Shown: in pieces, positions 1 to 32,000 of the stretch
How the letters are laid out: the number at the start of each line of letters is the position of its first letter
Position numbering within the stretch: position 1 is the first letter of the stretch
NCBI GenBank assembly: GCA_015256915.3
Contig: CP076101.2
Location: forward strand, 1-32,000
Source of the DNA: Candidatus Saccharimonas sp.
Lineage (GTDB): Bacteria > Patescibacteriota > Saccharimonadia > Saccharimonadales > Saccharimonadaceae
Direction of reading: 5' to 3'
Length of the DNA: 32,000 nucleotides
The notes under the pieces: generated by a model
Told to the model about the DNA's origin: nothing
Database searches by the model: none
What the model saw: the letters and a program-made list of their open reading frames with translations, nothing else
Program-made: the position numbers and the translations under genes

Positions 1-1359
1 ATGAATGAGTTGTGGAAAAATATCTTAGCTGAACTCGAAATGGATCCTAAAATTCAAGGTGCGAATTTTAAGACTTGGTTTGCTGACACGCAACTTCTAT
101 CTTTAGAAAATGATCATGCAATTGTTGGTGCTAAAAATTCTTTCATAACTAACACTATCAAGAAAAAATATATTGAACATATTAAAAAAGCTTTTCGAAA
201 CAATGGTAAAAATCCCGAAGTTATTTCTTTTGAGGTTATTTCTACAAAAAAGCTTAAAAAACAAGCCGAAGAAATCCCGGCACCTTCTCTAAAAAAACCT
301 TCTATTGAAGATTTAATCAAAAAGAAAACTGAAAAAGCTAAACATTCTAGTGGTTTGAATAAAGATTATACTTTCGAAAATTTCATCGTTGGTGGCTCAA
401 ATGAATTAGCATATTTTGTTAGTCAAAATGTTGCAGAAAATCCTGGTAAAAAATATAATCCACTTTATTTTTATGGTGATTCTGGGCTTGGTAAAACGCA
501 CTTAATGCAAGCGATCGGAAACGCAATTGAAGAAAAGCATCCAGAAATGACTGTTCTTTATATTACAATCGAGAATTTTTATCGTGATTTTTTGGAAAAT
601 GTACGCTCAAAAAAGCAAGGCTATGCCGATAAATATCGAAATGTCGATGTTTTAATTGTTGATGATATTCAGTTTATTTATGGAAAAGATAAAACTCAAG
701 AGGAATTTTTTCATACATTTAATGAACTTCATCGCGTAAATAAACAAATAATTCTTTCAAGTGATCGTGCGCCTTCTAGTATTCCAACTTTAACAGATAG
801 GCTAAAAAGTCGTTTCGAAAGTGGAATGATGGTTGATATTCAACTACCGGATTTCGAAACTCGCCAAAGTATTGTTGAAGCTCGCGCTGAACACGAAAAA
901 GTTAAACTTGAACCAGAAGTTTCAGAATTTATCGCTGAAAATTATCGTACAAATATTCGAGAAATTATTGGAGCAGTTACTCAACTGATTGCAATGGCAG
1001 AACTTAGAAACATTAAGCCAAGTCTCGAGCTTGCACAAGGTTTAATTCAAAACAGCCGGCCAACAAGACCAAATCACTTAAATTCAAAAAAAATTATTGA
1101 TAAAACCGCTAAATATTTCGGGGTTTCGAAAGAAGATATTTTAAGTAAATCTCGGCAAAAAGATATTAATCATGCTCGTCAAACAGCCTGCTATTTGATG
1201 AAGTATGAGCTAAAAATGAGTTTTCCACAAATCGGTAAAGAATTTTCACGAGATCATTCGACCATTATGAATGGAGTTTCGAAAATTGAAAAAAGTATTA
1301 AATTAGATGCCGAAATTCGTTCACAAATTGAAGGATTACGAGATTTAATTTATGAATAG
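1..1359 (+). CDS. dnaA: Chromosomal replication initiator protein DnaA
   Basis: 452 aa ORF with AAA+ Walker A (GDSGLGKTHL), Walker B (VLIVDDIQF) and a C-terminal DnaA-box-binding domain (RQTACYLMK...FSRDHSTIMNG). Canonical dnaA-dnaN-recF order. The window starts at its ATG. Confidence 0.97.
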   Translation: MNELWKNILAELEMDPKIQGANFKTWFADTQLLSLENDHAIVGAKNSFITNTIKKKYIEHIKKAFRNNGKNPEVISFEVISTKKLKKQAEEIPAPSLKKPSIEDLIKKKTEKAKHSSGLNKDYTFENFIVGGSNELAYFVSQNVAENPGKKYNPLYFYGDSGLGKTHLMQAIGNAIEEKHPEMTVLYITIENFYRDFLENVRSKKQGYADKYRNVDVLIVDDIQFIYGKDKTQEEFFHTFNELHRVNKQIILSSDRAPSSIPTLTDRLKSRFESGMMVDIQLPDFETRQSIVEARAEHEKVKLEPEVSEFIAENYRTNIREIIGAVTQLIAMAELRNIKPSLELAQGLIQNSRPTRPNHLNSKKIIDKTAKYFGVSKEDILSKSRQKDINHARQTACYLMKYELKMSFPQIGKEFSRDHSTIMNGVSKIEKSIKLDAEIRSQIEGLRDLIYE

Positions 1360-1382
1360 AGCTATAAAAGCTCTATTTTTAT
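1356..1382 (+). terminator. Rho-independent terminator-like hairpin after dnaA
   Basis: ATAGAGC (1356-1362) pairs with GCTCTAT (1370-1376), 7 nt loop, followed by TTTTTAT. The stem overlaps the dnaA TAG stop. Confidence 0.6.
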
Positions 1383-1858
1383 ATCTGTTAATTTGACAAT
1401 TATTTTGGTTTAGTTTATAAAAAGCGAACAGTTATTTTTGTTCGCTTTTGACTTTTTAAAATTATATTTTATTTATTTGCTATAAAAATACATATTTCTC
1501 CCTCCACTCATCTTGCAAAATATTATTTTTATTTCTTTATTATATTTGACATTATTTCTATAATATTTTAATAAAATGTTGAAAGCTTGTGGAAAAATAG
1601 CTAATTTGTTGAGTGAAAGTTATTTAAATCTTACCGAAAAAATCACCAAAGTTTTACACAGGTTGGTTGTGCATATTTTCGAAAGCTTAAAATTATGGAA
1701 AAGTTGTTATTTTTCCACAAAGTTTTTCAGAAAGTTTTACTTTGATTTTCCACACAAAAAATGGTATAATTTTAAGTAGTGAAAGCTTGGTTTTCCACAG
1801 TTTCCACAATACCTATTATTATAATTAACACTTTTTAAGAAAAAGGATTTAAATTTTT
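1383..1858. other. oriC-like replication origin (dnaA-dnaN spacer with DnaA boxes and an AT-rich segment)
   Basis: Exact TTTTCCACA boxes (one mismatch to TTATCCACA) at 1711-1719, 1746-1754 and 1791-1799, and inverted (TGTGGAAAA) at 1588-1596. Degenerate boxes at 1652-1660 (TTTTACACA), 1694-1702 (TATGGAAAA) and 1800-1808 (GTTTCCACA). Very AT-rich stretch at about 1450-1575. 10 bp hairpin AAAAGCGAAC/GTTCGCTTTT at 1420-1449. Confidence 0.75.
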
Positions 1859-2953
1859 ATGGAACTGACTGTTAAGAAAGATGATTTATCTAAGGCACTC
1901 AATAATATCTCAGGAATTGCAAGTAGTAAAACTAGCTTGCCAAGTTCTGAATATATTCTTTTTCAAACAGACGGTTCAAGACTTCTAGTTGCTGCTACAA
2001 ATTTAGAAATTGCAATTTCGCAAAAAATTAGCGCAAGAATTGAAAAAACAGGTTCCATTTTAATGCCAGAAAAACTAACAAAAAGTTTTATTGATAGTCT
2101 ACCTTCAAATAGCGAAGTTTCTTTTAAAGTTAATGGTGGAAATATTTCAATAGAAAGTGGAAATTATAAATCAAAAATTAATGGTAGTTTGGCTGAAGAA
2201 TTTCCAGAGATACCGACTGTTGATGAACCTACTGCAAGATTTTTTATTGGTTCTGATATTTTTAAAGAGTCGGTTAGTCAAGTTGATACGGTAAGTAATG
2301 ATACTTCCCGACCAATCTTGACTGGAGTTTTTCTTCATACTTTTGAGAATAATATTTATATGGCGGCGACTGATGGATATCGTTTGAGTGAACGCAAGCT
2401 TTTCGAAACAGATCAAGAATTTGAATCGCTTGTCCCAAGTAATGTTCTAAAAAAGGTTTCAGGCGTAATTCCTGAAAAACTTGATGAAATTGAAATTCTG
2501 ATCAATGACAATCAAATTCAATTTATGGTTGGTGAAATTCTGGTTGTGAGTAATTTAATTGATGGAAAATATGTTGAATATCGGCGATTAATCCCAGAAT
2601 CGACTGAAACTGTTTTAAAAATGAAACGGGCTGATTTTATGCAAACAATTAAAGTTGCTGAGGTCTTTACGAGAGATTCTGGTGGAAGCATTACTTTACG
2701 AGCCAATGAAGAAACTTCGAAATTATCAATTCATACAATTGCGAGTGAAATTGGCGAAAGTACATCTGAAACTGAAGCTGAAATTACTGGTAGTGGTGAA
2801 GTTACTTTAAATGTTAATTATATTAAGCAAGCTTTATCAGCAATTAAATCGCCTGAAGTTTCTTTTGGATTTTCTGGTAAACTTGCGCCAACAGTTTTTA
2901 AAAGTACCGAAAGTGATGATTATATTCATATCGTGATGCCACTGAAAAGTTAG
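1859..2953 (+). CDS. dnaN: DNA polymerase III beta sliding clamp
   Basis: 364 aa, typical clamp length. N-terminus (LSKALNNISGIASSKTSLP...LVAATNLEIAI) and middle (ILTGVFL...MAATDGYRL) match conserved DnaN blocks. Lies directly after dnaA/oriC. Confidence 0.95.
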   Translation: MELTVKKDDLSKALNNISGIASSKTSLPSSEYILFQTDGSRLLVAATNLEIAISQKISARIEKTGSILMPEKLTKSFIDSLPSNSEVSFKVNGGNISIESGNYKSKINGSLAEEFPEIPTVDEPTARFFIGSDIFKESVSQVDTVSNDTSRPILTGVFLHTFENNIYMAATDGYRLSERKLFETDQEFESLVPSNVLKKVSGVIPEKLDEIEILINDNQIQFMVGEILVVSNLIDGKYVEYRRLIPESTETVLKMKRADFMQTIKVAEVFTRDSGGSITLRANEETSKLSIHTIASEIGESTSETEAEITGSGEVTLNVNYIKQALSAIKSPEVSFGFSGKLAPTVFKSTESDDYIHIVMPLKS

Positions 2954-2960
2954 GATTTAA

Positions 2961-3998
2961 ATGATTTTAAAAACTCTGAGGGTTCAGAATTTTCGAACGC
3001 ATTCTGATTTTATTTTAGAAATTGGCGAAAAATCAACTCTTATTTCTGGCGCTAATGGTAGCGGAAAAACTTCCCTTCTTGAGGCAATTTATTTTGCACT
3101 GCAGGGTACGAGTTTTCGCTCGAGCGATAAAGAAATTTTAAGAAATGATGGATCGAGCTGGTTCCGAATTGATTTAGAAGATTCAAGGGATTCGTTGAGA
3201 ACGATTATTTTCAATGATGCTGTTCAAAAATCAAAAAAACAGTTCCTTGTCGATGGAAATAAAAAAGCACGTTTGAGTGCTAATTTGCGCATTCCTGTTG
3301 TACTTTTCGAACCGGATGACCTGCAACTTTTGAGTGGATCACCAACGCGACGAAGAAATTTTTTAGATTATTTTCTTTCACAAATTTTCCCCAGTTTTCA
3401 ATTAGCTCTTACAATATATAATAAGGCTTTAAAGCAACGCAATAATCTTTTGAAACGCGATAATGTTTCGAAAGATGAGCTTTTTCCTTGGAACTTGATG
3501 TTGGCGGAATATGGCGCAGAAATAATCTCTAAAAGACAAGATTTTTTAGAGCTTTTAAATTCAAAAATTGAGGAAGTTTATTTTGAGATTTCAGGCGTTA
3601 AAGATGAAATTGAAATTGATTATTTAGGCGAAAAGGTTTCGAAAAATGAAATTTTAGCTATTTTAAGTGAAAATATTGAACGAGATAAGATTCTGGGTTA
3701 CACGAATTTTGGCCCGCACAAGCATGATATTCAATTTATTTTTAATAAAAAGCCTGCACAGAATGTGGCGAGTCGGGGTGAAAATAGAAGTTTAGTTTTA
3801 GCTCTGAAATTTATTGAGACTGATATTTTGGCTGATTTAACTTCTAAAAGACCGATTGTTCTTTTGGACGATGTTTTTTCTGAGCTTGATGATGATCGAC
3901 AGAAATTATTAACTAAGCATTTTTCGAAATATCAAACAATTATTACTTCAACAAATGAAATTGAAGTTGAAGATTGTAAAATAACCTCGCTAGAATAG
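2961..3998 (+). CDS. recF: DNA replication and repair protein RecF
   Basis: 345 aa with N-terminal Walker A (GANGSGKTSLLEAIYF), an SMC-like signature region (SRGENRSLVLALKF) and Walker B (IVLLDDVFSELD). Starts 7 nt after dnaN. Confidence 0.93.
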   Translation: MILKTLRVQNFRTHSDFILEIGEKSTLISGANGSGKTSLLEAIYFALQGTSFRSSDKEILRNDGSSWFRIDLEDSRDSLRTIIFNDAVQKSKKQFLVDGNKKARLSANLRIPVVLFEPDDLQLLSGSPTRRRNFLDYFLSQIFPSFQLALTIYNKALKQRNNLLKRDNVSKDELFPWNLMLAEYGAEIISKRQDFLELLNSKIEEVYFEISGVKDEIEIDYLGEKVSKNEILAILSENIERDKILGYTNFGPHKHDIQFIFNKKPAQNVASRGENRSLVLALKFIETDILADLTSKRPIVLLDDVFSELDDDRQKLLTKHFSKYQTIITSTNEIEVEDCKITSLE

Positions 3999-4010
3999 CA
4001 GAGGTTATTT
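3981..4010. terminator. Hairpin between convergent recF and the PEGA gene
   Basis: ATAACCTC (3981-3988) pairs with GAGGTTAT (4001-4008), 12 nt loop, short T tract. Sits between two convergent stop codons. Confidence 0.45.
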
Positions 4011-4022
4011 AAGTAAAACGTA

Positions 4023-4694
4023 TTAATGAAGACTGCAAGTTGGATCTATGAAATCAACTTTATATTTTTTGAAAATATTCTTTTCTTTAGATTCAAGCCA
4101 ATTTGTTGCTAAATCTTTGTAAAAATCATAGTTCGAACTATTACATTTACTGAATATTCTAACCGATATGTCTTTGACTTCTGTTTTATCTTTCGCATCC
4201 AGATTGTAAGTTATTGAAAAGCCTGTAGGTAATGATGTTTTTGTTGAGTTTGTGTATGGTAAATGTTTAACTATAGGGTGTTTTTCGGTCAATATCTTCA
4301 TTGTTTCTGTTATTTTTGCATAACCAGCACCACTTCTAATTATATCATCTTTCTCATGTTCGTTATACCAGGTTCCGTTTGGATCATTTTGAGCTAAAGC
4401 TAATGAAATATTTGTTTTTTGACCAGATTTAATTTCGAACTCTTTCGAGGCACTTTCGAATCCATCCTTTGATACCTCAACTTTATATTTGCCTGGCGTT
4501 ATTGTATGGGTTCCGTTTTGGATTTTTTTACCATTAATTGTTATATTTGAACTTTCTGGCGCAATACTGAGTAATAATTTACCGCAATAAATATCAGACC
4601 AAATCCACCAGCCTATAATTACTAACGATATTGTTCCAAAAATGGCCAAAACAGAATAAATTTTAACTTTTGTAGAATTATCAATATTTTGCAT
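4023..4694 (-). CDS. Membrane-anchored PEGA-domain-like protein (last gene of the T4SS-like operon)
   Basis: 223 aa with an N-terminal TM helix (IYSVLAIFGTISLVIIGWWIW), then a PEGA-like beta motif (ITINGKKIQNGTHTITPGKYKVEVSKDGFESASKEFEI). Starts 3 nt after the upstream gene's stop. Confidence 0.55.
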   Translation of the reverse strand: MQNIDNSTKVKIYSVLAIFGTISLVIIGWWIWSDIYCGKLLLSIAPESSNITINGKKIQNGTHTITPGKYKVEVSKDGFESASKEFEIKSGQKTNISLALAQNDPNGTWYNEHEKDDIIRSGAGYAKITETMKILTEKHPIVKHLPYTNSTKTSLPTGFSITYNLDAKDKTEVKDISVRIFSKCNSSNYDFYKDLATNWLESKEKNIFKKYKVDFIDPTCSLH

Positions 4695-4697
4695 ATT

Positions 4698-6353
4698 TTA
4701 ACCTTTCCATCGCCAAACTTCAACTTCGCCGAGACTTTCCATAATCTGAAGATTCATTGGCTCAATAACGCCAGTTGTTCTACTGTGTCCAGCATTTGCA
4801 ACTTTATCTTCACCATTAACCTGAACATAGAATTCTATGTGAGCTGCAGGTCCACCACCAGTTCCTGATGATATAATATCGCCTGGCTTCATATTGCTTG
4901 TGCTTCCATTATAAGGGATTTTTTCATATTTATCTGGGTTACTGCGCATATATTGAACAAGATTTACAACGCCACAACAATGCTTAGCATATTCTGGATC
5001 GACAGTTGTACTCATAACCATAGAAACGAAAGCATCACAACTCATACCTTTTTGAACATATGGTTCACCATAATTAATTAAGCCAGTTGCACGCAAGGCT
5101 TCCAGCTGCTTATCTGTCACTTCTCCAGCATAAGCAGCTGCTTTTTCTGATTCTGGGCGGGCAAGTTCCATTGCTCTATCTACGATTGTCGCATTTCCAA
5201 GTTTTCCTCCTGAAGACGAGCTACAGCTTCCTGATGAATTTGAAGAGCTATTTCCATCATTTGCAATTTCTTCTTTAAGGAATTTTACATAAGCTTCTTG
5301 ACCTTCTGTACTATGATGAACTCCATCTGCTGCATAAAGTTTATCTCTACCACCATTCTTTTCAACATAACTCTTCCAATCTAGAATCTTCACTTCGTTG
5401 TGTCTAGATGTGAAAGCTGAAATTTTTTGGTTCACTACATTATAATCAACATTTTGGTTTTTTGAAAAGTTATTTACCCAATAAATTTTCTTGCCTTTAA
5501 GCTTGCCGATCAAAGCTTCTGCAGCATTTTCATCAAAGTTATCGTTAGTTCCTAAGTTAATAACGACCGTATCATGAATTGTATTTGGTAATTTTGATGT
5601 TGCAGCAGCAATTGAATCACCAACTGTTGCAGATACATTCGAACCACTGAAGGTTGATGATAATTTTTCTTGAACACCGACTGTAATTGAATCTCCAATG
5701 AAAGTTATAGGCCCTGAAGCTTTTCCTCTACCGCTAGAACCTTTTCCTGCGAACTGTGAAAGCATTTTGTTTCCAACTTCTTCACCTTCTTTAATACGGC
5801 CAGGTCGTAGATCTTCTCTTGGTCTTTCGAAGCCATTAGTCCAAGCTATGGTAGCCTCTCGGACTGTCGATGCTGATTTCACCATATTAAGAGCTCTATT
5901 CTCTGGGCCTTCTAACTCTTGCCATAAGAAATTTAGCTGAACGCCAAGGTCAGATACTGGTTTCCCTTTTTCTTTAGCATAATTTTCGAGATTTGTTCGC
6001 CGCCCAAATGACCACTGGGCAATACCGTAGCCGATTCCGTTTCCAGCTTCAACTAGATCTGGTTGGAAATGGTTAGATTCACCCCAGAGACTTCCCATAA
6101 TACCAGCAGTTTGCTCATCTGTTAATCCTTTTGATTTAAAAAAGTTCCAAATCTTTTCAGCATTATCATTACCCTCAAGATTTATATCTGCCATATTACC
6201 GCTAGATGCTGGAGCACAATCCTCGCCTGCATCATAATAGATTATATCATTCAGTTTATAAAAACGTTCATCAAATTCAGCCCTCGCAACATTTGAAAGA
6301 GTGGAAGCTAAAATCAATGAGATTAAGATAATTGATGATATTTTTTTATACAT
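4698..6353 (-). CDS. Secreted three-module cell-wall hydrolase (phage-tail-lysozyme-like + SGNH/GDSL hydrolase + NlpC/P60- or CHAP-like cysteine peptidase)
   Basis: 551 aa with a signal peptide (ILISLILASTLSNVARA). Lysozyme-like block GIMGSLWGESNHF...GYGIAQWSFGRRTNL...QLNFLWQEL. SGNH blocks FIGDSITVG, NLGTNDN and DGVHHS. C-terminal Cys/His pair (GMSCDAFV...AAHIEFYV). Its ATG overlaps the upstream stop (TAATG). Confidence 0.7.
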   Translation of the reverse strand: MYKKISSIILISLILASTLSNVARAEFDERFYKLNDIIYYDAGEDCAPASSGNMADINLEGNDNAEKIWNFFKSKGLTDEQTAGIMGSLWGESNHFQPDLVEAGNGIGYGIAQWSFGRRTNLENYAKEKGKPVSDLGVQLNFLWQELEGPENRALNMVKSASTVREATIAWTNGFERPREDLRPGRIKEGEEVGNKMLSQFAGKGSSGRGKASGPITFIGDSITVGVQEKLSSTFSGSNVSATVGDSIAAATSKLPNTIHDTVVINLGTNDNFDENAAEALIGKLKGKKIYWVNNFSKNQNVDYNVVNQKISAFTSRHNEVKILDWKSYVEKNGGRDKLYAADGVHHSTEGQEAYVKFLKEEIANDGNSSSNSSGSCSSSSGGKLGNATIVDRAMELARPESEKAAAYAGEVTDKQLEALRATGLINYGEPYVQKGMSCDAFVSMVMSTTVDPEYAKHCCGVVNLVQYMRSNPDKYEKIPYNGSTSNMKPGDIISSGTGGGPAAHIEFYVQVNGEDKVANAGHSRTTGVIEPMNLQIMESLGEVEVWRWKG

Positions 6354-9300
6354 TATGTGTCCTGTTTAATTAAATCTGGTGGATAGAAAGATGCCGATGT
6401 TGATGGTATTGCGGAACCCTTCGAAAGTTCGAAATGTAAGTGTGATCCAGATGAACAGCCATAGTTTCCAATAGTGCCAATATTCTGACCTTTTTTGACT
6501 TTCTCTCCAGTTTTAACCGAGTGTGAATCCATGTGCCAATAGAAAGAATATAAATCTCCTTTATGTTTAATAATTACGGCATGTGGGCCGCCCATCATAT
6601 CAGCTGTTCCATATGTACAACCATTGTATGGGGCTACATCAAAACCACCATTAACAACCTCACCATCAGCTACAGCATGCACTTGCGCTCCGTGTGTCCA
6701 CCCTTTTTCTTCATTGGCGAAATCAATAGCTGGGTGGTTTTGTCGAACTGGTGTATTAAAACCTTGGCCATCTGATACTCCCTGTATCTGTCCATTTTTA
6801 ACTTTAGTGTTTTTTAGCGGCCAAATAAATTCACCACTTAATTTTGATAGTTCTGGATCTATTCCTCCTTTTGAAGTGGATGAGTTATTATTTCCACGAC
6901 TTCCTCCGCTTGAGTCTGGCTTAAATTCTTCATTCATTCCCATCTCTGTTCGAAGATCAGTTAAAAATAGTGAATACCAGTTTGCTTTAGGATTTTTTTC
7001 AGTATTACAAATTCCACCACGAGTTTCATCGTCGTCATCTTCTGATGTTCCAATTGGTGATTTTCGGTTGAAACAATATTTATCATATTTTTTCAGGTCA
7101 CCACTCATTTTGAAGGTATCTAGTAGATTATTTGTTTCGCTACTATTATCTTTCTCTACAATATCACCCCATTCTTTAAGTTTATTAACAACTTCTTCAG
7201 TATCGGTTTCAGCGATACTCATATCAATACCAGTATAAACATTGCAAAAAATATCGGTTGCAGCACCAGTTTCTGTGATTGATTTATCTTCACAAGTTTC
7301 CATATTGGCCGCAAAATTTGCACTATTAGCTGCACTTGCTCCTGGCGTAATTGATGCGAATGATCTCTGTGCTCCACTAATTATAGATGGTAATAAACCT
7401 TTAATTGAACCTAAAGTCCCAACATAGGGCATCATATTACTTACAATTGAACCCAAGAAAGTATGCCGTGTAGTTGGATCAAATGGACTGTGGGTTTTTC
7501 GAATATCTTCAGCATTTTCAGCAATTTGGCGGTCGGTTTCTTGGCGAAATGCAACTGCTTGAGATTTAGTTAAAACTCCACCACTTCCAGCCATTGAATT
7601 CTTTGACATTAATGCTGCAGATCCGGACATTATAGCGTTTCCAAAATTCTCTCCAGTTGTTGAGTTATTTAGGATTGTGCTGGTTAAAGCTTCACTTACA
7701 TATTTAGAAACTACACCCATGGCTTGATCTTTTAGTATTTCAACGGCAACAGAAAGAGCCAATCCTAATGCTACTCCCCATGCTGCCACTTTTACAACTT
7801 CACCGATGCATCCTAGAAAACCAGTACCCATACATTTGAGTATTGTTAGCGATATTTGAGCTATACCTACTGCTACAGTAGCTATACCTGCAACTTTACA
7901 GCTTTGTCGTATAAACCAACCCACCATTCCTGTAGTTAATGTATTCATTAAACTTGCGAACCATCCAGTAATTCCAACCTGGTAGTCCTTTGCTGAATCA
8001 TCTAGTTTCGAAATGCGATCATCATAAGCTACTGCTCGCCAACCTTGTGATTCAGTGGCGCTTTTAATACGATCGTTATTTGATGTAGAATCTGCAAAAA
8101 AAGCAAAAGCATTTTTTAGTCTTGAAGTATTAGAATTTTTACTGTCAGGATTTTTATTTTCTTGAGAATCTTTTCTATTAGCAATCCCCATTAAATTATT
8201 GCCTTGCGCTGTAACTTCTTGCTGGGTTGCTTCTCCAGCTTTAATTTTTGATGCCATTGAGAGGAAAGACAAACCAAATTGAGCTAACACTTCCACTTTA
8301 GCTATTTTAGCAACGCTCCAACCCATTGATACTAATGCATAAACTCCACAAACTTTATCTACCGCATTTAAACCATTCAAAGCACTACTTGCTCCTTCAA
8401 GTATTTCCAACCCCATAGCTGCTTTTTCAGATACACTTTGTGCACCTTTCTTGAGCTTATCTTTATATGTTTTTAGTTTTTCTTTAACTTTTCTAGTTCC
8501 TTTATCACCTTTTTGTGCTTTATTTTTACCTTCATCGTCAACATCTTCTTTGTCACCTGATAATTTTTTAGAATCAGTTTCCCCATCTTTACTATGGTCG
8601 TTTGCTGTTTTCTTTATATCCTCATCAATTTCTTCTTCGGTTTTACCTTTATTGTCTTTTTTGGCTTTTCGAAAGTTAAACCAACCCTTGAGCTTTTGCC
8701 AAGATTTATCAAGAAAAGATGCAAAACGACCGCTAAAACCACGGCGAAAAGCTTGCCGCACATCTGGGTTTTTAGTTAAAATATTTTTAATATCCTTAGA
8801 AGAATTTTTTATTTCAATATTTTTCCCATCTTTAATGTAGGTTAGTTTTGAAATTTTTTTCCTTCCAAATAAGCTTTCCTTCTCATCTAAATCAACTTTA
8901 AAACCAGCTTTTTCAAGATTTTTGATGTTTCGGTCTGTTACTTTTGACATTCGGCAAACTAAGCCGGCTGGACTACAATTAGTACCTTTTATTTTTAGCT
9001 TCATCACTTTAACAGAGCGATTATTCATACTTGTTGAGGCGGAATTGAGTTTTTCGGTAATAATTTCTTGAATATGAACTGGTGCAAGTGAAGCAATTCC
9101 TGTTGAAATTACAAAAATAAATGCACCACCACCACCAAGAAGGCCGCCAGTTGCCGCCATTGCTCCTTTATTTTTGAAGAATGATTTTGCACGGTTTTTC
9201 CAACCGCCTCCTGCTGAGTTTGCTGCGTTTCGAGATTTATGAGTTCCACCGCCGCTCACATTGTTTTGCCAGCCACCAGATTGGACTGGTTTTTGATCTT

Positions 9301-9520
9301 TCGAAAGTGTTTCTGAGTCGCTAATGTCGGAATTTGAAGTAGTAGAAGTTGAAGAATTTTCGGCATTCGCCAAAGCAGACGGATTATAACCGTCATTTCC
9401 TCGAATAACTTCAGCGTTTCCCCATCTACTTTTTGCTCGTTCGAGCGCAGATTGATTCGAATCACTCAAGTCGCTAAAATCAAGATTTTCATCTCTTTCG
9501 AAATCTCTAGCTGCTCCCAT
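6353..9520 (-). CDS. Large polytopic membrane protein with a C-terminal M23 (LytM-type) peptidase domain
   Basis: 1055 aa. Ser/Asn-rich N-terminus, Gly-rich TM segment, Lys/Asp/Glu-rich linker, several central TM helices. C-terminal M23 motifs HPAIDFA (HxxxD) and SGSHLHFEL (HxH). Confidence 0.75.
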   Translation of the reverse strand: MGAARDFERDENLDFSDLSDSNQSALERAKSRWGNAEVIRGNDGYNPSALANAENSSTSTTSNSDISDSETLSKDQKPVQSGGWQNNVSGGGTHKSRNAANSAGGGWKNRAKSFFKNKGAMAATGGLLGGGGAFIFVISTGIASLAPVHIQEIITEKLNSASTSMNNRSVKVMKLKIKGTNCSPAGLVCRMSKVTDRNIKNLEKAGFKVDLDEKESLFGRKKISKLTYIKDGKNIEIKNSSKDIKNILTKNPDVRQAFRRGFSGRFASFLDKSWQKLKGWFNFRKAKKDNKGKTEEEIDEDIKKTANDHSKDGETDSKKLSGDKEDVDDEGKNKAQKGDKGTRKVKEKLKTYKDKLKKGAQSVSEKAAMGLEILEGASSALNGLNAVDKVCGVYALVSMGWSVAKIAKVEVLAQFGLSFLSMASKIKAGEATQQEVTAQGNNLMGIANRKDSQENKNPDSKNSNTSRLKNAFAFFADSTSNNDRIKSATESQGWRAVAYDDRISKLDDSAKDYQVGITGWFASLMNTLTTGMVGWFIRQSCKVAGIATVAVGIAQISLTILKCMGTGFLGCIGEVVKVAAWGVALGLALSVAVEILKDQAMGVVSKYVSEALTSTILNNSTTGENFGNAIMSGSAALMSKNSMAGSGGVLTKSQAVAFRQETDRQIAENAEDIRKTHSPFDPTTRHTFLGSIVSNMMPYVGTLGSIKGLLPSIISGAQRSFASITPGASAANSANFAANMETCEDKSITETGAATDIFCNVYTGIDMSIAETDTEEVVNKLKEWGDIVEKDNSSETNNLLDTFKMSGDLKKYDKYCFNRKSPIGTSEDDDDETRGGICNTEKNPKANWYSLFLTDLRTEMGMNEEFKPDSSGGSRGNNNSSTSKGGIDPELSKLSGEFIWPLKNTKVKNGQIQGVSDGQGFNTPVRQNHPAIDFANEEKGWTHGAQVHAVADGEVVNGGFDVAPYNGCTYGTADMMGGPHAVIIKHKGDLYSFYWHMDSHSVKTGEKVKKGQNIGTIGNYGCSSGSHLHFELSKGSAIPSTSASFYPPDLIKQDT

Positions 9521-9583
9521 TTTATTCCTAAAACTCTATAATTTATAAATTAATTTTACCACATTTACGCTTGTGCTTCAAGC

Positions 9584-11443
9584 TTAAAATAATTCATTCG
9601 GGTCGGCGTAACCGTTAGTCATCATATTATCACCCTGACGGTTTTTTGAACTATTTGGGCTGGTTGAAATAAGCTGGTGTTCTGTGTCGCTGGCGATGAT
9701 TTGAATATGAACGTGATTTTGGCCTGCAAAGAATAATCCTTGCCCAACTGGGAAGTTCGAAAGGCGCTTTCGTTCTTCTTCAGTTAATTTAAAGACATCA
9801 CTCAAAACATCAACCGCACTTGAAGACTGTTTTAAAAGTAGTTGCATTGAGCTGTTCGAAACAATCGCTCGACCCATTTTCGAACCCATAAAGTCTTCGA
9901 CGTCCTGCGAAATTGTAGTAAGGCCAAGATAATATTTTCGAGCGCGTTTTGCTAAACTGAACAAGAAGTTTGCCGAATCGTCGTATTTCATTAACTGCCA
10001 AGCTTCATCCACAATAAGCATTCGTTTTTTCTGTTCAGAACGCACAATATTCCAGATGTGAGAAAGTACGATATACATCGCAACTGGGCGAAGTTCATCT
10101 TCAAGGTCGCGAATATTAAATACAACCATCGAGTTATTGATATCGATATTTGATTGTTGCGAGAAAATTCCTGCGAAAGTTCCAGTTGTGTATTTTCGAA
10201 GGCGTTGCGCTAAGCTTGGGCCACTACCATCCATATGAACCAAGGTGTCATAAAGATTATGAATTGTTGGTGGTGTTGAATTATGCGTGAGAGGATCTGA
10301 AGTGATTCCAGCTCGAGCATAAGTGTCAATAATTGCTTGATCGAGGTCAGCTTCTTCATTTGGTGAAAGTCCAATTGATTGCCCTGCACTAGTTCCGCCA
10401 AGCATTAAACGGAATAGACCGTGAAGAGTTACGATATTTGCACGAAGCGCGTTATCTGCTTCTTCGGCATCAATAACGTGCGGTAAATCGAAAGGATTAA
10501 TTCTAACATCCGAGTTTAAGCTGAGGCGAATATAACTTCCGCCAACAGCATCGCTCAATTTTTGATATTCATTTTCTGGGTCAATAATTAATACCTCTGC
10601 ACCCATCATCATTGTTCGAAGAGCTTCAAGTTTCACTGTGAAAGATTTACCAGCACCAGATTTCGCGAAAACCACCATATTTGCGTTTTCAAGCGTATAG
10701 CGGTCAAAAATTACGAGCCCATTATTGTGCATATTAACGCCATAAAGAACACCATTTTCTTGGGTTAAATCGGCGGAAGTAAATGGAAATGAAGTTGAAA
10801 TTGCGCCTGTGTTCATATTTCGACGAATTTGAAGTTGGTCAGAGAGTTGTGGCACGGTAGATTTTAAGCCTTGTTCCTGCTGGCTTGACGCAACTTTCGA
10901 AAACAGCATTTGTTGGCCAAGCATTGTTTCAACTTTGCTTCGAACGAAATTAAGCTCATCAAGACTGTCGGCGTAAATTGTTAAATATAAGCCAAAACGG
11001 AAGAATTTTTCAGCACCAAGTTGTAATTGATCTCGGAGTTCTTCAGCATCATTCAGAGCAGCTTCAAGCGCTGGATCTCGGGTTCTACCTTTTTCATTAT
11101 TAATCGAAAGATCGGCTTCAAGCTGAGTAACTTTTCGACGAAGGTTTTTCATGACAATTTCAGTTTCAACAGGATAAATAAACATTGAAACATCTAAAAC
11201 TTCATCAGCATTTAAGATTGGTGAAGCCCATCCAGTATAAAGCTGGCGTGGATAACCATAAACATAAATTGTTTGACCATATTTTGTGCCAAGTCGAAAA
11301 TATCCTGAGTGAAATTCAAGACTTGATGGTGCGATTAAATCTCGCAAAGTGTTAATACCAGTTAAAAACGCTTGTTCAACTTCAGCTTGTTCTTGTGCTC
11401 GCTGTTGGGCTGCAATATCAACCGCATCTTTTTTCTTCGCCAT
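9584..11443 (-). CDS. virB4: VirB4/TrsE/PrgJ-family type IV secretion ATPase
   Basis: 619 aa. N-terminal domain typical of Gram-positive VirB4 (YFRLGTKYGQTIYVYGYPRQLYTGW). Walker A (AKSGAGKSFTVK) and Walker B (RMLIVDEAWQL). Confidence 0.9.
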   Translation of the reverse strand: MAKKKDAVDIAAQQRAQEQAEVEQAFLTGINTLRDLIAPSSLEFHSGYFRLGTKYGQTIYVYGYPRQLYTGWASPILNADEVLDVSMFIYPVETEIVMKNLRRKVTQLEADLSINNEKGRTRDPALEAALNDAEELRDQLQLGAEKFFRFGLYLTIYADSLDELNFVRSKVETMLGQQMLFSKVASSQQEQGLKSTVPQLSDQLQIRRNMNTGAISTSFPFTSADLTQENGVLYGVNMHNNGLVIFDRYTLENANMVVFAKSGAGKSFTVKLEALRTMMMGAEVLIIDPENEYQKLSDAVGGSYIRLSLNSDVRINPFDLPHVIDAEEADNALRANIVTLHGLFRLMLGGTSAGQSIGLSPNEEADLDQAIIDTYARAGITSDPLTHNSTPPTIHNLYDTLVHMDGSGPSLAQRLRKYTTGTFAGIFSQQSNIDINNSMVVFNIRDLEDELRPVAMYIVLSHIWNIVRSEQKKRMLIVDEAWQLMKYDDSANFLFSLAKRARKYYLGLTTISQDVEDFMGSKMGRAIVSNSSMQLLLKQSSSAVDVLSDVFKLTEEERKRLSNFPVGQGLFFAGQNHVHIQIIASDTEHQLISTSPNSSKNRQGDNMMTNGYADPNELF

Positions 11444-11445
11444 AA

Positions 11446-12222
11446 TTAAAATCCTCCTTGATCTGGTCGCTCACCTTCAGCTTTTCGAACGAATAAACTT
11501 GCTGTATCACGAAAATCGCCCAAAGGTTCATAAACAGCTGTATCTGGGTTATAAACATTATAATAAAGTTCACCGAGTTCTTTGGTGTTTAATTGAACTG
11601 ATTTAATTCCCATTTGGTAAAGACCGCCAGTAATTGAATCAACGCGTTTTTTAATTTCTTCGCGTGCTTTATCCCAAGTGTTGCGGTCGATTTTCGAAAT
11701 TTGACCACCTGGTTTTGCAAAAATTTTACCAAAAAATCCTTTTGCTGAACCCTTTAAATTGTTTAAATCGCCACTCGGATAATAAGGAACCACAATAAAG
11801 AAAGATTTATCCATAATATTCGCACTTCGGCTAAGGCTATCAATAAAGTTAATGTAATCTTCCATTAAGTCGCCAAGCAACATATTGTCTTGCGCTACTT
11901 GAATTTCAGCCAATTTATTTAAATAGGGCTCAATATCAACTCGTTGTGAGCGAACCAAAATCTGAATTGGAAAAGTTAATGCGTTCAAAAAACTTTGATA
12001 AGAATATTCTACACCCTCGCGTTCTCGTGAGCTCATAAGATCGAAGTTAATTGATTTGCAAGCAATAACAGCACGAAAGCTTCCGTCGCGCATTACAACC
12101 ATTCCTTCGCGAAGTTCGGCAATGTCAAGCGAATTTTGCGTTGAAGATGGATTTGTTGGAGCACTTATATTTGTTTGATTTTGGCTCTGATTTTGTTGAT
12201 TATTAACTTGATTATTATTCAT
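11446..12222 (-). CDS. Hypothetical T4SS-operon protein (Q/N-rich N-terminus; resembles a VirB4 N-terminal-type domain)
   Basis: 258 aa ORF packed between the PrgI-like gene (1 nt gap) and virB4 (2 nt gap). The pattern LDIAELREGMVVMRDGSFRAVIACKSINFDLMSSRE...FLNALTFPIQILV resembles the VirB4 N-terminal domain layout. There is no ATPase motif. Confidence 0.55.
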   Translation of the reverse strand: MNNNQVNNQQNQSQNQTNISAPTNPSSTQNSLDIAELREGMVVMRDGSFRAVIACKSINFDLMSSREREGVEYSYQSFLNALTFPIQILVRSQRVDIEPYLNKLAEIQVAQDNMLLGDLMEDYINFIDSLSRSANIMDKSFFIVVPYYPSGDLNNLKGSAKGFFGKIFAKPGGQISKIDRNTWDKAREEIKKRVDSITGGLYQMGIKSVQLNTKELGELYYNVYNPDTAVYEPLGDFRDTASLFVRKAEGERPDQGGF

Positions 12223-12223
12223 A

Positions 12224-13654
12224 TTACCTCAATGAAATTACTACTTCTTTTTCACCCAAGTCGACCTCGTTCGAATTTTCTTGGGTTTTCTTTTCCTTAT
12301 CTGCTAGTTTATTTGCTTGGCGCGCAAGCGTTTCTACCGAAAGGTCTTTTCCTTCTGAAACTAACCTTTTCATTTCTGCGCTAATCTTATTTACAGATTC
12401 TCGTTCTGTGAAGTTTCTTCTATTTAAAAAAGGATTATTCTCTGGATTAGTAGAAATTCTAACTTTCGGATCTCGCTTTTCACGTTCAATAGTTTCATTA
12501 TTTTGCCTAATTCGTTCAAAACTGTTGTTAATTCCTTCTAAATCTTGATTAAAATCATCTGGCGGATTTTCGAAATGGTTTTGTGACTCTGATTGTTGAG
12601 CTGGTTGTGGTGCGGGTGGTGTAAAATTCGAAAGTGGCTGTGGTGAAGGCTGCGTAAATTGTTGTGGTTGATCTTGCCAATTTGGTGAAATAACTGTTTG
12701 ATTCATTGAGTCTGGGTAAGGATTGTAATTTAAATGAATATTTTCATCAAAATTTTGTTGCGGTTGATTTTGCCAATTTTTATTTTGCTGAAAATTATTA
12801 TAATTTTGCGCTTGCGATTGATTCCAATTTTGCAAATTTGAAAAAGCCCCATTTTGCATTTGTGGCTGATTGTGGTTAAAATTCATTTGGTATTGATTTT
12901 GCTGATTTTGAGAAAAAGCCGTTGGCTTAACTTCAGCTGGTTCTAAAACTTGAACATCTTCAAATTTAATGTTGTCTGAACCTTCGTATCGATTTTTAGG
13001 GTCGAAATAATAAGTTTTGTCTTGAATATTTTCCGAATTTTCATTTGTAAATTGCGCTAAATTTCGTGCCATATCAAGATTTTGCATAATTTGCTGTTTT
13101 CGTCTCTGGTCGTGTTGGTTTAATAAATTATCAACATTTGAAGAAACTCGTGAATTATCAAACATATCTTCAGCTGCACGAGCTTCATTCGAATATTCTT
13201 CACGAACAGTTGTATTGATCGGTGCAATAGAGTGTTTAATAGCCCACCCTTCAGTATCAACAATATCCGCCAAGTAGCTGAGTCTGCGTGAGGCTTCATT
13301 TTGTGAAAGTTCTTTTGTGAGGTGTTCTTCTCTATTTACCGGTGCAGAAATTTGAATTAAATGTTCCACGCCATCTGGCTGCCAAAAACGCTTGTTTGGT
13401 TTTAAATAAAATGAAACAACCGCTGCAAGATAAGTTTCCATTGGTTGGTCTTTTCTAAGCGGTAAAGCGAGCGCACCGAAAAAGATAATAATAGGTAGTG
13501 GTAAAATAATTAACCCCGGGAAAATTCCCCAAAGAAAAATCTCCAGCGCAATACAGCCTGCCACAATAATCAGGTAAATGAATTGCCGAAAGTTAAACGG
13601 CCCAAGCAATTTGTCATCAGCCTCAACGTCTTGAGGAACTTTATAAACGCTCAT
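12224..13654 (-). CDS. PrgI-family (VirB3-like) membrane protein with a long Q/N/P-rich C-terminal extension
   Basis: 476 aa. The N-terminus (VPQDVEADDKLLGPFNFRQFIYLIIVAGCIALEIF...) followed by two TM helices matches the PrgI family pattern. The C-terminal two-thirds is low complexity (QNQQNQYQMNFNHNQPQMQN...NWQNQPQQNF...NWQDQPQQF). Confidence 0.6.
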   Translation of the reverse strand: MSVYKVPQDVEADDKLLGPFNFRQFIYLIIVAGCIALEIFLWGIFPGLIILPLPIIIFFGALALPLRKDQPMETYLAAVVSFYLKPNKRFWQPDGVEHLIQISAPVNREEHLTKELSQNEASRRLSYLADIVDTEGWAIKHSIAPINTTVREEYSNEARAAEDMFDNSRVSSNVDNLLNQHDQRRKQQIMQNLDMARNLAQFTNENSENIQDKTYYFDPKNRYEGSDNIKFEDVQVLEPAEVKPTAFSQNQQNQYQMNFNHNQPQMQNGAFSNLQNWNQSQAQNYNNFQQNKNWQNQPQQNFDENIHLNYNPYPDSMNQTVISPNWQDQPQQFTQPSPQPLSNFTPPAPQPAQQSESQNHFENPPDDFNQDLEGINNSFERIRQNNETIEREKRDPKVRISTNPENNPFLNRRNFTERESVNKISAEMKRLVSEGKDLSVETLARQANKLADKEKKTQENSNEVDLGEKEVVISLR

Positions 13655-13758
13655 TCTTTATTTGCCCACTTCTCCTTATTTCAATAATATTAATTTTAAC
13701 ATATTTTCGAAAAAAAATAAAGCTTAAAAATAAAATAGGCAAAACATTTAGATTCTGC

Positions 13759-16464
13759 CTATTTCTTGTCTTTAATATTTTCAGGTTTCCAATTTCCACC
13801 CAAAACTTTATCATAAAGATCTCTATTATTTCGTTCAATCTCTTTAAGCATTTTGCGAATTTCAGCACCTTGCACAGCATTGAGTTTTCCGTATTCTGAA
13901 GGGTTTTCATTAATCGCCTTAACACTTTCGAGTGTGGATCTAATGGTTTCATTCGACATATTCGAAATTGCTGATTTATCCCAAATGATTTTCATTGCGT
14001 CATTTGAAGCTTTAATAATTTTATCATCTGAGACATTTTTAGCGTAATTGTCGTGAATGGCATTATAAACTTCTTTCGAATTCATACCATTTACAGCAAT
14101 ATTTTCAAGTGCTGCACCACCAATAAATTGAAGATCGTCTTTTTTGGTTTTCTTGAAAGCTTCAACCAAGTCGTTGCGGTTAGCGTTTAATTCCCCACCA
14201 ATTTCAGTTTTACCAAGTGAATCAATAGCACCTTTTAAGTCGGTCGTTCCCATAAACTTTTCGGCTGTTGCAGCGCGTAAGTTTTTAGTAATTTCGAAAT
14301 TAATTCCATCTTTCTGGATTTTTTCACCCATATTTTTCGAAAAGATTTCGCTATAATCACTACCTGAAAAATTAAGTGATTTTGTGAGGTTTGTGAGTGA
14401 TTCGACTTCTTCTTTGTTCTCTTTCGAAGCTGCTACTAAAGAACTTGCAAGCGCCGAGACTTTTCCAGCTTCACCACGCACACCAGATGCGGTTTCAAGC
14501 AAGTCGTTGCTATAGCGCATATTATTTGCCATTGCATTATTGAGTGAAAGATTATTATTCTTTTCAGCCAGTTTAAGAGCATTTGTTTGATTCATATTAT
14601 CAACAAATCGAAGTGCTTGCTCGCCAAATTTCCCACGTAGAGCTTTTAGTGATGCTTCACTTAAATCAACAACACCAGTAATGTTTCCATTATCATCTTT
14701 TTTAAGCGTTGAATTAAATAATTCTGCTTTAATTTGCGAAAGTCCAGCATTTGTGCTTGCGGTTGCACGATTGAGAGCTTCGGTAGCTAACATTTCTTGA
14801 TACTGAGTATCTGAATTTATTAAATGCTTTTTGCGAGCATTATAATACATGTTTGAAAATGCATTCGAACCTTCTGGCATATTTTGAATTGCATCTCGTC
14901 TTTCATTTTCAAGCTCCGCAAAGCGTTCTTTTTGATATAATTCTGCAATCGATTTTGAAGCACCTATTCGACGTTGGCGGTTGTAGTTCATCTGATTAAT
15001 TCGTACAGGAAGTGAATTTGGCTTTTCTGCAATTGCACGATTTCGATACATTTCTTGGTTTTCTGAAAGGAATTTCTTTACACGATCAACCGGACCTTTA
15101 TTCGGATTATTGATAATTCCGGCAAATTTACCAAGCAGACTACCGCTAATTCGCATAATTGTTGGCGTAATCGCTAGCGGCACAACTTGTACTACGGCAC
15201 CAAGTAAGAAAATTAAAAAGCTACCGTTCGAACTTGCAATAATTGTTGTTCCAATTAATTGAGAACCCCCAAAAAGAAGTGAAATTAAAGGATACATCAC
15301 GAGCATTGTTGTGAATAAATCTTTCCATTTTTCGAACCATTTTTCAGTATTTGGTAGAATATTCGCTGCAAATGCAAGTGGTGCTAAGAAAACTAAAACA
15401 ATAATGATTGCCTGTCGTGCAGCTAAAATTACTAAAGCTACAACTGCCGAATAAATTACTGCAACTAGTGCTCCAAGAATCATCATTACTGCAGCACCAA
15501 TATTACCCATAGTTGCAACCGTTACAGTGTAAGCACCATAAGCCACCACGCCAGTTCCGCTCAAAACCGCAGCGGTCATATTTGACCAATCAAGATTAGC
15601 TGTTTTTACCTTATTTTCACCACCACTGTTAAAAATGCTATCTCTAATTCCAATTAAAAGATTTTGAGTTTGTGCTCCTAAGATATTCGAAATATCAACT
15701 AGAATTGCACAAATATAATAGGAAACATTAATTAAAATTGCTGCAATAATTAGTTTTGGTAATAATTTTTTAATTCCGTAATTACTAATCCCAAAACCTG
15801 TTATTTGCGAATAAATTACGAAAACAAATCCAATCACAAAAAAGACGTTTGCGACATTTCGCATATAATCCCAAACTTGAAAAAGACCAGATTGATTTGA
15901 TGTATAAAGTGGTTGTACTCGTAAAAATGCTTGGAGCCAGTCATAAATACCGTCCATCCATTTCGAAATTGTATTAGCAACCATACAAACCATCCAGCCG
16001 CCCCCACCTTCAACACTACAAAGTGACTTATCTTCGTCTTTCGAAACGCCATCAACTTTAACATCTTGTGCTTCACCGTTTTGTTTTACATTCCCGAGTG
16101 CGCTTACATCAAATGAATAAATTTTTCCGCTTGAAGTATCATTCTCATTATCAAGAGCGATTACTGTTGTTTTGTTTTCACCAGCATTTAATGAAGAATT
16201 TTCGGCATAAAGTTTTTTTGAACGAATTGATTCTGGAAATCTTGAAGTGTCAGAAACTTTTGAGTATGTTTTTCCGTTATATGTTATGCCATTTTTTGAA
16301 GAATCTGTCCATTTTGCTCCGTCAAGAGCAAGAGCGATATTCGAATTAAAAAATCCCAAGATTGCGACTACTGTAAAGATCGCGACAAAAAATCCATTTC
16401 GAAAATCTTGAGTTTTTGCTTTTTTAAACCTCGCCAAAGTTTGCATATGACCTGATTTTATCAT
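13759..16464 (-). CDS. VirB6/TrbL-like polytopic T4SS channel protein with a large hydrophilic C-terminal domain
   Basis: 901 aa. N-terminal TM/signal anchor, an ectodomain of about 150 aa, about 6-7 TM helices (residues about 195-470), then a soluble tail of about 430 aa. First gene of the minus-strand operon. Confidence 0.65.
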   Translation of the reverse strand: MIKSGHMQTLARFKKAKTQDFRNGFFVAIFTVVAILGFFNSNIALALDGAKWTDSSKNGITYNGKTYSKVSDTSRFPESIRSKKLYAENSSLNAGENKTTVIALDNENDTSSGKIYSFDVSALGNVKQNGEAQDVKVDGVSKDEDKSLCSVEGGGGWMVCMVANTISKWMDGIYDWLQAFLRVQPLYTSNQSGLFQVWDYMRNVANVFFVIGFVFVIYSQITGFGISNYGIKKLLPKLIIAAILINVSYYICAILVDISNILGAQTQNLLIGIRDSIFNSGGENKVKTANLDWSNMTAAVLSGTGVVAYGAYTVTVATMGNIGAAVMMILGALVAVIYSAVVALVILAARQAIIIVLVFLAPLAFAANILPNTEKWFEKWKDLFTTMLVMYPLISLLFGGSQLIGTTIIASSNGSFLIFLLGAVVQVVPLAITPTIMRISGSLLGKFAGIINNPNKGPVDRVKKFLSENQEMYRNRAIAEKPNSLPVRINQMNYNRQRRIGASKSIAELYQKERFAELENERRDAIQNMPEGSNAFSNMYYNARKKHLINSDTQYQEMLATEALNRATASTNAGLSQIKAELFNSTLKKDDNGNITGVVDLSEASLKALRGKFGEQALRFVDNMNQTNALKLAEKNNNLSLNNAMANNMRYSNDLLETASGVRGEAGKVSALASSLVAASKENKEEVESLTNLTKSLNFSGSDYSEIFSKNMGEKIQKDGINFEITKNLRAATAEKFMGTTDLKGAIDSLGKTEIGGELNANRNDLVEAFKKTKKDDLQFIGGAALENIAVNGMNSKEVYNAIHDNYAKNVSDDKIIKASNDAMKIIWDKSAISNMSNETIRSTLESVKAINENPSEYGKLNAVQGAEIRKMLKEIERNNRDLYDKVLGGNWKPENIKDKK

Positions 16465-16552
16465 AATTTAACCCTTTTGTCAACCTTAAAATTAAGTTTT
16501 TTAGAATAAAACACTTGCTTTTTCCCTAAAAATGGTTTAAAGTATAATTATC

Positions 16553-17026
16553 ATGGTAAACAAAATAAAAAATATAATAATAGTTGGGTTAGTTTTGATG
16601 AGCTTTTTTACGTCTTTTCAGAGTGTTTTCTCTTTGAATTATACTTTTGCGAAAGAAGTGGTTCAAGATAGTAATGGTAATTATGTGGACCCTAGTGATT
16701 TAAAATCAAAATCGGATTCAAACAGTAATTCTGACAGTAAAAAAAATAAAGATACTCCCTCTACTGAAGCAAAAACTGCAATTCTCCCTTCAGACTGGAA
16801 AATTGAAGATATTTTAAATATGGTTTTAGTTGTAGTAACTACTGGTGTTGGAATTGCAGCAGTTGGCTCGATTGTTTTTGCTGGCGTTCTATATATTACC
16901 GCTCGTGATAATGCTGCACAAGTTTCGAAAGCTAAAACAATGATTACGAATACAATTATTGGTATTATAGCTTATATTTTAATGTGGGCGTTCTTAGAAT
17001 GGATTATTCCAGGAGGAATTTTATAA
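16553..17026 (+). CDS. T4SS pilin-like (VirB2/TrbC-type) small membrane protein, paralog 1
   Basis: 157 aa: signal peptide, variable Ser/Asp/Asn-rich region, then the shared two-TM core (AGVLYITARDNAAQVSKAKTMITNTIIGIIAYIL). No Shine-Dalgarno sequence. TATAAT at 16543-16548. Confidence 0.7.
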   Translation: MVNKIKNIIIVGLVLMSFFTSFQSVFSLNYTFAKEVVQDSNGNYVDPSDLKSKSDSNSNSDSKKNKDTPSTEAKTAILPSDWKIEDILNMVLVVVTTGVGIAAVGSIVFAGVLYITARDNAAQVSKAKTMITNTIIGIIAYILMWAFLEWIIPGGIL

Positions 17027-17454
17027 TGAAAAAGATTATTCTAGCGATTTTTATAACTTTTATGCCAGTTTTATATTTTTCGAATAATGCTTATGCGGCT
17101 GGTTGTAACGATAATCAAACTTTTTTCGGTCTCCCCGCTTGGTATCGTGGATTAACTAAATCTGGCGAAGGAGGATGTCAAATTAAAAATATTGGGCCAT
17201 CTGGAAAGGGTGAAGTTACTTTAGAACAGTTTGTCTGGACAGTGGTTGCGAATGTTATTGATATGGCCTTTCGAATCGCTGGTGTCGCTGCAATAGGATT
17301 TATTATTTATGCAGGTTATCAATATATGATTGCTGTTGGTGATCCAGGAAAACTTGCGGGTGCTAAAAAATCACTAACCAATGCGATAATCGGACTAGTG
17401 ATTGCGGTTCTTGCTTCAACAATAGTAACGTTTATATTAGGAATTTTAGGATAA
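17026..17454 (+). CDS. T4SS pilin-like small membrane protein, paralog 2
   Basis: ATG at 17026 overlaps the paralog 1 stop (TAATG) and follows AGGAGGA at 17011-17017. Signal peptide (MKKIILAIFITFMPVLYFSNNAYA), Cys pair, core (AGYQYMIAVGDPGKLAGAKKSLTNAIIGLVIAVLA). The GTG start at 16984 in the ORF track is rejected. Confidence 0.75.
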   Translation: MKKIILAIFITFMPVLYFSNNAYAAGCNDNQTFFGLPAWYRGLTKSGEGGCQIKNIGPSGKGEVTLEQFVWTVVANVIDMAFRIAGVAAIGFIIYAGYQYMIAVGDPGKLAGAKKSLTNAIIGLVIAVLASTIVTFILGILG

Positions 17455-17774
17455 TGAAAGAATATAAATTTTTAGCAGAAGCATCCTTTGATAAATCAAA
17501 AGTATTAAACGGAATTGATACTTCGAATAAAAACAAAGCTAGTGATGCTTCGATGCAGAATGCTTTCAATACTGCTTTTATCTGGGCTGGAATTATCTGT
17601 GTAATTATAATTATCGTGGCTGGATTAACATTTATAACGGCTGCCGGAAATCCAGGAACAATTTCGAAAGCAAAATCTGCACTAATTTACGCTTGTGTAG
17701 GTATTGTTGTAATTATATCGGCTGCACTAATTGTTAACTTAATTCTTGGCGGATTACTAACGGGGTCAATATAA
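17454..17774 (+). CDS. T4SS pilin-like small membrane protein, paralog 3 (no obvious signal peptide)
   Basis: 106 aa. Start overlaps the upstream stop (TAATG). Core AGLTFITAAGNPGTISKAKSALIYACVGIVVIISAALIVN. The N-terminus is hydrophilic. Confidence 0.7.
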   Translation: MKEYKFLAEASFDKSKVLNGIDTSNKNKASDASMQNAFNTAFIWAGIICVIIIIVAGLTFITAAGNPGTISKAKSALIYACVGIVVIISAALIVNLILGGLLTGSI

Positions 17775-18190
17775 TGAGAAAAATAATTTTAATAATTAGT
17801 ATTTTATTTTCAATAATTCTATCACCTATCGCTTTTGCGGAAGGTGGAACTAACGGGACTAATGGTAGTGGAGGAACATTTAACGCTTGTAAACATGTTG
17901 TTTCTGGAAAGACTGCAGTTTGTTCTGGTGATTCGAAAAATGCTACAAATATTGCTAAAAATATAATCTCTATCCTCCTGTGGGTTGTTGGTATAGCGGC
18001 GGTTATTGTTATTATTTACGCAGGAATAACATTTGTAACAGCAGCCGGCAATCCTTCGAAAATTTCTCAAGCTAAAACTATGTTAATCTATGCTGTTGTT
18101 GGTTTAGCGGTTGCAATTCTTGCTTATGCGATTGTTAATTTCGTTATTAACACTTCAAGTGGAAAAGGGGTTGGCGGAGGATCATCTTGA
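17774..18190 (+). CDS. T4SS pilin-like small membrane protein, paralog 4
   Basis: 138 aa. Start overlaps the upstream stop. Signal peptide, Cys pair (ACKHVVSGKTAVC), core AGITFVTAAGNPSKISQAKTMLIYAVVGLAVAILAYAIVNFVIN. Confidence 0.8.
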   Translation: MRKIILIISILFSIILSPIAFAEGGTNGTNGSGGTFNACKHVVSGKTAVCSGDSKNATNIAKNIISILLWVVGIAAVIVIIYAGITFVTAAGNPSKISQAKTMLIYAVVGLAVAILAYAIVNFVINTSSGKGVGGGSS

Positions 18191-18338
18191 AGCTAAGGCA
18201 TATCTGTCGAATCTAATAATTTAAGTGACTTAACTAATATTGAATCGCAAAGCAAAAAAATGGTGAAAATAATTCAGGATAAAGTTCGAGCGGTTCGAAC
18301 AGTTCAAATAATAATTAAAACAATATAAGGAGAATAAA

Positions 18339-18728
18339 ATGAAGAAAATTTTAATAACTTTTGGATTAATCCTTGCGGTAGTTGGCTCTTTTGCCTTCAA
18401 TGCTGGATTTTTCGAAAAACAAGCTTATGCAAATAGTGCAGCAGATTTAATTAAACAAGGTGCAGATTCAACTGGTCAAAAAGATACTCGTTCAGCTGGT
18501 GATATTGCTAAAGATGTTGTAAGTATAATGTTCTTTATTATTGGTGTTATGGCAGTTATTATGATTATTTGGGGCGGAATTCGATATGTTCTTTCAGCCG
18601 GAAATAGTGCTGCTCTCACTAGTGCAAAAAATACAATTGTCTATTCTATTATAGGTTTAATTATTGCAATCCTTGCATATGCAATTGTGAACTTTGTTAT
18701 TAATACAGTTGCGGGTGGTAATCGGTAA
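18339..18728 (+). CDS. T4SS pilin-like small membrane protein, paralog 5
   Basis: 129 aa. AAGGAGA Shine-Dalgarno sequence upstream. Signal peptide, core GGIRYVLSAGNSAALTSAKNTIVYSIIGLIIAILAYAIVNFVIN. Confidence 0.8.
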   Translation: MKKILITFGLILAVVGSFAFNAGFFEKQAYANSAADLIKQGADSTGQKDTRSAGDIAKDVVSIMFFIIGVMAVIMIIWGGIRYVLSAGNSAALTSAKNTIVYSIIGLIIAILAYAIVNFVINTVAGGNR

Positions 18729-18786
18729 TCATAAGACTTCAAACTTAATTTTGTTTAGTTGAATGGATAACTAATAATTAAAATAC

Positions 18787-18814
18787 TTGCAAAATAGTAA
18801 AAATTTGATATAAT
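18787..18814 (+). promoter_or_regulatory. Sigma70-like promoter for pilin paralog 6
   Basis: TTGCAA (18787-18792), 16 nt spacer ending in TGa, then TATAAT (18809-18814), about 40 nt upstream of the ATG at 18854. Confidence 0.5.
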
Positions 18815-18853
18815 TTAAGTATATATAATTTAAGAAAGGAAATGTAATTTAAA

Positions 18854-19270
18854 ATGAAAAATATTGTAAAAATGGCTCTATTGACCGCCGCAACAATATT
18901 CGCTGTTGGTGCTACTACATTTGCAACAATTCCAGCTTACGCCGCTGATTGTAAAGTTACTGGCGGTTTGAAGTCTGCTGATAGCTGTGCTAAAGGTGTT
19001 CAAGAAGAAAACGGCGGTCCGACAAGCTTGTTTGATGGCGACTCTCCAATTTTCACAACAGCAATTAATATTATGCTCTTCATTATTGGTATTCTTAGTG
19101 TGATCATGCTTATTTACGGTGGAATCCGATATGTTCTTTCGAGTGGTGATTCTGGAGCTGTTCAAAATGCTAAAAATACAATTATGTATGCTATTATCGG
19201 TCTTGTAATTGCAATCCTTGCTTACGCAATTGTTAACTTCGTTATTCATTCGATTACTAATAAAGAATAA
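18854..19270 (+). CDS. T4SS pilin-like small membrane protein, paralog 6
   Basis: 138 aa. Signal peptide, Cys pair (DCKVTGGLKSADSC), core GGIRYVLSSGDSGAVQNAKNTIMYAIIGLVIAILAYAIVNFVIH. Its 3' half is close to paralog 5 at the nucleotide level. Confidence 0.8.
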   Translation: MKNIVKMALLTAATIFAVGATTFATIPAYAADCKVTGGLKSADSCAKGVQEENGGPTSLFDGDSPIFTTAINIMLFIIGILSVIMLIYGGIRYVLSSGDSGAVQNAKNTIMYAIIGLVIAILAYAIVNFVIHSITNKE

Positions 19271-19364
19271 TAAAATAATAAATAAAGAGGCTTCATTTTT
19301 GCAGAGGTCTTTTTATTTATTCAAAAAATTATAAATTTTAAAAATAAACTTGATATAATAAAAA

Positions 19365-19395
19365 TCCCGAAGTCTTATACTTCGAGAATTTTATT
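19365..19395. terminator. Bidirectional terminator-like hairpin between pilin 6 and hsp20
   Basis: TCCCGAAG (19365-19372) pairs with CTTCGAGA (19380-19387) with one mismatch. A-run upstream and a T-rich tract downstream. Lies between convergent genes. Confidence 0.45.
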
Positions 19396-19398
19396 TTT

Positions 19399-19866
19399 CT
19401 ACAGAACTTTAATTCGTGTTGCTTGAGTTTTAACTTTTGTGAAGCTGATTGTTAAAATTCCATCTTTTAACATTGCTTCAACTTCATCTTCTTTGATTGG
19501 AACTGGAAGAGCTAGTGTTCGGCTAAATTCTCCCCAGTAGCATTCTTGTGCATGATGAGCGATAATTCCCTCTTGATCACCGGGATTCAGACTTCCACTA
19601 ATTGTTAAAGTTCCATCTGAAAGTGAAACATCCAAGTCATTTTTGTTTACGCCCGCAGTTCGTGCTTTAACAAAAAGCTTATCTTCTGTTTCATAAACAT
19701 CAACAGCTAATTGACCAGGAAGTTCATTTTCTTCTTCCGCAATTTCAATTTGTTCAGATCCACTGAAAGCTTCGTTTTCTGAAGTTTCCATTAAATCATC
19801 TCCAAAATTGAAAGCAGCTTCCAATTCATCATTCAAAAAGCTATCATCATTTTGTCTTCTAGCCAT
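19399..19866 (-). CDS. hsp20: Hsp20/alpha-crystallin family small heat-shock protein
   Basis: 155 aa. Alpha-crystallin domain pattern LAVDVYETEDKLFVKARTAGVNKNDLDVSLSDGTLTISG...FSRTLALPVPI...VEAMLKDGILTISF. Confidence 0.9.
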   Translation of the reverse strand: MARRQNDDSFLNDELEAAFNFGDDLMETSENEAFSGSEQIEIAEEENELPGQLAVDVYETEDKLFVKARTAGVNKNDLDVSLSDGTLTISGSLNPGDQEGIIAHHAQECYWGEFSRTLALPVPIKEDEVEAMLKDGILTISFTKVKTQATRIKVL

Positions 19867-19958
19867 TTTTCCTCCGCATTAAATTTCCTAAATAAGATTA
19901 ATTTACTTTATTATACCGCACTTTTATTATATAATCAAGAGGTAGAAATGATTTTTTT

Positions 19959-20612
19959 ATGAAGAAAAGCATATACGAAATAATTTTAAATTCTTTTGCG
20001 CCAGATGATTGCTATTTTTGCCAAAAATTGGGTGAACCTATTTGCAAAAAATGCCTTAAATCAAGGTGTAATTTTGGTAATTCCCTTTCTCGCTCGAATA
20101 GTATTATTTCGAAAGAATTTTATCTTTCGAAAAGGTCTGGAGAACTTCAAAAAATAGTTGATGAATTTAAATTTCAAAGCAAGAGACAAAATAATTATTA
20201 TCTCGCGAAACTTTTATCTGATTTTCTGCTTTCGAATAGCGAATTTATTAGTAATCGTGAAAAATTGGTTTTAATTCCAGTTCCAACACTTTCGAATCAT
20301 ATTCGTGAACGTGGTTTAGATCATACTGAACTTTTGGCTCGCCAGCTTGCAAGGAATTTGAAAATTAAAAAATCGACATTAATTAAAAGAATATCAAAAA
20401 CCACTCAACGTGGCAAAAATTTTAAAACGCGACAAATTCAGGCAAAAAGTAGTTATGAATTTATAGGAGAAAAGCTTTTGGAAGGTAAAATTTATGTAAT
20501 TTTTGATGACATTCGCACAACTGGTGCAACTTTAGACTCTATTGCGAAAATTCTTCTCCAGAGTGGTGCTAAAGAGGTCTGGGCATTTTATTTACTTCAG
20601 CAAGAAAAATAA
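19959..20612 (+). CDS. comFC: ComF-family phosphoribosyltransferase-fold competence protein
   Basis: 217 aa. N-terminal Cys-rich zinc-finger-like motif (CYFCQKLGEPICKKC), the LIPVPTLSNHIRERGLDHTELLA block and a PRTase motif (IYVIFDDIRTTGATL). Confidence 0.8.
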   Translation: MKKSIYEIILNSFAPDDCYFCQKLGEPICKKCLKSRCNFGNSLSRSNSIISKEFYLSKRSGELQKIVDEFKFQSKRQNNYYLAKLLSDFLLSNSEFISNREKLVLIPVPTLSNHIRERGLDHTELLARQLARNLKIKKSTLIKRISKTTQRGKNFKTRQIQAKSSYEFIGEKLLEGKIYVIFDDIRTTGATLDSIAKILLQSGAKEVWAFYLLQQEK

Positions 20613-20613
20613 C

Positions 20614-20642
20614 TTGAGAATTCAAAAAAAATGTGATATAAT
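20614..20642 (+). promoter_or_regulatory. Sigma70-like promoter for tRNA-Ser(UGA)
   Basis: TTGAGA (20614-20619), 17 nt spacer with TGa, then TATAAT (20637-20642). The tRNA 5' end lies 12 nt downstream. Confidence 0.6.
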
Positions 20643-20653
20643 GGAAAATATCT

Positions 20654-20743
20654 GGAGAGGTGGCCGAGTGGTTGAAGGCACCGGTCTTGAAAACCGGCAT
20701 GCGGTAAAACGTATCGAGGGTTCGAATCCCTCCTTCTCCGCCA
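20654..20743 (+). tRNA. tRNA-Ser (anticodon UGA), CCA encoded
   Basis: Hand-folded cloverleaf. Acceptor GGAGAGG/CTTCTCC, anticodon stem CCGGT/ACCGG with loop cuUGAaa, long variable arm, T arm GAGGG-TTCGAAT-CCCTC, discriminator G and CCA. Confidence 0.9.
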
Positions 20744-20752
20744 AAATAGGTA

Positions 20753-20776
20753 ATTCTGCTTAACGGCAGGATTTTC
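20753..20776 (+). terminator. Terminator-like hairpin after tRNA-Ser(UGA)
   Basis: ATTCTGC pairs with GCAGGAT (one G-U pair), 6 nt loop, followed by TTTTCTATTTT. Confidence 0.45.
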
Positions 20777-20814
20777 TATTTTAATAGAGATTTTTTGAAT
20801 TTTTAAATAGCTTA

Positions 20815-20823
20815 TGGTATAAT
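20815..20823 (+). promoter_or_regulatory. Extended -10 element (TGgTATAAT) close to the ATG at 20833
   Basis: TATAAT at 20818-20823 lies 9 nt upstream of the ATG. No Shine-Dalgarno sequence between them. Confidence 0.4.
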
Positions 20824-20832
20824 TAAAATATT

Positions 20833-21507
20833 ATGAATTTCGACAATGAAAACCGAAATGGCGTTCCTCGTGTAACGGGTTTGCCTGAATCACAATTTCG
20901 AACACCTGAGGTGGGTAGTTTTATGGCTGAAAACCCTAAAGAATCTAATGATTCGGTTTTTGAAGAAGTTAAACCCTTTAATCCAGAAGAGTATACGCAA
21001 GTTCGTGAAGTTAAAAATAGTCAATCACCCGCTGAAAATATTGAAGAACGAGAAATTGTTAATTGGCAAGCTCAAGACTTAATAATTGGCGATAAAAATA
21101 AATCTTGGTATATTATATTTTCAATTATTATTTTAGCATTTTGTCTTTTTGCAATTTTGAACCAATCTTGGACTTTTCTTGCTTTAATTATAGTGTCAGC
21201 CATTGGAATTTTAACTCTTCGAAAATCAAATCACACTCAAATTATATCTTATAGTCTTTCGACTCATGGAGTTTATATGGGTGAAACTTTTCATTCCTAT
21301 GGTGAATTTCGAGCTTTTGGTATTCGAAAAGAGACAAATGCTTATGCTATTATTCTTTTGCCTAAAAAACGCTTTTCGCCCAGCACAATTATTTACTTCC
21401 CAAAGGAAAATGGTGAAAAAATCACAGATATTATTGGCGCTCGCCTACCAATGGAAGAAGTTAAACTTGATTTAATTGATAAAATTATTCGAAAAATAAA
21501 TCTTTAA
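20833..21507 (+). CDS. Hypothetical two-TM membrane protein
   Basis: 224 aa. Hydrophilic N-terminus, TM hairpin (WYIIFSIIILAFCLFAIL / WTFLALIIVSAIGILTL), C-terminal soluble domain. No recognisable catalytic motif. Confidence 0.6.
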   Translation: MNFDNENRNGVPRVTGLPESQFRTPEVGSFMAENPKESNDSVFEEVKPFNPEEYTQVREVKNSQSPAENIEEREIVNWQAQDLIIGDKNKSWYIIFSIIILAFCLFAILNQSWTFLALIIVSAIGILTLRKSNHTQIISYSLSTHGVYMGETFHSYGEFRAFGIRKETNAYAIILLPKKRFSPSTIIYFPKENGEKITDIIGARLPMEEVKLDLIDKIIRKINL

Positions 21508-21509
21508 TC

Positions 21510-21538
21510 TTGCAATATTTTAGAAAATGTGCTAAAAT
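21510..21538 (+). promoter_or_regulatory. Sigma70-like promoter for tRNA-Arg
   Basis: TTGCAA (21510-21515), 17 nt spacer, TAAAAT (21533-21538). A leader of about 50 nt holds a GCTACT-GAAA-AGTAGC hairpin just before the tRNA. Confidence 0.5.
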
Positions 21539-21596
21539 TTAAATGTCTGCTTAGCGCGGAAGAACTTCAAAAGTTAGCTACTGAAAAGTAGCATAT

Positions 21597-21673
21597 GCAC
21601 CTGTAGCTCAGCTGGATAGAGCGTTGGCTTGCGGAGCCAAAGGTCGTAAGTTCGAATCTTGCCAGGTGTACCA
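21597..21673 (+). tRNA. tRNA-Arg (anticodon GCG), CCA encoded
   Basis: Hand-folded. Acceptor GCACCTG/CAGGTGT, D arm GCTC-AGCTGGATA-GAGC (A20 present), anticodon stem TTGGC/GCCAA with loop ttGCGga, T arm GTAAG-TTCGAAT-CTTGC, discriminator A and CCA. Confidence 0.85.
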
Positions 21674-21682
21674 TAGAAAAAG

Positions 21683-21706
21683 CATCAGAATAATCTGGTG
21701 TTTTTT
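21683..21706 (+). terminator. Rho-independent terminator after tRNA-Arg
   Basis: CATCAGA pairs with TCTGGTG (one G-U pair), ATAA loop, followed by TTTTTT (21701-21706). Confidence 0.65.
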
Positions 21707-21715
21707 CTATTTTGG

Positions 21716-21724
21716 TGATATAAT
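21716..21724 (+). promoter_or_regulatory. Extended -10 element (TGaTATAAT) placed for a leaderless transcript of the deacetylase gene
   Basis: TATAAT at 21719-21724. The ATG at 21731 starts 7 nt after the hexamer. No Shine-Dalgarno sequence. Confidence 0.45.
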
Positions 21725-21730
21725 CGTTTT

Positions 21731-23188
21731 ATGATTAAAAAAATACCAAAAAGAATAAAAAATGACAAGGTTATATATATTTCAACTATCATTTTATTAC
21801 TTTTACTGAGTGGAATTATATTTCTTAATAAAATTAACCATAATGTAGAAGAAAAACATAATCAAGATATTACAAAGTATTATTTTAAAGATTCAAAATA
21901 TAATGGAATCAGTTCAAAATTTATTGAAAGAAAAAATTCAAAAGAAGATTCTATATTAGAAATCCCTGTTACGAAGAATAACAAAATCAATGAATTTATA
22001 AATAATAAAATTCAAGAAATTGATGATATTTTTAAAGATGATGCGAAAAAATCAACTTTCGAAAATATTTCAACCGAAAGAATTAGCTATCAAGTTTACT
22101 ATAACAGCGATGACGCTATTTCAATTTTAATTTCAATTAAACAAGATACCCATGGAGCAAATTCGAATGATCAAAATTTATTTTGGACGTTCAATGCTAA
22201 AAATGGAGAAATTATAAAATTTAGTGACTTTTTAAACAATAAAGAGAAAGATAAATCTAGTATTTTAGAAATTATTAAAAATAAAATTCAAGATTATTTA
22301 AAAAATAGTAAAAAAGAATTCTCGAATGAAATTTTGAATGATTTAGATTTTGAAAGTTTCGAAAATATAATAATATTAGATAAACAAACGATTGATTTTC
22401 CTTTCTCTAAAGGTCAAATTATTCCTTCTAATTTTTCTTCAGTTCAATTTCAAATTAAAGTTTCAGAAATTTCTAATTTCTTGCAAAATGATTTTTCAAG
22501 AAAAATATTCGAAGTTCCTGATGTGCAAAATTCGAAACAAGTTCAAAAGACAACACCATTAACTTCTAAATCTCCGCTTCTAGATAAAGATTGTTCAAAA
22601 TGTATTGCTCTAACCTTTGATGATGGACCAGGTATATATACCGATAAACTCCTTTCTTATCTTCAAAGTTATAAAGCGAAAGCAACTTTCTTCATGATTG
22701 GCCCAAGTGCTCAGAGATATCCTTCCATTGTAAAGCGAGTTTTTGATAATGGACATCAAATTGGTAACCATACCTGGTCTCATTCTTCCTTGCCAAGCCT
22801 ATCTTCTGCACAAGTTCAAAATGAAATATCCTCAACTAATAATATCCTACAAGGAATTACAGGTGTAAAACCTACTACACTTAGGCCTCCATATGGTGCA
22901 ACTAATGCGGCCGTGCAAAGAGTTGTTTCTAATCTTGGAATGAGTTCAATTTTATGGTCTGTTGACACTCGCGATTGGGCAGATAGAAATTCGAATATTG
23001 TTTGTAATAGAACAATTTCGAACACACGCCCTGGTGCAATAATTTTAATGCATGATATTCACCGAACATCGGTTGATGCGGTTCCATGTATTCTGCAGAA
23101 TTTAAGTTCTCAAGGCTATCAATTTGTAACTGTTGATAAGTTGCTTGGCAATCTTCAGCCTGGGAGTATATACTATTCGGCAAAATAA
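21731..23188 (+). CDS. PdaC-like membrane-anchored polysaccharide/peptidoglycan deacetylase (NodB homology domain)
   Basis: 485 aa. N-terminal TM anchor and a middle domain resembling the DUF3298/DUF4163-type module seen in PdaC. C-terminal NodB motifs (ALTFDDGP, HTWSH, RPPYG, LMHD). Confidence 0.8.
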   Translation: MIKKIPKRIKNDKVIYISTIILLLLLSGIIFLNKINHNVEEKHNQDITKYYFKDSKYNGISSKFIERKNSKEDSILEIPVTKNNKINEFINNKIQEIDDIFKDDAKKSTFENISTERISYQVYYNSDDAISILISIKQDTHGANSNDQNLFWTFNAKNGEIIKFSDFLNNKEKDKSSILEIIKNKIQDYLKNSKKEFSNEILNDLDFESFENIIILDKQTIDFPFSKGQIIPSNFSSVQFQIKVSEISNFLQNDFSRKIFEVPDVQNSKQVQKTTPLTSKSPLLDKDCSKCIALTFDDGPGIYTDKLLSYLQSYKAKATFFMIGPSAQRYPSIVKRVFDNGHQIGNHTWSHSSLPSLSSAQVQNEISSTNNILQGITGVKPTTLRPPYGATNAAVQRVVSNLGMSSILWSVDTRDWADRNSNIVCNRTISNTRPGAIILMHDIHRTSVDAVPCILQNLSSQGYQFVTVDKLLGNLQPGSIYYSAK

Positions 23189-23229
23189 ATCTTTATTTAA
23201 TCTCTGATATATGATAAAATATAAATATT

Positions 23230-23319
23230 GGAGAGGTGGCCGAGTGGTTGAAGGCGCACGACTCGAAATCGTGTATGCGGGCAACCGTATCGGGGGTTCG
23301 AATCCCCCCTTCTCCGCCA
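23230..23319 (+). tRNA. tRNA-Ser (anticodon CGA), CCA encoded
   Basis: The acceptor and D regions are nearly identical to the tRNA at 20654. Anticodon stem CACGA/TCGTG with loop cuCGAaa, long variable arm, T arm GGGGG-TTCGAAT-CCCCC, then G and CCA. Confidence 0.9.
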
Positions 23320-23326
23320 CGAAAGT

Positions 23327-23350
23327 AGCTCGCATTTGCGGGCTTTTTTC
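23327..23350 (+). terminator. Rho-independent terminator after tRNA-Ser(CGA)
   Basis: AGCTCGC pairs with GCGGGCT (one G-U pair), small loop, followed by TTTTTT (23344-23349). Confidence 0.65.
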
Positions 23351-23432
23351 GTATTTATTGACTTTAATTTTAAGTTTTGTTATAATCGAAAAATCTTTTT
23401 ATAGATAGTTCTTTTAGAAATTAGGTTAAGAT

Positions 23433-23831
23433 ATGAAAAAGACGTTTTTTCTACTTACTTTTGTTTATGTATTTTCGCTAATTGCTGCGATATATCTGTT
23501 AATTTTCGAATTGGAAAATTCAGAAATTAGCTATCTTATAGCACAAATTTTACTTTTTGTATATAGTGTGTTGACAGGTACAGTGCTTTTTGCCCAAAGA
23601 TTTGTAGTAAGGTTATTAAATAATATCTTCAAGAGCAGTTCTCTTAACCCTGATGAATATCCGGATGTTTCAATACCTTGGCTATGTTTTGTTTTAGTTG
23701 TTTTTATTCTAAATGTATTCTTTGGATTTACTTTAATGATCCCTATAGCTGTTATTGCGCAATCCAGTTGTGTTTTATATAGACTTACTGAAATATATAA
23801 AACTTTAATTTTAGAAAATCCAGAAGAATAA
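23433..23831 (+). CDS. Hypothetical small polytopic membrane protein
   Basis: 132 aa with about four hydrophobic helices. AGG-type ribosome-binding site upstream. No recognisable motif. Confidence 0.5.
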   Translation: MKKTFFLLTFVYVFSLIAAIYLLIFELENSEISYLIAQILLFVYSVLTGTVLFAQRFVVRLLNNIFKSSSLNPDEYPDVSIPWLCFVLVVFILNVFFGFTLMIPIAVIAQSSCVLYRLTEIYKTLILENPEE

Positions 23832-23839
23832 CCTCTCTA

Positions 23840-23866
23840 AGTCAGCAAAAGCTGGCTTTTTTATTT
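23840..23866 (+). terminator. Rho-independent terminator
   Basis: AGTCAGC-AAAA-GCTGGCT hairpin (23840-23857) followed by TTTTTTATTTTTT. Confidence 0.6.
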
Positions 23867-24226
23867 TTTAAAAAAACTGCTATTTTTCTAATTCCGAGAA
23901 TACATTTGAAATAAAAAAGAATGCTGACAAATCAAGATTCTTTTTATGTTCACATTGATAAACATTATAAAAATTTGTCTGTTTAGCTACCAAAAAGCTA
24001 CCAATAGATTTGCAATTTTTAAAAAATAAATTAGTAGTACTATATTTAAATACCTAGTTATCTAAAAGAATAAATTTACTAGATTAGTAAATTAAATTAG
24101 ACTTTGTCAGTAATGACATTGCCATGGTTTGTTGTTATATAATCATTTATGGTTATTGAAGGAGAATACGCCAACAACTACTATGTGCTTTTTATATATC
24201 CTAGATGATTTTTACAAACACCCAGA

Positions 24227-26089
24227 TTATATATTAGCTAGCTTTGATTTGTAAAATTCTAACTCATCGTTAATTCTCATAACATAAAAAATGACTATTT
24301 GGAGCAACTCTAAGTAATTTTTTTGATGTTCCTCTTCACTTTTATAAGAAAATTTTCCATGAGAGAATTTATTTCGAATTTTCAACCCATTACCATATTT
24401 TTTATCATCCAAAATATAAGATAAATAATTACTTTCATATTCAGAAAAAAGCTTATCTGAATATTCACAATACCCTTTCTTACAAAGGTCTTCTGCAATG
24501 TCTAGTATCAATTTATCTTTATAGTATAGGCAATACGTACCTGATTTCCATAATTTATTCAAAATGTTAATTTCTTGGAAATTTGAAAACTTTATTACAT
24601 CGTTTGATAGTTTTAAAAAATTCTTTTCTATTAGAACATTTATTTGTCTTACCTGATAATCATCAAAATCTGTAATCTTCACACCTTCTTTTATATGTTT
24701 GAAGAAGGTTTTATGTTCTTTTTTCGATGAAATTAAGCTAAGTGGACTTTGGTCATAAAAAAGCGCAGAGAACAATGCAGAATTATCAGGAGTATTGTTC
24801 AATTTGATAAATTTTTTCTCATTGAATGATTTTAATGAAGCATAAGAGGAGGCTTTAGATTTAATCTCTAATAAATCTTGGTTGATTTCCCTATGTCTAA
24901 AAAAAAGTTCATATTGGTCTAGGATACTATCCATCTCACAGATTATGGATTTCCCTCTTTCATAATAAGAAGATTCTTTATTGGAAGCGTGGAAGTGAAA
25001 TCCTTTTATATTCAATTTAGTTTCTAAATAAATGTTGAAGTACCAATTAATAATCTCCTCAATATCAATATCATTTTTCTTTAGATACTCAAAATATGCA
25101 TAAAATAATAAACCATAAGAATTTTTTAAATGAGAATCGTAGTCTTCGAAATGAGCATTTGATTTTGGGGAAAAGAAACGAGTGAAGCTGAATGTTTCTT
25201 CATTCGCAACTAGCCAAGGCAATCCCGTTTCATGATTAAAGAAGCCAAGTAAATAAAAATTATTTAATAATGTCGGAAAATCATGATGTTCATCTAGTAT
25301 AATTTTATTTAAAAGAATACCATTCTCAATAGGCTTACATAATTTATCAGAATCTAAAGGCTTGATGACAACTGATATAGAGTAATGTATCCCTTCATTA
25401 GTTTCAAAATGTTTTTCCCAAAATTCCTTACTTTTTCTTTTAGCTAAAAGCTTAACCTCATCATCAAACTCATATTTGCTTAATTTTTTATAATCAACAA
25501 TTGATTGTAAATAATTTGGGTTAATATTATCTGTCTGACAATATTCTATTGCTAGATTATTTATCTCTTCATTTGTGATACCTAACTTAATGTATAAACC
25601 ATTAGAATCTATGAATTTTCCTGATTGATGATTCAAGAAAAATTCTATATTTCTAGACAGAGAGAGAAAATTTTCTTTGATAACTTGCGGAAATAGGTCA
25701 ATCAGTTGTGTAACATTTTTAAGATTTATTGTCTGGATATTGTATTTTTTTATATATGATTCAAACTGACTAACATCATCTTTATTAATTTTTTCTAAGT
25801 CTAGTACTAACTCCCAGAAGACATCTTTATAAAAAACATCAATACTATCATAGTCTATTTCAAAAATGGTAATTGGGAAATTCGCGGATAAATCGTTATG
25901 AAACTTTCTAATTAGATATTTGAATTTAGAAAATTGATTTTCTTTTTTAATTAATTTCAGGATTAAATAGGTTTCTATTAAATTATTAATTTCAGTCGAT
26001 GGCTGATATGCTTTAATGTAGTTCAGAGCTATATCGTATTGGTGTGGTTCTATTACATTGTTAGGAGCATGAAATCTTTTATGTTGCAT
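24227..26089 (-). CDS. Uncharacterised 620 aa protein with a C-terminal HEPN-like Rx4H (RNKFSH) motif, downstream partner of the Type IIL RM gene
   Basis: Uninterrupted 620 aa ORF. AAGGA ribosome-binding site about 9 nt upstream of the ATG. 78 nt downstream of, and co-oriented with, the RM gene. Very AT-rich (sampled lines about 22-25% GC). The peptide GLKIRNKFSHG (R572-H577, nt 24359-24376) followed by a helical hydrophobic segment resembles the HEPN catalytic signature. No Walker A motif. Confidence 0.5.
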   Translation of the reverse strand: MQHKRFHAPNNVIEPHQYDIALNYIKAYQPSTEINNLIETYLILKLIKKENQFSKFKYLIRKFHNDLSANFPITIFEIDYDSIDVFYKDVFWELVLDLEKINKDDVSQFESYIKKYNIQTINLKNVTQLIDLFPQVIKENFLSLSRNIEFFLNHQSGKFIDSNGLYIKLGITNEEINNLAIEYCQTDNINPNYLQSIVDYKKLSKYEFDDEVKLLAKRKSKEFWEKHFETNEGIHYSISVVIKPLDSDKLCKPIENGILLNKIILDEHHDFPTLLNNFYLLGFFNHETGLPWLVANEETFSFTRFFSPKSNAHFEDYDSHLKNSYGLLFYAYFEYLKKNDIDIEEIINWYFNIYLETKLNIKGFHFHASNKESSYYERGKSIICEMDSILDQYELFFRHREINQDLLEIKSKASSYASLKSFNEKKFIKLNNTPDNSALFSALFYDQSPLSLISSKKEHKTFFKHIKEGVKITDFDDYQVRQINVLIEKNFLKLSNDVIKFSNFQEINILNKLWKSGTYCLYYKDKLILDIAEDLCKKGYCEYSDKLFSEYESNYLSYILDDKKYGNGLKIRNKFSHGKFSYKSEEEHQKNYLELLQIVIFYVMRINDELEFYKSKLANI

Positions 26090-26167
26090 ATCTGTGATAT
26101 CCTTCTTAAATTTGCGCGTTTCTATGTGATGCTTAAAATAATTGAGTATATTTTGAAGAATACCGTA

Positions 26168-28972
26168 TTAATTTTTAGTTGACTCTTCATACATCTCAAA
26201 TAATCTTGCTACTGTTTCACTTTTTGTTAACCAAGTCTTCTTACCATCGACAACTTTCGTCATGCCATAAGCTTCCATGACGGCTTTGTCGTTAGCTTGG
26301 TGTGCTTTTCTGAGTTCGACTGGCATGGTCAATTCATCATAGAGGTCAGCTAGCGAACTTTCTGGATAGAGCGCACGTGCATCGAGAATTGCTTGAGCAG
26401 TTTTAGAGATTTTACTCTTCTGCTCCTCAGTCAATTCAGGCCAAGGGAAATTATTATAAACAATGTCTTTTGAATATCTGTAATCAGATTTCAAACGACC
26501 AGATACTGTCCTCATCCATGCCATATGGACATTTGATGTCAATATTCCTAAATCAAGTAAATCTGCATCAGGCACTATCAAAGTTCCCATAACTGGAATT
26601 GTTTTATCATCTAAAAAACCAATTGGAACATATTTTCTTCTTTCAGAAGAAACACAAGGAATAATTAGATATTTATCAGGGTTTAATTGCTCTCTAAATA
26701 GTGTTGGTGTATTTGCTAATTTTAATGATTCAGAAGTATTCGCATTGATACGAGCTTCTCTACATTTTTCAACTCTATCCAAAACTATCGGCATTGAACG
26801 GAGTTCTTTAGGTGTGATTCCTACAAGCCACAAGCAATAGCGTTCTTTATTTTGAATAAATTCCTTTGCACCAACCATTCGCTTAATCCACTTTGCAGAT
26901 TCAGGAGATGATTTGATAAAGTCGTCATACTCCGTGGCTTCAATTTTTAGATGATTATAGTCACATGGCTTATTTGGAGCAATCATTGGCTTAGCACCAC
27001 TAATTGGCTTATTTCTACTTTCTATAAAGATATTTTCAGCTTCAATCTGATAAGCATTTATATTACTTACTTTAGATTCACTTCCATTATCATAAATAAC
27101 TTTATTCGTTGTGACCGATGTAGAACTGAATCCTACAATGATACAATGAACATGAGCTTTTAAGTTTGCATCATTATTCCAAATAAAGGATTTATAGACA
27201 AAATCAATTTCATTACCCATATCAAAGATTAGTGGCCATAGAATAGAGATTTGCTCTCCTTGCATGATTGAGTTGGTCGATACAAATGCGCTCTTGATAC
27301 TTGTACCTTCCATGAATTTAGAAGCTAACAGGTACCAACTAGCAACAAAGTCTAATTTTCTATATTTCTTAGTGTAGGGAGAAAATACGACATCCATATC
27401 TTTCTTTTGTTCAGGTGTTGAATATTTTGAGCCAACAAAAGGCGGATTCCCAATAATATAACTCAGCCTATCTTTAGGTACAATTGTTTCCCAATCAATC
27501 TTTAAAGCATTTCCTTCAACAATGTTTGTATAGGACTTAAGTGGCAAGAAATCAATATTCGCAAACACAATATCTTTAGTTTCTTCCAGCATCTGACTTT
27601 CTGCAATCCAGAGAGCCGTTTTAGCAACAGAAACCGCAAAGTCATTGATCTCGATACCATAAAATTGGTTCAGTTGGACTTTGACAAGTTCTTGTCCGAC
27701 GTCAAGCGCAATAGTGTCCCCCATATAGAGCTTAATGGCTTCATTTTCTAAGCGTCTAAGAGAAACGTATGTTTCGGTTAAGAAATTTCCAGAACCACAA
27801 GCCGGGTCAAAGAATACTAGACTCGCTAGTTTTGATTGAAACTGTTTTGCTTTTTGTTCAACGATTTTAGGCTGCTTAAATTGACGAATCTCATTCAATT
27901 CATCTTTTAACTCATCTAAGAAGAGTGGATCAATAACTTTATGGATATTCTCAATAGAGGTATAATGCATCCCGCCACTACGACGTGTTTCGGGGTTGAG
28001 AGTTGACTCAAATACTGCACCAAAAATAGTAGGGCTGATTTCTGACCAGTCGAAACTAGAAGAAGCATGCTCCAAAATTAACTCACGTAGTTCATCGGTA
28101 AAATTAGGGATTTCCAAATTATTCTCGGCAAACATTCCTCCATTAACATAGGGGAAAGCAAGAAGTTCCGTATCCAAATACGGATCACGTTCTTTAATTG
28201 GCGTATCTAGTATAGAAAAGAGGTCAATTAAAGCACGCCTAAAATCACGACTACTAAAACGGGCAAGGTAATCATGAAACACCATGTGATGGCCAAAAAT
28301 ACCAGCATCTTCAGCATATAGACAAAATACTAATCGGACTATAAGTTGATTGATAGCATGAAGGCTTTCGGGGCTATCCGGATTAATATACTGCTTAAGA
28401 AGGCTTTCATAAATCTCACCGACAATCTCACCGGCTTCGATAGAAACCTTCATTTCACGTTCTAAGTGTTCATTAGTTTTGTCAATTAAAAATTCTAAAC
28501 GATAGGCTTCTTTATCCAAATCAGCAAGTTTAATGACTTTAGGTTCGCCGTTTGGTTGCTCCATATCATAAACATAGAACTCTTTAAAATTACAAGTCAC
28601 AATCCACCGTGGACGTTGAGAATATGGCAAGTTAGCAGAATATCGTTTAGCCTGTTGAAACGGTGTAAGGTAAGTTCCATCAGACTGTTTTATCGCCTTA
28701 TTAAGGTCTTTGTTTGAACCTTTTTGTTCAATTAATACTTTTGTTTTATCAATAAAGCCATCTATAAAACTAGTATGGTCAAGCATCACTGTATCTTCAA
28801 ATGTTATATACTCACTTGGGTTTTCTACTCCATAAACAGATTGAAGTAAGTCTAACCAGAAAGACTGACTATCTTGCCTTTCGTTTCCTCTATTTCCCCA
28901 GCGTTTAATAAATGCTTTAGCTTGCTTTTTTTGTTCCCGGATATTATTCACTTTGTTCTTTCTAACTACCAC
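26168..28972 (-). CDS. MmeI-family Type IIL (Type IIG-like) fused restriction endonuclease / N6-adenine DNA methyltransferase
   Basis: 934 aa single polypeptide. N-terminal nuclease-like D...EXK arrangement (SFIDGFIDKTKVLIEQKG). Gamma-class MTase motif I (FFDPACGSGNFL) and motif IV (IIGNPPFVGS). Long C-terminal target-recognition region. Apparent GTG start 4 nt after the pgi stop. Confidence 0.85.
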   Translation of the reverse strand: MVVRKNKVNNIREQKKQAKAFIKRWGNRGNERQDSQSFWLDLLQSVYGVENPSEYITFEDTVMLDHTSFIDGFIDKTKVLIEQKGSNKDLNKAIKQSDGTYLTPFQQAKRYSANLPYSQRPRWIVTCNFKEFYVYDMEQPNGEPKVIKLADLDKEAYRLEFLIDKTNEHLEREMKVSIEAGEIVGEIYESLLKQYINPDSPESLHAINQLIVRLVFCLYAEDAGIFGHHMVFHDYLARFSSRDFRRALIDLFSILDTPIKERDPYLDTELLAFPYVNGGMFAENNLEIPNFTDELRELILEHASSSFDWSEISPTIFGAVFESTLNPETRRSGGMHYTSIENIHKVIDPLFLDELKDELNEIRQFKQPKIVEQKAKQFQSKLASLVFFDPACGSGNFLTETYVSLRRLENEAIKLYMGDTIALDVGQELVKVQLNQFYGIEINDFAVSVAKTALWIAESQMLEETKDIVFANIDFLPLKSYTNIVEGNALKIDWETIVPKDRLSYIIGNPPFVGSKYSTPEQKKDMDVVFSPYTKKYRKLDFVASWYLLASKFMEGTSIKSAFVSTNSIMQGEQISILWPLIFDMGNEIDFVYKSFIWNNDANLKAHVHCIIVGFSSTSVTTNKVIYDNGSESKVSNINAYQIEAENIFIESRNKPISGAKPMIAPNKPCDYNHLKIEATEYDDFIKSSPESAKWIKRMVGAKEFIQNKERYCLWLVGITPKELRSMPIVLDRVEKCREARINANTSESLKLANTPTLFREQLNPDKYLIIPCVSSERRKYVPIGFLDDKTIPVMGTLIVPDADLLDLGILTSNVHMAWMRTVSGRLKSDYRYSKDIVYNNFPWPELTEEQKSKISKTAQAILDARALYPESSLADLYDELTMPVELRKAHQANDKAVMEAYGMTKVVDGKKTWLTKSETVARLFEMYEESTKN

Positions 28973-28976
28973 ATTA

Positions 28977-30020
28977 TTATTTCACCAATTCAATCTTTAA
29001 TTTTTCAATTAACTCCACTGGTGTTGGGTTGACATTATTCAAAATTGCAAGATAAATACTTACGAAATCTGCTAAAATCGAACCCCAGAAAATTTGTTCA
29101 AGATAGGTTGAACCTTTAAGCTCGATATTTCGTGCAGCCGGGCGTTTTCCACTTAAAAGCCTATCTGATATTTCGAAACGCTTTTGAACTCGCGGATGGT
29201 CTAAATTACTTCGAAGATTAAAAATTGCAAAGAGTTTTTCAACTGGGTGCGAGCTCCAACCGATAAATTCATTATGATTGAATTCTGGATATTCGTTATA
29301 GAAGCTGACATTTTTAGCATTTTCATTCCAAGAAATCTTCCATTTATAAGCTAGTGGTGAAAAATCATTCGAACTTAGAAAAACTGCACTTCGCCCTGCC
29401 GAATAAAGCGCTAATTGTTTGGCATAGTTTCTCTCGGTTGAGATATTCGCCACCCAAGATTCGCTTTCTTTTCGCAAAAAATCAGCATAATGCTCAATCT
29501 CTTCGTGTTTTTCGTTCGAAATAATTCCAAAATTCACCAAAATTTTAGTTAAAGCTCTAAAATTATAAATTACCGCCATTCGTGGTTGAAGGCCTGTTGG
29601 CAATTTAACATGAGCAATCTGATTTTTGCGGGCAATTTCTTCCATTTTGCCGTGCGAAGAAACTGTGGCAACTTGTGCACCAATTTCAATTGCTTGAGTT
29701 AACGCTGAAATTGACTCTTCTGTATTTCCGGAATATGAGCTTGCGATCACTAAAGTATTTTTCGAAACACTTTTTGGTAAATTATAATTTCGAATAATTT
29801 CGATTGGTAAAGTTATTTCATTTTCGAGCCATTTTTTTACAATTAAACCGGCTAAAGCTGAGCCACCCATTCCTGTAATAACAATATTTTTGATTTCACG
29901 ACCATCATTTTCTGGTGAAATAACTTCAACTTGAAAAAGCGCCTGTTTCCACTGCTCGCTAGCGACTAAAAGCGCATTTTGCGGGTCGCGCTGAACTAAT
30001 AAATTAAAATTATCTAACAT
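28977..30020 (-). CDS. pgi: Bifunctional phosphoglucose/phosphomannose isomerase family (SIS domain)
   Basis: 347 aa. SIS motifs (ITGMGGSALAG, VIASSYSGNTEE) and a C-terminal domain typical of the archaeal/bacterial PGI/PMI family. Confidence 0.8.
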   Translation of the reverse strand: MLDNFNLLVQRDPQNALLVASEQWKQALFQVEVISPENDGREIKNIVITGMGGSALAGLIVKKWLENEITLPIEIIRNYNLPKSVSKNTLVIASSYSGNTEESISALTQAIEIGAQVATVSSHGKMEEIARKNQIAHVKLPTGLQPRMAVIYNFRALTKILVNFGIISNEKHEEIEHYADFLRKESESWVANISTERNYAKQLALYSAGRSAVFLSSNDFSPLAYKWKISWNENAKNVSFYNEYPEFNHNEFIGWSSHPVEKLFAIFNLRSNLDHPRVQKRFEISDRLLSGKRPAARNIELKGSTYLEQIFWGSILADFVSIYLAILNNVNPTPVELIEKLKIELVK

Positions 30021-30117
30021 TTTCCACCCTTCCGAAAAAATAATCTTGATTATGCTTTAATTCTATGATACAATATAATTAATAAAAAGTAAAGTCAATT
30101 AAATATAAAGGTGGGTT

Positions 30118-30579
30118 ATGGAAATTGATATGAATCAAACAAGTAAAATGCCAGTTAGCGATGATCCAGAACTCGCTAAGATTCTTTCTGGTGTTAGCGG
30201 TTCTTCAGATGATTCTGATGACAATCAAAGTACTGATGAACTCCAATATGAAGATTTAAACCAAGTTGAGGTTCCAGTTGCTGAAGAAGCTCAACCGATT
30301 GTTGAACAAACTCAGCCAACTGTAATGCCAAGTTTTGGTGGTTTAGATTTAGATACGATTAAAGGCTATGCTCTTGAAGATTTACGACCATTAGTTAATA
30401 AATTAACCGTTTCTAATGAAGAAAAATTTGATATTTATCTTTTACTTCTCCGTTCAAGTGATGATGATACCTTAATTGAACCGGCTTACAATGCTGCTCG
30501 AATGATTGAAGATGAAGCAAAGCGTGCAAATGCACTTCTCAATGTGATTAAAGAAATTGATTACTTTAAATCAAAATAA
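30118..30579 (+). CDS. Hypothetical acidic protein
   Basis: 153 aa. AAAGGTGGG ribosome-binding site upstream. Asp/Glu/Ser-rich N-terminal half and a helical C-terminal half. No recognised domain. Confidence 0.55.
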   Translation: MEIDMNQTSKMPVSDDPELAKILSGVSGSSDDSDDNQSTDELQYEDLNQVEVPVAEEAQPIVEQTQPTVMPSFGGLDLDTIKGYALEDLRPLVNKLTVSNEEKFDIYLLLLRSSDDDTLIEPAYNAARMIEDEAKRANALLNVIKEIDYFKSK

Positions 30580-30587
30580 TTATAAAG

Positions 30588-30621
30588 ACTGCGATAGATT
30601 TTAAACTCTCGCAGTTTTTTA
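30588..30621 (+). terminator. Rho-independent terminator after the acidic protein gene
   Basis: ACTGCGA (30588-30594) pairs with TCGCAGT (30609-30615), followed by TTTTTTATTTT. Confidence 0.6.
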
Positions 30622-30678
30622 TTTTATAAAATTTTAAATTGCACTCAGTTTTTTTATAAAATTATCTGTAAATTAATA

Positions 30679-30708
30679 AAAATAGGCCCTAAGTTCAGAG
30701 CCTATTTT
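30679..30708 (-). terminator. Terminator hairpin downstream of the surface-protein gene
   Basis: AAAATAGGC (30679-30687) pairs with GCCTATTTT (30700-30708), a 9 bp stem. On the minus strand it follows the stop at 30721 and ends in a T-rich tract. Confidence 0.6.
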
Positions 30709-30720
30709 GCTTTTTCAAAA

Positions 30721-32000
30721 TTAGATTTTTTTCGAATTTCTCTTCAATTTTTTAGCGAAGAATGCAATTATTGGTGTGAAAATTACAGTAACCAAACCAA
30801 TTAAAACTAATATAGTATTGCTGTCTTGTTGGTTTTGCTTTTCGCGTAAATATCCAGTTTCTGGAGAATTTAAATGTTGCTTTGCAATTTCCTCATCACG
30901 TTTTTTGATAGCTTCTGAAAGTTTGTCTACTTCAATTTGAGCTTCTTTTTGCTTGATAGAATTTTTAATTTCTTGCAATTTTTCGCTTAACTCTTGGCGT
31001 TTTTTCTCATCTTTAACTTTCGAAATTAAATTCTCAATATTTTCAATATCAACAGCTGGAAGCTCATTTTTCTTCGTTTTGTTATCTTCAATGATTTTTT
31101 CAATTTCTTTTAGCTTATCTTCAGATGATTTTTGGCGCTCACTTTCTGCTTTTTTAGCTTTTTCAATAGCCGATTTCAAATCTTCTTCTGCTTTTTTAAT
31201 TTCTTCAAAAGTTGGATTATCTTCTTTTTGAACTTCTTTAGCTTTATCTGCTTCAGTTTTAACTTCATCTTTCAGCCATTTTTGTGAATCTTCGAAATCT
31301 TTAATTTGTGAATTTAAGGCTGTTTTATCAGCTCGTAAACCGTTCAAAGCGCTTTCAAGTTCATTAATTGCTTCTAATATTTCACTCTCTGAAGCAAGAT
31401 CTTCGGTTGAATTTTTTATCGCCTCGGCAGTTTTAAGTTGGCTTGAAATATTTAAGTTTGACGCTGCATCTACAACTTCTTGCAACTGTGCTAAAGTTTC
31501 CTTAGAAAAATTATTAAGATTTTTTAAATTAGCAATTTTGTCTAAAGTTTGCTCCAACTTTTTGGTATTTTTATTATAGCGTTCAGCAATTTTCTCTAGC
31601 TCTTTAAGATTTGCTTGTTTTGCTACAGGGTCAAGAATTTTATCATTTTCATTCATGACATCTTTAAAATCGGTTATATATTCAATCATTTTCTTTAATT
31701 CGTTAATTGCATTTGAAATATCAGTTTTGCGCTCATTTTCTAGAGCTACGATTTCGGCAATTTTATTGTTTAAAGAATCTGCTGCGTTTTTAACGTCATC
31801 GTTGGTTATTCCTAAAGGCTGCGTTTCAGTACGCTTAACCTCAGTTAATAAATTAGCAGGGATTGCATTTTTAATATAATCTGGCTGTTTTTCGAAATTT
31901 TCAAGAGCTTTTTTAGCTGGCTCACGAGAAGCGAAAGCAGTTAAAAGCCTAAATTGAGCGGTCGTGGTATTTCCGTATTTATTTGTAGCCTTAACTGTAA
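30721..32000 (-). CDS. Coiled-coil surface protein, 5'-truncated by the window edge, with an LPXTG-like (SPETG) C-terminal anchor
   Basis: The frame stays open upstream of the listed ATG (31689) to nt 31998 in my translation (TVKATNKYGNTTTAQFRLL...ELKKMIE), so the gene probably starts beyond the window. Lys/Glu-rich heptad-like sequence. The C-terminus has SPETG, a hydrophobic helix and a basic tail (KKLKRNSKKI). Confidence 0.6.
   Translation of the reverse strand, partial: TVKATNKYGNTTTAQFRLLTAFASREPAKKALENFEKQPDYIKNAIPANLLTEVKRTETQPLGITNDDVKNAADSLNNKIAEIVALENERKTDISNAINELKKMIEYITDFKDVMNENDKILDPVAKQANLKELEKIAERYNKNTKKLEQTLDKIANLKNLNNFSKETLAQLQEVVDAASNLNISSQLKTAEAIKNSTEDLASESEILEAINELESALNGLRADKTALNSQIKDFEDSQKWLKDEVKTEADKAKEVQKEDNPTFEEIKKAEEDLKSAIEKAKKAESERQKSSEDKLKEIEKIIEDNKTKKNELPAVDIENIENLISKVKDEKKRQELSEKLQEIKNSIKQKEAQIEVDKLSEAIKKRDEEIAKQHLNSPETGYLREKQNQQDSNTILVLIGLVTVIFTPIIAFFAKKLKRNSKKI

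Follow-up and report, generated by a model that had tools for sequence, protein, structure and literature searches.

The palindromic hexamer TTCGAA, reminiscent of the puzzling palindrome HIP1 in cyanobacteria, occurs at about 3 copies per kb in one clade of tiny, mouth-dwelling TM7 bacteria (Saccharibacteria), in which it may act as a mark of self DNA. We analysed a window of 32 kb, the whole stretch of DNA under study, from an oral clade-G6 Saccharibacterium (Nanogingivalaceae), together with related loci. The motif fills the resident DNA of the window and is missing from a recently imported gene, and its behaviour points to maintenance by a fixation bias, that is selection or biased transmission, acting on resident DNA, rather than to codon usage or a mere oddity of mutation. 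With a probability of roughly 0.4, we favour a clade-specific, HIP1-like self motif that is carried by a drive of the DNA-recognition or uptake type.

Abundance, unit and placement of the motif

An exact count gives 95 copies of TTCGAA and 35 of the octamer TTTCGAAA, in agreement with the numbers of the original prediction, and places the hexamer second among all 4096, tied with AATTTT (95) and after ATTTTT (100). At the composition of the window (31% A, 35% T, 17% C, 17% G) a mononucleotide model predicts 10.9 hexamers and about 1.2 octamers, which also matches the earlier estimate of about 11 and about 1. Simulated Markov sequences contain 18.9±4.0, 33.0±6.0 and 47.8±7.0 copies at orders 1, 2 and 3, all of which are exceeded, and 82±10 at order 4. 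The maximal-order ratio lies near 1 (1.15), but the two highest-order nulls are circular and uninformative because their sub-words are mostly the motif itself (95 of 124 TTCGA and 95 of 113 TCGAA).

Being palindromic, the motif has no strand. Its copies start at 194, 373, 814, 853, 1125, 1278, 1678, 2402, 2716, 2992, 3306, 3467, 3638, 3923, 4132, 4434, 4455, 5638, 5826, 6420, 6428, 6949, 7498, 8007, 8668, 9300, 9456, 9497, 9756, 9855, 9879, 10195, 10615, 10896, 10939, 11484, 11693, 12270, 12569, 12627, 13188, 13706, 13961, 14075, 14293, 14336, 14423, 14864, 15227, 15331, 15686, 15962, 16040, 16340, 16398, 16924, 17079, 17270, 17522, 17663, 17932, 18055, 18294, 18411, 20108, 20126, 20231, 20291, 20721, 20897, 21218, 21323, 21488, 21651, 22058, 22162, 22358, 22508, 22531, 22990, 23017, 23297, 23505, 24373, 25145, 29172, 29210, 29368, 29515, 29761, 29789, 30731, 31019, 31291 and 31891. 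Octamers (193..31897) start at 193, 372, 813, 852, 1124, 1277, 1677, 2401, 3466, 3637, 3922, 8006, 9299, 10895, 13705, 14292, 14335, 15961, 16923, 20107, 20125, 22057, 29171 and 31890, as listed before except that 20125 had been given as 20135, and at 11 further positions missing from that list (8667, 9496, 11692, 12568, 16039, 16397, 17662, 18410, 22357, 29760 and 31018). The core unit is nevertheless the hexamer and not the octamer, which reflects only a soft T/A flank preference: T stands at −1 in 57% of the window sites and in 53-68% of those in relatives, as against 39-42% before TTC elsewhere, and no flank conservation was found in the window beyond this T and the A at +1.

The signal is supported as acting at the level of DNA and not of peptide, as originally argued from its occurrence in all three frames, on both strands and in non-coding sequence, because every frame exceeds synonymous shuffling and non-coding DNA holds an excess as well. 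When synonymous codons were shuffled 500 times within the 26 ORFs, so that every protein and the codon usage of every gene were preserved, coding copies numbered 28.8±4.4 (maximum 41) against 88 observed, and coding octamers 5.5±2.2 against 32. By frame (0, 1 and 2), 21, 18 and 49 copies were observed and 9.7, 7.3 and 11.8 expected, an excess of 2.2-4.2 fold. The null errs on the conservative side, since the motif's own copies have already inflated the usage of TCG, CGA and TTC. The dipeptide FE is written TTCGAA in 21 of 37 cases while only 30% of Phe codons are TTC, and T-preceded Ser-(Lys/Asn) uses TCG in 49 of 97 cases, although TCG is 13% of Ser codons. With tRNAs masked, 2.4 kb of non-coding DNA holds 3 copies where 0.8 would be expected. 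The corresponding non-coding counts are 2-4 in every ingroup relative (0.5-0.8 expected) and zero in four outgroup loci.

Coding sites are spread over 22 of the 26 ORFs at a similar density across housekeeping genes, with no regular spacing in the window, where placement is Poisson-like (7 gaps under 30 bp, about 8 expected). Non-coding sites include one at 1678..1683 in the dnaA-dnaN spacer, a likely oriC (1360-1858, 23% GC, with five matches to the DnaA-box-like pattern TTWTNCACA or its complement between 1588 and 1791), one at 13706..13711 between a PrgI-family gene and a 901-aa ORF, and those at 18294 and 31891. The three T-loop copies, in tRNA-Ser(TGA) (20721..20726, plus strand), tRNA-Arg(GCG) (21651) and tRNA-Ser(CGA) (23297), had been recognised before and are set aside as universal tRNA sequence. 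One-base variants were originally described as far rarer, which is correct for those that retain CG (2-14 copies each) but not for the CpG-transition variants TTTGAA (45) and TTCAAA (39), which had not been listed.

Clade-wide enrichment, site turnover and a motif-free stretch

Among the Saccharibacteria loci sampled, the enrichment is limited to one clade, as the suggestion of a lineage-specific motif anticipated. It reaches 2.2-3.9/kb in all 23 loci with a DnaA identity of at least 62%, except for a 3.8-kb fragment (L022) that lacks it, and is lacking (<0.5/kb) in all 55 more distant loci. A neighbour-joining tree is compatible with a single origin, and independent short-read MAGs from several studies repeat the excess. 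For sequences of the form TT_AA, CG/(TG+CA) is 1.08-1.13 in the enriched clade (rank 1-2 of 256 contexts) and 0.15-0.21 in outgroups (rank 239-256), while TTTGAA and TTCAAA together amount to 2.7/kb in the ingroup versus 1.3/kb in near outgroups. One relative, L021, has a wider excess of TCGA and CpG (CpG O/E 1.66).

The sites are retained about twice as often as their flanks or an average hexamer: between genome pairs, motif hexamers are conserved at 0.50-0.69, all hexamers at 0.25-0.47 on average, other CG-containing hexamers at 0.15-0.35 and flanking ones at 0.2-0.5. The TT and AA positions are each conserved at 0.89-0.92 versus about 0.80 in flanks. In the two comparisons that proved significant, CpG-transition loss is 0.28 in TTCGAA versus 0.43-0.47 in other CpG contexts, and gain is 0.32-0.40 toward TTCGAA versus 0.18-0.19 elsewhere. 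Single-base losses are mostly private (14 of 19 singletons) and gains shared (8 of 8 in 3-7 of 8 genomes; p=3e-4), in a spectrum of 27 events at hypermutable CpGs that was polarised with one outgroup among separate species-level MAGs and not a population sample; with two concordant outgroups the trend persists but is not significant. Other CpG contexts trend the opposite way. All 11 genomes share only 12 of the 127 motif columns, and TTTGAA and TTCAAA account for 73 of 128 one-off alternative states. Proteins are altered to fit the motif, since 16 of 36 motif columns (~44%) in dnaA, dnaN and recF fall together with amino-acid states specific to the carriers, and the dipeptide S[KN] is enriched. 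Identity along the loci is mosaic, which is suggestive of recombination but could also stem from chimeric MAGs.

The longest TTCGAA-free stretch (25151..29171) separates sites at 25145 and 29172 by 4027 bp, a gap expected anywhere in the window with P ~1e-4 at the local rate of 3.4/kb. It contains a complete 934-aa MmeI-family Type IIL restriction-modification gene (26168..28972, minus strand), matched by all five MmeI Pfam domains, in which 9.5 copies would be expected and none occurs (P=7e-5). Its top non-self homologues share 75-80% identity, the named ones being from Streptococcus suis, S. anginosus and S. salivarius, which marks the gene as a species-specific import from streptococci that serves as an internal negative control. 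The adjoining unannotated 620-aa ORF (24227..26089, minus strand; 27% GC, 2 sites, 1.07/kb) has no family match and probably belongs to the same accessory island; together with the YobI ATPase these genes hold 5 sites against 28.8 expected (P=6e-8). As the MmeI-family enzyme, the sole methylase in the window, is such an import, it cannot explain a clade-wide motif and was rejected as its cause.

What maintains the motif

A fixation bias is indicated because sites outlast their flanks, losses are private and gains shared, proteins are altered and imported DNA lacks the motif. Since the motif is conserved, lineage-specific and absent from the import, it behaves as an iterated palindrome like HIP1 or an uptake sequence. 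The original interpretation is thus partly supported: conserved sites, motif-free imports and reshaped proteins uphold the proposed likeness, whereas the enrichment is 5-9 fold and not the 15-300 fold of HIP1.

We find it barely credible that codon, dicodon or peptide usage, a repeated element or assembly error produced the pattern as an artefact. Frame 2 (xxT-TCG-AAx) does hold 49 of the 88 coding sites and the maximal-order ratio is low, but that null is circular, every frame exceeds protein-preserving shuffles, non-coding DNA shares the excess, no flank is conserved among sites spread over many ORFs, and independent MAGs agree. A neutral, context-specific mutational signature, such as an altered polymerase or repair repertoire with neither reader nor function, is quite improbable. 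It would fit clade-wide action that extends to non-coding DNA, slow amelioration of foreign DNA and the broader excess in L021; however, one context of 256 moves from bottom to top rank, all six positions are constrained, TT and AA are conserved above the flanks, and gains are shared and losses private in reverse of other CpG contexts. Selection acting directly on each site for a cellular role that has nothing to do with gene transfer, for example binding of an abundant nucleoid or chromosome-organising protein or strand discrimination in mismatch repair by signals every few hundred bases, also seems improbable, if somewhat less so. Retention above background with losses that look mildly deleterious, similar density across housekeeping genes and a soft flank preference typical of protein-DNA recognition favour it, against which stand the Poisson-like placement, the expendability of individual positions (12 of 127 columns common to 11 genomes), the lack of a known candidate binding protein, and the difficulty of having about 2000 sites per genome each override protein sequence in a small-population epibiont without drive.

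Unlikely, yet deserving more serious weight, is a methylation-directed repair bias with no uptake role, akin to Elhai's ratchet for HIP or to Vsr-like very-short-patch repair. A clade-specific TTCGAA methyltransferase would mark the site, mark-reading repair would resolve near-site mismatches in replication or recombination heteroduplexes toward the full site, and accumulation would be a by-product. Such a bias agrees with the HIP1-like profile (lineage-specific, conserved, nested words CG<TCGA<TTCGAA<TTTCGAAA), with turnover mostly through the central CpG, with gain from TTTGAA/TTCAAA at about 2x and loss at about 0.6x the values of other contexts, with the cognate methyltransferase that accompanies every alternate HIP (Elhai 2015, PMC4390886), and with motif-free foreign DNA if imports ameliorate slowly. 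It is harder to reconcile with the absence of Vsr-type T:G product depletion, TTTGAA and TTCAAA being more frequent in the ingroup; with the about 4-fold enrichment of the whole TTYRAA family, by which the outer positions are driven too; and with a motif C that is no more mutable than other CpGs and so offers no positive indication of 5-methylcytosine. The shared-versus-private spectrum would moreover stay unskewed under a mutational bias tied purely to replication, and no methyltransferase (besides the imported MmeI), Vsr or reader protein was found in the ~52 kb inspected of the ~650-kb genome.

Under the favoured self-motif reading, TTCGAA would be the target of a DNA-recognition system peculiar to the clade, most likely composed of a cognate methyltransferase and a reader protein, and could be a methylated self-DNA tag for natural transformation or repair. 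Competence and recombination machinery would favour uptake or recombination of own-kind, motif-bearing and probably methylated DNA, so that alleles with the site would displace those without it by molecular drive, the process proposed for uptake sequences. Against an uptake role, the uptake sequences known so far are longer (9-12 nt) and asymmetric, and a 6-bp palindrome is poorly specific as sequence unless recognised in its methylated form.

The original prediction pointed to comF, and a ComF-family (ComFC-like) competence protein gene with 4 sites (6.1/kb) is indeed present at 19959..20612 (plus strand), as judged from a full-length TIGR00201 comF alignment (E=1.7e-25, below the curated cutoff) and the Pfam families Pribosyltran and PRTase ComF-like. 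Its presence is not specific evidence because com genes are general in Saccharibacteria, which are naturally transformable via ComEC (PMC10633639); by extension from these other clades, the uncultured G6 members are presumably competent as well. In relatives, the region directly upstream of dnaA carries recA, recX and ruvAB. TTCGAA-specific m6A methylation occurs in nature (bioRxiv 10.64898/2026.06.24.734251), HIP1 has been proposed to be an uptake sequence (bioRxiv 10.64898/2026.06.24.733823), and the suggested system would parallel cyanobacteria, in which methylated HIP1 raises Synechococcus transformation >100-fold (bioRxiv 10.1101/2024.09.10.611283).

Comparison with known systems

Very-short-patch repair by Dcm/Vsr in E. 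coli converts T:G mismatches back to the site, a methylated palindrome, which enriches CCWGG and depletes CTWGG. TTCGAA likewise turns over mostly via C-to-T neighbours, but without depletion of deamination products, with a far larger effect and with all six positions constrained. The DUS of Neisseria and USS of Pasteurellaceae (for the USS, PMC1626085) are uptake sequences that are read as sequence. TTCGAA resembles them in reaching the order of at least 1 copy per kb in resident DNA while being scarce in recently acquired genes, in lying inside genes and shaping peptide content, in a naturally competent host group and in an accumulation that molecular drive can explain. It differs as a 6-bp palindrome with little intrinsic specificity, and no pairing at terminators was seen. 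Beauchamp and colleagues reported in 2017 that Campylobacter jejuni discriminates self DNA in transformation by RAATTY methylated by CtsM, a lineage-specific orphan methylase whose mark makes DNA acceptable for uptake. A short palindrome of 6 bp can thus serve as an uptake tag, although that system is methylation-based while TTCGAA is known here from abundance alone, and we know of no report that RAATTY was driven to hyper-abundance.

HIP1 (GCGATCGC) and the alternate HIPs of cyanobacteria are likewise short palindromes that are hyper-abundant in coding and non-coding DNA of one lineage (Elhai 2015, PMC4390886; Xu et al. 2018, PMC5861425). HIP1 is a GC-rich octamer whose one-off variants lie mainly at its ends, whereas TTCGAA is an AT-rich hexamer that has a central CpG and varies mainly at its centre. 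TTCGAA is denser (~3/kb versus ~1/kb) but less over-represented (5-9 fold versus composition and ~15 fold versus sister lineages, as against 15-300 fold), its host is an ultrasmall Patescibacteria epibiont with a genome of ~0.65 Mb, and the cognate methyltransferase of the alternate HIPs has no counterpart in the ~52 kb inspected. Both motifs are nested words conserved above matched controls, and for both, a function that had escaped explanation is now coming to be associated with natural transformation.

Excess of TTCGAA in the window

Exact counting over the 32,000-bp window (33.8% GC) gives 95 copies of the hexamer TTCGAA and 35 copies of the octamer TTTCGAAA, which extends it by a T at -1 and an A at +1, in agreement with the totals of the original prediction. 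When all hexamers of the window are ranked only ATTTTT, with 100 copies, precedes TTCGAA, which shares second place with AATTTT. TTCGAA is the top word among the 64 palindromic hexamers with an 8.7 fold excess over mononucleotide expectation (10.9), while the next well-populated palindromes, TTGCAA and AAGCTT, reach only 2.7 fold. It is also the most over-represented palindrome of the window against an order 1 Markov model (z = 17.6). Simulated Markov expectations rise from 18.9 ± 4.0 at order 1 to 33.0 ± 6.0 at order 2, 47.8 ± 7.0 at order 3 and 82 ± 10 at order 4, and the maximal-order observed/expected ratio is 1.15. A ratio near 1 under a higher-order model, which the prediction had named as counting against itself, is thus formally reached. 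However, the maximal-order test is circular because 95 of the 124 TTCGA words and 95 of the 113 TCGAA words (77-84%) are the motif itself. Expressed as fold excess, TTCGAA stands at 8.7 against mononucleotide composition, 5 against order 1 and 3 against a synonymous shuffle; its density is about 15 times that of sister lineages and amounts to 3.4/kb overall.

The excess lies at the level of DNA and not of any encoded peptide, as had been proposed. The 26 ORFs that we called cover 90.6% of the window, and in 500 shuffles of synonymous codons within each gene coding TTCGAA averaged 28.8 ± 4.4 copies with a maximum of 41, compared to 88 observed; for the octamer the values are 5.5 ± 2.2 and 32. 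Every reading frame contributes to this excess, with 21, 18 and 49 sites per frame versus 9.7, 7.3 and 11.8 expected from the shuffle. Codon choice is bent towards TTCGAA. For example, Phe-Glu is spelled TTCGAA in 21 of 37 cases whereas TTC accounts for only 30% of Phe codons, and Ser followed by Lys or Asn after a T-ending codon uses TCG in 49 of 97 cases while TCG makes up 13% of Ser codons overall. Seven copies are non-coding, three of which are the universal tRNA T-loop sequence, and with tRNAs masked the window holds 3 non-coding sites versus 0.8 expected. Related genomes each hold 2-4 non-coding sites versus 0.5-0.8 expected, and four outgroup loci hold none. The per-frame shuffles together with the non-coding excess led us to reject a codon or dicodon artefact.

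No conserved sequence is present in the flanks of TTCGAA beyond ±1, where T at -1 (A at +1) occurs at 57% of sites in the window and 53-68% in relatives, versus 39-42% before TTC elsewhere. As this preference is confined to the adjoining base, the unit is the hexamer and the octamer a soft extension of it. Sites are distributed in a Poisson-like manner except for one long gap at an accessory island, so that regular spacing and clustering were dismissed. A restriction target under avoidance should be under-represented, which is the opposite of what TTCGAA exhibits. Other palindromes of the window are scarce: GTATAC, TACGTA and TGTACA occur once each versus 10.9 expected from base composition, GAATTC 7 times versus 22.6 (order 2), ATCGAT 3 versus 13.1, GATC 55 versus about 95 and CATG 41 versus 68-100. 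Under-representation of GTATAC, GAATTC, GATC and others could be restriction avoidance.

Distribution, conservation and turnover within clade G6

A DnaA search places the relatives of this genome among Saccharibacteria, the closest being Candidatus Saccharimonas or Nanogingivalaceae MAGs of the oral clade G6. Complete genomes of this clade, rotated to the dnaA start, have already been published (PMC8354532, PMC8386444). Motif density was compared over 79 related loci. Leaving aside the L022 fragment, the 23 loci whose DnaA is at least 62% identical contain 2.2-3.9 TTCGAA/kb, and in each of them TTCGAA is the top over-represented palindrome; all 55 loci with DnaA identity of 59% or less fall below 0.5/kb. 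The original prediction of a lineage-specific palindrome is therefore borne out. The excluded fragment L022, from Nanogingivalis gingivitcus (NZ_PRLK01000017.1, 1-3797; 62% DnaA identity), lacks TTCGAA and carries 10 copies of TAGCTA versus about 1.2 expected at 27% GC, four of them inside its first 130 bp, so that TAGCTA may be an alternate iterated palindrome there, as read from a 3.8-kb fragment that is too short to judge.

In a neighbour-joining tree of DnaA, DnaN and RecF the most distant carrier of the motif, L021, is sister to the window's group, and the non-carriers L023 and L024 fall outside the carriers. A single origin is enough to explain the distribution of TTCGAA, and this three-protein tree rules out the patchy or independent origin in L021 that raw DnaA identities had hinted at. 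The shift is closely tied to this one context, as is seen when the 256 contexts of CpG are ranked by the ratio N(xyCGzw)/N(xyTGzw+xyCAzw), in which TT_AA scores 1.08-1.13 in carriers (rank 1-2 of 256) and 0.15-0.21 in non-carriers (rank 239-256).

L021 (JBAQCW010000010.1, an environmental Candidatus Nanogingivalis sp.) has a broader signature, with TCGA at 13.4/kb (O/E 3.8), a CpG O/E of 1.66 and an abundance of CTCGAA, ATCGAA and GTCGAA in addition to TTCGAA, which is still its top context. The recognised word may differ slightly between sub-lineages. We rejected the idea that every Saccharibacteria lineage has its own palindrome, since a signal of this kind is confined to the ingroup and L070 in a set of 61 sequences of at least 12 kb. 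Outside the carriers, L070 (JAQBRQ010000008.1) alone has a noteworthy excess of a palindrome, namely GAGCTC with 12 copies versus 2.9 (order 2). Four viral contigs (L150, IMGVR_UViG_3300044959_000303; L147, IMGVR_UViG_3300044959_000237; L177 and L179) carry 6-9 TTCGAA/kb throughout the fetched stretch, their parent contigs measuring up to about 110 kb. Their composition is very unusual, with a CpG O/E of 1.7-1.9, a TpA O/E of 0.26-0.4 and long ORFs overlapping on both strands, and TTTGAA and TTCAAA are almost absent (210 against 4 in L150). A link of these contigs to clade G6 was dismissed, as they have no proteins in common with the window and lie far from it in dinucleotide signature.

Eleven carrier loci, 21 kb each and with pairwise identities of 75-97%, were aligned. 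Motif hexamers are conserved between pairs at 0.50-0.69, compared to 0.25-0.47 for the average hexamer, 0.15-0.35 for other CpG-containing hexamers and 0.2-0.5 for hexamers lying 6-24 bp away on either flank. Stability within the site is highest at TT and AA (0.89-0.92, with flanks at about 0.80) and lowest at the central C (0.73) and G (0.80). The alignment holds 127 motif columns, 12 of which are common to all eleven genomes and 36 private to one; alternative states at these columns are mostly TTTGAA (46) and TTCAAA (27), followed by TTAGAA (13) and TTCTAA (9), with outer-position variants amounting to 29 altogether. In the two of four comparisons that are significant (p = 0.003-0.05), loss by transition is lower at the motif than in other CpG contexts (0.27-0.28 versus 0.43-0.47) and gain is higher (0.32-0.40 versus 0.18-0.19). 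We also polarised changes in a set of eight genomes sharing about 94% identity, with L016 serving as the outgroup. Single-base losses of the motif are singletons in 14 of 19 cases while all eight gains are shared by 3-7 genomes (p = 3e-4), a spectrum of 27 events at hypermutable sites in MAGs of separate species rather than in a population sample. Other CpG contexts exhibit the opposite trend, and two concordant outgroups give the same direction as L016 with 5 against 3 events, too few for significance. This pattern of conservation and turnover is that of a fixation bias, by selection or biased transmission, and not of bare mutational bias.

Identity along the alignment is in places mosaic. 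L020 and L003 are 93-96% identical over most of the locus and only 62-74% over about 2 kb (alignment columns about 8000-10000, upstream of dnaA), L016 behaves likewise there, and the DnaN of L016 matches that of the window at 99% identity but its DnaA at 91%. The mosaic reflects either recombination between lineages or chimeric MAGs.

TTCGAA also costs protein sequence. Residues exclusive to carriers fall at 16 of 36 motif columns in dnaA, dnaN and recF, with exchanges such as Gln/Arg, Ile/Phe and Asn/Glu, and Ser-Lys/Asn dipeptides are several-fold commoner in carrier DnaN and RecF. A clade-wide process favours TTCGAA at all six positions, whatever the class of sequence, and does so with enough strength to alter proteins.

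Resident and imported genes

The window starts with dnaA-dnaN-recF, directly beside which is a type IV secretion cluster (4023-19270) that contains six tandem T4SS-pilin paralogues (16553-19270), a PEGA-domain protein, a phage-tail-lysozyme/GDSL protein, a 1055-aa M23 peptidase, a VirB4/TraG-like ATPase, a PrgI-family protein and an unannotated 901-aa ORF. Further genes are hsp20, three tRNAs, a polysaccharide deacetylase, phosphoglucose isomerase (PGI) and a ComF-family gene, which accounts for the comF competence gene recognised earlier. The minus strand at 26168-28972 encodes a complete Type IIL restriction-modification enzyme of the MmeI family, which is 934 aa long and matches all five MmeI Pfam domains; its gene is flanked by an unannotated 620-aa ORF of 27% GC (24227-26089, minus strand).

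The only long stretch free of TTCGAA, from 25145 to 29172 (4027 bp), spans the MmeI-family gene, an internal negative control with no copy versus 9.5 expected (P = 7e-5) at a GC content of 36% that is typical for the window. The best non-self homologues of its protein are 75-80% identical, the named ones being from the oral streptococci Streptococcus suis, S. anginosus and S. salivarius, and none of more than 100 best matches is closer than the streptococcal ones. All eight contigs listed, of 18 with an identical PGI protein, carry the gene at this position. As it is 75-80% identical to streptococcal proteins whereas DnaA reaches only about 60% within the family, the gene is apparently a recent cross-phylum import into a Saccharibacterium; streptococcal imports into G6 have been noted earlier (PMC8386444). 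Its methylase was dismissed as the cause of the motif, being of streptococcal type and containing no site.

The flanking 620-aa ORF carries 1.07 TTCGAA/kb. About 5 kb past the window end, a 1264-aa YobI-type ATPase gene (L080, 784-4578) carries 0.79/kb and adjoins motif-rich housekeeping genes such as a Mur ligase (4.2/kb); it is probably a further accessory or defence gene of foreign origin. Together these three accessory genes hold 5 TTCGAA versus 28.8 expected (P = 6e-8), while housekeeping genes carry 4-6/kb. Secretion-system genes have a normal density of 2.6-4.8/kb, which argues that the cluster has long resided in the chromosome rather than being a conjugative element of recent arrival. 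Poverty of the motif in imported and accessory genes, along with its normal density in the secretion cluster, indicates that TTCGAA marks DNA by residence time in the lineage.

Candidate mechanism and comparison with known systems

Campylobacter uses a methylated 6-bp palindrome as its uptake tag. The reading that we prefer is that a clade-specific recognition system, probably a methyltransferase, would target TTCGAA, and that own-kind DNA bearing the motif would be favoured in natural transformation or recombination such that site-carrying alleles spread. To this combination, which unites both ideas put forward for the cyanobacterial octamer palindrome HIP1, we assign a probability of about 0.4. 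It is consistent with the existence of TTCGAA-specific m6A methylases (bioRxiv 10.64898/2026.06.24.734251), ComEC-dependent natural transformation in other Saccharibacteria (PMC10633639) and the increase in transformation of Synechococcus by methylated HIP1 (bioRxiv 10.1101/2024.09.10.611283). The ComF-family gene in the window, the recX, recA, ruvB and ruvA genes carried within 10 kb upstream of dnaA in relatives and the mosaic identity between lineages are supporting context for transformation and recombination. That TTCGAA, read methylated, is a DNA-uptake or recombination signal of clade G6 is a tentative suggestion. No methyltransferase, Vsr or reader protein for TTCGAA was found in the roughly 52 kb analyzed (the window plus dnaA±10 kb), some 8% of one genome; for its relatives the analysis covered a single neighbourhood of the chromosome. 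Our literature search found no paper pairing TTCGAA with Saccharibacteria and no report of the motif elsewhere; methylation is nowhere mentioned in the two G6 genome papers screened for it (PMC9600527, PMC8386444), and palindromes are likewise absent from the latter.

Methylation-directed repair at TTCGAA with no role in uptake is a somewhat unlikely account. Simple Vsr-type conversion by very-short-patch repair leaves the Dcm/Vsr signature of an enriched site with depleted C-to-T products; here the context ratio is shifted but TTTGAA and TTCAAA are not depleted, amounting together to 2.7/kb in the ingroup versus 1.3/kb in near outgroups. There is also no positive sequence sign of 5-methylcytosine, as the cytosine of the motif does not mutate more readily than that of other CpGs, and since CpG transitions at the motif are rarer than elsewhere 5-methylcytosine hypermutability gives no evidence either way. 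Selection of each site individually for a binding function is unlikely. A neutral context-specific mutational signature is quite improbable, given that shared gains, private losses and conservation form the pattern of a fixation bias, and an artefact is scarcely credible.

Hyper-abundant palindromes have so far been studied almost only in cyanobacteria, where the function of HIP1 has been open for about 30 years, and TTCGAA provides a second, independent system, with another word, in another phylum and a tiny genome, for testing methylation-linked repair versus a transformation signal. If true, an uptake or recombination signal read in methylated form would constitute the first uptake-sequence-like system in Patescibacteria, the shortest known, and an independent case that HIP-type palindromes and uptake sequences are one phenomenon, namely self-DNA tags amplified by molecular drive. 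Such a tag would allow an epibiont to separate DNA of its own kind, for recombination, from that of its host and neighbours. TTCGAA can be cut with the commercially available enzyme BstBI, and Saccharibacteria have recently become genetically tractable via natural transformation. Three complete G6 genomes (CP072208, CP076101, CP076102) and raw nanopore reads (SRX10387815) are public, so the methylation question is answerable now. Additionally, TTCGAA offers a sharp compositional signal by which G6 genomes can be binned and DNA imported into them flagged. If the motif affects uptake, DNA for transforming the uncultured clade G6 should be designed with it in mind.

TTCGAA resembles the DUS and USS uptake sequences of Neisseria and Pasteurellaceae in its high density (3.4/kb overall, where about one or more/kb in resident DNA is typical of such sequences), its scarcity in imported DNA and its co-evolution with the proteome. 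However, the DUS/USS core is an asymmetric word of 9-12 nt read as sequence while that of TTCGAA is a 6-bp palindrome, and for this reason TTCGAA cannot be filed as either. HIP-carrying genomes hold a cognate DNA methyltransferase (Elhai 2015, PMC4390886). As a HIP-type element, TTCGAA exhibits an excess over null models in coding and non-coding DNA (from about 52 kb of genome), lineage specificity with persistence across the clade, and site conservation above control words, the criterion of Xu et al. 2018 (PMC5861425). The likeness to HIP1 that had been predicted consequently stands for excess, lineage specificity and site conservation but not for magnitude, with over-representation of 5-15 fold compared to 15-300 fold for HIP1, nor for the octamer as the unit. 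TTCGAA is a HIP-like palindrome in a phylum new to such elements, and its word differs from HIP1 in being shorter and AT-rich.

Follow-up and report, generated by a model that had tools for sequence, protein, structure and literature searches.

A conserved array of six VirB2-like pilin paralogs beside the T4SS of an oral Saccharibacterium

Six consecutive small genes, here P1 to P6, in the genome of a human-oral Saccharibacterium (Ca. Nanogingivalis, group G6) make up an array of VirB2-like pilin paralogs that is conserved and has already been published; it lies beside the essential Saccharibacteria (TM7) T4SS. Sequence comparison indicates that for all six genes orthology across species of Saccharibacteria follows array position, and that purifying selection acts on all six copies. 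On balance we think that this G6 array encodes six anciently diverged, non-redundant VirB2-like two-helix proteins which build a pilus-like conduit.

The novelty implied by the original prediction did not hold. An "array of small signal-peptide proteins" was described in Saccharibacteria G1, G3, G5 and G6 (McLean 2018, 10.1101/258137), and six pilins with the same synteny were described in Southlakia epibionticum ML1 as SEML1_0014-0019 (Wang 2023, PMC10633639). A later survey collected 441 Patescibacteria VirB2 arrays of 2-11 tandem genes with a mean identity of about 25%, enriched in Saccharimonadia and with the T4SS near dnaA (Quinonero-Coronel 2025, PMC12102498). GenBank already carries the six proteins (QWB90978-QWB90983), three of them named "pilin", including P2 (QWB90979.1) and P6 (QWB90983.1). 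The existence of the array, its family assignment, its multiplicity and its essentiality are in the literature. What is added here is the position-specific orthology, the purifying selection, the conservation of P6, the leaderless P3 and the pattern of variation in P1 and P4. Family membership, synteny and the topology features are likewise established here, and essentiality is taken from the literature.

The gene array and its T4SS cluster

The stretch of DNA that was analysed, the window, is 32,000 nucleotides long. The six plus-strand ORFs predicted at 16553-19270 are present and encode proteins of 106-157 aa. In P1 (16553-17026, 157 aa) a signal peptide precedes a variable Ser/Asn/Asp-rich linker and the two-helix core, and an IPGG motif lies at the C-terminus. 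P2 (17026-17454) is 142 aa long from its ATG, while the mechanical ORF list extends it upstream to a GTG at 16984; its signal peptide is followed by an N-terminal stretch containing two Cys and then by the two-helix core. P3 (17454-17774) is only 106 aa long and has no signal peptide, its hydrophilic N-terminus of about 35 aa leading directly into the two-helix core. P4 (17774-18190, 138 aa) ends at a TGA (18188-18190) which truncates it relative to alleles of 175-183 aa. The predicted TAATG stop/start overlaps between P1 and P2 (17026), P2 and P3 (17454) and P3 and P4 (17774) were all confirmed in the sequence. P5 (18339-18728, 129 aa) has a signal peptide and a two-helix core with the LAYAIVNF motif, and P6 (18854-19270) is 138 aa long.

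As proposed, P5 has its own ribosome-binding site, an AAGGAG upstream of its start, and so does P6. The promoter said to precede P6 stands as a consensus match only: a plus-strand promoter-like site at 18787-18814 (TTGCAA, 16 nt, TATAAT, with an upstream TG) scored 10/12 in a consensus scan, which found no convincing promoter for P1-P4. A bidirectional terminator-like hairpin (19365-19387), with terminator scan matches on both strands, separates P6 from a convergent Hsp20 gene, after which a ComF-like gene and a tRNA-Ser follow in the window.

We confirmed that the array is divergent from a minus-strand gene (13759-16464) for an extended VirB6/TrbL-like membrane protein of 901 aa, with the VirB4 gene further along. 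This protein scored 18.9 bits against TrbL (PF04610), which is sub-threshold, and it is syntenic with SEML1_0013, which is TrbL/VirB6-like by structure-based annotation (PMC10633639); it is the presumed assembly platform. The rest of the T4SS cluster (4023-13654, minus strand) was recognised by Pfam matches, and by NCBIfam for TrsD. It comprises a PrgI/VirB3-like gene (12224-13654), a TrsD-like gene (11446-12222, E 1.4e-7), a VirB4 ATPase (9584-11443) that matches, at 100% identity, proteins annotated as Ca. Nanogingivalis or Saccharimonas VirB4-like ATPase, a 1055-aa M23 peptidase (6353-9520), a lysozyme/GDSL protein (4698-6353) and a PEGA protein (4023-4694). Among the window ORFs the cluster lies next to dnaA/dnaN/recF. 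The array thus shares a T4SS cluster with VirB4 and VirB6-like genes, the context of a VirB2/TrbC pilin. VirB5, a relaxase and a coupling protein were not found among the window ORFs scanned against Pfam. A seventh, P6-like copy lies elsewhere in the genome.

The Southlakia locus has the same layout, namely a VirB6-like gene on the minus strand, six PF18895 genes on the plus strand, Hsp20 (minus), a ComF-like gene (plus) and a tRNA-Ser, near dnaA. The Southlakia proteins measure 132, 185, 103, 126, 127 and 138 aa against 157, 142, 106, 138, 129 and 138 aa in the window, so that a short third gene (103-106 aa) and a sixth of 138 aa are common to both. The genus differs, however, and in the window P1-P4 overlap through TAATG and the low-complexity tail of P4 is gone. 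Essentiality was measured only in Southlakia, where each of the six orthologues scored essential by Tn-seq at T1 and T2 (PMC10633639 Table S1). For the upstream genes this may partly reflect polar effects, since there are only 11-15 insertion sites per gene.

Family membership, topology and related systems

The predicted T4SS pilin-like paralogy was borne out. P2-P6 pass the Pfam gathering cut-off of the T4SS_pilin family PF18895 (26.6 bits) with scores of 51.1, 44.6, 40.2, 45.7 and 43.3 bits, respectively. P1 falls just under it at 23.6 bits and is joined to the others by profile-profile comparison, in which the P1 orthologue family matched the P6 orthologue family with an hhalign probability of 98.8% (E 1.4e-16). 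PF18895 was also matched by 16/16 position-1 orthologues at E<=0.01 (best 8.8e-8). The VirB2/TrbC family PF04956 gave sub-threshold matches only: no paralog of the window exceeded its cut-off of 27.9 bits, the best being P2 (21.1 bits) and P3 (19.1 bits), and at E<=0.01 it was matched by a single P6 orthologue out of 23 and a single P1 orthologue out of 16.

All six proteins match the NCBIfam model NF045849, "pilin-like conjugal transfer protein", which represents the Mbov_0395 family of Mollicutes ICEs, at 27.5-35.0 bits (E 1.8e-6 for P1 to 8.5e-9). None reaches the model cut-off of 40 bits. By this measure the six are related to the equivalog family and are not members of it.

The C-terminal core described in the original prediction is real, with five invariant columns in our alignment of the six proteins (A1), and the PF18895 scores of 40-51 bits for P2-P6 (P1, 23.6) place it far beyond chance. 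The LAYAIVNF motif included in the predicted consensus is confined to P4-P6. A1 also contains the loop G-[ND]-[PS]-x-x-[IV]-x-x-AK, and identity to P1 in this alignment is 20-29%; in this last respect the array is one of the kind surveyed across Patescibacteria (PMC12102498).

Hydropathy places an N-terminal signal-peptide-like segment, with predicted cleavage, and two hydrophobic helices in P1, P2, P4, P5 and P6. P3 belongs to the array but lacks the N-terminal signal peptide, which corrects the earlier reading. Its only hydrophobic segments lie at 36-67 and 72-106, and position 3 is without an N-terminal hydrophobic segment in 20/21 species. An AF2 model of P6 shows the signal-peptide helix and a hairpin of two helices (66-95 and 100-134) with pLDDT of about 80-87. 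The VirB2/TrbC architecture, a signal peptide, two hydrophobic helices and a short charged loop, is therefore found in the array, P3 having the two helices only.

In these features, and in the virB3, virB4 and virB6 homologues that adjoin, the array resembles the classical small VirB2/TrbC pilins such as Agrobacterium VirB2 and R388 TrwL. It differs from these diderm systems in its sub-threshold sequence similarity, its monoderm host and its six or seven paralogs in place of one. The comparison of Agrobacterium VirB2 with pilin-array profiles was not significant in hhalign (probability <1%), and a profile search of PDB sequences did not find a pilin. Foldseek returned nothing significant; a fold as simple as a helical hairpin does not discriminate.

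A monoderm precedent is PrgF(B2), a VirB2-like protein essential for pCF10 conjugation (ter Beek et al. 2025 preprint, 10.64898/2025.12.18.695078). It is a small two-helix protein with a charged loop, whose residues were shown to be open to labelling from the outside; it belongs to a FATA-type T4SS and is encoded just upstream of VirB6-like and PrgI genes. In contrast to the array proteins, PrgF is single-copy, has 75 aa and lacks both a signal peptide and an N-terminal extension. Homology of PrgF to the array was not detectable (hhalign 0.6%) and PrgF gave no PF18895 match.

The survey of Patescibacteria arrays suggested that the pilin was perhaps co-opted from diderm systems (PMC12102498). 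In our analysis the same module was found on a Bacillota plasmid, Pontibacillus NZ_CP062975. It has two tandem PF18895 genes, genes for VirB6-like and PrgI-like proteins, a 274-aa gene, VirB4 (37% identical to the window VirB4) and a 1050-aa M23 peptidase. There the pilin genes are two, not six, and have the same orientation as the rest of the cluster.

Orthology, selection and strain variation

We found that the nearest neighbour of each paralog in other species usually occupies the same position: 20/21 for P1, 18/21 for P2, 17/21 for P3, 13/21 for P4, 18/21 for P5 and 21/21 for P6. Position-specific orthology is weakest for P4, and positions 4 and 5 are less cleanly orthologous. Colinear order is kept in arrays of five, seven and eight genes. 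Species carry between 4 and 8 copies, and the number changes mostly among P4-P6-like copies. Compared with the close genome L006, dN/dS was 0.01-0.34 for all six genes, with P3 at 0.01. The core of P6 is 64% identical between species, as against 37-50% for the other paralogs.

Close genomes differ most in P1 and P4. P1 is the most variable copy, with 72-95% identity and two linker alleles, while P2, P3 and P6 keep 95-100% identity within the closest set of genomes (L001-L006, L009 and L015). The differences observed fall in two regions that are predicted to be exposed: the N-terminal linker in P1 and the C-terminal tail in P4. In L001, L002, L004-L006, L009 and L015, P4 carries a 44-aa Ser/Asn/Gly-rich tail. 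DNA alignment with other strains indicated that the window allele lost this tail by a GGA>TGA nonsense change. The 148-bp gap between P4 and P5 is thus not the true intergenic spacer it had appeared to be. It is a spacer-like, decayed remnant of the plus-strand tail coding region (18191-18338) that aligns over its full length with the in-frame tail of other strains, contains stop codons and a 4-bp deletion, and has the P5 Shine-Dalgarno AAGGAG at its 3' end. The exact 138-aa P4 allele occurs on 88 contigs.

A proposed heteromeric conduit and the alternatives

The original prediction offered two accounts of the multi-pilin set, which itself stands. Our data fit its major and minor subunits: non-redundant components that share a single pilus-like conduit are favoured over a repertoire of interchangeable variants. 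If the proteins behave as VirB2 does in the general model, Sec would export all of them except P3 and their signal peptides would be removed, and P3 would insert without a leader. In the membrane each would adopt a helical hairpin whose short charged loop faces the cytoplasm. The divergently encoded VirB4/VirB6-like machine may extract these subunits and stack them on the VirB6-like platform, giving a pilus-like conduit that would extend across the wall in the direction of the host bacterium. The strongest candidate for the major subunit is P6, which is more conserved than any other copy and is preceded by a promoter-like site and a ribosome-binding site of its own; the assignment draws on its conservation and a consensus promoter match only. 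The translationally coupled P1-P4 are candidate low-copy base, adaptor or tip subunits. Polymerisation, subunit roles and the cargo of the conduit are what we infer.

Taken further, the six position-specific paralogs and the seventh P6-like copy might come together in a defined order to form a heteromeric T4SS pilus or conduit, with P6 as the shaft, the co-translated P1-P4 as base, adaptor or tip subunits in place of the missing VirB5, and the leaderless P3 as a specialised unit close to the membrane. We put this forward tentatively. To our knowledge no conjugative pilus is an ordered heteropolymer of VirB2-type subunits.

The alternative that survives best is that the hairpin proteins remain in the cytoplasmic membrane. 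There they would be stoichiometric components of the translocon, for example lining or gating the VirB6-like channel, or would form only a very short stub through the thin wall, and they would never make an extended filament. All six are two-helix integral membrane proteins, P3 has no signal peptide, and six distinct, position-conserved and constrained paralogs suit a fixed hetero-oligomer better than a homopolymer. No report describes a pilus or conduit of these proteins in any Patescibacterium (PMC11665869, PMC12857230), and the role of a T4SS pilus in Patescibacteria has been termed "completely unknown" (PMC11665869). However, PF18895 and NF045849 annotate and model the family as pilin, known VirB2-like proteins show exactly such a membrane form before extrusion, and the differences seen in P1 and P4 lie in predicted outward-facing parts, which suggests surface exposure. 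We regard a purely membrane-resident role as possible, if rather unlikely.

The second account in the original prediction, in which the copies are alternative surface variants that serve to evade immunity or phage, does not agree with the evidence. Here the paralogs would be interchangeable major pilins, used one at a time or mixed, that set host-strain range or evade phage or immunity, an idea put forward for Bartonella and Anaplasma, which carry several virB2 copies, and suggested also for Patescibacteria in a study that favoured host-range versatility or antigenic variation (PMC12102498). Paralogs with only about 25% mutual identity, differences in P1 and P4 among close genomes and a copy number that shifts mostly among P4-P6-like genes would all suit such a repertoire. 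Against it, the copies are colinear orthologues by position, all six are under purifying selection and all six Southlakia orthologues are essential; P1-P4 are translationally coupled and therefore co-expressed; and P2, P3 and P6 scarcely differ among the closest genomes. Orthology by position and purifying selection instead favour fixed, non-redundant roles. The tandem virB2 paralogs of Bartonella, Anaplasma and Rickettsia, also from host-associated bacteria (cited in PMC12102498), are read as antigenic variants, whereas the copies here are ancient, position-specific and individually constrained; we thus rejected recent interchangeable duplicates of the Bartonella/Anaplasma type. A variant repertoire is, in our judgement, improbable.

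A transcriptome study of TM7x found the six genes transcribed, three of them up in stable symbiosis, and labelled them "six putative effector genes". That label, the induction and the five signal peptides would agree with Sec-secreted effectors delivered to the host, but the mature proteins consist mostly of two long hydrophobic helices and belong to a pilin family, which is incompatible with a soluble secreted effector and makes this reading very improbable. Least credible of all is one functional pilin among decaying duplicates: P4 has a premature stop relative to other strains and a decayed tail, but the stop removes only a low-complexity tail in a common allele, and six intact, constrained ORFs conserved across species already refute it.

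The product of the six pilins, for which we favour a pilus-like conduit, is central to the open question of what the Saccharibacteria T4SS does, a system that is essential for epibiotic growth (PMC11665869, PMC12857230). The Bacillota cluster with the same module offers a free-living Gram-positive system that might be a tractable model. The features added here can aid the design of experiments, both in the choice of the copy to tag as the shaft and in the regions that may tolerate epitope insertion. If true, an ordered heteromeric pilus could let the epibiont draw material from its host.

Layout of the pilin-like array and its surroundings

We found the six small ORFs of the original prediction on the + strand, here numbered P1 to P6 in gene order. 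These are P1 (16553-17026, 157 aa), P2 (17026-17454, 142 aa from the ATG), P3 (17454-17774, 106 aa), P4 (17774-18190, 138 aa), P5 (18339-18728, 129 aa) and P6 (18854-19270, 138 aa). All three expected TAATG stop/start overlaps were read in the sequence, and the ribosome-binding site expected for P5 was found as AAGGAG just ahead of the gene. The promoter assigned to P6 corresponds to a promoter-like TTGCAA-16-TATAAT with an upstream TG (18787-18814), and a terminator-like hairpin at 19365-19387 is common to P6 and the convergent Hsp20 gene. No convincing sigma-70-type promoter was seen for P1-P4, the sole candidate being a weak 9/12 match (16440-16467). A TATAAT ends 4 nt ahead of the ATG of P1, which is not preceded by a Shine-Dalgarno sequence.

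The window starts with dnaA, dnaN and recF, and the whole T4SS cluster follows directly (1-16464 including these three genes), adjoining the replication origin, a location previously noted for Patescibacteria (PMC12102498). After recF the - strand encodes, in order, a PEGA protein, a lysozyme/GDSL protein, a 1055-aa M23 peptidase, the VirB4 ATPase, a TrsD-like protein, a PrgI/VirB3-like protein and a 901-aa TrbL/VirB6-like protein, the gene for which is divergent from P1 as predicted. Proteins that match the VirB4 with 100% identity are named Candidatus Nanogingivalis or Saccharimonas. The region's best promoter-like site (16444-16483, - strand; TTGACA-17-TAAAAT, 11/12, with TG) overlaps the first ATG (16464) of the VirB6-like ORF, and its -10 element ends 8 nt ahead of a second in-frame ATG (16446). 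Translation of the VirB6-like gene may begin at Met7, from an mRNA with almost no leader.

On the 3' side of P6 lie the Hsp20 gene (-), a ComF-like phosphoribosyltransferase gene (+) and a tRNA-Ser, which follows the ComF-like gene as SEML1_0022 does in Southlakia. Three tRNA genes are present: Ser-TGA (20654-20743), Arg-GCG (21597-21673) and Ser-CGA (23230-23319). Further on, 24000-29000 is very AT-rich (GC 0.26-0.27 at 24-26 kb) and contains an ORF of 620 aa (24227-26089, -) that lacks a Pfam match, adjoining a complete MmeI-type restriction-modification enzyme (26168-28972, -). This stretch may be a defence islet.

Family membership of the six proteins

The proteins had been proposed to belong to a T4SS pilin-like family. 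Using Pfam, P2-P6 scored above the gathering cut-off of PF18895 (T4SS_pilin) with 40-51 bits, and P1 fell slightly short (23.6 bits, cut-off 26.6). We rejected the possibility that P1 lies outside the family, since 16/16 position-1 orthologues collected (the counterparts of P1 in other Saccharibacteria) match PF18895 and the position-1 family aligned with the P6 family in hhalign (probability 98.8%, E 1.4e-16). P1 also matches NCBIfam NF045849 (Mbov_0395 family pilin-like conjugal transfer protein), as do all six proteins, with E of 1e-6 to 1e-9 and scores under the 40-bit cut-off of that model. By these profile tests the six are PF18895 pilin-like proteins, P1 being joined through its orthologue family. 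Their exact GenBank matches are consecutive (QWB90978.1-QWB90983.1), and three are already named pilin.

The link to classical VirB2 held less well. The best of the six reached 21.1 bits against PF04956 (classical VirB2/TrbC), which is below the 27.9-bit cut-off. In hhalign, neither the alignment of the six paralogs nor that of the P6 family significantly matched Agrobacterium VirB2, and the P6 family did not significantly match pCF10 PrgF; these results do not exclude homology because single sequences were compared with shallow profiles, where power is low for short hydrophobic proteins. A search of PDB sequences with the P6-family profile returned chance matches only (E >= 0.2). Similarly, Foldseek comparison of an AF2 model with the PDB gave no match at E<=0.001 and just generic helical hairpins, a two-helix hairpin being too simple for diagnosis. 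The proteins therefore resemble VirB2/TrbC in architecture and context, while sequence membership is not demonstrated.

As predicted, the C-terminal two-helix core is common to all six proteins (20-29% identity to P1, five invariant columns). The proposed consensus stands as a shared core, but its LAYAIVNF motif is present in P4-P6 only and not in all six. The predicted-extracellular N-terminal regions of P2 (26, 61), P4 (39, 50) and P6 (33, 45) contain cysteine pairs, which may form disulfide-bonded exposed loops. Such a pair is absent from P1, P3 and P5, and the one Cys of P3 is in a helix.

Orthology, constraint and strain variation

A search with VirB4 gave only near-identical sequences, so the P6 alignment was used to fetch 80 related loci from species-representative genomes, in which pilin-like ORFs were then located by HMM. 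The genes generally stand in tandem; counting every locus, including those truncated at a contig end, we found arrays of 6 (30 loci), 5 (12), 7 (8) and 8 (4) genes. Among six-gene arrays of different species, the nearest neighbour in another species was the protein at the same position for 20, 18, 17, 13, 18 and 21 of 21 (P1 to P6), with same-position core identities between species of 41, 39, 37, 40, 50 and 64%. On this comparison the six paralogs are position-specific orthologues. Position-specific HMMs revealed colinear architectures in other array sizes as well, for example 12346 in seven loci and 1123456 in four, and changes in size mostly involve P4-P6-like copies or duplication of P1.

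Individual positions carry features of their own. An invariant C-terminal PGG motif is particular to position 1. The third paralog is the shortest, with 93-108 aa in most arrays and a hydrophilic N-terminus of ~35 aa; since the N-terminal hydrophobic segment is absent in 20/21 species, a short leaderless third paralog is a conserved feature. Most Saccharibacteria species encode a seventh, P6-like paralog with a conserved C-terminal ..PTNV or ..PTDV motif, 1.5-5 kb downstream of P6 and on the other strand. Copies of the seventh paralog include 9935-10402 in locus L046 and 11904-12308 (-) in L021, and others are in L040, L041, L043, L051 and some 30 further loci. The copy of the window's lineage is ~22 kb away, beyond the window. 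This gene may be the 'virB2' TM7x_00135 of the TM7x literature.

Compared with a close genome (L006), dN/dS was 0.34, 0.06, 0.01, 0.12, 0.05 and 0.04 for P1 to P6. Judged from these ratios, purifying selection acts on all six. P1 has the highest dN/dS of the set, at 0.3-0.5. In the closest genomes (L001-L006, L009 and L015), identity is 100% for VirB4 and 95-100% for P2, P3 and P6, with more variation in P1 (74-95%) and P4 (85-93%). The differences seen affect the N-terminal linker of P1 and, in P4, a C-terminal tail of 44 aa rich in Ser, Asn and Gly. Both regions are predicted to be exposed, since the standard VirB2 topology places the two termini on the outside (10.64898/2025.12.18.695078). 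Genomes that are otherwise near-identical carry one of two very different alleles of the P1 linker (16620-16800, residues about 24-80), SLNYTFAKEVVQDSNGNYVDPSDLKSKSDSNSNSDSKKNKDTP... or IIISNYGSSYAFAEELVEDGNGNLTTPNGNN.... In the window P4 ends at a GGA>TGA change (18188-18190) where related strains read on for ~44 codons, and the 148-bp P4-P5 'spacer' (to 18338) is the decaying P4 tail, in which further stop codons and a deletion of 4 bp are found. We rejected P4 as a pseudogene, as the loss is limited to the low-complexity tail and the truncated 138-aa allele is common (88 contigs in public data).

Possible origin and proposed role of the array

A tblastn search of plasmids with P2 gave three weak matches only, one of which led to a cluster on a megaplasmid of Pontibacillus sp. 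(Bacillota; NZ_CP062975, 11722-21275 of the fetched locus L083). Two tandem PF18895 genes are followed there by VirB6-like, PrgI-like and 274-aa genes and thereafter by a VirB4 37% identical to that of the window and a 1050-aa M23 peptidase. This is the same module as the Saccharibacteria T4SS, with two pilin-like genes instead of six. Since the pilin-containing module exists in ordinary Gram-positive bacteria, borrowing of the pilin from a diderm is weakened. The finding points to pilin genes that arrived together with the monoderm-type T4SS and not from a diderm system.

The array was already described by McLean et al. and Wang et al. In Southlakia epibionticum ML1, SEML1_0013 is VirB6-like (-) and SEML1_0014-0019 (+; 132, 185, 103, 126, 127 and 138 aa) are all PF18895 proteins, each scored essential at T1 and T2, with Hsp20, a ComF-like gene and tRNA-Ser on their 3' side (Wang et al., Table S1/S2; PMC10633639). 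This region is the same locus as the window array. Across 383 Patescibacteria assemblies, Quinonero-Coronel et al. 2025 counted 441 pilin-gene arrays of 2-11 members, with a mean identity of 25%, and proposed versatility towards different host strains (PMC12102498). Transcription of the six genes is known from TM7x, where they are labelled putative effectors and where three of them increase during stable symbiosis.

The evidence best supports a reading of the six as non-redundant VirB2-like subunits of the T4SS that is essential in Saccharibacteria. If they behave like VirB2 and PrgF, each would first be a membrane hairpin whose short charged loop lies in the cytoplasm; extraction and stacking on the VirB6-like platform would then yield a pilus-like conduit. 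The leading candidate for the major subunit is P6, the most conserved of the six and equipped with a promoter-like site and a ribosome-binding site of its own, and P1-P4, which are coupled in translation, are candidate minor subunits. We infer these steps; the literature describes no filament of these proteins. The main rival is that the six remain in the membrane as fixed channel parts. The multi-pilin repertoire of the original prediction was partly supported: a multi-subunit set stands, but a repertoire of surface variants is unlikely in view of the orthology, the constraint on each copy, the translational coupling and the essentiality. Effectors are excluded by the hydrophobicity of the proteins, and decaying duplicates by dN/dS. 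Given the published descriptions, the six-pilin array itself was already known.

Follow-up and report, generated by a model that had tools for sequence, protein, structure and literature searches.

What does the gene that follows an MmeI-type restriction–modification (RM) gene in Candidatus Saccharimonas encode, and does its product depend on the restriction enzyme next to it? The initial annotation of the window—the stretch of 32,000 nucleotides analyzed here—had read the two genes as one module, in which a protein of no assignable family might serve as an RM-coupled back-up effector. Both open reading frames on the minus strand, the 78-nt spacer between them, the motifs, and their coordinates are confirmed from the sequence. 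The locus comprises the following features:

26168–28972, minus strand: MmeI-family Type IIG/IIL restriction–modification enzyme (934 aa, GTG start; from Pfam, PADLOC, and motifs)
26090–26167, minus strand: 78-nt spacer with the ribosome-binding site AAGAAGGA ahead of the 620-aa ORF (from the sequence)
24227–26089, minus strand: gene of the 620-aa PDC-S56-family protein, mostly α-helical, its C-terminus probably bearing a HEPN RNase motif (PADLOC PDLC05039 match)
25400–26089, minus strand: N-terminal all-helical region, residues ~1–230 (predicted secondary structure and conservation profile)
24455–24880, minus strand: two winged-helix-like H-H-H-E-E units, residues ~404–545 (predicted secondary structure; weak Foldseek matches)
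24230–24457, minus strand: C-terminal HEPN-like segment, residues ~545–620 (secondary structure, conservation, sub-threshold Pfam matches)
24359–24376, minus strand: Rx4H motif R572-N-K-F-S-H577 within GLKIRNKFSHG (translation and alignment of relatives)
23881–24226, minus strand: 3' tail conserved with the 620-aa gene (homology to a Gemella locus, L093, spans 23881 to 26113)
23904–23955, minus strand: hairpin and T-run, a likely terminator (hairpin scan), within a multi-copy element of ~130–180 nt

The 934-aa protein bears all five MmeI Pfam domains in order: MmeI_N (8.5e-37, residues 17–194), MmeI_hel (5.8e-21), MmeI_Mtase (8e-89), MmeI_TRD (3.2e-69), and MmeI_C (2e-21). Its domain order is a PD-(D/E)XK nuclease N-domain, a helical spacer, a gamma-class N6-adenine methyltransferase, a TRD, and a C-terminal domain. 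The PADLOC model REase_MTase_IIG covers residues 10–933 with 1134.9 bits. In the translation, the D...EXK nuclease motif reads D71...E82-Q-K84, motif I FFDPACGSGNFL (DPACGSGNF) is found at residue 387, and motif IV NPPF at residue 509. Judged by these domains and motifs, the gene encodes a complete Type IIG/IIL enzyme of the MmeI family, as the initial annotation had proposed. Enzymes of this family cut at a distance of about 20/18 nt from their asymmetric site, and methylation of a single strand protects the host. The five domains and the three motifs are common to MmeI of Methylophilus methylotrophus and its family, and, compared with a close homolog, the 934-aa enzyme has a swapped TRD, a pattern typical of this family. 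What differs from MmeI is the extra defence-candidate gene downstream on the same strand.

This downstream gene does have a family. The PADLOC PDC-S56 model PDLC05039 matches the 620-aa protein with an E value of 1.2e-108 and 362.5 bits, aligning protein residues 3–615 to model positions 7–643 of 649; by this profile match the protein is a full-length PDC-S56 member, which overturns the earlier statement that it can be assigned to no family and places an apparent orphan in a catalogued, widespread family of defence candidates. Pfam and NCBIfam searches with the full protein gave no matches. Relatives form 1001 representative clusters (50% identity) at E ≤ 1e-3 in many phyla, with a constant architecture of ~640 aa. 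PDC-S56 is a "guilt-by-embedding" phage defence candidate (Payne et al. 2024, bioRxiv 10.1101/2024.01.29.577857); such PDCs were curated from genes embedded in BREX, DISARM, or Type I RM systems and are presented there as untested candidates. None of the papers searched mentions PDC-S56. The copy in the window shares the membership in this single-gene family, some members of which lie within Type I RM operons, but it follows an MmeI-type (Type IIG) gene instead of lying inside a Type I, BREX, or DISARM system, and it resides in a Saccharibacteria genome.

HEPN domains are all-alpha up-down bundles with an Rx4-6H motif just before the last helix and act as metal-independent RNases. In the C-terminal segment of the 620-aa protein, a helix at residues 550–560 is followed by a short helix with R572-N573-x3-H577 and by a long terminal helix at residues 585–619, with H577 positioned 43 residues from the C-terminus. 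A lone Rx4-6H match is non-significant, because at least one appears in 64% of the shuffled versions of this protein that keep its composition (RNxxxH in 2.8%), and the meaning of the Rx4H motif derives from conservation only. A conserved R/H pair in a homolog alignment had been named as a test by the initial annotation; R572 and H577, together with N573, are invariant in 72/72 genome-derived relatives. E552 is likewise invariant in all 72 members, and E385 and K426 are further invariant residues of the family. Among 61 representatives that form a separate set, N573 and H577 never vary, and the conservation of R572 is at least 90%. When the C-terminal fragments of the 72 members are searched against Pfam, 19 match HEPN_RiboL-PSP (best 4.2e-4), 13 DUF4209 (13–17 bits versus a cutoff of 22.3), 7 HEPN_Apea, and 5 HEPN_Cthe2314—all sub-threshold, as none of these matches reaches a Pfam HEPN gathering score. 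No non-HEPN Pfam family is matched by more than two of the 72 fragments.

The AlphaFold model of the 620-aa protein (pLDDT 90.3, pTM 0.87) was compared with the PDB by Foldseek, and a HEPN fold was retrieved neither with the whole model nor with its C-terminal half. The whole model gave 14-3-3 and TPR matches only, none of them significant and all regarded as noise; the C-terminal half gave only weak winged-helix matches of the PadR/MarR/IclR type (E ≥ 0.1), and the viral BFVD library gave no matches. Profiles built from alignments of the full length, of the C-terminal half, and of the C-terminal 85 aa were also searched against the PDB and returned nothing or noise, for example CNOT1 HEAT repeats at E 0.016. 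An hhalign comparison with ApeA-HEPN proteins from neighbouring loci was non-significant, the template profile being too shallow. Of the HEPN-like motif that had been claimed, RNxxxH stands as a family hallmark and the sequence evidence points to a HEPN domain, but the fold was not recovered; because Foldseek retrieved none, a HEPN domain at the C-terminus is probable and falls short of proven.

Toward the N-terminus, the conservation of the protein drops: residues ~1–230 are its least conserved region, with a mean top-residue frequency of 0.30–0.43 versus 0.51 around the HEPN motif, and might serve as a sensor or partner-binding region. A motif search confirmed that the protein bears no P-loop, and neither Pfam nor NCBIfam detects an ATPase domain. 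RiboL-PSP-HEPN, C6orf70/DUF4209, ApeA, and Cthe_2314 (Anantharaman et al. 2013) likewise have an RNxxxH motif ahead of their last long helix, whereas the ~540 helical and winged-helix-like residues upstream of the motif match none of these. With PrrC and RloC, the 620-aa family has in common the C-terminal HEPN-type Rx4-6H motif, and some members lie between hsd genes, as PrrC does. On the contrary, the N-terminal ABC-ATPase with its P-loop is absent from the 620-aa protein, the N-terminus of which is predicted to be all-helical.

The concept of an RM-linked HEPN second line was already proposed in 2013: that work (PMC3710099) suggests for HEPN genes of at least 16 clades a link to RM in the manner of a PrrC-like second line, and records an RM-operon association for DUF4209/C6orf70 and ApeA. 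HEC-08, an RM/Hma-embedded HEPN protein, provides histidine-dependent defence (Payne et al. 2024, 10.1101/2024.01.29.577857). The locus hence brings no new kind of system to light.

Whether the two genes depend on each other can be approached from their close relatives. Ca. Saccharimonas and S. parasanguinis/HSISM1, which belong to two phyla, both carry the pair with an identical spacer length of 78 nt, and the DNA homology between the Saccharimonas and Streptococcus cassettes ends at the cassette borders. Bacillota carry the cassette too, at 77–90% nt identity. This identity points to recent horizontal transfer, with Saccharibacteria on one side and the oral Bacillota Streptococcus and Gemella on the other, and it weakens the earlier argument from a lineage in which defence systems are poorly charted. 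In contigs with an identical PGI gene, an empty insertion site was sought, and the cassette was present in all of them. Such an exchange bears on how ultra-small episymbionts might acquire immunity.

Either gene also occurs without the other. Intact 620-aa genes without MmeI, at 73–88% aa identity, are found in Gemella sanguinis, S. salivarius, S. mitis, and other Streptococcus contigs (among them L013, L015, and L101); two of these solo copies (L015 and L101) keep most of the 78-nt spacer upstream, and beside the Gemella copy at L093 (88% aa) only 110 nt from the 5' end of MmeI remain. Conversely, MmeI without the 620-aa gene, at 87–89% nt identity over its whole length, is carried by a Streptococcus plasmid of ~13.5 kb with Mob/Rep genes and by a phage-related chromosomal island; the solo MmeI gene of S. 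lutetiensis has a small HTH gene ahead of it. In HSISM1, MmeI is intact and the 620-aa gene carries two frameshifts. The GC content of the 620-aa gene is 26.7% versus 36.1% for the MmeI gene in the window, and 26% versus 36–37% in all hosts checked, which indicates that the two were assembled from separate modules of different origin. On this comparative evidence, MmeI and the 620-aa gene are independent of each other, and the proposed back-up effector, understood as an obligate tie, is not upheld. A coupling of the 620-aa protein to MmeI is weakly supported; some functional synergy may exist, since the pair is kept with identical spacing in two phyla.

Among distant relatives, the association with RM genes is loose as well. 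In 80 distant PDC-S56-family loci, and taken as raw counts, any RM neighbour is found in about 7/80, Type I RM genes are nearby in 6/80 with none within 8 kb in 74/80, and an MmeI-like neighbour is present in only 1/80. No conserved partner gene emerges from these 80 loci; the largest neighbour cluster, HsdR, comprises 6 of them. The expectation that homologs lie beside RM genes is borne out for some members only, which are embedded in Type I RM operons: The order hsdM–hsdS–family gene–...–hsdR is present in at least three loci (L027, L028, and L057), and in a further one (L024) the family gene overlaps hsdR by 4 nt. Genes for integrases, for serine recombinases, and for ApeA-HEPN and Schlafen/AlbA_2 proteins also occur near family members; an Enterococcus plasmid carries the family gene with TIR and DEAD-box helicase genes between resolvases, and conjugative plasmids are further carriers. 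An aggregated PADLOC scan of the neighbours is uninformative, as redundant models of Type I S subunits dominate its output.

Taken together, we consider it probable, if by no means secure, that the locus represents a mini defence island in which two autonomous modules, each mobile on its own, lie side by side—a self-sufficient MmeI-type RM enzyme and a single-gene PDC-S56 candidate. The 620-aa protein, with its putative anti-phage role, would most likely act as an effector of the abortive-infection type: RNA would be cleaved by the C-terminal HEPN domain (R572/N573/H577), while the variable N-terminal helical and tandem winged-helix-like regions might hold the nuclease off until an infection cue arrives. 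By analogy with other HEPN enzymes, activation may pair two Rx4H motifs in a dimer. Because the terminator element directly follows the stop codon of the solo MmeI gene in S. lutetiensis (L125), the 620-aa unit, which comprises the spacer, the gene, and its 3' tail, seems to have entered behind the MmeI stop codon and ahead of the MmeI terminator. From this position, the 620-aa gene would probably be read through from the MmeI promoter in the cassette and, thus, be co-transcribed. No minus-strand terminator was found in the spacer, and a promoter scan at the locus gave no signal above shuffled expectation, a result that speaks neither for an internal promoter nor against one.

A tighter relation would exist if the 620-aa HEPN protein were a PrrC-like guard coupled to MmeI, silenced by the RM protein and set free once restriction is inhibited or overwhelmed by a phage. 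The shared cassette with its equal spacer and sharp homology borders, the lack of an intergenic terminator, the family members inside Type I RM operons of distant genomes, and the precedent of PrrC–EcoprrI and of RM-linked HEPN clades (PMC3710099) are in line with such a guard. Nevertheless, we judge it quite unlikely: Each gene is kept intact without the other at 85–90% identity, HSISM1 retains MmeI next to a frameshifted 620-aa gene, MmeI-like and Type I RM neighbours are scarce among the distant loci, the ABC-ATPase/P-loop module that regulates PrrC and RloC is lacking, and the GC contrast marks separate source modules. PrrC, moreover, is near-obligately embedded in RM systems and silenced by the RM enzyme, whereas the RM embedding of PDC-S56 is facultative—about 7/80 loci with RM neighbours and intact solo copies in Gemella and Streptococcus—and no sign of silencing is seen for the 620-aa gene, both genes persisting alone. 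Highly doubtful, too, is the proposal that PDC-S56 represents a new RM-associated guard without ABC-ATPase, whose helical/winged-helix sensor would monitor the adjacent restriction enzyme (MmeI here, Type I elsewhere) and whose HEPN RNase would trigger abortive infection once phage anti-restriction disables this enzyme.

The repeated insertion of family members into Type I RM operons, with overlapping genes or very short gaps, also argues against a non-immune role, that is, against a selfish gene for addiction or stabilization, or a HEPN protein with RNA-processing or regulatory tasks, carried by mobile elements and close to RM genes simply because both reside in variable islands. Carriage on conjugative plasmids, integrase and recombinase neighbours, the lack of a conserved partner, and the candidate status of PDCs (Payne et al. 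2024, 10.1101/2024.01.29.577857) would fit such a role. We hold it to be unlikely, as analogous embedding predicted functional defences at high success for Hma-embedded genes (Payne et al. 2024), defence genes (ApeA-HEPN, Schlafen, TIR) adjoin family members, and no antitoxin candidate—conserved small ORF, tandem repeat, or Rfam RNA—was found near the 620-aa gene. The weak PadR/MarR/IclR matches might instead hint at a regulator that binds nucleic acids and lacks catalytic activity, such as one that controls the MmeI gene via the winged-helix-like domains, and some HEPN domains are described as non-catalytic binders (PMC3710099). This is extremely improbable, however, given the absolute invariance of R, N, and H of the catalytic-type motif across phyla; most family members have no RM neighbour to control, and solo MmeI copies manage without the 620-aa gene, with the small HTH gene ahead of MmeI in S. 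lutetiensis.

For experiments on the preferred reading of two autonomous modules, the analysis supplies the probable catalytic residues R572 and H577, a high-confidence model, and natural pair, solo-effector, and solo-RM variants at 85–90% identity. A minor point concerns the length of the restriction enzyme: The true MmeI start is probably the second GTG at 28951, as the resulting 927 aa fit the 924–929 aa of the Streptococcus orthologs and the onset of DNA conservation.

The locus is composed of an MmeI-family RM gene and a PDC-S56 candidate, both of kinds already known. The two ORFs, their sizes and the 78-nt gap between them were reproduced exactly as initially annotated:

26168..28972, minus strand, MmeI ORF, 934 aa (ORF reading)
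24227..26089, minus strand, 620-aa ORF (ORF reading)

The initial annotation stands as an observation, and its interpretation is partly supported. The locus supplies natural variants that are useful for testing an uncharacterised defence-candidate family.

The 934-aa protein contains all five MmeI Pfam domains in order (E-values 2e-21 to 8e-89) and scores 1134.9 bits with the PADLOC Type IIG model. A motif scan places FFDPACGSGNFL at residue 387 and NPPF at 509, and D71...E82-Q-K84 is readable in the translation. It is a standard MmeI-family enzyme, apparently intact. Its true start is probably the second GTG at 28951 (927 aa), as Streptococcus orthologs have 924–929 aa and DNA conservation begins there; the annotated GTG at 28972 would lie 21 nt too far upstream. 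DNA homology to the Streptococcus parasanguinis locus L001 is missing solely in the TRD segment (window 26671-27087; MmeI residues about 515–800), which has about 45% amino acid identity to the ortholog there, compared with >90% for the nuclease and methyltransferase parts; this is a typical MmeI specificity swap.

The 620-aa protein, which could initially not be assigned to any family, gave zero matches in full-length Pfam and NCBIfam searches but is covered as a whole by the PADLOC model PDLC05039 "PDC-S56" (E 1.2e-108). PDCs are "phage defence candidates", drawn from genes embedded in RM, BREX or DISARM systems, and all 145 of them entered PADLOC as untested candidates (Payne et al. 2024); a literature search did not find PDC-S56 by name. 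An exhaustive search returned 1001 representative clusters at 50% identity (E<=1e-3), 273 of them at E<=1e-30, and nearly all relatives are 620–670 aa long and align end to end. With one genome scanned per species, members turned up in Bacillota, Actinomycetota, Bacteroidota, Cloacimonadota, Chloroflexota and one DPANN archaeon. Nine plasmids and no phage records carry the family, whose annotated copies all go by the name "hypothetical protein".

Does this protein bear a HEPN domain, as its RNxxxH motif initially suggested? The motif, RNKFSH, occupies residues 572–577 (nt 24359-24376), 43 residues before the C-terminus, and a motif scan found no P-loop; translation and scan bore out these and the other motifs quoted for the two proteins. 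At least one Rx4-6H occurs in 64% of shuffles of the protein, as is expected by chance for a single such motif at this composition (RNxxxH, 2.8%), and conservation is therefore needed to back the motif. Three residues (N573, H577 and Y592) never vary among 61 diverse representatives, and R572 reaches at least 90% conservation there; a second, independent sample of 72 members taken from genomes shows 100% conservation of each of E385, K426, E552, R572, N573 and H577. AlphaFold predicts a mostly helical protein (pLDDT 90.3, pTM 0.87; residues 296–620 alone, pLDDT 93.6), with the RNKFSH motif on a short helix followed by a long C-terminal helix, and two H-H-H-E-E winged-helix-like units upstream. 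Pfam matches of full-length members are scattered and weak; the most frequent, DUF4209 (5 of 61), falls on the motif region. DUF4209 is the C6orf70 HEPN family of Anantharaman et al. 2013 (PMC3710099), who place it in R-M related operons. In a scan restricted to the last ~85 residues of 72 members, the four most-matched families were all HEPN—HEPN_RiboL-PSP (19, best E 4.2e-4), DUF4209 (13), HEPN_Apea (7) and HEPN_Cthe2314 (5)—with unrelated families at no more than two members each. No match reached a gathering score in either scan, and PDB profile searches with the family found nothing. Against a shallow ApeA profile, the profile-profile comparison gave no significant score; its sole local alignment set LRNKYxHG on ApeA's ARNDLAHEG. 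The conserved R572/N573/H577 uphold the HEPN-like signature across homologs, whereas Foldseek searches retrieved no HEPN structure; taken together, it is quite likely that the protein carries a HEPN domain.

For a paired cassette speaks that the order MmeI gene, 78 nt, 620-aa gene recurs in S. parasanguinis (L001) and Streptococcus sp. HSISM1 (L016), at 77–85% DNA identity to the window and with homology ending at the cassette borders. No terminator-like site was found between the two genes, which are probably co-transcribed. The case against an obligate pair is stronger. A Gemella sanguinis copy of the 620-aa gene (88% aa, 90.5% nt; on >90 contigs) adjoins a ribosomal-protein operon, and a Streptococcus copy (85%) lies beside Nmad2/Nmad3 genes; for S. 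salivarius, S. mitis and related copies, homology to the window is confined to the gene itself. The 78-nt upstream spacer is mostly kept with the solo genes L015 and L101. In the G. sanguinis locus L093, all that is left of MmeI is 110 nt from its 5' end (5071-5180, 92.7% identical); GyrI-like and ClbS/DUF1706 genes stand where the MmeI body would be, and an intact 621-aa family gene lies downstream—which shows gene replacement inside the cassette. Conversely, solo MmeI copies, 87–89% nt identical over the full length of the gene, TRD included, were seen in two settings: a Mob/Rep plasmid (about 13.5 kb) of S. parasanguinis, and an S. lutetiensis island that is phage-related and carries integrase, primase-like and Paratox genes. 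In this island the MmeI stop is directly followed by the terminator-containing element found 3' of the window's 620-aa gene, and hence the 620-aa unit appears to have been inserted ahead of the MmeI terminator. In HSISM1 (8001-9864), where MmeI is intact, two frameshifts break the 620-aa gene into three reading frames; it is either a pseudogene or an assembly error. GC content is 26.7% for the 620-aa gene, 36.1% for the RM gene and 33.8% for the rest of the window, and differs between the two genes in every host checked.

A PrrC-like guard tie between the 620-aa protein and the RM enzyme is a less likely option: it fits poorly with the survival of each gene without the other, and PrrC and RloC have an ATPase module that the 620-aa protein lacks. 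In the best-supported reading, the protein would be a single-protein abortive-infection-type HEPN RNase, whose N-terminal helical region—less conserved across the family—might provide sensing or autoinhibition together with the winged-helix-like units. Alongside a self-sufficient MmeI enzyme, this would give layered yet independent protection. Only one of 80 family loci (HSISM1) has an MmeI-like neighbour. The analysis gave no evidence for a new coupled architecture.

Window 23881-28936, from this Ca. Saccharimonas (TM7) genome, matches oral Streptococcus/Gemella loci (L001, L016, L093, L119-L125) at 87–89% nt identity for MmeI and 79–90% for the 620-aa gene. The adjoining PGI gene has its identical counterpart in QWB90990.1, a protein annotated as coming from Candidatus Saccharimonas sp., and the window also holds a T4SS-pilin array and a TrbL_3 gene; the cassette was therefore recently exchanged across phyla, between Saccharibacteria and oral Bacillota. 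Window 13759-19270 comprises a TrbL_3-like 901-aa gene, a 157-aa ORF without Pfam match and then an array of five small T4SS_pilin paralogs. Three tRNA genes lie a short way downstream of the cassette, the closest about 900 nt from the 620-aa gene:

20654-20740, tRNA gene
21597-21670, tRNA gene
23230-23316, tRNA gene

This cluster may be an integration hotspot; no integrase was seen near it. An AT-rich multi-copy element of about 130–180 nt (window 23881-24059; L001 12274-12383 and 13918-14093; L016 13913-14046; S. lutetiensis L125 7788-7902) combines a hairpin and T-run with the direct repeat TTGGTAGC(T)TTTTGGTAGCT. In Streptococcus islands, copies of it stand at the ends of various gene cassettes; it may serve as a common terminator or as a cassette-junction/recombination element.

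Across the 80 loci, no neighbour family occurs in more than six, HsdR being commonest. Three loci (L027, L028, L057) have the family gene inside a Type I operon, after hsdS and before hsdR, with upstream gaps of -20 to +6 nt, and L024 shows a 4-nt overlap of the gene with hsdR—the embedding pattern by which PDCs were defined. The three operons hold one or two more uncharacterised ORFs (about 150, 180–360 and 272 aa) between family gene and hsdR (L027 9894-11395, L028 9894-10870, L057 9924-10739), which may be embedded cargo as well. The remaining neighbours comprise integrases, serine recombinases, HTH proteins, ApeA-HEPN, Schlafen/AlbA_2, TIR and helicase genes, typical content of variable or defence islands. 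On the Enterococcus hirae plasmid pHDC14-2.69K (L117), a 662-aa member lies between small serine-recombinase genes, accompanied by genes for a TIR-domain protein and a DEAD/DEAH helicase, a region that looks like recombinase-shuffled defence cargo.
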